Positions 1-46,538 of a stretch of 46,538 nucleotides of DNA are shown here, in pieces; positions within the stretch are counted from its first letter, which is position 1, and every line of letters starts with the position of its first letter. The position numbers and the translations under genes are program-made. The notes beneath the pieces are model-generated. The model did no database searches. It was given only the letters and a program-made list of their open reading frames with translations, and was not told the DNA's origin. The stretch comes from Fonticula-like sp. SCN 57-25 (Eukaryota): positions 1 through 46,538 of the forward strand of contig MEDX01000018.1 of assembly GCA_001724245.1 (NCBI GenBank), written 5' to 3'.

Positions 1-2961
1 ACGAGTGACGCGTTACAAGTGGCGACCACGCTGCGACGGATTTCTTCAGGCCAGCCCCTGGACACGTCGCCACTATTTTTCTTGTGCCTCCCGCAAGATT
101 CTTTCGTTTCGGCCCAGCGCCACTGACTTCCTTTCAGCGAACCCATGGTTCCACAACTACATTTTTTCAAGCGAGCCCACGGCCCCGCTTCAACAACGAC
201 GAGTTTTCTCCCAGCGAGACGTAGCTCGCTGAACGAAGTTTTGTTGCCCTCGCACTAGCCTTCGTAGGTCACGCAAACTAGTACAGGGGCTCGTCAGGCT
301 CTGATGAATTGAATAGAATAGGCATTGTAGTATTTTCAGATGGCCCCGCGACCCAATGCAAGGCTTCGACGACAGAGGTCCTCGAAGCATGATCATTTAG
401 GGATTCGCTTGAAATGCAAGAAGTCAGTCCAATTCGTGCGCTATTTCGGTGCCAGAAGGCCGCGTAAACAGTTTTACTAGCGACTGAATCTTGAGGACAC
501 AGTGTCAGACAGGGTGACGACGATGCAGTGGCTCACCAAACAGTTTACCGGCACACGTAATTTAAAAAAACTCGGCAATTGGTGTGTTCTTGACTTGCTC
601 TAACAGCTCCGCTTGCATCATCATCGTTTCGCGCAAAAATTCCGAACGGTGCGCAATCACCGCGCTTGCACGGGCATCGCCTTTAAATGAAACCGCACAG
701 TGATTATTGTAATACACTCTCCAAATCTTTCGTCCATTTTGCCAGTCAGCACCGAGATGGCAAGCTATCTTCTAGTCTCGAGAGTCAAGCTCTGCCGGTT
801 CTGCAGATATTTGTGCGGTTCAGCGAGAGCAGTCAAGAACTCGCACCAGCCGAGGAGCGACGAGCGGAACGATCAAGCGCGTTGTTATCACATTCGTCCG
901 CTCACAGAAAGTGTCCTCATAAAGTGTCCATTCGCTGTTCCGAGTCGATGACATTTCTCTTCTGCTGCTGCTACGCTCGCAAGCCTATATTTTGCATCCA
1001 CGCGCCTCGGCGACTGGCCATTCCCGAATTTGTCGATCGATATAACTGCCATAGTGTCGATTTGCGAGTTCTCCGTTTCCTTTATATTGCTGTTAAAACA
1101 CGCGTCCGCTTCCCATCTATCCCTGACGACACATGCAGATAGCACAGCGACCGCCATACCGCACGGTGTTGCAGTGTTTTTTAGTGTCAGGAACCACCTC
1201 AACACATGCCGTGTTTTCCTTCACCGCACTCATCACTCCCGCAAGCGGTACTGCTCGACTCGTCTCGCTGCGAGCTCTCGAACGCATCCTAAACCATCAC
1301 TTACGACAAGTATTCGCGGAGATAAGAGCACCCGCTTCACACGATCATTGGAGTCACCGTCCGTTTCCTTCACGGTCGACCATCGATCTGCCCAAACGAC
1401 GTGTCATGGAATGTCCTCGCTAGCCGTATTCCACGCCAACCACGGACCACAAATCATCATTCACTAATCTGCGTTCAACCAAGCTGTCTTTCTGGACGGT
1501 TCCAATTAGTTACTCATTGACAGCAGCGTACCCACCCTTCTTGGATGGTGTGGTGCCCCCTTTCTCTAAATGTTGTTATATGTGCATACCGATACATATC
1601 TGTACGCTGTTTAAGCTTGATGTCGCTAGTTGGAAGTCTTTGAGAGAATGCCGTCGTTGATTTTTTCGCTCGGTGACGCCAACATGTATGGATGATATGT
1701 GGGCATAGCAGTAGGAGAAGAGTGCGTTTTTGAACGTGAACCGGATCTTTCAAAAACGATTCATGCATTGGTCGTCAGTTTCTACCGTGTGGTCTAGATA
1801 GGCGCACACATTGTTCAAGACAGTGTTGCATTGCGTCGGTCGACATCGTTATATCCACTGTTTTTCGGACTGAACGACAAACAAACAATGGTTGTTCGCT
1901 ACATATGACTATTTACCGTGAAATAGCGATAGTCGGTTCACTCAATTTGATCACGGCCTTCCGTAATTTCATGAAATAGTGTATAGTATTGGTGTCATAC
2001 ATCATTAAAATATTTGGCGTCGTACTCTCCATCACAACATACGTATGCATCCAGACTGTTTATAGGTGTTAATCGCAAGAGCTATAGTCGCTTCAGCGTC
2101 TTTCTTTAAATAACGGCATACACGCGTGAGAGATATTGCTAGACGTCATACGATCCTGATACTTCGTGAGGTATCATTCGTGTTATTGGTGCATCGTTGA
2201 CCGTTTAAACAAATACGTAAGCTATACACGTTTCGCACAGCAATGAGGCTCCATCAATGCAAAATCATGACATTGTCCAAGTGCAACTATCATAGGAACT
2301 CGTTGGATATGTCATACGGTACGGCCGTACACTGGTTTCGCAGCGAGTTGTACGGTCATTGCTACCGCGCAAGGTGAAGGGGCAAGATGAAGGGCCACGT
2401 CCGGAATGCGAAAGAAAGTTGTTAATGAACATAAACATAACAACGGCGAAGGCGTGTGCTAACCTTTTTTATATTAGAAACAGTAACTCATTACATTTAT
2501 GACTGTTGCTACATTGAATGCACACTGTCTAGTCATGAGCGAATGCCCCAAGACGAAACGCTGACATCATCATAACATCGTTTGACACCCTTCGAAGCAT
2601 CGACTGTGATAAGCATTCACGCGAAGGTCGTCCGACTAGTTACGTCCAGTGAGTCGCCAAGGTCACGAATGTGAAAGTATTGAGTGAGTTATGGACAAGG
2701 CAGAGTCCTAGAGGGCGCAATCGTGACGGTGGCGGCGGGCAGTCAGCCCCTGTGGGGGACAGCCTGCCCCTGTCACGTCCTTGCGCTCCCTCCTTTAAAG
2801 CCCCCTCTCTCTCCTCTCTCCTTTCTCCTTTCTCCTGCGGCAGGAGTCAAGCCTTACAGTGAGGGAGCGACACTTTGAAGTCATCTTGTAGAAGAGGTTA
2901 AATAGCTGGCAGCAACTCTTTGGTTTTGGTGTCATTCCTTTTCCACTCTTCGTTGGTGGCT

Positions 2962-4483
2962 ATGAAGCGTCTGGTCCTCATCTCTGTCGCAGTGTTCTGC
3001 GCTGCGTTTGCGCTCGTAGGGCACGCGCAGAATTATCAAGATCCCTTGGCAGATCCCTACCTCTATGTTCCCGGAAACGATTCAGCGCTGCTTTCTCAAT
3101 GGACCAACATCATGTTTGATCGCATCCGTGGGAACGACTGTACCCCGCCTTCCGCAGGTACGAATTCCTCGCTCTCCCACATTCTCTTTACCAACCTTTG
3201 CTTTCTAGCTCGGAATCTTATGATGCTTCACGTTGCTGGACTTGATGCGGCGATTGCTTCACGTCGTCGTTTCGGTTCTAATGTTCTTGCGTCTCGCGTT
3301 GCCGTTGCCTCAGCCATGCGCACCGTTGTGTCACATCTCTACCAAGACACGCAAGCATCCGTGGACCATGTGTTTCACTACCTGATTCAACACTTGATCC
3401 CCTGCCAGATGCTCGATGACGCTATTGAGGTGGGATACGAGGCCGCCATGGACCTTATTGCGCGCCGACTTCGAGACGGGTCTAACCGTTTCTACTACTA
3501 TACCCCCAAGAACGAGACCTGCGATTATTGGTCTCCCACCAGCGGAAAGCCGTTCTGGGGCGTGCAGTTTGCCGTGGCCAAGCCCTACTCTATGACGCAG
3601 CATGCCCAGTTCCGCGAGGCAGATTTCCCGCGCGCGGGATCCGAGGCGTTTGCAGAGGATCTTCATCAAGTCCGCGAGTACGGTGCAAAGGTTCGTGAAC
3701 CCATCTCTGTTGTTCCTCCACTCAATGAATGTATCTTTAGACGGGCTCGATTCGTACCGAAGACGAATCTGAGATTGCGGTGTACTGGGCCGATGGGCCG
3801 ACGACCTTCACCCCTGCTGGTCATTGGAACGCAATCACACTCGATGTTCTCTCCCGGTCGCAGTTTGACAACCTCACACTCCTCGAGAGGAGCCGTGTGC
3901 TCGCGCTTGTCAACATTGCTATGTTTGACGCCTCCGTCTCAGCGTGGGACATGAAGCTTTACTATGACCGCTGGAGGCCTGTTGACGCAATTCGCTACGG
4001 CGGTTCACGTTGTCCCGGAAGCGGCCTTGTGGACGACCCCGAGTGGGAGTCTTTTGTTTATACCCCAGACTTCCCCGACTATGTCAGCGGCCACAGCACA
4101 TTCTCGGCTGCCGCTGCTTCCGTCCTGCAAAACGTCTTGTGCAGTGACAACGTACGAAGCACTGGGTGGGCGCTTGCCACTACTAACAGCTGTTCCTCTC
4201 TTTTTAGTTTACCTTTAGTATTCCCAGCGAGGTGGACAGCACCAAGTCTCGCACGTATTCTTCGTTCTCAGAGGCGGCGAATGAGGCGAGTTGGAGTCGC
4301 ATTCTGGGAGGTATTCACTTTGAGAGCGCCAGTGCGCACGGTCGCGCCGCGGGCAAGAACGTGGGCGAGTACGTCGTTGCTACCGAGTACACCGATGTCA
4401 CAGCCAATACGGATGCCTGCAACTTGCATTTCAACGCTCCAAACTTTGTTGTTTCATTCTGTCCCAACCCCGCAGAGGAGTAG
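2962..4483 (+). CDS. Secreted vanadium-dependent haloperoxidase-like (PAP2 superfamily) protein, 4 exons
   Basis: Signal peptide MKRLVLISVAVFCAAFALVGHA. Introns at 3158-3208, 3691-3740 and 4152-4207 (all GT-AG; the last has a TACTAAC branch site). The spliced product has TPPSAARNL, YWADGPTTFTPAGHWN and the three vanadate/phosphate-binding motifs KLYYDRWRP, PDYVSGH and SRILGGIHF. Confidence 0.85.
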
Positions 4484-4726
4484 GCTCCTTTTCCAACGCG
4501 CAGCGAGGCGAACGGGCGTATAGCCTGCTTTGCAATTTTTAGCTTTGTATAGTATTTGCAGTATCGCTATCTGCGACACAAGTCTGAATGAACCCAGGTA
4601 CTGTTTAATTATACCGTACTATATTATAAGTGAATCGATGAAAATATATTGAAAAAGCTGTGCGCTTAATACTGGATATTAACAGGCACGCGGGCTAATC
4701 CCACAGTGCGAATCAACACTGCACGC

Positions 4727-7700
4727 CTATGCGGAAAGGTCCACAATGTAAGTCACGAGGTCAATCGGCCGGAGAGTCACGACCACATCGGTTCCGGGCG
4801 GTGACGCCGGTCCGACAGCGTTAAGCAGGGTCAGAGTGTGCTGCTGGACAGTGCCCAAAGCCCAGGGGTCACTGAGGATGTCCTGCAAGGTAACACTGAC
4901 GGGCTGGGAAAGCTCGCTGTCGGCGCCCGTTTCGAACGGGTTGAGAAGGCGAAGCACGACCTGATCAGAGTATGTGTTGCGCGGGCTGAACGAGACGATA
5001 TGCACATTCTCGGGGAGATCCGCCTTGATCGGGCTCAGCGTGGGGTTCAGAATCGGCGTAGTGTCCAGGCCGTAGACAGCGCCGATAGGGAAGTTGAGCG
5101 CGTTGGAATGGCGAACATGGAGGCGAGCGGCCTTTGAGTTTTCTGACACAAGCAGCTTGAAATAGCCGGTGTACACACTGGTATCATCCAGGGGCTCGCT
5201 CATGCCGCGCGCGTCATCGCGAGAGCAGCGGCGATGAAGCATCAGCTCGAGCGTGCCTTCAAAGAGGGACGCAGCACCGTGCGTGCTCTGCGAAGCAACA
5301 GCCACAGTGAAGCCGTCGGCAGACTCGTCGCGAATAAGGGCGCGCGAGACAGCAGGGTAGTAGTTTCCACCGATGACAACACCACGATCAGCATCATCCG
5401 GGCGGCCTTCGGGCAGGTTAACGCGGCGCTGCATCTCGAGGCCGTTGTCATCAGTGTAAAAGACATCGCCGTTGTCAATAGAAGTGGTGAAGCGAGTGAT
5501 AATCTCGTTGTCAGGCGAGAGGGGACCGATCATCGGAATGATCTCCACAGCAGAACCTTCAAGCTCATCGAGACCATGATAAATGCGAATAACCTGGGAG
5601 ACAACACCCGGCACGATTTCCTGCCGCACTTCGGTGACAATGCTGTTGTTCAAAATTTGGAATGAGCCCACGGACCCATCGCCGAGAACCACAGCATCTC
5701 CCTTGGGGCGAAGGATGTACGCGCCAGAAGTCTGACCACCAGTATATGACGTATACTTGAGGAACTCCTGCTTGATATTCACCGGAGTGTTGTTGGAAAG
5801 CAGAGTAATGCTCTCGAGCATCAAGGTATCATCGTTGAAGACAAGCTGAACATATTCGTTCGCAATGGATTCGACGCGAAGCATGGTCTCGGCGATAGGA
5901 ACCAAGCGGTCGCCATGTGCAAGCGCCTTGGCCGGAGTAATCAGATATGTCACATAGCCAAGGCCAGGGAAGGTATCACGCAGGTAGAGTGTCGAGCCTG
6001 AGAAGTCGGTCTCAATAATGAGCGCGGCGTCAGCATCGGCGCCCGTAGCAGCCACCTTGACGGAGACGGAAAATTGGTCACCGAGCGGGATGCTCGCCAC
6101 AGTCTTGCGAGTCCACCCAAGCGGGTTCTGAAGAACAAGGTAAACAGAGCGGCCAGCGGCCAGCTCAGACTGCATGCGCTCGTTGTCGGCAAAGAAAGTG
6201 TCGCCGCCTTCCATGTTGGTCACAAAGGTGCTAAGCATGTCCGCAACAAGCTGACCACCAACCTCAAGACCCTTGTCAATGCGAATATTGTAATCATCAC
6301 CCACGATCTCACGGTGAGTGCCGGTGGTGCCATCGTGGTGCTGAATAACGCTCTCGACGGCACGAAGGCCAAAGAGCTCATCAAAATAGTTGGCAGTATC
6401 CATAGAGTACCGCGCGCGGGCCAACGAGTGAAGCGAATCCGCGGCGCGCAGAAGGCTATGCGCAGTACGCGACTTTGACTTGAGGTTGGGGCGCGACGTA
6501 AAGTAGCCGGTCCAATAGCTCATACGGTTGTCGGCATAGGGGAAAAAGTCCTTTGTAATAGTCTTGCCAGCTGACGCGGGGATCGAGCGGACATGAGCAG
6601 TGTAGTCGGACAGCGTCGAATACCTAGCGGTCGCGTTCAGCTCTTCGCTGTACATGTTGACGGCATCGATCAAGCGATCCTAAAACAAACCGTCAGTACT
6701 TTTAACTAGTCTCGGCTACGAGCAGATACCATGTTCTTAAACATCATGTTGGCGTTCTGGAAAGTGAAATCGCAGCCAAACGGAATAAGGATGTTGTTGG
6801 TCTTGTACGACTTGGCACGGCGGTAGGCTTCGGTGACAAACTCCTGAGCGCGCTCAAAGGCGTTCGACTTGGTCATCTCGCTCGGCGGATCGAAAACGAT
6901 CGGCGGCGGACCGTCACCATAAGGCAGGTTCTGCGTCACACCATGCTCCCAGTTGAAGCCGGTCGGAGTGCAGTAGTGCTCGTCCATCCTAACAAAACAC
7001 GATGAGTGTCTATATACCACAAGCGCAGGCTGCGTCGTACATGTGACTCCACATGGTGTTGCGATCGCCGAGCGATGGCGAGCCCTGCCAAGTAAACTCA
7101 AGGTCCCCTGCAAGCTTCATGGCATCCTGCAAAAACGGACGTAAGAAAGAGAACAGCAACGCGGTAAAGATACGCGCCTTCTCGCGGTAGTCGATGCGGT
7201 TCGTAATGAACGCGTCAAATCCAGTCAGGTTAAAAAGAACGGCCATAGCACCAGAATGGCCGAACGGGTCGATATGCCAGCCAATCGACGGCTTGCCGGC
7301 ATCGTCGAACGTTTCCTGGAGGAACTCGTGACCCAGCGTCATCTGGTCGATGAACTGGTAGTACGTGGGAACCGCCTCGTCGTTCATGCACCAACCGCCG
7401 TTCACAAACTCCAGCTGACCGGCCTGAACAAGCCCGCGCACCTGAGCCTGCTTCTCGGCCGTCTGTTCGCGCCACCAACGAGTGAAAAAAGCCCTACATC
7501 GGACTGTGAGTCTCTCTTCCGTCCCTCACCCCCTGAATACGGTGCCGTACATTTCGACTTCAATGAACTTGCGGTTCGGGTTCGCCGCAAGCGAGTCAAC
7601 AACGCTGTCCAAAATGTACTGAACTTCATACTGCAAATGGTAGTGAGTAACAACACTTTGTGCATGGCTGGGATCGTACAATGTAGTACTCATCAATAGT

Positions 7701-7886
7701 ACGGAGCCATCCAGTGTCGTCGTGAGAGTGAGCCTTCGAGTAGCCAAGTAAGCAAAGCGTGTTTAGGCTCAGTCAGGGACACCGTACCACCAGCCAAATA
7801 TTGAGCTTGTCGTCGGACTGGGCGACCGCGACACCGCTTAGCAGTGCAACGAGGCACGCCAGCGCCACGCCCCGCATTTTGCCCAT
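4727..7886 (-). CDS. MAN2B1: Lysosomal-type alpha-mannosidase (GH38), 7 exons
   Basis: Signal peptide (start at 7886 or 7877). Spliced motifs: AHSHDDTGWL (Zn ligands), LEFVNGGW, WHIDPFGHS (nucleophile), DFFPYAD, YWTGYFTSRP, QHHDGTTGT, FYTDDNG, GNYYP and LELMLHRR. Six introns, one of them GC-AG (7127-7177). Confidence 0.92.
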
Positions 7887-7994
7887 GAGACCGGAAAGCG
7901 AACTGACCTGCAAACAATGATTTTGGCACAATTTGTGAAAGTGCGTGGGCCAATCACCGTCGGGCACCGATTACAGTCATCGTGACTTTGAACC

Positions 7995-10046
7995 ATGCAG
8001 GCGGCTGGGCAGGATGACGAGGTCGTCGCCGAGCTCGACGTTGTTCTTTCAAAACAGCTGAAGGAGCATATCATGCTGCTTCAGTTTCCGCTTCGCCCAA
8101 AGGAGAAGCCTTATGACCAGGCTCACTCGAATGGTCCGACAGCAGCTCGTTTCAAAGCGCGTGCGCAGCTGCTCGAGCTGGAGGTACCGCTCGACACGGC
8201 AGCCCCCACCTACGATTCGGTAAAGGGCCACGAGATCGGCGCCACCCATACCTCGCTACCGCCGCTTCCTTTTGGGACGGCGCCTTCATCCACTGGCCAG
8301 CCAGGCGCCAGCTCTTCTACCCCTGCCGCGGGTGGGCCTATGCGGTCGCACGTTCTAGCATCAACAGTCGTCCCGGCCAAGACGCACTACGCCGTTGGCG
8401 TTGTCCGCGATGGCCGACTCCATCTAACGCCCATCAAGTCAGTGCTGCAAATGCGCCCTAGTGTTCGACACATGGATGCTCTGACCGCACCGGCAAAGGC
8501 GACAGATTCCGATGAGAGCGATGAGGAGGGCAAGGACGAGGGCGAAGATGAGCCACGCGAAGTCCAAGTGCAGTTCAAACGACGCGAGTCTGAAAAAGCG
8601 CAGGCTGCTCGCAAGAAAAGCCACGCATACTTGCAAAAGCAGGTGAACGACGAGCCCTGGGTATACCTGCAGTACATTGATCAAGCAGTACGCGACGTTT
8701 CATCTTTTCTCGCACTGTTTAACACCGCGACTGCTTCGCAGACCGACCAAGCTAATCAAATTTTTGGATTGCTCTTTGCTGAGCAGCGCGAGCCCGTCAA
8801 CTTGCATTCGACGCCACACGACTTTTTGACGTCAATTGTCCCTCCGTCGAATGATCGCATGCTCAAGGGCGGCGCATCTGTCTCACCCTTTGCCCTTCTC
8901 TCCTTGCACGATCTTCGCCAGCGCCCGCTCGAGGAGCAGCTGCGCAGCATTCTACTTAATGCACGCACCGTTCGTCATAGCTCTTTCCGTACAATGCTCC
9001 CGTCGGTTTCCGACGAAGAAATGCTTCCAATCCTCGAGCGCCTTGCTTTGCTTGTTCAGGGTGTGTGGATCGTTAACAGCGATCTTTTGCACGCTGGTCG
9101 TATTGCGACAGCTCGTGATTACCTGCTCTGCCTTTTCTCTAGCGATCCGCTTGTTCGGTACGGCGACTTTTCGTCAGTCGCTGCTCTTGCGGACGAAACT
9201 GTGAGGCAACTCTTGCAAGATGTCGCAGTTTTCAGCGAGGCTGAGCACGGGTGGAGGATTCGAATCCCGGCCGATTTAGACTTTATGGCGCAGTATCCCG
9301 ACGTAGTGCAGCGGCAACAGGAGCTTATTCGCGGCATGTTTGTCCAGCTTCCGCGGCGCCTGGCAGAAACAAGGAGCGGTTCCAAAGGCGGTCTAGGGGA
9401 AGGTGCACCGGCTCCCGTGCTGGCGTCCGCATCTGCGACTGGTCTCGCAGCCGCGTCCGCTGCAGCCGCGCAGAAGCGCAGAGAGCGGGAGGCGACTGCG
9501 CAGCAGCCTGTGCCGGCCCTGGTACCCAACCTCAAGCTGGAGGATATCGCCGCTTCGTCGTCTGGGTTGCCTCATCTTGCTGCTTTGCGCGGCAAGACGT
9601 CGGAGGAGCAGATCCTTTCGCTTTTATCTCTGCTCTTTGGGCGCTTTGGTGTGCTTTCATGGGATACAGTTGAGCAGCAAGTGGCGCTTCGCGCCGCCGC
9701 CGTTGATGTGTCTGACAACCTGGTCGCAAAAGAATCGGGCATGCCGTCAGCAGAGCGCCTTCGCGAGCTGCTCCTCAGCATTGCTCTCCCGCTTCAGGAT
9801 GTTTTCGTGCTCAAGTCGCTGAGGTCGCCGCAGCTGGACGAAGTTCGCGACCTCGCAATTGAACTCTTTCGGGCAAGGCGTGAAATCAAAAAGGCCGATC
9901 TACAGATACTCGTCAAGGAGCGACTCGACAGGCAGCTTCAGCAAGCCGCGTATCAGAAAGTCATGAAGGAGCTGGCCTTTAGCCGCGGAAACCAATGGGC
10001 GCTCAAGTCTGGAGACCTTTCGCAGCAGCTGCAGTTCGATCAATAA
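7995..10046 (+). CDS. POLR3E: RNA polymerase III subunit RPC5 (Sin-like/POLR3E)
   Basis: N-terminal DDEVVAELDVVLS...LLQFPLRP, HYAVGVVRDGRLHLTPIKSVLQMRP, EPWV and LVQGVWIV, plus a C-terminal winged-helix-like region ending NQWALK. Probable in-frame intron at 8688-8741 (GTACGC...CGCAG, 54 nt). Confidence 0.88.
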   Translation: MQAAGQDDEVVAELDVVLSKQLKEHIMLLQFPLRPKEKPYDQAHSNGPTAARFKARAQLLELEVPLDTAAPTYDSVKGHEIGATHTSLPPLPFGTAPSSTGQPGASSSTPAAGGPMRSHVLASTVVPAKTHYAVGVVRDGRLHLTPIKSVLQMRPSVRHMDALTAPAKATDSDESDEEGKDEGEDEPREVQVQFKRRESEKAQAARKKSHAYLQKQVNDEPWVYLQYIDQAVRDVSSFLALFNTATASQTDQANQIFGLLFAEQREPVNLHSTPHDFLTSIVPPSNDRMLKGGASVSPFALLSLHDLRQRPLEEQLRSILLNARTVRHSSFRTMLPSVSDEEMLPILERLALLVQGVWIVNSDLLHAGRIATARDYLLCLFSSDPLVRYGDFSSVAALADETVRQLLQDVAVFSEAEHGWRIRIPADLDFMAQYPDVVQRQQELIRGMFVQLPRRLAETRSGSKGGLGEGAPAPVLASASATGLAAASAAAAQKRREREATAQQPVPALVPNLKLEDIAASSSGLPHLAALRGKTSEEQILSLLSLLFGRFGVLSWDTVEQQVALRAAAVDVSDNLVAKESGMPSAERLRELLLSIALPLQDVFVLKSLRSPQLDEVRDLAIELFRARREIKKADLQILVKERLDRQLQQAAYQKVMKELAFSRGNQWALKSGDLSQQLQFDQ

Positions 10047-10312
10047 TTGTATCAATACCATGGTCAAAATATAATTCACCAATTAATGAAGCAAATTCCC
10101 ATAATTATTCATTCGCACAATGACTCAGGATGTGTGAGCACAATGTTACAATAATAACAGGATCGAGGAAAGTGGAAAGCAAAGAGATAAATCCCAAAAC
10201 AATCCATTGAGCTAAGGAAAAATGTTAAACGGAGGCCAACTAGGCAAACGACAATTGCTTGAACAAAATGAAAATACACGACAAAGAAATGAAAATGAAC
10301 GAGTCGAGCATT

Positions 10313-10887
10313 TTATTGCGAAGCCATGGGGGCACCGGGGGCGCCGAGCTTGCCCTTCTTGGTCTTCTTCGCGAGGAGGTTCTTGTGGATGTGGGGGATC
10401 ACACCACCACCGGCGATGGTGGCGTTAATGAGCTCATCAAGCTCCTGATCACCACGAATGGCAAGCTGCAAGTGGCGCGGCGTGATACGCTTGAGGTGGA
10501 GATCCTTGGCGGCGTTGCCGGCAAGCTCGAGCACCTCAGCCGTGAGGTACTCGAGGATGGACGCAACGTACACGGCCGCATTGCAGCTGACGCGGAAGTT
10601 GTTGATCGCGCGCATCTTAAGGAAGCGGTGCACACGGCTCACAGGGAACTGATATGGGTAAGCAACAGCCCCAACAACAGCACCGGTGTGCGGTTAGCAA
10701 ACGTTGGACGGAATCGGGGGTGATGGCGGGAAACGTACCTGGAGACCAGCGCGCGCAGAGCGGGACTGCGCCTTGGCGCGGGAAGCCGTCTTGTTCTTGG
10801 CACCGCCCTCATGCTTCTCACCAGTCTTACCACCAGCCTACAAAGCGAGTGAGCAGCGCCGTACGTCGTAGAATCACCGCGCACCAT
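10313..10887 (-). CDS. H2AZ: Histone H2A.Z (divergent), 3 coding exons
   Basis: The first coding exon is the ATG alone. The protein reads MAGGKTG...[17 protein letters not shown]...[15 protein letters not shown]...[36 protein letters not shown]. The [18 protein letters not shown] signature is diagnostic of H2A.Z. Confidence 0.93.
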
Positions 10888-11124
10888 GGTTCACAAACGT
10901 AACCGAAAGGGTTCTCACAAGTATTGCAACGTACACACCTACGTCATCCACCCAACCCAACGAGCCGCCACGACAATGAAGTGGAGCAAAAGGAAGCATA
11001 GTAAGTAAGTGCGGATGGCAGAGCAGGGCGCTGCGTACAAGGATGGTGTACGCGAAGGGAGATGCGGATGGATGCTCGTCCGTTGCTAGGTCGGATGCAA
11101 GCAGGCAGGGGATGTCCGTTGGGT

Positions 11125-11229
11125 TCGCGCCAAACTGACAACAACAAACTAACCAATCAGACGCATTTGCCGATATTTTCTAACGGATTCTCGCGCCAAA
11201 ATCATACGATGACGTCGACGATGACGTCA
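11125..11229. promoter_or_regulatory. Putative H2A.Z promoter module: two E2F-type sites, a CCAAT box and a CRE
   Basis: TCGCGCCAAA (reverse TTTGGCGCGA) at 11125-11134 and 11191-11200, CCAAT at 11153-11157, TGACGTCG at 11210-11217 and TGACGTCA at 11222-11229, all upstream of the H2A.Z start. Confidence 0.5.
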
Positions 11230-12281
11230 CAATTTACTATTCCTCGTGGCACTCTGCCTTTCCTTTCCTTCATTCATTCATTGGAGGTCCGATCCCATTC
11301 ATCATGGTCTAGGAAAAGGGTACGAGAATTGTTGACATTGAGTGACGTGATTTCCTGCTGTGCTTGTGGGAGGGGAGAAAAGAGAGTGATGTTACCATAA
11401 CCATGCGTGAGACAAAAGTCGATGAGTTTCCGCAATCACCAAGATCGCTGATTCTCGTTTCTTTCCTTTTTTTTTGTGACTTTTATATTCTGGTCTGCAG
11501 TCCGCCGCTTAACTAACACCCCAGCTGATAGATATATCATTGCTTTGCGCAGTTATGCAGAATGCGAGCGGCGGGTTTATCTGCTTTGGCTAGCGACTAC
11601 GTTTAGGTTCGTTTTATTCTTTCGGTTGTGGGTCCCTGTTCCCTATTTGTTCTGATGAACCAATTGGCATTTGTCTGATCCTCTATGACCGACAAACCCC
11701 AAGCTACCTTAATTTCTTCTGAGCTTTTATCCTTTTTGTCTTCTCTTTTCTTTTGGTTCTTTTCCACGAGTCTCACATTCTTAATTAGCGCCCTTGCCCT
11801 CGCCGATTCGTTACCGCCGTGAGCACTATGAGCTGCTCGTCGGGATAGAGGTATTGTAATATCACACCCTTCGTGTACCATTGTTGATATGATGAGTCAA
11901 TTTGCGTTCGACCGCTCGATTCCGTGACACTATGCCTGGTGTCATTATGCGGGCGAGTGAGGATGATATCAGCAAAACTACTGATCAATAATGGTTGTTG
12001 GGTGTTGGTGAATATTGTTTCTACGATATCCAAGGCACTAATATTCATTATTACTTTATTACTACTTGTCGTACCTTCCTAAATGTTTCTATTCGTTTGT
12101 GTCTGTCGTTTTAATACACATACTGCAAACCACATCTCAGTTTGCACTCTGCCCAAACGTGCATACAGGCAACGACCCAGTCCCAATGTGCGTTCGTGTT
12201 TGCGCACATTTCCTTTCTCCTCCTTTGCCAGCCTCTACGGCGAAAGAACGAGCGTAGACGCTGCGTCGTTGAGTGCGCGGG

Positions 12282-15069
12282 ATGACTACGACCCGGTCGC
12301 GAACGACAGAGAGCGCGCGTCCCCTGACGCGCTCAATAGCGTCAGCGACGGCGGGGCGTGGCCGTGGCGCTGACCTCCGACACTCTTTTGTGGTGGCGGT
12401 GATTGAGGGGCGAGGGGTTAGTGGCAGGGGCGACGTCGGCCTTTGCGCTATCGACCTTATCACGTCAGAGTGCATTATGGCACAGTATGCTGATACTTTG
12501 ACGTACACTCGTACGCTGCAGCTCTTGAACGCGCTGGGCCCGATTGAGATTGTTGTTTGCGGGTCGCCCAGTGAACAGCAACAAGGAAAGACAAAGCTGG
12601 TCAAGATGCTGGAGAACGCGTTTGGAGAGGACACTCTTCAGGCGGTGGCTCGCAAGTACTTTAACGATATGCAAGGGATGCATCTCGTACGGCTCTTGTG
12701 CATTACAGAGAACCTCCCTGCACTCGAGCTGCAAATCAGCCAGCAGTTTTTTACGCTTGCTGCAACCGCCGCGCTATTGCGATACGTCGAAACAACGCAC
12801 AAAGTCGCCTTTATCAACCACACTCTTCGCATTCGCGTGCACAAGCCCGAAGGAACAATGATGATAGGTGCGCTTTTTCAAGAGATTTTGTAGACGTGAG
12901 CGCTCATTTGGGGTGTCAGACTGCAACACTGCCCGCAACCTAGAGCTTGTCATTAACGGCCACAGCGCGCATGACCGCAAACATACTCTCTTTGGTGTGC
13001 TGAACGGCTGCGGAACAGCCATGGGAGGTATGCTAGCTTTCTGATAATCGCGTAATCTTACTTGTTTCTTGCAGCGCGGCTGTTGCGATCCAATCTTCTT
13101 CAACCCCTTGCAGACGTTTCTTCAATCACCGCGCGCCAGAACGCCGTGGAGTGCATTCTTCGCGCTGGGGACTCGCTCTTTGCCCTTCATGATGCGCTCA
13201 AAATGGCACCCGATCTCGACCACCTGGTGTCTCAGCTTATTCAGGTTGACACGCGCACTTCGGCGAGATCTAGTGGAGCGACTACTGCTACTTCCGTCAG
13301 CATGTCAACGACGCCCTCTCATTTGAACGTCCGAGTGGCCGACCGCCATATCACAGTGGCGTTGAACGTCCGGCGAGCGCTTCAGAGCGGTCGCACTATA
13401 CTGGACCTGCTGGATGCATTTGAGACAACCCATGACCCGCTGCTGTCTGCCGTACACCGCGCGCTCTCGGATCAACGCCTTGTCGACTTGTCCGACTTGA
13501 TTGCTGGCGTGCTTTCGGATGAATCTGAGACGGAGACTTTGTCGCACGCATCTCTTGCCTCTCGCCATGCTCGATGTTTTGCGGTTCAAAATGGCGTGAA
13601 CCCGCTTCTCGATGTAGCTCGGCAAACCTACTCGGAGACTGTGAAGGACGTAAACGAGCATGTTGCTGCGCTGTGCGAGGCGTTCACCGATCTGCGGATT
13701 AATCTCAAGCTTACTGCATCTGTTGGGTTTATTCTATCGATCGATAGGAATCCTCGCCAGCTGCCGTCTGTTTTCATCAACCCGGTCGCTAGACAATCGC
13801 ATATCCAGTGTTCTACTATGCAGCTCGTCAAGTTGAACGAGCGGCTGAACGAGATTATAAATGAAGCAATACTGCTATCTGACCGCGTCATTGGAGAGCT
13901 GTTGGACTGCCTTCGCGCCGACGTATCGCTTTTGTACAAGCTGTCAGAGTCGCTGGGGCTCCTTGATCTCTTCGTCTCCCTTGCGCACAATGCATCGCTT
14001 TATGACTACGTCCGGCCAGAGTTTGGCGACGCACTCTGCATTCAGGGGGGCAAGCATCCGATCCGCTACATTCTTGACACAAAGCGACCGTTTGTTCCGA
14101 ACGACACCTTTTGCGACCTCAGCTGCAATTTTCAAATCATCACTGGTCCGAATATGGTACGCGCACGAGATTTCCGAGCCGATATCTAATTGCGCATTGT
14201 GGGATGTAGAGCGGAAAATCAACTTATCTGCGGCAAGTAGCGCTACTTCACATCATGGCGCATATTGGCAGCTTTCTCCCCGCCACTTTCGCGCGCCTTC
14301 GCGTGACGGACAGAGTGCGCATATCTCCTCGCAGCATCATTTTCTATGCTAATCAATGGCCAGCTTTTCACTCGTCTTAGTGACGACGCCGGGGTTGAGG
14401 CCAACGCTTCCACCTTTTATCTAGAGATGTTGGAGATGGCTTCGTGCTTGCAGCATTTGACGCCTTCCAGTCTCGTGATTGTCGACGAGCTTGGGCGAGG
14501 GACTGCGCCGCAAGATGGCCTTGGATTGAGCTTTGCTATCAGTGAACAGCTGCTCTTGTCCCGCGCCTTTACTTTTTTTGCAACTCATTTTTCCTCTCTC
14601 GAGGCGCTCGAGGTCTACCCCAACGTCGTCTCTTTCCAGCTCCAGATGAGCGGTGCCGTTCACGACAGAAGCGAGGACGACAGCGGCGGGATTGACCCCC
14701 ATCAATTTAAGGTGTCGTCGGGATGGTGCCGCGCCGACCGCTACGGGCTCCAGATGGCCAAAACAGTGGGATTTCCTGCAGGCATGCTGCGTGCGGCGGG
14801 CGAGATCGCCGACCTTTTGCTCGCGCGGCGGCCTCAGCTGCTGGATCGCGAATCCATTGAAGGTGGCGGCAGCCGCGCCCGAGCTTCCCTTCAGGTATTT
14901 CACGCACTTTTGCCTGTTTGTTTATCTCATTGTTTCTTCTTTTCTAAAGCTCTGTCAATCGGTCTGCCATCTCCTTGCCATGTGGCCCGAGAGCGGCAGC
15001 CCACAAGAAGACTCTGCGCGCTTGCTCCAAGAACTTCAGTCTCGCGCGCGCGACCTCATCCAGGAATAG
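12282..15069 (+). CDS. MSH4: Meiosis-specific MutS homologue 4, 6 exons
   Basis: VVAVIEGRG...DVGLCAIDL...AQYADTLTY (MSH4-type N-terminus, no mismatch-binding domain I), [38 protein letters not shown], Walker [30 protein letters not shown] and FATHF. Five GT-AG introns restore the frame. The start codon is inferred. Confidence 0.92.
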
Positions 15070-15546
15070 CCATATTTATTTTTTAGAGTAGCTTTTCAGC
15101 AAGAGTACCAGTTTGAATTGCTGGTGTACCCGTGCATTATTTTATACGCGCATACTCAGTTAATGGACTTTGCTTTACATTAATATATACTATTGTTCTT
15201 TCAATAATTTTAGCAAAGAATAGCTACTATACCATGCAGCACGCGTTCCATATCGTATAGCAAAGGAAAAAGGAATATCACTAGTTCTTCGCTCGACGAG
15301 CTTTCGAGTTGGTCTCGTGTTCGACTGAAAAATCAACGTCATCTTTTTAGTTTGCAGTTTGCACTTTCGGTAACGTTACCGATTGGCGTGTTTTTCGTAA
15401 CAGGTCAGGTGCTCGTACGCTTCTGCGCGGAGGTGTTTCTCTTCCAGTGTTTGCGCGTCGGCTCGATCACTACTTGCTCGAGTCTGCCTATCCGAACACA
15501 GGGGCGACGTTTGTTCCTCTTGCCAATTTCCCTCCCACTTGCCAGA

Positions 15547-16754
15547 ATGAGGGCGGTGACGGCTTTTGTCGTCCTGTCTGCCTGCGTGGCATTGACGCTG
15601 GCCAACGTGCGTAGCTAGACGGGGCGGTGGTTTTGCCACGCTTTTGGGCCTTCTCCCTTGCTCACCCTCCTGGTTTCGCGCAGAGTATTTGCACTCTCAC
15701 AGACGAGGCCACGGGCGCCTACTATGACCTCTCCAAGCTGACCCGGACCTCGGGGTACGCTTTTTTCTTTGGTCTCGATCGCGCGTCTCACTCGTGCCTC
15801 CCAGTGAGGACTGGATTGCGCTCGACTCGCTGCAGGATAACGAGTACAACTACCGCATCAACATTTGCCACGACATCTTGTACAAGGGGTACAATGCGGT
15901 GCGTCTCTCATATCTTTTGCGGGATTGGACGCCGCTCACCTGAGCTGTGATGGTCCCAGTCGGTGTCCATTCCCGCCGGGACGGGCCTCCACCAGGAGCG
16001 TCGCGATAAACCCCTGCTCGAGCACAGCGTTGGAAAGTCTTCCTATTACCCCGAGTTGCTGGGTTCGTAGCCGACAATGCTCGCTCGCTGTCGCGTGCTC
16101 ATGCTCGTGGTCGATCTAGACGGTCTCCTCATCATGAAGTTTGTGGACGGCGAGACGTGCGATAGGGCCAAGGTAAACAGAATGGCCATTATCAACTTTG
16201 AGTGCGACAAGAACGCCGGGCTGGTGCGCCACTCTTTGTTAACTCTTTGTTTTTTGCGGTCCTAATGTCTCGGTGTGCTCCAGGGCACCCCCGTGTTCCT
16301 GTTCGAGTCTTCGTCGAGCTGCACGTACGTCTTTGAGTGGCGCTCCTCGGCCGCCTGCCCGTCCTACGGAATGAGCGGCTTTGCCATCTTTGCCATTGTG
16401 TACGCGCGTTTTTTTTGCTGCCGCTTGCGCTGATGCTAAAGCTTTGTCATTAGTATTGTGTCGCTCATTGGCGCCTACTTTTTGTTTGGCTTCCTGTACA
16501 TGCGCCTGGTGGTTAATGCTCGCGGGTGGGAGCAGATCCCCAACTACTCGTTCTGGCGCTCCATCTTCCTCACGCTCAAGGTGCGCTTCCCACCCTTTTT
16601 ATCCCTTTTGCTGACAATGCCATCGTAGTGCTGCGGATCGTCTTCGTCCTCTACGTGGACGTATCGCGCGGTGCACATCAACGAGGAGGACGGCGGCAAC
16701 CTCATCGACAATCTCGAGGACGACTTTGATGACGATGCGGTGGAGAAGCTGTAA
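15547..16754 (+). CDS. Cation-dependent mannose-6-phosphate receptor-like type I membrane protein (MRH domain), 8 exons
   Basis: Signal peptide, then YYDLSKL, YRINIC, FVDGETC, AIINFECDKNAG and CTYVFEWRSSAAC, a transmembrane helix, a cytosolic GWEQIPNYSFW and an acidic tail ending DDFDDDAVEKL. Seven GT-AG introns. Confidence 0.8.
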
Positions 16755-17016
16755 GTAGGAAAAAAAGAGCGAGAGAACAAGAAAGAAGGCGGCGTTGGCC
16801 TTGAAATGTGCGTCCGGAATAGAAACGCGTTTCCGTCTTTGTTATAGAAAAGAAATGAATCAAAGTTGAGCCGATATTGTCTTTTATGCTGGTCACTGCG
16901 ACACGAAAGAGCGGTTTGCATCAAAAGTTTACTATTGCGGAAAAAGCGATATCAATATGCATATGTACAGAATCAAAGCCAGATAGAACATGATAAATAG
17001 TACAAGCAGCGTGCAA

Positions 17017-19596
17017 TCAGTACTCGCTGTTATAGGCGCTCTCCAGGAGGCCGTCACTCATCGGATGCGCTCCTGCATTGGACGCCGAACGCGGCCGCGG
17101 CGGCGCGTGCGCCTGCTGCTGGGAAGGCGGGGCGACCCCTCCCGCGGCGCCAGCATCCTGCGGCCACATCGAGTGCCGATACGCCTTCATCATTGTGTTG
17201 GCCATCGCGTCGCTGAGGAACGATGGCGACGGCGTGCTCATCTCTCTGCCCGCGATCGGCGACCCCGACAGCCGCCCAAAAGCGGGCATTGCAGGGTCAC
17301 CGCCGCCGCTCAGCGAACCGTCCATCGACGGCACCTCATTCATGTGCGCATGCCCCATCTGGTCGTCGCCGCCGCCAACGTACGCACCATCGCTGCCCAT
17401 CACGGCAGCGTCAAAGTACCCTTCATTCCTCGCCTGCCCCGCGGCCGCGAGGTGGCTCAATTGCTGCTGCAGATGATTATGAAGCACAAACTGGTCGTAC
17501 GCCTGCGACGTCGGCTCGGGCGCCCCGGACGGGAAGCCGTACCCGCCGTCCTCGTGCACGGACTGCGGTGGCCACGCCGCGTGGCCGTGCGGGTCCTGCG
17601 CGCTGATGCGCATGTCGCCAATAAGCTGCAGCGCCTGGTGAAACTGGTTGTACTGCTGGTGCCAGTGTAACTGCTGCGGCGTGACCGCCGACGGCATCTG
17701 CTGCATCACTTGCGGCGGAAAAGCTGGCGCGGCAACCGAGATCGGCGTCGTCGGTGCGCTCCGCGACCGGCCAGAGTGAGGCGTAGCGACAGTGTACGGC
17801 GCGGCCGACGCAGAGGCCGCCGACGCCCCGACCACGAGCGGCTGTGCGTCGTGCGAGAATCGCCTGCGATTGCGCACCGCGCCCTTGTCGCCGATGCTCG
17901 TCGCGCTCGAGGGCGCGCTGTACTGCCCAGGCTGCCCGCCCCAATTTGTTGCGGGGATGTCCAGTGGCGACGGTCTGCGGCGATTCGGAGTCGCTGGCGA
18001 CGGCTGCGTTCCCGTCGGCGCCGATGAACTCGCACCAGCCGCGGCGGCAGGCGGGAGCGCGCTGCCGGCGTCAAACGACGCGCGTGACCGCATCGCTCCG
18101 GCCGGCGACGGCGAGGCGCCCATCGGCGACTGCGGCGGATTGGGCGAGCCGGGCACACTGCTGCTCGGCTGACTGCTGCCGCGCGCAACGCCACCCCCGG
18201 CGGCGGCAGAGGCAGACTTTTGCGCCGCGGCGGTGCGCGTCGTAATGTGCGACACGAGCGCCTTGCGCGTGTCGTTCGTGATGGAGCCCGACGTGGGCGG
18301 GATCGGCGGAGCGGCGGACGCGCCGGATGCGTGGAAAATCTCGCCAATGGGGAGGTCACCGCTCAACCGCACGCGGCGGGGGGGTTCGCGGGGGTTGGGC
18401 GCAGGGCGAGGCGTCGTGGAGCGCTGGCCGTTATCCTCAACCTACATGAAGCGTAAGCAGAGGAAGGTTAAAGAAATAGGAAGGAACAGTACGAAGGAGA
18501 GGGAAGAAGAGCAAGAGCGAAAGCAAGAACAAAAGCAATACCAATGACAAGAACAAGAGGAAAAAAAACTAGAGCATCAACCACCATCGAAATCTAACTT
18601 CCACAATGAAAGCAGTACCATTGCGTCCTTGGCTATCAACGGCTGCTTGCCCTTACTGCCGTTTCCTTTCGGCTTGACAGGCTGCCCCATCATCATGAAC
18701 GGGGAATTATATGGCGACGGCGCGCCCTGCATGAGATGCTGCTGCTGCTGTTGCTGCTGCTGAATCATGTGAAGCATGTGGTTCGGGTCTATCCCGCCGT
18801 TGCCGCCGGCCTGGGAAAGCGGCTGGCCGTAGGCGTCCACCATCCAGTTGGCCCCCTGCATCAGCATCATCATCATCTGGGCATTGTTGTGCATGATCAT
18901 GTGGTCGCCTTCCTGTACCAGTGGCGGCGGCGCGGTCGGCAGCGAATCCATCCCGGCGTGCGAGGCGTATATCGGCTGCGAAGAAAGCCGCTGCTGCGCC
19001 CCTGACTGCGACGACAACGTGACGGGCGCGCTCGACATGGCCTCGAAAAAGGACGACCCTTGGTCGACATCGTGCTCGTCATTGTGGTCATTGTGGTCCG
19101 CGGCCGCCGACGGCGGCGGGGGAGGCGGCGGGGGAGGCGCGAGTGGCGCCGACGGCAGCATCGACGTCGACGGGTCCAAAGCGTCTTCTACATGGCTGCG
19201 CCCAGATTTGTTAGCTGCGACGGCGGGGAACAGGATGCCGAGGCGCATACTTTAAAAAGTCGTGCTGCGAGTAGGAATAGTCGTCCAGGAACGTCTGTGT
19301 CGACGGATCAAACGACCTAAAGCACGAAAAAAAGAAAAACAGGCGGAAAAAGTCAGCGAAAACAACCAGAAAGACATAAAAGGAGGGTGAAAAAGGGGAC
19401 AGTCAACGGAGGCACGGCGGCGGGAAATCGGCACATCGGGAATAGAAAGTCGCAGGCGACCAACGTACAAATCATTGTTCATTAATAATGCGTGGTCCAG
19501 TGAGGATGTCCCGCCGCTGTCGAGCGTGAACTGAAGATTGTAGTCATTTCTGAACGAAAAGTTGTCCGCGTTTGGGGACGTTGTGAGGTCATCCAT
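17017..19596 (-). CDS. Intrinsically disordered P/S/A/Q/M-rich protein of unknown function, ~4 exons
   Basis: Exons MDDLTTSP...NNDL|SFDPST...DFLN|HVEDALDP...AKDAM|VEDNGQ...SAYNSEY join in frame across GT-AG introns. No globular domain recognised. Confidence 0.65.
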
Positions 19597-19975
19597 GCTT
19601 CCTGAATCAACGTGAGTCAAAGGCGCCGTCGATGAGGAAAAATGGCCACACAACGGGACAAATACAAAACCAAAAGTACGTGTCGCTCACCCACAAGCGC
19701 AGATTCTGCGTCCAGAGAACCACATCATCCCTCCCCTCCTACCCTCGATCCCACTGTTGTGGGAAGGCGTGCGGAGCGTACCAAGGCCTCTCGCTGTCGA
19801 TCTTGCCTTCCTTTCTGTTCTCCAAAGCGCTCTCTTTCACGCTCTATGGGCCTCCCGGCGCTGTTACCCCTGCCTCTGGCTCTCCTTTTCTTCCTCTGGC
19901 TCCAATAGCGCTGAATTCTTTGCCAACAAGTCTGCCGGCAATCAGGCGTTCGCAAAAGTCTGCATAGGAAGTTGA

Positions 19976-20023
19976 CCAATCAGAAGCCACCATTCGACCT
20001 GACACATCGCTTCACGTGATTGG
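19976..20023. promoter_or_regulatory. CCAAT boxes and an E-box upstream of the low-complexity gene
   Basis: CCAAT at 19976-19980, and TCACGTGA at 20012-20019 overlapping ATTGG at 20019-20023. Confidence 0.35.
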
Positions 20024-20365
20024 TGGAGAAAACGCCCCTGCTGACCCAACGACTCCGTTCTAAATCGGAGCGCCTACACTGAAAATAGATACACATGTTT
20101 AGCAAATGTACCTAAAAGAGATGACATAGATACGAGCATGTCATGCAACAGCAACGGCTCATTCACTATGGTCGTCCATCCACGCGGGTAGGGACTCTTG
20201 CACAGAACATTCCAACATTCCCGAGCGTTGCGCATCATCGGAATTCCGGAATTAGGTACGTCGGCCCCTATATTGCGGGATATCAACACCGAACCAGAGA
20301 TTTATCGACACTGAATGCAGTATGGGTATATTGTATGGTCAATCTAGGGATTTCTTCCAAAAAGA

Positions 20366-23300
20366 TTACAACACGGACATTATGTGATGCTCATGGCGCG
20401 CAACGGTGCCTGGCATCAGGCCGACGGTCGCCTTGAACTTGTCGAGGTCCTCAATGACGTGTCCCGGAGGCGCAAGCTTTGCGTCCTCCGACCCCGCTGC
20501 CAGCGGGCTGATGAGGCAGGTGGTGAGCTGCCTTCGCGTGCTGGGGTTGATCAGGAGGTTGTCGAGGAACTCGGCCATCTCCGCCTTGGTAATGGTCCGC
20601 ATGATGTCGGCCTGGTGGCGCGCTGCACAGTCACTGTTAGCATTGCGCGCGCAAACAAGCAGGGCCAATTCGCGCACCAACATCAAAGTCGAGCAGCCCG
20701 GTGCCGATCTCTGTCCAGTAGCGCTGCGCCTCCGCCGCGAGCCGCTTGTCCTTCTCGAGGCGCAGCTTGACGGCCGCCTCGACGTACTCACGGTACTGCT
20801 CGTCGGTCATCTCGTGGCGGATGACGCGCGTGACGTGCTCGTGGAGGCAGGCGGCGATGCGCTCCGACAAAAAGTACGGGTGCCGCTCGCTCTGCAAGAT
20901 GATCGCCAGGCCGCACACGCCGTGGTACCGCCGCGACACAGTGAAGGCAACGTACCCAAGCTGCTCACGCGTGCGCAGCTGGTCAAACACGCGCTGGCTC
21001 AGCAGCTGAAGCGCAATGCGCAAAAAGCACGGCGTCGTCATGTCATTGACAGGGTTCCCCGCCGTCGCTGCCGCGGTCGTCGGCACGTCGCCGTCGCTTA
21101 GTGACACGGCGCCGACGCCTTCAGCCACGTCGGCTTCGGTGCCGCTGCGCCGCGACCAGTCGCCGACGACAAAGAGCGAGTGGATAGCGCTGTTGCGATT
21201 GTCGTCGTTGCCGCCCAGTGTCTTGTTCCACACGAAACGCGAGCCGCCTGGGAGGGCGATCGTGCGCGACAGCGGCGCCAGGCGGTGCGCAGCGTGCAGC
21301 GGGCGCGGCGAGCCAAGGAGGTTCTCAACAAGGGACAGGAGACGCAGCGCCTGGCGTGCGCTCACATTGCCCACAACAAGCGAGTCTACAAACAGACGGC
21401 GGAGGAAGAGCGCGTGAAGGGCCATAACGTCGCTCGGCGAAACATCTACCGCGTGCGTCAGCCACCAGCGTACCAGAGAGCAACGGGCGTACCGACAAGC
21501 GCATCCGCAAGGCTCTCGACGCTCCAGCTCTTGTCTACCATGATCTTTTTTACATACGAGTCGATATTGTTGTACGGCATGCCGAGATCATAGTTGCGCA
21601 GCGACCGCAGCAGCCTGTCCTTGACGTCGGCGAATCGCGTCACGTCAATGTTTAGGACGGCAAACTTTTCCAGGATGCGCGACAAGAGAACCGGCTGCTT
21701 GTCCTGATAGCCGCTGAGGTAAATTTCGACACCGTGCGTGGTGCTCTGGAGGTGGTACGTCAGGCCCGTGAGCTCGGCGTCGTACGAAAACTCTGCCAGC
21801 GAGTCGTTCACGAGATGGATAAGCAGCGCCGACATCACGGCGTACTCGGGGCTCTCGTTGACAACCGGCCTGATTTCGCACGTCTGTCAGTACGGCATAG
21901 CGGAAAAAAAAATACGAACGATTTAAACTTGAAGTGGAGCTCGGCCTTGGGGACCTTGAACGTGTCGTCGCGCTTGTAAAACATCCGACTGAGCGGGCTC
22001 GAGTGGATCAGGGCGGGCAGCGGGGACCGCTCGGCCTCGACAACCGCCTCCACCAGGTCAAAGCTCGACGGGATGAACTGGTTGGGCAGCGGGAGGGACA
22101 GTTCGGGGTTCGGCCCAAGATGGACAAGCCGCTGCGATAGTGGTTTAGATAAACATTTTCAAAACGAAACAACCACAAAAAAATGCCGTACGTTGAGCAG
22201 CTCGGCCGAGAACGGCTCGATAAGGTGGTCCGTCCCGTACCACGGCTCCTTGACCATGTTCGGGATGGTCGCAAAGGACTGGCTCGACACGATGACGCGC
22301 ATGTTTTGCACCGTCAGCAAGTCGAGCGCCCGCGCAATAAGCTCGGGCTCATACTTGTAGAAGAAGGAGCCCGCCGAGAGGATCTCTGCTGGCGGGATAT
22401 TGAAGCCAGGCTAAAGAAAACGCACCCGTCAGCAAACATAGAGGTCAAAAATTACAACGGCATCAAAAGCACAGTCACCACAGCAACATCACCACCACCA
22501 TCACAACACTCCCCCTCCCCGCCCTGCCGACGCGGTACCTGGAGGTTTGACGACATGGACGTGACAAACGACATTGGCCGCTTCTTCTCGGCGTAGGTGA
22601 ACTGGATGCGCGCGAGATCGCGGCACTCGTTCCACACCCACTCCTGGGGCCCGTGGTCGCGCACGAGCGCAATGTACTGCATGAGGTAGACAATAACGTC
22701 ATCCACCCTGTCGAGCCCCGCCTCGGTGAGGTCAATGTCGACAATAAAGATGTCAAAGCCGATGGCGGTGTCAGAGGCGCCCGCGCCCAGCGCGTTTGCA
22801 AGCCCCTGCCGCTTGAGGAACGACAAAAGACTCCCGGGCCCCTCGTGCCCAACGAGGTGCGAGATGTAGCGGGTCGGTTTGCACGCGAGCGAGCGCGAAA
22901 AGTACGACGGCAGGCGAAAGGACACGCTCACCGAGCGCGAGTCCTTGATGGGAACCACGAGGATGCGGTGCTCCATGTGCGCCGCCGTCAAGGGGTGCGT
23001 GTCCAGCGACGTCGACGCTGCGGCCGGCGTGACGGGAACGCGTCCGGTGGGCAGTGCGTGCGGCACCACGGTCGGCGCAGACGGAATATCGCTAAAGAGG
23101 GACGAAACAAGACGCTCCAGTTCGTCAAGCGGCTGCGTCCCGAGAACGCACAGCCGCATGCGGTCCGCTGTGTAGTGCGTGGCGTAAAAGTCGAGGAGCC
23201 GCTGGCGGACGCTGATACCCTTGGACAAGGGGATCGTGCTCAGAGTGGCGGCCGTTCCAGTTCCAAACTGTGAGTAAGAGTGACCGGGGTCGCTCAGGTG

Positions 23301-23928
23301 CCTTTCCAGCTGATATACGCGCCACCGGTCGTCCTGTTCGTTCTTGGCATGCTCGCTGTCCACCGCGCGAAGCTCGCGATCTGTCATAGATTCGGTGAAG
23401 AGAGGGCTCTTGAAGAAGTCACTGAAGCGATCCAGCGCGCCTGCCAGATGCGACGCGCTCACCTCAAGGTGATAGTTGGTGTGCTCGAGCGCCGTAAACG
23501 CATTGGAGGCGCCGCCGTGCCGTGCAAGGAAGCTGGTGTATTCATCCTCGCCGGGGAATCGACGCGTACCGAGGAAGAGCATGTGCTCGAGGAAATGCGC
23601 GAGGCCGGGAATATCGGCGGGATCGCTCAGCTGGCCCACGCTAACGTCCAGCGAAGCGGCCGCCTTGTCCGTCGTCGGGTCGCTCACTAGCACCGCCACA
23701 AGGCCGTTGCGAAAGGACACCACGCGGTAGGCGTGCTCGTCGCGCAACGGCTTGGTAACGTCCGCGTCATCGCAGATCTAAAGAGAAAAAATGGCGCGAC
23801 GTCAATGACACGCGCGCGCTCACGCAAGCCGCAGTTAAGCGTACCAGCGACGCAACGGAAGCAGGAAGAGACGCTAAATCCAGCTTGGACGAGTCGGCCG
23901 GCACCGCCGGGACGCTCGGTGTTGCCAT
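20366..23928 (-). CDS. IDE: Insulin-degrading enzyme-like M16A metallopeptidase, 7 exons
   Basis: PGLAHFLEHMLFLGT (inverted zincin HxxEH), GGASNAFT, AVDSEH, HLVGHEGPGSLLS, EPWYGT, DDTFKVPKA and FDQLRTREQLGY. Six GT-AG introns restore the frame. Confidence 0.92.
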
Positions 23929-24035
23929 TGACGCAGTTCCAATGTGATGACGCACCCAAATCGCGATCCAAGCAGGATTCAATTCCGTTGATATTTCCCG
24001 CGCTTTTTGTTGTTTCTCAGTGGTTCTGCATCGAC

Positions 24036-25067
24036 ATGTCGTCGCCGGCGTCGCCCGAGGCCGAGCCGCTGTTTGAGACGCACGTCGCGTCGCTCTTGTC
24101 CGCTGCGACGCGCACACAGGAGAGCATTCAGTTGATATCAAAGTACTTTGCGGAGCATGCGGATCGCGCGTCGGATCTTGTGCGGATATGGAGCGACACG
24201 CTGACGCAGTGTCCGTCGACAGGGGATCTTCAGCTGTGCCTCTTTTACGTCGCGAACGATGTTATCCAGAGCCACCGCCGGAAGCATCCTCAGTTTGTGG
24301 ATTTATTTGAGAGCGCCTTTCAGTCGTCTCTTTCCGTGGTTGCTTTTTCACGGCCGCCCGCCGGCACGATAAAGTCCATCTCGCGCTTGCTCGACATCTG
24401 GCTTGATCGGCAGCTGTTCTCCCTCGGCGTCATCGCCGGCTTCCGCACGGCGCTCAACGCGGCCGAATCCGCGCCGCATTTGCCGCCGTCCGCCCTTGCG
24501 TCGACAGATGCGCTCCTAAACGTCATCTCGAGCGGCGCCGCTGGTCTGGCTGCGCGCAGCGAGGCAGACGAGGGTTCGTACGCCGCCGCTACCGCCGTTG
24601 ACAACGCGCTCCTCACGGGGGCGGTCCTCGAGAGCGTCACCGACAGGAGCCGCGCGGAGGAAGCGTACTGGCGAACGACGGCCGCGCTGCACACGCTTGG
24701 TGAGGCCGAGGCTCACCTGCGGACGGCGCTCGACCAGCGCGCCGCGCTCATCGCTGCGCTCACCGACCTCGTACACGTCCACGAGGAGCAACAGAGGCTC
24801 TTTGCCGACAGGCTTGTGAGCGTCAAGGGAAAGATTGCTGCGGCTTCCATCGTCAAGCAGGACGCTTACACTCTGTGCAGCTCGTTCCCACCAATGCCGA
24901 TCGACGTCGGCGCGTCCCCGCCCGTGGCAAGGCGCGCCTCGGCGGGATGGCGCCCCACTGCAGAACCAAGCTCAAGCCCAGGGATGATGATGACATCAGC
25001 TGAGCTCTTTGGGGAGGGCGACAGGGGCGGCAGGCCACACGAGACAAGGAGGTACCGCCCGTACTAG
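24036..25067 (+). CDS. CTD-interacting domain (CID) protein, RPRD1/Rtt103-like
   Basis: TQESIQLISKY, LFYVANDVIQ and RLLDIWLDRQLF are CID hallmarks, followed by a coiled-coil-like region. Intronless from ATG 24036. Confidence 0.8.
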   Translation: MSSPASPEAEPLFETHVASLLSAATRTQESIQLISKYFAEHADRASDLVRIWSDTLTQCPSTGDLQLCLFYVANDVIQSHRRKHPQFVDLFESAFQSSLSVVAFSRPPAGTIKSISRLLDIWLDRQLFSLGVIAGFRTALNAAESAPHLPPSALASTDALLNVISSGAAGLAARSEADEGSYAAATAVDNALLTGAVLESVTDRSRAEEAYWRTTAALHTLGEAEAHLRTALDQRAALIAALTDLVHVHEEQQRLFADRLVSVKGKIAAASIVKQDAYTLCSSFPPMPIDVGASPPVARRASAGWRPTAEPSSSPGMMMTSAELFGEGDRGGRPHETRRYRPY

Positions 25068-25213
25068 CGAGGCGCACGTCGATCATTGTATACTATCCAT
25101 TTCCCTCATTGGCACCATACCGGGCACATTAATCTATATATTTTGGCATCCAGAGTGCACCATACAATTAATACAGTTATAAAAACCGCCTCGTTGTGTG
25201 GACCCGTGCGCCA

Positions 25214-26911
25214 CTAGTTGCGAACGGTGACGGTGTGCTCGATGTGCACCTCGTTGCCGTAAAAGTCGCGCGCGTACACGGTCACCTTGTAGTCTCCGTT
25301 GGGGAAGCGGCGGGAGCCATTGGGGAGCACCTACAACGTCACATTTAGCATGCTGTTTCTCCACCAGCGCACGTCGCACCTCTGCCGTGTGCCAGGCGCC
25401 CGCGCTATCGGGCTCGCCCCTGACGGCGTTCGTGACGGTGTAGTAGAGCTTGCGGACTGTGTAGTTGAACACCGAGTCGTGGCGCCTGCCGTCGTACGTG
25501 AAAGACTGCCTGTAGACGAAGCGGAGCATGTGGTCGAGCTCGGCGACGGGCAGCTCGGGCATGACGTACGACCACTCGTTCGGCAGCTTCTCCGACTCAA
25601 TGAGCGGCAGGCGCGTCACGGTGGCGGCGCGCATCGCGGCCTCGGACGAGATCGCAAAGAGCGGCTCAACAGAGTAGCCGACCTCGTACAGGCCGTTCAC
25701 GTAGGGGTGCCCGGGGAGGTCATTGGTCGCGTCAAACTCGGAGCCAAGGTTCACCACAATGTCAATCTATCCACCCGGAATCCAACCCAAAGTCAGCGCA
25801 TGTGAAAGAGAGGCGCGGTGCGTACGTCGCCCGACACGACGACGTCGTCCTCCTCAGAGGACGCAAACGCGGCGGACGCCTCGTTCTCCATGTAGTAGAG
25901 GACGCCGTCGGTCGTCGGCATCTGCGTGCTGTTGTACGTCCCGCGGCTGCGCGTGCGCGTTAGTATGCTAAAGCGCTCCTTTCCATGCGCGTACTCAAAG
26001 AAGCTGAGCGGGTTAAAGTACTGCCAGCCGTCGATGTAGGGCTCGGGGATTTCGTCCCACTCGGGGAACGGCCGTACGACGTTCATGTGGATGTGGTGGT
26101 AGTTTGCGTCGTTGTGAATGGACGGCCAAAAGATGATGCTTCCAATGACGTCGCCCTGCGCGACCGCGTCGCCCTCGCGGAGCGAGACCGTGTCCGGGTC
26201 CATGTGGTGGAACTGCCAGACGTACCCGAGATTGTCCATGATCATAAAGCTCCAGTAAAGATCGCTTGACGAGTACTTGACCCACTTGACGACCGTGCCG
26301 TCAACCGGGCTGTGCACCTCCTGCAGCGCGTCGCCACGAATGTCCACGCCCTGGTGCCAGTACGCGCTCGAGGCGCCGCTAAAGCTCTGGTAGTTCTCCA
26401 TAATGTTGCCCGCAAGATTGGGGGAGGAGGACGGCCAGCCCTCCTCTTCGCTGTTGGCAAGCGGCCAAGGGTAAAGCGGCGTCTCAATAAGTTCCACAAG
26501 AGTGTCCACCTGCTCAATATCGCCGCCGAGCGTGGCGATCTGCGCAGACAGCATGAACGACGAGGCGCCGAGGCGGTCAACGCAGAGCGGGAGATCAAAC
26601 GAGGCGTGCTCGCCATGCAGTTGAACGCCCGTGCAGTTGACCGACGCACCCGTTGGGAACGGCGTCGCACTCACGGACAGAAACGCGGACGCATCGTACT
26701 CGTTCGTGTCATAGTACAGGCGAGCAACCGGGGGCAGGCGAGCAATCACGCCGCCGACGGAGAACCGAACAAGAGGCACCTCGCGAAGCGAATAGCGGAG
26801 GTTAAACTCGCGAATCTCGGCAAAACCGAAATTGACATCGCGCTCAATCTCGCCGCTGACAGCGCAAACGGCGCACAGAAGAAGCACGGCCGTCACCGCC
26901 GAGCGCATCAT
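25214..26911 (-). CDS. Secreted M23-family metallopeptidase with a bacterial Ig-like C-terminus, 4 exons
   Basis: Signal peptide, WHQGVDI (HxxxD), VHSPVDGTV, GDAVAQGDVIG, HIH (HxH) and YFNPL. The C-terminus reads FPNGDYKVTVYARDFYGN...VTVRN. Three GT-AG introns. Confidence 0.82.
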
Positions 26912-27180
26912 GGCGGTGCAACAACAATATAACCCCGCGCGGGAACACCCGTGACACTTTTGCTAAATCCACCAACCCCGCGGTCCAATCGCAGCAGAGC
27001 TGCCTAGGAGCGTTGCGCGACTGCATGTCCATAATTGTTATACAAACGGCTCTCTGAAAAGTGACATACAAAAGAGCGGAATACACGAGGTGCTGTATTT
27101 CGATGGACGGGGGTCTACTTGCTGGACGGCATGGCCGCGGGATTGTGCTTAGTCAATTTATGGTACATCATGTAAAGTTT

Positions 27181-27786
27181 TTACGAAAGGTTTAGAGCCG
27201 TGCTCCTGTAATGCTCCTGACTGCCATCGGCAACAATGCTGTCAGAATGCGACTTGTAGTGGGCGGTCACGTCCGGGCCGAGCATCAGATGTGTCACCAT
27301 GGCGCTGCGCATGCTGGCCGCTGCCGCCTTGTCCCTGACCCATATCGAAAACTGAATGTTGCTTGGGCGCACCGAGACAACCACCCCACACACGTTGTCC
27401 CCTCCCTCGAGCCTACCGCCAATAAACGCGAGCAGGAGCGCCTCCCAAGCTCGATCCGTGGTAATATTTGACAGCTTCTTGACCTTGACGCACAGCCGAC
27501 CGCCAGGCAGGTTGGCCGGGTCCTCCCACTGCGGCTGGATCCCCTTGCGGAACACGCTGTACTCGCTTACAGAGGGGAGGCTCGAGGGGCGCTTCAGCCA
27601 CGAATAGACGGACCAAAACTCCTCCACCGTCGAAAAGGAGCCGACATTCTGAAGTAGTTCCGAATAATGGCGCTTCGGATCATGGCGGATATGCCAAAAG
27701 TCAAAGGTGTCGCAAAGCGGATGCGAGGCCGCCAAGGAGGACGTGGGCGAGCGCGCGGCAGAGGGGGCCGACGAAAGACCTGACAT
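27181..27786 (-). CDS. eIF4E family cap-binding protein, class II (4EHP/nCBP-like)
   Basis: HPLCDTFDFW, TVEEFW, FRKGIQPQWEDPAN..GG and VCGVVVSVR. The positions equivalent to W43 and W56 appear to be F and Y, the class II pattern. Confidence 0.85.
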   Translation of the reverse strand: MSGLSSAPSAARSPTSSLAASHPLCDTFDFWHIRHDPKRHYSELLQNVGSFSTVEEFWSVYSWLKRPSSLPSVSEYSVFRKGIQPQWEDPANLPGGRLCVKVKKLSNITTDRAWEALLLAFIGGRLEGGDNVCGVVVSVRPSNIQFSIWVRDKAAAASMRSAMVTHLMLGPDVTAHYKSHSDSIVADGSQEHYRSTALNLS

Positions 27787-28201
27787 GGACCTGCCACAGC
27801 ACCAGCTTGGTGAGCGTTCTGGTGTGTCAGCACAAGGAGAGAAATGACGTACATGGACGCGGTAAGAGTTCGACGGCAGGAAAGGAGCGACGGTGTTGAA
27901 GGGCCGCAAAACAAATTAAGCAACCAAAACTCTATATAAAACAAAGAGCTCTACACGCTCTTTTCTAGTCACACTGCTGCCCTGCTGGTGCCTCACCCTC
28001 GAGGATGCAAACACCTGCAAAGACTGCCTAGTATCGGGGGTATACACCTCCAGAAATTTCGGGGTAACACACAGAACACCCCCTCATCGCGATCGCCGAT
28101 TGATGACCATCACCGATTCGCCGATGACCATCAAGAGGTCATGGGATCGCGTGCGGTCACGCGTGTTTTTCCCATACACACCCGACCCCCGTCGCCCCGC
28201 C

Positions 28202-29286
28202 ATGCGTACGACGTTTGTGGCCGCGTGCCTTTTGGCGCTGGTGGCTTTCGCCGCCGCGCATACCTACGCTGACTCGGACGAGCTCTGCCTCACCCCCGAT
28301 GTTGATGAGCACGATGACGAGATGGTCCAGGCGATCATTGAGCGCTTCAAGGCCAACGTCTGCCCCAAGATCCCCGAGGGTCTTCTGCCCGCCTGCGGCG
28401 GCGCCGTTCGCAGCAGCGTCGCTCCGTTCACCATCCCCCTCGCGTGGAACATTCTCTACGACCCTGAGACCGGCCTCGGCAGCAACATCACCGACGAGTA
28501 CGTTGCGGTTGCCCGATTGCGCTGGTTGTCTCACGCTCTTTCCGTGTTTGCAGGCAGATTGCCCTCCAGGTTGACATCATGAACGAGGACTATGCCGGCC
28601 GCGGTGGTCTTGGCTACAACACCAACTGGCGCTTCTACACCAAGAGCATCACCCGCGTTGCCAACGCCAACTACTTTGGCAACATGATTGTTGCTGAGCA
28701 GTTCTTCAAGGCTGAGCTCGCGTCCAACACTGACACGACCCTCCACATGTACACCGGCGACATGAACGGCGGCGTCCTCGGCATGTGCTACTTCTCGTTC
28801 ATGTACTTCCCGAACGACACGATGCACGGCTGCCTGATCAACTACCAGGCCATGGTCAACGGCGGTGCTTCCCCCTACGACAGCGGCCAGACCGCCACCC
28901 ACGAGGTCGGCCACCACCTCGGCCTCTACCACGTGTGGCAGAACAAGTGCGGCCCGCGCTCGGACCGCGTGGACGACACCCCGCCGCAGATCACCAACAG
29001 CCGTGGCTGCCCCGACCCGATCCCGGAGTCGTGCACCCCCGGTCTCTTTGACAACATCCACAACCACATGGACTACTCGGATGATGACTGCCGCTACCAG
29101 TTCACTGAGGGACAGTCCCTCCGCACCGACGACATCATCTCCACCTTCCACCCCGGCTACCTTTCGGAGAACGTCCGCAAGGCCATCCGCGAGGCTGTCC
29201 CCAACGCCTGGGAGGAGGCCGAGTCGTTCCAGCTCAAGTTTGGCCGCAAGATGGGTTTCCCCAACCCTTTCCTTGGCCACCACTAG
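28202..29286 (+). CDS. Secreted M43B (pappalysin/ulilysin-like) metalloprotease, 2 exons
   Basis: Signal peptide, a propeptide cysteine (LCLTP), intron 28498-28553, GQTATHEVGHHLGLYH zinc motif, DRVDDTP and the Met-turn NHMDYSDD. Strongly C-ending codons suggest high expression. Confidence 0.88.
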
Positions 29287-29505
29287 GCAGCTAGACTAGC
29301 AGCAACAGCAGCGTTTGTTCTGTTCATTATATAAACTTTGCTCTTTGCATCTTTCGTACCTGCCCATACTCGCCCATGCCAGCACAGCCACCTTTCGTAT
29401 ACTTTTGGTCCATTTTACAAAGAGATTTGAAGAGAAACAAAACACGAAACAAAAGAGCAACACACAAACAAAAAAGGCACCGGCCGACCAAACAAGAAGC
29501 GCCCT

Positions 29506-31862
29506 CTAAACAGGGATGGCCTTCAAGAGGACAAACTGGACCGAGAATGGCGAGAGGCGAACGGCGTCCACGAGCATCAGCATGTCGGGCTTGGCGTCGA
29601 GCGCCTGGTGGAAGGAGCGTCCGAACGCTTCGGGCGTCGCCTCTGCGGGCGCGCACAGCGGGAACACCTGGCGAAGTCCGGTCAGGAACGGCTACAAAGA
29701 GGAAAGTGGTGAGCCATCATATCAAATCTGAATCCATTTGCATACGTCTTCTTCGGCGTAAAAGATGCACGGCAGGACGGCAGCGATCGCGCGGCTTCCC
29801 TCGAGGTCCACAATGTTCACCGTGGACGGCTTGAGCTTTGCGTCGTAGTGGATTCCCTTTGTGGCCGGCTGCGCCTCTGGCTCCTTGCTGTTCTCGATAA
29901 AAGTCTCTTTCATGGGCATCTGCCTGGCTTGCTCGCCCACAAAGGCGTCGCCGAGCGCGATGCTGGCGATCCTTCCCTGGGCAACAAATGTCCTCCTCTC
30001 CATGAACTGGAGCCCCTTTGCCTCCTCGAGCATGACAGCGAACGCGATGACCTGCCCCTCGACGAAGCGGCGCATCATGTCAATGTCGGTGTAGGGCGGC
30101 GTGAGGCCGACGAACACGTCGCGCACGTAGAGGCTCTTGATGAGCTCCGTCTCCTTGGGCACGTGGGCAACCTGCTGGCCGTGGATCGACGCGCTGAACT
30201 CGCCCTTGCGATCGTTGAACACGTTCATCGTTGTCGAGTACGTCGTCACGCAAAACTGCTGCCGCGGCGTGCGCGAGTCCACCGTCATCGAGTAGAGCTT
30301 GACGTTGTGGAGGCGCACAACAGAGCCGGGCCGGATCGAGAAAAAGTCCCACGGCTGGGAGCATGTGTACAGCTTGACAAGCACGGGCGACTGCGCAGAC
30401 TTGTCAATCAGCGCAAGCCACATGTACTGCGAGAACCTATAGCCGCATACCAGTGAGCACAAAACCAAAAGAGGTAAGATGACGCACGTTCCCTTTGACG
30501 AGCGTTCACGCTCAACGCGGCTCGTGAGCAGCACGCGGCCGATCAGGTCAAAGATGGTACCGTCGGGCAGCAGCGACATCGTGGACGCCGACTCGTATAT
30601 CCGCTCACGCTCTGGGTACCGCAACCGCCACTGCGAAACGTCCGACATGTTCTCCTCCTTGAGAAGCCGCACGTGGCCCTCTGGCTTCACCGAGTTGACC
30701 GAAATCTCGACGCCGCCGCCAGTCGAGTTGAACTGCTTGCGCAGCTTGTAGTTTTCAATGACAACGAGCTGGTTCACCGAGACAGCCGTGAACAGGCGCG
30801 ACGCCATGCGGTTCCATGCCACCACAGGGACGCTCGTGTCGGAGTCGCCTAAGTAGCGCGTCAGCAAATGAGGTTAAAAAGCCCCCAAAAAAGTTTCCCG
30901 CCGTACCAATCTCAAATGTAAAGCGGTACGGAAAGCCGTCCTTGGTGTCCATTGCCTTGCCAAAGTGACTGAGCGTGTGCCGTGACATGACACGCCCAAC
31001 CAGCGCCGGCGGCGGCTTGGGGTGGTTCGCCGCCGAGGCAATCGCGTCGGACACGCTCTCCAGGCGGGAGGGGAGCCGCAGGTCGTCCGGTACCTTGAGC
31101 GCGTCCTTGTTCGCGCGCCACTGAGGGTCGTCCATCAGCGGGTCATCGTCATTCCACATAGGAAGGTAATACAGGCGCGTTCCCGCCAAGGGCTGGAACC
31201 ACAGCGTCGTCGCAAGCTCGGACGTCGCAGCCAATTTCTGAAAACATTCAGTATCAAAAGAACAAAGAAAAAGGATGAGCATACCGACTTGTCCACAGAT
31301 ACCATGTCCTCGCAGAGGTTGAACTTGCGGATCACCATAAGACGACGCGCGGGAACCCGGGAATCGTCGTAGCACCACTCCACCATCGAGCGGTCGAGCT
31401 CAATGACATAGTCAACGAGGCCGCCGCGACGAAGAACGTCATTGTGGCGCGCGTCAAGTGAAGCTTTGGCCTTGTGGGTGCCGTCTGTCAGCACGAGATC
31501 ATAGACGTCGGGATCCGCATCGGAGGGAGACTCGGGCTCGGGCTGCTTTGTCGTTTGGCGCCAATGCTGATCAACGCGATCTAGCACAAATAACATATGG
31601 TTTAATAAAACAACAACAGCAGGGAAAAGGCAAGACGCACAGCGTAGCGCGTCGATTACCAGGAGGCGGACAATAGGATTGGTGCGGTCTAAAGGGGTTG
31701 ACGACCCTTCCAATACTGGTGCCAGGCGCTCCTCCAGATGCAGTATGGCGCCTCTACAAATCGTGAAAGAAAATGGTCAATACACGCGCTTTAAAACCAC
31801 GTTGAAAACCCATACTCTGTCAAGGATAGCGGGGGAGGCACCCCGGCTGCTGCTGTCGCCAT
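29506..31862 (-). CDS. RADX: RADX (CXorf57)-like multi-OB-fold ssDNA-binding protein, 7 exons
   Basis: The spliced product has LTEGAI, YDLVLTDG, PLAGTRLYYLPMWNDDDP, PALVGRV..FGK...PYRFTFEIGDS...VVAWN, VEISVN, FDLIGRV...RVER and YMWLALID...LVKLYTCSQP. These are colinear with my recollection of animal RADX. Six GT-AG introns, e.g. 31754-31815 and 31581-31640. Confidence 0.75.
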
Positions 31863-31920
31863 GGCGTGATGACCTGTCTCGCAACCGTCCTGTCAAAGCT
31901 GTAATTTGACGCAGTTGAAA

Positions 31921-31990
31921 CGGACCAAAATCGACCAAGACGGACCGAAACGGACCGAGATCGACCAAGACGGACCGAGACGGACCAACT
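31921..31990 (+). repeat. Seven tandem 10-bp units (CGGACCRARA / TCGACCAAGA)
   Basis: The sequence reads cggaccaaaa tcgaccaaga cggaccgaaa cggaccgaga tcgaccaaga cggaccgaga cggaccaact, just upstream of the RADX-like start. Confidence 0.9.
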
Positions 31991-32981
31991 TGGGCCGATG
32001 GGGATGTTCCAAGGGGTGTGGGCTCGCGTATTGCCATAATTTCCATACGGCACCGTGTCATATCTGCTGCGTTTGGAATGTATTATGCGTTTGTGGTATC
32101 ATGAAAGGAAAAATACTTCATTCACCCTTATAATGGCTCGCTTTGGACGTTGATAGGCTCACCAATGCCGGCCGTCCATCATATCACATTGCTCTGTCCA
32201 TATTTTGACCGGTATGCTTCACGGAATAACCAAGCTTGCTTTCCCAAACATTCGCTTGCCGCGGTATACTCGTCCTGCAGCAAGCGAACAGGAGGTGTAT
32301 GGTTCACACTCACAGCGCATCCGAATCCGAACGATGCTTCGTCGGCTAGGCCCAAATCAACCCCGGGAACTGTTTGGCAATACCCATCGCAGCCACATGA
32401 CAAATAGCACAGAGCAACGTGCAACTTGCTCCATGCGCTGCCACCGGAACCTGACCGGAACATCTTCTTTACGTCAAGCAGCCAACCACTTATGGGGCTT
32501 TTGCACCTCGGAAGCTTGGCGCGACGTCGCTACTGGCGCGTGAAACCAGCGCAATATTAAGGGGCTAAAAATTCCTGCCCTTGCTGCGCGCGCCGATATG
32601 TCGGCAAAATACATGAACAGTCTTTTGAAGAAAAATTTTGAGGAAAGTCGATCGCGTGCGGTTGCTGTGTTCTCCGGTTGTCCTAGCAATCGTTGTCGAA
32701 GCCACGCTGATCTGCCTTGCTAATTTGAGCCGATGATCCCCTCACTTGAATCAATAATCTCTCCTATTGGTGGGTATTCTGAGATGTCGGAGCTAAAAGT
32801 CCGAAACCGGAAATCAATCGGATAAAATAGGAAATTGTTGGTGCCGGGGGCTGAGTCTGGGGTACTCGTGTCTGCGCAGTAGAAGGTCGAAAGCAAGAAG
32901 CGTTGCTCGTCGATTCTGCAGCACGCCCTTCGACCGAGACCACGCGGGCTTGGTTGCGCACCGGGGGCATATTCTCGGAGG

Positions 32982-33908
32982 ATGGTCGAGTCGCAGGAAT
33001 CGACGGAAAGGCCGCCAGAAGCGGCGAGCCAACCTGCGGCGAATCAGCCTGCGTACAAGGCGAGCCGCGAGCGTCGTCGCGAAGTCATTCGCATCTTTCG
33101 TGAGCTGCTTGGCTCTGACGTTTTCGAGTTAATTTTTCAAGTTCCGACGCATTCCCGCGACGCGCTGGCCGCGAGCATTCGAACGTGCGCTCTACTTTCC
33201 GTTTGATGTGCGCTTCGCTCACCATCGTGATTCAGTGCTGTGCGTTCGTCACCTGTTCTAGGGCCGTACTTTGATGCCGTACCGAACAGTCTCGTGGCGG
33301 CAATCGACGGCGACGGCGACGAGGAGGGAAATGGGCGGAGCAACACCGCGCGCACCTCTTCCACTTTTCTGTTTCTGCGACGCGCGTTCGATCCGCGGTG
33401 GCCCAAGGCGGCTCACATGTGGCGCCCAATGGACGTCTACGAGCACCACGGCGCCCTCCTGCAGCGCATCATGCGAGAGTACGAGTGTTTATTTTTTGTA
33501 TTGCGTCATCTGACGGACCGCGCCGGTAGATCGAGCCAGCCGCTGTTGCGCGGCTCAACGGTAATAGATAGAGCCCCAATGGACGGGGCCTCCAGGTGTA
33601 CGTTTCCCCCACAGCTCTCAATTCTTGTCTTGCTCACCAAAGGTACAGTATCAAGGAAGCGCACGCACGGCGACATGGCCGACGTCAAGGAAGACCATTC
33701 GCATCCGCCCTTTGTGGGAAATTTTTCCGACTTTCCGCCCTCTGCGCCGTTCCCCCTCGACCAGCAGCGCGTGATGCAGCCGATGATGGCCGCGTGGCCG
33801 CAAACCATGATGTCCGCCGCGGCTGCGCAGCAGCAGCAGCAGCAGCAGCTTTTACTTCAACACCAACAGCTAGCTCGGTTCTTTGCTGCCCAGCAGCAGC
33901 AGCAGCTT

Positions 33909-33939
<31 letters not shown>

Positions 33940-34635
33940 GGCAGCAGCACGTTCGGCTGCAGCAGCACTATTATCAGCAGGCGCCCCAACACCAGCAGCA
34001 ACATATTTCTGATCAACAACAGCAGCATGGCTCTTCCCAAGCGGGTCTTCCTCAGAGCAGTTCGATAGAGGGCCGCTCCTCGCTGCCTCGCCGCACATCC
34101 TCACCGCCGGCCATGTCGAGTGCGCCGCCGCCGCAGTGGGCTGGCCAGTTCCCCTCGCTTCCCTCGTCGACCCCAATGATGCCGCTGCCGTCCTTTTCCT
34201 CGTCTCTGATTTCTGCCGCGCCTTCGTCGTCGTCGTCGTCGCCGGCCCCGATGGTTACCGCCGTCAGCTCGTCAGGCGCCGCTCCTCCTACCGCCGCCTC
34301 GCCGTCGCTTGTGTCGTACCTGCGGGAGCCGCAGGTGGCTCGCGGCGACCACGCACAGGACGCGTTCAAGGCGCCGCTCGCGGGCGCAGCGGCGCACTTG
34401 CATCAGCAAAACCTCCTTCAGGCGATCCAGGCGATGCACCCGCAGGACTATTACCACCAGATTCAACAGCAGCGCATGTACGCGCTCGCACTGCAGCAGC
34501 AGGCGGCCGCTGCGGCCGTATATACCGACGCGCAGGGCAAGCAGCAGCAGCAGCAGGTGCAGGTTCTCCAGGTGCCCATGCAGGGCGGCGCGTTCAAGCA
34601 GGGGGGCATCGAGCTGCAGGGGCAGGTGAAGCACG

Positions 34636-34667
<32 letters not shown>

Positions 34668-34685
34668 ATTCTGAACAATCTATAG
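32982..34685 (+). CDS. Polyglutamine-rich protein with a small unrecognised N-terminal domain
   Basis: ATG 32982; an intron after SIRT (GTGCGC...TTCAG) joins to the 33240-34685 frame. Two further probable in-frame introns lie near 33479 and 33598. Several CAG/CAA tracts. Confidence 0.65.
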
Positions 34686-34733
34686 CACAAGGTGGCGTTT
34701 GGCTGGCGGAAATGTTCAGCGCGCGCCTTGGGG

Positions 34734-34753
34734 CCCTTTTCGCGCGAAAAGGG
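34734..34753. repeat. Perfect 20-bp palindrome CCCTTTTCGCGCGAAAAGGG
   Basis: Read directly from the sequence, ~50 nt after the stop of the Q-rich gene. Confidence 0.85.
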
Positions 34754-35343
34754 TTGTTTTAGTCTGTTGATCGGCGGGACACATTTTGTTTGTGTGCCAC
34801 AGTGATCAGTTTTGATTATTATAGAAGGTTTTCGACTTTTTTCTTGCTACTTTTTGCTTGCCAATTTTTTTCAGCCGTCTTGCATTTTTTTGATAGTATT
34901 ACATTGCCTCCTCTTTCGTAGATGCGTTTGTTTAGGGTTTGTTTTGCCTTGTTTGAAGAGACACATATCCTCGATGATTTTGATATTACCTATATCTCAT
35001 TTATTTGATATCATATCCTCAATACTCTTGCTGCTGCGCCAGCTGCAGTATCGATCTCTACTATATCATTCTATATCATACCATGAGTGTATATGCATTG
35101 AAGCATTCCTTGTGCTGCCGAGACTCAATCGGCCTTATTCGATTCCTTGAGGTGGTACCCCACGCTTGGTATATCAATACATATCCATATCTCTGATGTC
35201 GCCCTATCCCGCCGACGCACAGCATCGCTTTTCAGTTTATAGTCGAGCGCATATAATTCACACGGCATTCGTCTCTATTCCACTCTATTAAACTGACACT
35301 CTTTACTGATACAAAATTGACATATTAATCACTTTAATTTTCC

Positions 35344-37431
35344 TTACTCCTGCTCGACGTGCTCGTACGCCTCCCCCCTGCACGCCGCGCGCGCCCGCCT
35401 CGCCACCGGCACCATCGCCGCCACGCAGAGCACGCCCATGAACGCCTGCCGATGACGTCAGCCACCAAAGCCCACGTGGATATTTACGTACCGTGTTCAT
35501 GTAAAAGCGCGCGCGAATGTCCATGTCAAGCGCGCCTGGCCCGGCGATCACTTGCATGACGGCGAGCATCAAAAGGGCCGCAAATGTATTGACGCCAAAG
35601 ATGAGCGCGTATCGCTCATTCGCGACCCTTTAATTGAGTGAGCAAAGAGGCAAGTGGGGGCAAAGAAGAACAAAAGAGAAGCAGGACAAAACAAGATCCA
35701 ATCAAATCGAGATACCATTTGCATACAAGCATATTGATACCACAATCAATGTCCATGCTACATGATAAACGATAAAAGACACACCAAGATAAAAAAGATA
35801 CACGTTAAAGACATGTGTAATAAGCTCCCATTTGCGTACATTTGTGCGATCTTTGCCGCTGCGACGGCGAGCAGGAGGTACATTGTACCCTCAAAGAGGA
35901 TGTATGTAGCGTACGCGGCCCATATGCTCTCGGTGAGCGCCATCCACAGGACCCACCCAAAGGCCGCACCAGAGCCCAGCACGAGCATCGGCTCGGCCCA
36001 CGCGTCCTAAAATGATGTGTCAGCAGAAGCAGTCAAGTAGAGAATATAACAAGTAGATAGTCAAGAGTAGATCAGGTATATACTCACCAATCATACTCAA
36101 ACTTACCAGTCATACATCATACTCATACTCACACTCATACTCATACTCATCAATGAAATTCAAAATACAATAAGCAGTTTCCCTCATCGCTCCTGCCCTG
36201 CGCACGAGTGTCTTTCCCGCCATCAGCGTCGGCACGACCGACCCCGCCGCGCCCGCCAGCCGCCCAACAGAGTCGCAGAACCCGTTGAACGTGACGCTCG
36301 CGTCAATGCTGTACCACACCGACGACGCGTAACCCTCGACCGCCAGCAGACCGCAGAAGGCAAGCGCCCACCAAACAGACCACGTGGCCAGATCGGCCGA
36401 CGAGAATGATGAGCGGAGGGCGCGAGCGTACTCGGCAAGCGCGCGGCGGAGCGGAACGCGCGAACGGTCCCCCGCAACACGCTTATCAGCGCCATCTGTG
36501 CTGACTGTGCTATCGGCGTTGACTGTGGCAGCAGTGCCATCGAATTCTGAACTTTTGGCCCTATCGGCGCGATCGAGATCCGTGCGGTCGCTGATTGCGC
36601 TATCAGTGCCCTCAGCGATGACTGGGCTATCAGTGGCGGCCGGCGCGCCGGGGAGGAAGAGGGACGAGAGGGTGCCGGCGGCAGAGGTGGCCAGCGTGAT
36701 GTAGAAGAGAAGGACAAGCGGCTGGTAGAGGTACGACACGAGGACTTGAGCGAGGATGCCGGAAAGTACGCTACCGAGAAGGACAAGCGCGCGAGTGTAG
36801 CTCGTCTGAAACGAAAATAGCATAGAAAACGTACAAAAGCGTAAGTGAATGTCAAAAACACTCAAACTCGCACGATTCGCTGGTAGTCGTGCTCGTCAAC
36901 GAGCTGGTAGAGCAGCGAAAAATAGCCAACCTCGGTCGCCGTCGACAGCCCAAACGTCACCTGCATGAACTGCATGGCGCCCAACGTCTACCACATGTAA
37001 ATTAGGACACCGACGCGCACGTTATCGCCGCACCTCTCCCCACACGAGCGTGATACGCGTCACCAGATCGCTCAGGGCAAAGATAATCACGACCAGCTTG
37101 TACCCAATGTACTCGGCCGTCGGGCCGACAACCGCGAGAAACACAAGGTAAGAGTACGTCCACACGGGGTATACCTGATTGTTAACCTAGAGGAAAGAAT
37201 AGGCGTGTCAGACCGGCCGTCGATGTTGCCCTTGCTCAGGTGGCGCACCTCGGCCTCCGTCAGGCCCTTGTCGTCGATCAGGTACGGCGTCATGAATGGC
37301 TCCGCTGGGCGAAAGTGCATAACAAACCCAAACAGGCCAAATATGATTGCCACGCGCTTCCAGTCGCGCGGCGGGCGGCGAGGCTGCGTCTGCGCGCCGA
37401 TGCAGCGCTCCTCCTCGTCGCTGTCCGCCAT
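35344..37431 (-). CDS. Reduced folate/thiamine carrier (SLC19 family), 7 exons
   Basis: FGFVMHFRPAEPFMTPYL, VNNQVYPVWTYSY, MQFMQVTFGLSTATEVGYFS, TSYTRA, WSVWWAL and RYALIFGVNTF. Six GT-AG introns. The protein ends EAYEHVEQE. Confidence 0.88.
36111..36150 (+). repeat. Imperfect (CATACT)n microsatellite inside an SLC19 intron
   Basis: The sequence reads catacatcatactcatactcacactcatactcatactcat and accounts for the spurious EYEYECEYEY tail of ORF 36110..36865. Confidence 0.75.
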
Positions 37432-37489
37432 CAGCGAGGTGGCCTTCCCGCGAGATGTCACGTGACACTCACGTGACTTTCATTCGACC
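37432..37489. promoter_or_regulatory. 58-bp bidirectional promoter with two CLEAR-type E-boxes
   Basis: Lies between the divergent ATGs at 37431 and 37490. Contains the palindrome TGTCACGTGACA at 37456-37467 and TCACGTGAC at 37469-37477. Confidence 0.7.
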
Positions 37490-39094
37490 ATGGCGTCCGT
37501 GCGTCGGGGACGCCGCGTCCCGGTGGCCGATCTCAAGCGCCGCGACGAGCGCGGGCGCGCTGCTGCGCTTGTCCGCGGCCAGCACCCCTATGGCGTGCAG
37601 CCAACAGGGAACCTTTACATGGCGCCCGATCCGCAGGCGGCTCTTCGGTCGCGGTCCGAGGGCCTCGGGTACTTTGCGATGCTGCCCGACGAGGTAATTC
37701 TGCAGTGCTTGCTGGCGGAGCTGTCGCCGGCCGACCTGCTGAGGCTGGGCAGCACGAGCCGCGCATTCTACGTGTATGCGTCGCACGACGAGCTCTGGAA
37801 GCTCATGGTCATCGACCGGTTCAATGGCGACTTTGATTTCGATGCCACGTGGCGGAGGACATACATGCGCATGTGCGGGGCGACGCTATCAAACGTCCTC
37901 GTACCAAGCCAATTGAACGTACGAAGTCAAACATTTGCTTGTTTTCTATTGTATTTTTGTTACCTTTTTGATGCGTTTTTGATGCTGTTACTACTTTCAC
38001 ACAATATTTCTGCCGTAAACTTACGCCCACTTCAGCTCCCCCCACTGTACTCTGACGTCCTGTTTGACTCTTGGCGCTGCTCGAGCCACGAGCTGCGCCC
38101 CTCGTGGCTTTCTGTCGAGTCGATCCCCCGCCGCAGTGGTCTTTCCCCCGCCGAATTCATCTCCGAGTACGAGTCGCCCAACCTCCCCGTGATCCTCACC
38201 GACGTTGTCCCCTCGTGGCCCGCCTATGGGACGTGGTCGCTTGACTCGCTCTGCGCCGCGCACGGCGACGCGCGCTTCATTGCCGGCGAGGTTCGCATTT
38301 CCCTTTCGCGGTACGCGCAGTACGCGCGCCAGACGACGGACGAGTCGCCGCTGTACATTTTTGACCACGCCTTTGGCGAGACTGCCCCCGCCCTCGCGTC
38401 GGCGTACAGCGTGCCTTCCTACTTTTCAGACGACCTTTTCCGCCTTCTTGGCCCGTCGCGCCCCAAGCACCGCTGGATTCTTGTTGGCCCCGCGCGCAGC
38501 GGCAGCAAGTTCCACAAGGACCCGAACTCGACGTCGGCGTGGAATGCTGTGCTGACCGGGTCCAAGCGGTGGATCATGTTCCCGCCGAGCGTGACGCCGC
38601 CGGGCGTGTTCCCGAGCGAGGATGGCGCGACCGTAACGGCGCCAGTGTCGGTGCTCGACTGGCTTACGAGCTTCCTTGACGAGGCGCGGCGGATGGCCAC
38701 GCCGCCGCTCGAGGCGACCGTCAAGGCAGGGGAGATCATCTTTGTGCCGAGGGGGTGGTGGCACCTCGTCATCAACGTTGACGAGGGCGTCGCAATCACG
38801 CAAAATTACGTCAGCAGGCAGAGCTTGCCGCACGTGCTGCGCTTTCTCAGGGACACGCCAGAGCTCGTGTCGGGGTACAAAGGGGAAGTGCCGCTTTTTG
38901 AGGCGTTCGAGCAGAGGCTCAGGGAGAGCGAGCCCGAGATGCTCAGGGAGGCGCTAGAGAAGGTTGACGAGATGATTGAGCAGGAGAGTAGGGGGGGGCA
39001 CTCGTTGTGGAAGAGGCTAAAGACGGACGGCGATGAGCAGCCGTTCTCTTTCGCATTTGGGGACGACGACGAAGTGGAAGAGGAGAATGAATGA
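37490..39094 (+). CDS. F-box plus JmjC (JMJD6-like) dioxygenase
   Basis: HPYGVQPTGNLY, an F-box (LPDEVILQCL...LW), DESPLYIFD, RWILVGPARSGSKFHKDPNSTSAWN (HxD) and FVPRGWWHLV (third Fe ligand). Probable in-frame intron at 37919-38035. Confidence 0.88.
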   Translation: MASVRRGRRVPVADLKRRDERGRAAALVRGQHPYGVQPTGNLYMAPDPQAALRSRSEGLGYFAMLPDEVILQCLLAELSPADLLRLGSTSRAFYVYASHDELWKLMVIDRFNGDFDFDATWRRTYMRMCGATLSNVLVPSQLNVRSQTFACFLLYFCYLFDAFLMLLLLSHNISAVNLRPLQLPPLYSDVLFDSWRCSSHELRPSWLSVESIPRRSGLSPAEFISEYESPNLPVILTDVVPSWPAYGTWSLDSLCAAHGDARFIAGEVRISLSRYAQYARQTTDESPLYIFDHAFGETAPALASAYSVPSYFSDDLFRLLGPSRPKHRWILVGPARSGSKFHKDPNSTSAWNAVLTGSKRWIMFPPSVTPPGVFPSEDGATVTAPVSVLDWLTSFLDEARRMATPPLEATVKAGEIIFVPRGWWHLVINVDEGVAITQNYVSRQSLPHVLRFLRDTPELVSGYKGEVPLFEAFEQRLRESEPEMLREALEKVDEMIEQESRGGHSLWKRLKTDGDEQPFSFAFGDDDEVEEENE

Positions 39095-39409
39095 TATTTT
39101 TGTATATTGACATATTTAATGGACTTTAGAGGCTAATTAGAGGCAGCATATAGTATGTTGATGCACTAGCACATAGCGTATTGATGCAATGCAGCAGAAA
39201 AATGGAACGGCTCATAAGACCGTCACATAGTCGCCTTGATGCAGCCCCATATGGCATGTCGATGTATTCGCGTCAAAAATGCCTAAATGAAAAAAGTTTT
39301 GCCTGCGTATACGCGGCAGCAATACATTCTATGCTACGCTGCATGCGCGCGCCGCTTTCCGCCATTCTTCGCCGCCTTTCCGGCCGAGATTCCAGATTGT
39401 GATTGTCAT

Positions 39410-39423
39410 ATTTGGCGCCAAAT
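39410..39423. promoter_or_regulatory. Palindromic E2F-type site upstream of the BAH gene
   Basis: ATTTGGCGCCAAAT lies ~50 nt before ATG 39471. Confidence 0.45.
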
Positions 39424-39470
39424 CTGGCCAAAGAATCTGTCAAGTCGTAACCAACCCAACCACCCGCCCG

Positions 39471-42055
39471 ATGTCGGCCGAGTGGGTTGGCGCGGTCGAG
39501 CGCGTGGACGGCGACCGCGAGTACTACAGCGCCGTCAAGCTGTACAATGGCGACGTGGTGAAGCTGTGTGACATGGTTGAGCTGTACAGCGAAACGGACG
39601 AGTTTCACGTCGGCCAGGTTGAGGAGCTGTACCAGCGTCCGGGCAAGCCGTGGTCGGCGACTGTCCGGTGGTATTATCGCAAGAAGGATCTTCCCTCGGA
39701 CGTGACGGGCGACGTCCCAAAGGTGTCCTCGTCGCGGCAGCTTTTGCTGAGCGACCATCGGGACCGCAACGTCATCGACTCGATTTCGCAAAAGTGCCTC
39801 GTGCTACAGGGCACGGAGCCGCGCGAGGTGGCCAAGATCGCCGCCATGGAGGAGAAGTACGACATGCGAATCTATTTTTGCAGCCACCAGTTCCTTGTGC
39901 AGGGGCTGTCGGTGCAGCGGTTACCCGCGGGCTATTTGCCGACGCGCGAGGCGCAGATCGACACGGTCGGGGCGCAAGCGTCGGCTGCCGCTGCGGTTCC
40001 GGCAGAGGCGCTCAAGAGCGTGCCGTCGGCCAGGAGGACAAACAATTCGCTGGGCGTTGTGCTCGATGGACTTTCTATGGAGACGGCGCGCAAGACAAAG
40101 GGCGCCGCCAGCAAGGCCGACAAGGACAAGAAGGCGGAAAAGGCAAAGGCCGACGAGGCAGCGAGGGCCGAAAAAGAAAAGGCCGAAAAGGCCGAGAGGG
40201 AAAGGCAGTTAAAGGCCGACAAGGCCAAGGCGGACAAGGAAAAGGCGGAGAAGGAAAAGGCGGCTAGGGAAAAGGCTGAAAAAGCCGAAAAGGCCGCAAG
40301 GGAAAAGGCGGAAAAGGAAATGGCCGCAAGGGAAAAGGCCGAAAAGGAAAAGGCCGCAAGGGAGAAGGCCGAAAAGGAAAAGGCGGCTAGGGAAAAGGCC
40401 GAAAAGGAAAAAGCCGCCAGGGAAAAGGCGGAAAGGGAAAAGGCCGAACAAGCCGCAAGGGAAAAGGCCGAGAAGGCCAGGGCTGATAAGGAAAAGGCCG
40501 AGCGAGACAAGGCTGAGCGGGAAAAGGCCGAGAAGGAAAAGGCTGCAAGGCAAAAGGCCGAACGGGACAAGATAAAGGCGGACAAGATAAAGGCGGACAA
40601 AATAAAGGCCGACAAGGAGAAGGCTGAAAAGGAAAAACGGGCCAAGGAAAAGGCCGAGCGGGAAAAGGTTGAGCGGGAAAAGGCCGAGCGGGAAAAGCTC
40701 AAGGCATTGGTAGAGTCGGCCAAGGCGGCCGCCGCCCTCAAGTCAGCCACGTTGCCATCATCGGCGCCATCTTCAGTGCCGGCGACGGCGCTCTTCAGTT
40801 CGTCGCCCGTGCCCCCGCTAAGCTTTTCCTTTTCTTCGCTTTCGCCGACGCCGCTACCGGCCGCGCGCGCCCCTGAGCGCCCCGCCGCGTCGGCGCTGTC
40901 AGCCTCGTACGCGGCGGCCGCCTCGATGTCCGACGCCGGCGGCGCGGCGCTCTCCGCGGGGCTTTCGGACGCCCTCACGGACGCGGTTCGCGCGAGCGCG
41001 GCCACGCCGCGAAAGACACGGTCCGAGGACGAGATCGTTGGCCTCTTGCAGTCGCCGGGGGCGGGGACGGCGGCCCAACAGGCCATGCAGCAGGCCATGC
41101 AACAGGCCATGCAGCAGGATGTGTCTCAATCTTCTCTGGAGCACGAGAATGCGTCTCAGGAAACTTACGCGAAACAACAAGCGTCTTTGCAGGTGTATAA
41201 AGAACTACAGCAGCAGGCGATGCAGCAGGAGGCGATGCTGCAACAGGCGATACAGAACAAGAATGCAAAGTCGTCAGCGTATCAAATGGCGTTGCAGCTG
41301 GAATACGAGTATCTGCTGAATCGGCGGCAGGAAGCCTTTCAAAAGTTTATTAATGCGACGCAGCAGCACCAGAATGCAATCGCGGCTCAGCAGGCTTATC
41401 AGGCGCGGAAGGCGTCTCAGCAGCTGTCCCAGATTCAACAGCAGAATCAGCAAGCGTCCCAATCGTCCCTAGAGAAGGAGCGTCAAAAGGACGCAGAGTC
41501 CAAAAAGGACAGCGAGTCCACAAAGGAATTAGATTCGAAAAGGGAGAAAGATTCGAAAAAGGCGACTGCCGACGACGATCGGCCATCGACCGCCGCCTCT
41601 TTCGCTTCTTCGTCCTCCTCTTCCTCTTCTTCCACTGCTTCCGCCGCGACCGCCAAGGCGCCGCCGCCGTTCGCCGCGCTGCTGGCCGAGCCTCCCAAGC
41701 GCATGCAGACGATGCCGCGGCCTCCCCCGCCGGCCACTCTGCTCCGCCTGGTAAGCGACGCCAATCCGCCGCGGCCTGCTTCATCATCGACGGCAGCGTC
41801 AACACCAGCAGCAGCAACGGCGTCAGCGGCAGCAGCGTTGGCAGCAGCATCGCCAGCATCGGCGGTGCGGCCCGCCAAGCGCGCGGCCGAGGACGAGATG
41901 GGCTCCGCGGCAAAGCGGTCGCCCGCCAAGCAGGGTTTCCAGCCGCTGCCGCAGGCGAACCAGCAGTTTCTGCAGCACCAGCAGAAGGCGTACCAGCAGC
42001 AGCAGCAGCAGCAGCAGGCCTATCAGCAGCAGCAGCAGCAACAGCAGGCCTATCA

Positions 42056-42086
<31 letters not shown>

Positions 42087-42242
42087 ATTTCTCATGTTGC
42101 CCAGCAGAGGCAGAGCTCCTTTGTGGACGACAGCGATCCCGCGCTGGCGGCCATCGTGACGTTTGAGCGCGTGTGGGGCGCCACTGTGCCGCCGTTCAAG
42201 GACGCGCTCAGCGCCGCGCGAAAGTCTCTTGGGCTCGCGTGA
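39471..42242 (+). CDS. BAH-domain protein with a long E/K/A/R repeat helix and Q/A/S-rich tail
   Basis: YYSAVKL...HVGQVEELY...VRWYYR...LLLSDHRD.N.IDSISQKCLV...YFC (BAH), then EKAAREKAEK repeats, DKIKA x3, QQAM x3 and QAYQn repeats. Intronless. Confidence 0.8.
40250..40700 (+). repeat. Coding minisatellite with 15/30-nt units (EKAAREKAEK, DKIKA, REKAE)
   Basis: Recurrent gaaaaggc(c/g/t) units inside the BAH gene. Confidence 0.85.
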
Positions 42243-42512
42243 GGCCTCTTTTTGTTGTACATAGTCATTGTCATGTGTATCTTTAGTGCATTGGAACAAA
42301 TACAAAACATAAATGTCACAACCGAACATCAGTGCGGCGGGCGGACAACCACAACAAAAATTGCATATATATCGTACAACAAACAGCAAACAAACAAGAA
42401 AAGCCATCAAAAAGTCCATAAAGTTATAAGTCACTCACACGACCGGTCAGTCATCAAGACCAAGACCAGCCAAAAGTCTCTTCAATCTACACAATATCAA
42501 AAAACGCGACAT

Positions 42513-44135
42513 TCACCCTTCGCTCTTAACTTTTGCGTGCGCGTGCGCGTGCCAAATCGACGCATGCGCCTCGTCGGCATTCCTCGTCTTCCTGTCGCCC
42601 TCCTTCACGGCGGCCATCTCCCTCTCCCTTCCCTCGTCCGACTCGTCCTCGGCGTCGACCACCGGGCTGTCATACCCGTCGACGACCGTCCGCGGCGCGT
42701 ACCTCAGGTACAGCTCGTCCTTAAAGTGCTGATGCTTGATGCCCGGCGGCCGCGCGCGCGCAAACCGCCTTATCGCCTCGCCGACGTCCAGCCGCGCCTC
42801 CTCGACAAGGTAGCAGCAGATCATAAAGCCAGTCCGGTTGAAGCCATAGTGGCAGTGTACGGCAATGACGTCACCAAAATTTTTCTTGTTTTTGTTTTTG
42901 CTGTCCCTGACAAAGGCGCGCGCCATGTCGAGAAAGAGCGCGACCTCGGCCGTGCCGGGCACCATCTTTGACACAAAGGGGAGCTTGACGTACGCGGGCA
43001 GAACGCCGTCGTCCGTGCGGTACGGCGGTGCGTCCTTGGAAAGGTCAATGACGAGCCCGACGCGCGGGAAGCGCGCCACGACGGCCGCAGGCGAGTGGTC
43101 CTCGTCGCCCTGCCGCATCACCTTCATTGGTAGGAACGGCGCGCCCTCCACAATAGCGCCGACGGCGGGCGTCGCGCTCCACTTTTCGAGGTTTTTCAGC
43201 GACCACTTGTCGGCCTCGCTCGGCGCGTGCATCAGTAGCTGGCGCTGCGCTGCCATCGTCGACAGGCCGGCGACCTCAATCAGAAACTTGCTCGTCATCG
43301 CATTCACGAGTGGGCTCTGCAGCATGCTCGCGTCCGCGACGGGAAGCATCTGCGAGTGCGCAAGGGGGAAGCGCTGCGACAGAAAGGAAAGAAGCGGGCG
43401 CACGGCCACAACTTCGTCGTCGCCAAACACGGAGAGGACGTGCACGCGGGGGGACCAGTCGGGGAGGCGCACGCGCGCTGACACGCGCGACAGGAGGCCA
43501 ACGGAAAGGGAAAGGCGCAACGAGCGCAAAAGCACGCTCAGACGCGACAGGAAAAGGTGGCGGCGGCGCCGCCAGCCGGACAGGGAAGCACCGCCCATTG
43601 GCGACAGCAGCACAAGCGCGGCGACAGAATCGCGCGGGAAACGCGACAAAAGGGAGAGCGACGTCAAAAGGCCGCTCCCTTCAGCAATGACAGCAAACTC
43701 GGAGCACGTGTGCGTCGGCGAAAATTGAGCGCGGAACGCGTCGCACGCGTCGAGCACAGCACGCTCATCGGCATCGGCGTCACCATCGTCAGCATCGCTC
43801 CCGCCGTAGCCGGGGAGATCGAGCGAGATCACGTTCGCTGTCTCGCAAAAGTACGCGAGCTGTGAGTGAAATACCGACATGCCCTCGAGCGACGCGCGGC
43901 CGTGAACGAGAAGCACGGTCGGCACGCCGTCGCCGAGGGGATGCTGGGTGAGGAATACTCTTAGTCGGCGGCCGTTGCCGCGGACGATGACGTGCGACCG
44001 CGCCGACACATACTCCTCGCCGGCGGTGGGGGGAAGAGCGCCGCGCGACAGTGGGTAGACGTACCATGCGGCAAGGCCGAGAGCGGAACCAACGGCAACA
44101 AGCTTGAGAAGGCTCGTCGCCATGCTCGCCGCCAT
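42513..44135 (-). CDS. N-terminally anchored alpha/beta-hydrolase-like plus DUSP11/RNA 5'-triphosphatase-like cysteine phosphatase fusion
   Basis: Transmembrane segment LVAVGSALGLAAWYVY, hydrolase-fold motifs VLLVHG and SLDLPGYGGS, then KWSLKNLEKW, PMK, VIDLS, the P-loop HCHYGFNRTG and RPPGIKHQHFKDELYLRY. Intronless. Confidence 0.82.
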   Translation of the reverse strand: MAASMATSLLKLVAVGSALGLAAWYVYPLSRGALPPTAGEEYVSARSHVIVRGNGRRLRVFLTQHPLGDGVPTVLLVHGRASLEGMSVFHSQLAYFCETANVISLDLPGYGGSDADDGDADADERAVLDACDAFRAQFSPTHTCSEFAVIAEGSGLLTSLSLLSRFPRDSVAALVLLSPMGGASLSGWRRRRHLFLSRLSVLLRSLRLSLSVGLLSRVSARVRLPDWSPRVHVLSVFGDDEVVAVRPLLSFLSQRFPLAHSQMLPVADASMLQSPLVNAMTSKFLIEVAGLSTMAAQRQLLMHAPSEADKWSLKNLEKWSATPAVGAIVEGAPFLPMKVMRQGDEDHSPAAVVARFPRVGLVIDLSKDAPPYRTDDGVLPAYVKLPFVSKMVPGTAEVALFLDMARAFVRDSKNKNKKNFGDVIAVHCHYGFNRTGFMICCYLVEEARLDVGEAIRRFARARPPGIKHQHFKDELYLRYAPRTVVDGYDSPVVDAEDESDEGREREMAAVKEGDRKTRNADEAHASIWHAHAHAKVKSEG

Positions 44136-44387
44136 AACCAGCGGGGTAGCAGGCAGCCAAGCAAGGCTCCAACTGGCAATTCACTAGATTTCAGCTGGAT
44201 TTCAGTTTGCAGTTGCAGATTGAGATTGCAGTTTGCATTATTGAGCCAGGTATTGACCTGAAAGTGTCGAAAACTGAACCAAATCAAAGGCAATTCATAA
44301 CCAAAGCCAATGAAAAGCAACAGGTATCAATGCGGCAGAATTCCATTCAGTTATATATGCAATTTAATACAAGACTCAATACGTTTA

Positions 44388-45469
44388 TCAAACATCCACG
44401 TCATCCTTCCCCGGCTCGTCCTTGCCCGCCGCGCGCTTCTTGGTCGGCGGCTTGCCGTACTTGCGGCACTTGTCCGCGTCGGGAAGCTTGAGGATGAGCG
44501 CTCGTACAATCGGGTCGTTGAGGCCAAACACGTCGGGGCCGGGCGGATTCGAGCGGCTCTCAATGCCAAACTTTTTCTTATTCACTTCCACCAATACAGC
44601 TGCGACAGGTCAGCAGTCGAAGAAAAGGCCGAGGAAAGAGAAAGAGAAAAGGAGACAAAAACAAAAACACTACTACAAGCAAAATATTAGAGTCCTTTTA
44701 TTGTATCGCACCTTTCCATGCTGCTGACGATGACTGCGCCTCGACCGGGTGCTCGACGTCGTCCGCTGGCGTGATCCGAAACTGCGCAGACACATCAGCC
44801 CTCTGCTCGCAGTTAAGTACACAGTGCGCACCATTGGGGCGTCTCCGCCGTCGTAAATTTCGCATTTGTACGTCGTGGTGCGCTTTGGGTTCTTCATGCT
44901 GACGTACCTCCTCGTGCAGACGTACGAGACGGGCCAAATGTGCTTGGGCGTGTGGAACGCGTCCCTATCGTGCACCACGCGCCCAAGCGAGTATACCTTA
45001 AGCTGCGCGCTACCGCTATTCTCTACGTGAATCGGGAACGAGTGCCCGCGAAAGTCCTTTTGTGGCGTGGGCTCAACGAAAACCTCGCCTGCATCGTCGT
45101 CCTCGCCGCTCGACGCGCCAGAAAGATCGTCTGAGCTCCACGCATCGTACGCACGAGAAGAGTCAAGTTGAAGAATTCGCGAAAGTAATGTGTCGTTCTG
45201 AAGGCGGAGGCGGCGCTCCTGGCGCTCCAGGCGGCGCAGATCAACTGACCGATCTACAAACACCTATGCAAGCGCAGGATCAGCACCTGAGCTTGCAGGA
45301 TGCAAAACAGAGATCACGGCAAAAGTGAAAAAAAAAAGCGTACATTCTGGCGCTCGGTTATATCCTTCTGAAGCGACTCCATCTCTACTAAACTCTGGTC
45401 CGCTTCCCTTTCGACGCCGCTGTCCGGCCCAGCAGCAGCCGGGCGCCACTCCACCGCACTGAACTCCAT
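44388..45469 (-). CDS. TBRG1: FYRN/FYRC protein, TBRG1-like, 4 exons
   Basis: N-terminal coiled coil (LLSRILQLD), FYRN (LKVYSLGRV...FH...IWPVSY...YKCEIYDGG..P|FRI) and FYRC (GPDVFGL...ILKLPDADKCRKY). Three GT-AG introns. Confidence 0.75.
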
Positions 45470-45730
45470 GGCCACGTGGTTAAAGAATGACTGTGCGCTC
45501 TGTTAAACAAGGCTTGTCCTACCGAATGCGCCTTGAAAATGTGGTTTGATTGAAAGTTGTATTTTTGAGGTACGTCATGGAAGGGTCCTAAAAGTTAAAA
45601 CGCATCACGACTCTTCCGAATCTTTCATAAAAATACCAAATTCAATCAAATCACAATTTTGAGTGGGATCGAGGGAAAGCGGCTGTCAATAGAAACGAAA
45701 ACACTCGCACCGATTTTTAGTGCGCGCTTG

Positions 45731-45770
45731 ATCGTTGTCGTGGCGCATTCATCGTTGTCGTGGCGCATTC
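45731..45770 (+). repeat. Exact 20-bp tandem duplication ATCGTTGTCGTGGCGCATTC
   Basis: 45731-45750 is identical to 45751-45770. Confidence 0.9.
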
Positions 45771-45778
45771 AAAATTTT

Positions 45779-46538
45779 ATGACAATTAGCAGCACAGTGT
45801 GGCGCATCTCTCGACACAAAGAACGGTCCGAAAATGTGTAAAACTGGGTGAGAAAATTGCACTTTACCGTTCCGCCTATGTGACCATGCTATCGCTACTG
45901 CCAACCAAATCTGTCTCAAAAATACCAATCTAAATCTGATCTTATTTTTGACGACGATTGGGGAGTAACATGCGCACATTACGCACACTCGTTCACTTCA
46001 CAGTGAAAACCGGAAGAACTGGCGCCGATTTTAATAGCGAGCTTGTTTGAAGCCTGAGCGCGCCCAAAGCATAATGGCAATTAGCAGTGCAATGTGGCGC
46101 ACCTTTCAAGACCACGAACGATGGTAAAAGGACCAAAATTGGGTGAGAAAATTGCACTTTACCGTTCCTGCCTATGGGCCATTCTCGCTTTCGGATCGCT
46201 ACTGCCAACCAAATCCGTTTTAAAATTCACAATCCACATCTAATCTGATTTTTGACGACGATTGGGGAGTAACATACGCACATTACGCACACTCGTCGCA
46301 CTCGCAGTGAAAACCGGAAGAACTGGCGCCGATTTTAATAGCGAGCTTGTTTGAAGCCAGAGCGCGCCCAAAGCATAATGGCAATTAGCAGCACAATGTG
46401 GCGCACCTTTCAAGACCACGAACGGTGGAAAAAGGACCAGAATTGGGTGAGAAAATTGCACTTTACCGTTCCAGCCTATGGGCCCATTCTCTCTTTTGGA
46501 TCTCTACTGCCAACCAAATCTGTCTCAAAAATTCAAAT
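45779..46538 (+). repeat. ~300-bp tandem repeat array (at least 2.5 copies, truncated by the window end)
   Basis: TGGGTGAGAAAATTGCACTTTACCGTTCC recurs at 45845, 46140 and 46444, and ATGRCAATTAGCAG at 45779, 46074 and 46378. The periods are 295 and 304 bp. Confidence 0.93.

Follow-up and report, generated by a model that had tools for sequence, protein, structure and literature searches.

In almost all eukaryotes, the 5′ end of U1 snRNA is constant and A is preferred at the fourth intron position (+4). To our knowledge, only a handful of lineages that break this +4A/U1 rule have been described, with a matching change in U1 solely in Archamoebae. Such lineages offer natural experiments on recognition of the 5′ splice site by U1, U6 and helper proteins.

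Roy and Bowser (2022, bioRxiv 10.1101/2022.06.08.495308) report ‘4Y’ donors in Mamiellales (GTGCGT), Thecamonas trahens and Mastigamoeba balamuthi (GUGCGC), and for M. balamuthi they describe a U1 candidate with the 5′ end ACGUAC, co-evolved with the donors. This species has 2.5-3.4 introns per gene and a GC content of 60.7% (Roy & Bowser, 2022; Zarsky et al., 2021, PMC8136499). Donors are given as GTGCGTG in Ostreococcus (Irimia & Roy, 2008, PMC2483917) and AG|GTGCGT in Micromonas (Verhelst et al., 2013, PMC3879977). Parker et al. (2023, PMC10581693) link loss of METTL16/SNRNP27K in Saccharomycotina to replacement of +4A by +4U, without any change in U1 or U6.

We analyzed the introns of one contig, the window (the whole stretch of 46,538 nt). 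Its organism has a lineage-specific U2-type donor consensus, G-U-R-C-G, of the 4Y class, with a pyrimidine at +4, a free +6, a CTNAY branch and short introns. 4Y donors have already been described in a few protist lineages, and the present organism is a further one; the sources consulted on GTACG/GTGCG-type donors and on Blastocladiella and Allomyces splice sites describe neither a fungal +4C lineage nor this organism.

Donor letters of 52 coding introns

Curation of the contig, partly manual and partly motif-aware, gave 19 gene models, each running from ATG to stop with no internal stop (19/19); 14 of them contain the 52 introns analyzed, a density of 2.7 per gene. The set comprises coding introns only, non-coding transcripts being outside its scope, and the GC content of the gene-dense part of the window is 58-62%. 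The donor pentamers were GTACG (23), GTGCG (17), GTATG (4) and GTTCG (3), with GCGCG, GTATC, GTATT, GTACT and GTACC found once each, which reproduces almost exactly the list drawn up in a first-pass annotation from about 55 hand-inferred introns. Position +4 was C in 46 introns and T in 6 (88% C, 12% U), never A or G, so that the earlier claim that +4A donors are missing was borne out. The same annotation had seen no GTAAG or GTGAG donor, and this too held for the 52 curated introns: the two pentamers occur 4 and 15 times, respectively, on the sense strand within exons and never as a donor. A pyrimidine thus occupied +4 in 52/52 curated donors, and in 36/37 predicted by the donor-blind gene finder described below.

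Around this position, +5 was G in 48/52, +3 was A in 31, G in 18 and T in 3, and +6 was free (C 22, T 14, A 9, G 7). G at −1 was found at 9/12 non-consensus and 20/40 consensus donors, a difference that was not significant as compensation (P = 0.19). The introns are otherwise of the ordinary U2 type: 51 have GT and one GC at the donor, the acceptors are TAG (26), CAG (23) and AAG (3), and 43/52 have a branch-like CTNA[CT] at a distance of 10-36 nt before the acceptor. Median length is 55 nt and mean length 70 nt. U12-type donors are of the extended GTATCCTT or ATATCCTT type with a matching branch box; the sole GTATC donor runs on with TGC and its intron (6680-6729) has a CTGAC branch like other introns, and the minor spliceosome was rejected for it.

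Such a clean GURCG code, in which +4 is C in 88% of 52 introns and never a purine, at about 2.7 introns per gene, is a new test case for co-evolution of U1 and donors. It also has a practical side: in metagenome assemblies, genes of this organism will be mis-annotated by gene finders whose training used GTAAG/GTGAG donors.

Intron calls and controls for chance and circularity

Fourteen junctions in three genes (mannosidase, MutS and IDE) are fixed by homology in gapless conserved blocks. For the GH38 mannosidase (reverse strand), alignment with homologs confirmed 6/6 junctions. Intron 1 (GTACGG, 54 nt, AAG acceptor; 7734-7787) contains an in-frame stop and its junction is gapless against homologs; intron 2 (GTACGA, 49 nt; 7631-7679), intron 3 (GTACGG, 57 nt; 7494-7550), for which an earlier model with a GTATT donor was ruled out by homology, intron 5 (GTACGA, 52 nt; 6989-7040) and intron 6 (GTATCT, 50 nt; 6680-6729) follow the curated model and the homolog alignment. 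Intron 4 (GCGCGT, 51 nt; 7127-7177), the sole GC-AG intron, is in-frame and stop-free, and its 17 residues are absent from homologs.

In the MutS (MSH4-like) gene on the forward strand, 4/5 junctions lie in conserved blocks and were confirmed in the same way. These are intron 1 (GTGCGC, 52 nt; 12868-12919), gapless against 8 homologs, intron 2 (GTATGC, 47 nt; 13028-13074), intron 3 (GTACGC, 53 nt; 14157-14209), which splits the P-loop, and intron 4 (GTGCGC, 49 nt; 14315-14363); intron 5 (GTATTT, 55 nt; 14895-14949), in the poorly conserved C-terminal region, has weaker support. In the insulinase (IDE-like) gene (reverse strand), 4/6 junctions fall within gapless blocks and the remaining 2 are compatible with the alignment. 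The junction of intron 1 (GTACGC, 67 nt; 23778-23844) is within the unconserved N-terminus. Intron 2 (GTACCG, 128 nt; 22411-22538) was placed with homologs, and its later in-phase donors, including GTGAC, were rejected since they would insert 13-24 residues absent from homologs. Intron 3 (GTACGG, 60 nt; 22132-22191), intron 4 (GTTCGT, 50 nt; 21870-21919), intron 5 (GTACGC, 47 nt; 21446-21492) and intron 6 (GTGCGC, 55 nt; 20623-20677) follow the curated model and the homolog alignment.

Other introns on the forward strand include three in the haloperoxidase-like gene: intron 1 (GTACGA, 51 nt; 3158-3208), in-frame, stop-free and not forced, was called on its motif and T-rich composition only, whereas the frame forces intron 2 (GTTCGT, 50 nt; 3691-3740), also found by a signal-free gene finder, and intron 3 (GTACGA, 56 nt; 4152-4207), which has a CTAAC branch. 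The curated model of the receptor-like gene (15547-16754) has seven: GTGCGT, 77 nt (15607-15683); GTACGC, 50 nt (15755-15804); GTGCGT, 61 nt (15899-15959); GTTCGT, 57 nt (16063-16119); GTGCGC, 60 nt (16224-16283); GTACGC, 54 nt (16400-16453); and GTGCGC, 48 nt (16581-16628). The M43 peptidase gene has one, from its curated model (GTACGT, 56 nt; 28498-28553). In the Q-rich gene (32982-34685), intron 1 (GTGCGC, 105 nt; 33185-33289) comes from the curated model, and introns 2 (GTACGA, 51 nt; 33479-33529) and 3 (GTACGT, 51 nt; 33598-33648) are in-frame and stop-free. The JmjC/F-box gene has an in-frame, stop-free intron in a T-rich segment (GTACGA, 117 nt; 37919-38035), and C is likewise the +4 letter of the alternative donor there (GTACC, at 37901).

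Further reverse-strand introns begin with two in the H2A gene: the first (GTGCGC, 47 nt; 10838-10884), from the curated model, lies immediately 3′ of the ATG, and the second (GTACGT, 90 nt; 10649-10738) has a junction that brings the histone fold recognized by Pfam back into frame. The gene of unknown function at 17017-19596 has two introns from its curated model (GTACGT, 152 nt, 19317-19468; GTATGC, 55 nt, 19196-19250) and a third (GTACTG, 177 nt; 18442-18618) that lacks a homolog and is the least certain model of the set; blind gene finders give a rival two-intron model there with a GTCAAG donor. Curated models supply both introns of the M23 peptidase gene (GTACGC, 59 nt, 25767-25825; GTGCGA, 49 nt, 25331-25379) and introns 1, 2 and 4 of the OB-fold (RADX/RPA-like) gene (GTATGC, 47 nt, 31238-31284; GTACGG, 58 nt, 30849-30906; GTATGC, 54 nt, 29692-29745), the third of which (GTGCGT, 51 nt; 30437-30487) is in-frame and stop-free, called on signals only. 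The folate-carrier gene has six introns. Five come from the curated model: GTGCGC, 62 nt (37187-37248); GTGCGG, 46 nt (36988-37033); GTGCGA, 68 nt (36806-36873); and, as introns 5 and 6, GTACGC, 212 nt (35628-35839) and GTACGT, 46 nt (35446-35491). For intron 4 (GTGCGC, 199 nt; 36007-36205) the sole in-phase alternative donor is a GTATG 90 nt downstream; an internal GTAAGT was rejected as it sits behind an in-frame stop. The FYRN/FYRC gene has three introns, again from its curated model (GTACGC, 80 nt, 45264-45343; GTGCGC, 50 nt, 44782-44831; GTGCGA, 112 nt, 44600-44711).

Several gene-finder calls were discarded during curation: a GTAAT ‘intron’ at 7908-7974 whose first exon has just 2 codons, a GTAGG ‘intron’ beyond the stop of gene 1, a 213-nt in-frame deletion within the JmjC gene, a model at 40209-41086 taken as an antisense shadow gene, and a 345-nt intron in the FYRN gene.

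Could the motif have guided its own discovery, or be a local oddity of this contig rather than an organism-wide rule? Curation was partly manual and the sample is one contig. The reading frame does not force six of the 52 introns, which are in-frame and stop-free, although one of these six (7127-7177) is homology-confirmed; and 32/52 have at least one frame-compatible +4A alternative within 45 nt, mostly GC dinucleotides. Against this, the pattern is common to 14 unrelated genes on both strands, it holds at the 14 homology-fixed junctions, and every homology correction shifted the donor toward GTRCG, none away. A scan for hidden in-frame introns within exons gave 0 candidates.

The motif was also recovered when donors were hidden. 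When every donor position was masked, a dynamic-programming gene finder called 37 introns, 28 of them identical to curated ones; 24/37 had GT[AG]CG, against 130/1903 sense GT sites (6.8%; P = 1.4 × 10⁻¹⁹), and +4 was C in 27, T in 9 and A in 1. Even without any signal model, GT[AG]CG was found at 13/35 predicted introns. Nor does chance account for the counts. Exonic sense GT sites have A at +4 in 247/1596 cases, which gives P = 1.6 × 10⁻⁴ for 0/52. For the 328 alternative donors that are compatible with the frame and lie within 45 nt (+4 A 59, C 97, G 89, T 83), the corresponding value is 3 × 10⁻⁵, and 46/52 C at +4 compared with a rate of 0.33 gives P = 1.3 × 10⁻¹⁶. An artefact of calling or of the contig is therefore very improbable, and we are confident that the GTRCG pattern is a real property of this organism's introns.

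Candidate partners of the GURCG donor

Position +3 was A or G in 49/52 introns and +4 was C or U in 52/52, the selection expected from pairing with a U-G dinucleotide. We therefore favor, at slightly less than even confidence, a U1 with G at position 5 that co-evolved with the donors, a reading inferred from the donor letters. Its 5′ end would be ACGUAC in place of ACUUAC, with G replacing the pseudouridine at position 5, and pairing would run G+1:C, U+2:A, R+3:U, Y+4:G and G+5:C. GUACG would then pair perfectly over 5 bp, GUGCG and GUAUG would each do so with a single wobble, and A or G at +4 would be disfavored. The intron-rich +4C precedent, M. balamuthi with its ACGUAC U1 candidate, fits this mechanism by analogy. 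No spliceosomal snRNA genes were found in the window.

It is also quite possible that U1 and U6 are standard and that +4C is set by spliceosomal proteins or at the U6/U5 hand-over, with no compensatory snRNA change. T. trahens (+4C) and five Mamiellales (GYGCGY) have standard U1 pairing sequences according to Roy and Bowser (2022), and Parker et al. (2023, PMC10581693) report ACUUACC and ACAGA as invariant over about 240 yeasts despite switches at +4. Two of the three published +4C lineages thus have an ACUUAC U1, and precedent alone favors ‘no compensation’ by 2 to 1. Moreover, +6 is unconstrained here, so that extended snRNA pairing is not maximized. A standard U1, however, would leave the commonest donor with a C facing pseudouridine at the center of the 5-nt helix; a U-G partner gives a simpler account of donors that never carry A or G at +4 and have A/G at +3; and a compensatory U1 is reported in one intron-rich +4C lineage.

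Besides a variant U1 or U6, the first-pass annotation had proposed a lack of U6 m6A or SNRNP27K, and its account of how METTL16 and SNRNP27K relate to +4A agrees with what Parker et al. (2023, PMC10581693) report. Loss of METTL16 (the U6 m6A writer), SNRNP27K or both would have relaxed the need for +4A, after which the consensus drifted. The reported association between their absence and a lost +4A preference in Saccharomycotina speaks for this, and such a loss is compatible with the other explanations rather than exclusive of them. In those yeasts, however, the alternative state is +4U. Here U did not replace A as the preferred letter (U 6/52, C 46/52), so the link is not directly transferable, and mere relaxation would not yield an 88% preference for C. 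As the explanation of this code, we consider the loss improbable.

A U1 of the kind favored by the donor letters does exist in metagenome contigs. Scanning these for ATACGTACCTG, a gap of 8-30 and ATCANGAAG gave 84 loci, of which 3 (L008, L032 and L082) are identical, full-length U1 sequences with AUACGUACCUG, recognized by Rfam RF00003 (70 bits, E = 3.5 × 10⁻¹⁶) in a comparison to which 11/84 loci were submitted at a threshold of E ≤ 0.01. In a motif check of all 84 loci, only these three had the loop II motif and Sm site together. A near-identical group with the motif comprises 12 loci (L004, L009, L010, L011, L017, L024, L027, L037, L046, L064, L078 and L079); none of the 5 tested with Rfam (L004, L009, L010, L078 and L079) was a U1 at E ≤ 0.01. 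When four runs were compared, X16 and three DNA runs that contain the window's contig (X1, X3 and X4), L008 was covered at 100% identity by X16; X1 had only a 36-nt tRNA-like piece of it and X3 and X4 nothing, missing cover not being proof of absence. Run X16 contains next to none of the window's sequence words, and this ACGUAC U1 thus belongs to another organism.

Among named organisms, the MSH4-like protein has its closest matches in early-diverging fungi (37-41% identity), not in Archamoebae, which counts against the favored U1 mechanism. Of the other proteins, IDE best matches animals (~48%), RPC5 matches vertebrates (~25-31%), and the best named match of the mannosidase is Diphylleia rotans (38%). 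One might suppose an independent origin of C-dominated +4 donors, accompanied by an ACGUAC U1, in the lineage of this organism, itself unsampled and probably related to fungi (holomycotan). We regard this composite reading as rather unlikely; if true, it would add a second natural example of compensatory co-evolution of U1 and the 5′ splice site, in a moderately intron-rich organism outside Amoebozoa.

Likeness to described +4C and +4U systems

Saccharomycotina with GUAUGU donors have likewise lost the usual +4A in favor of a pyrimidine, but theirs is U, a possible partner for the A in the ACAGA box of U6 (Parker et al., 2023, PMC10581693), whereas +4 is C here. T. trahens, an apusomonad and opisthokont relative, prefers C at the fourth intron position as this organism does; it has a standard U1 and is placed among lineages with reduced intron numbers (Roy & Bowser, 2022). 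Its proteins were absent from the best matches of three window proteins in word-filtered searches.

Mamiellales share +4 C, +5 G, a strong CTGAC-type branch motif and a GC-rich genome with the present organism. They are reported, however, to have G at +3 and T at +6 nearly throughout, where we found mostly A and a free position, respectively; they are intron-poor with a standard U1, and the protein relatives of the window are not green-plant-like.

M. balamuthi, a free-living microbe, resembles the present organism in its +4 C, its +3 R and a non-pairing +6 C that is frequent there and the commonest letter at this position here, as well as in moderate intron density (2.5-3.4 per gene vs. 2.7) and a GC-rich genome. 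Its reported donors are GUGCGC, whereas GTACG (23) outnumbers GTGCG (17) here, and its introns average 137 nt (PMC8136499) vs. 70 nt. Finally, M. balamuthi belongs to Archamoebae, whereas the best named protein relatives of the window are fungi, animals and Diphylleia.

Gene models and intron calls

The 46.5-kb window (GC 49–62%) is a eukaryotic contig, and its sequence is present in DNA runs from metagenomes with the labels bioreactor, wastewater, aquatic and fungus. Pfam matches on long open frames outlined a gene-dense stretch, with genes on both strands, and identified haloperoxidase/PAP2-like, GH38 mannosidase, RPC5, histone H2A, MutS homolog, insulinase and CID proteins, M23 and M43 peptidases, eIF4E, an OB-fold protein, a folate carrier, a JmjC/F-box protein, a BAH protein, a phosphatase/hydrolase fusion and a FYRN protein. 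Rfam found one snoRNA in the window and no spliceosomal snRNA, at either the gathering threshold or E ≤ 1. Positions 1–2960 (where GC is lower, 49–51%), 31600–32980, 34690–35340 and 45470–46538 were without coding potential under a model trained on the contig.

An exon-chaining gene finder, whose coding-potential model was trained on long open frames, was free to place introns at any GT/GC...AG; without any splice-signal model it predicted 35 introns, of which 13 start with GT[AG]CG. A donor-blind version, with acceptor, branch-site and intron-length models added and all donor positions masked, returned 37 introns, 28 matching our final set at both ends. GT[AG]CG stood at 24 of the 37, compared with a base rate of 6.8% (130 of 1903 sense GT sites within gene spans; P = 1.4e-19). 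The +4 letter in this prediction was C in 27 cases, T in 9 and A in 1. The sole +4A call, GTCAAG, came from a competing model of intron 18442–18618 (−), the least certain of the set, in a gene without homologs.

Doubtful regions were then curated by inspection in three frames, giving 19 gene models, all with clean ATG-to-stop translations: 14 genes hold 52 coding introns (median 55 nt, range 46–212) and five hold none. Most introns (46/52) are forced by a frameshift or in-frame stop. The other six are in-frame and stop-free, five of exactly 51 nt (3158–3208, 7127–7177, 30437–30487, 33479–33529 and 33598–33648) and one of 117 nt (37919–38035); six is many among 52, and retention would add just 17 or 39 residues. 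Scanning all exons revealed no hidden in-frame intron, defined by a negative coding score with a good acceptor and branch site. The H2A gene, which we take to resemble H2A.Z, has an intron (10838–10884, −) immediately after its start codon (10885–10887; ATG/GTGCG...). In the BAH gene (39471–42242, +), a long lysine/glutamate/alanine-rich repeat leaves an antisense frame open (40209–41086, −); the gene finder scored this frame as a gene, and we rejected it as a shadow.

Homolog alignments provided an independent check on three genes. Against relatives of 30–44% identity, all six mannosidase junctions align without gaps, those of the single GC-AG intron and of the GTATC intron included. For MutS, strong conservation surrounds four of five junctions, one being within the P-loop, and the fifth lies in a variable tail. 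For insulinase, four of six lie in gapless blocks, one beside a length difference of 1–2 residues and one in the unconserved N-terminus. Conservation-driven corrections always shifted the donor towards the consensus: GTACG replaced GTTTG at H2A intron 2 and GTATT at mannosidase intron 3. A metagenomic mannosidase relative (P0167, 42% identity) has an insertion of 25 residues precisely where window intron 5 (6989–7040) lies, which looks like an intron left unspliced in that gene call. The insertion begins M-C-V, implying a GTG(C/T)GT donor, so the relative may share the +4 pyrimidine.

A donor code without purines at +4

The 52 donors comprised GTACG (23), GTGCG (17), GTATG (4), GTTCG (3) and, once each, GCGCG, GTATC, GTATT, GTACT and GTACC. 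By position, +3 was A in 31, G in 18 and T in 3; +4 was C in 46, T in 6 and never A or G; +5 was G in 48/52; and +6 was C in 22, T in 14, A in 9 and G in 7. Since 15.5% of exonic sense GT sites have +4A, the chance of finding none in 52 is 1.6e-4; taking the 328 frame-compatible alternative donors (18% +4A), it is 3e-5. For the excess of +4C, P = 1.3e-16. Relative to dinucleotide expectation, GTACG was 2.35-fold and GTAAG 0.55-fold across the window. Sense GTAAG (4) and GTGAG (15) do occur inside exons, but none is used as a donor. A CTNA[CT] branch motif precedes the acceptor in 43/52 introns. The first-pass annotation had described GTRCG-dominated donors that never carry +4A, and these results thus confirm that observation almost to the letter. 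We regard the donor code as both genuine and pronounced.

Outside coding genes, Rfam matched a SNORD16-like box C/D snoRNA at 11885–11987 (+; 45.7 bits, just above gathering) and, weakly, a SNORD24-like one at 11381–11455 (+; 29.6 bits, below gathering). The weak match lies between the H2A and MutS genes, where 1.4 kb lack coding potential, and is enclosed by a possible host intron of 181 nt (11320–11500) that starts GTACGA. The nearest GT..G sites upstream of the SNORD16-like gene are GTGAGC (11819) and GTCGGG (11839), so a +4A donor in its non-coding host transcript is possible. Shortly upstream of the start codon of eIF4E, a 34-nt GTACG...CTGAC...CAG segment (27819–27852, −) has intron signals but falls below the curated minimum of 46 nt; it may represent a 5′ UTR intron or have arisen by chance.

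U1 and the pairing of +4

In standard splicing, U1 places a pseudouridine, and the U6 ACAGA box an A, opposite +4; either should favour A or U over C at that position. In the window, +3 is A or G in 49/52 donors and +4 is C or U in 52/52, the pairing partners of U and G, respectively. A U1 5′ end of ACGUAC, with G at position 5 and co-evolved with the donors, would explain this pattern: GUACG as commonest, GUGCG as second, the tolerance of GUAUG and the absence of +4 purines. We tentatively lean towards such a U1 from donor pairing. The leading alternative, which we rate nearly as probable, is a standard U1; of the three +4C lineages described so far, two have kept it. Loss of METTL16 or SNRNP27K, also proposed in the first-pass annotation, predicts the wrong +4 letter for this organism.

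Scanning metagenome contigs for the 5′ end predicted for this U1, together with the conserved motif of loop I, yielded 84 loci. One, L008:401–566, is a full-length U1 (Rfam 70 bits, E = 3.5e-16) that begins AUACGUACCUG and carries G at position 5; it is identical in L032 and L082. Thus, U1 genes with an ACGUAC-type 5′ end occur in environmental eukaryotes. A tRNA gene lies ~160 nt upstream of the L008 U1 on the opposite strand. The public run X16 covers this U1 fully at 100% identity but contains next to none of the window, so, judged by read coverage, it belongs to another organism. This U1 could be the Mastigamoeba-type one described in the Roy and Bowser preprint (2022, bioRxiv 10.1101/2022.06.08.495308), or a relative. 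Twelve near-identical AT-rich loci (L004, L009, L010, L011, L017, L024, L027, L037, L046, L064, L078 and L079), from many metagenomes and with the two motifs 27–28 nt apart, are not U1 judging by Rfam, which was run on five of the 12.

Relation to known +4 pyrimidine lineages

The closest named proteins, all distant, are animal for insulinase (~48% identity), vertebrate for RPC5 (25–31% over full length) and Diphylleia rotans for mannosidase (38%); for the MutS homolog, exhaustive searching with HMMER gave MSH4-like proteins from Mucoromycota, Blastocladiomycota and Chytridiomycota (37–41%). We can only guess at a deep fungus-related lineage; if so, it would be a +4C lineage beyond the three in print.

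In yeasts, switches between +4A and +4U are tied to METTL16 and SNRNP27K, and neither U1 nor U6 varies; the portions of that paper used here do not describe +4C (Parker et al., 2023, PMC10581693). Ostreococcus has GTGCGTG donors outside chromosome 2 (Irimia and Roy, 2008, PMC2483917), and Micromonas prefers AG/GTGCGT (Verhelst et al., 2013, PMC3879977). Roy and Bowser (2022) handle ‘4Y’ donors as a class, to which the window's donor code belongs. They report standard U1 in Thecamonas trahens, which prefers +4C, and in Mamiellales, with GYGCGY donors, and GUGCGC donors with a U1 candidate ACGUAC in Mastigamoeba balamuthi. At 60.7% GC, the M. balamuthi genome carries 3.4 introns per gene (Zarsky et al., 2021, PMC8136499), compared with 2.7 per gene in the window. 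In both, donors frequently carry a non-pairing +6C, and the ACGUAC U1 that we propose for the window organism would be the solution reported there.
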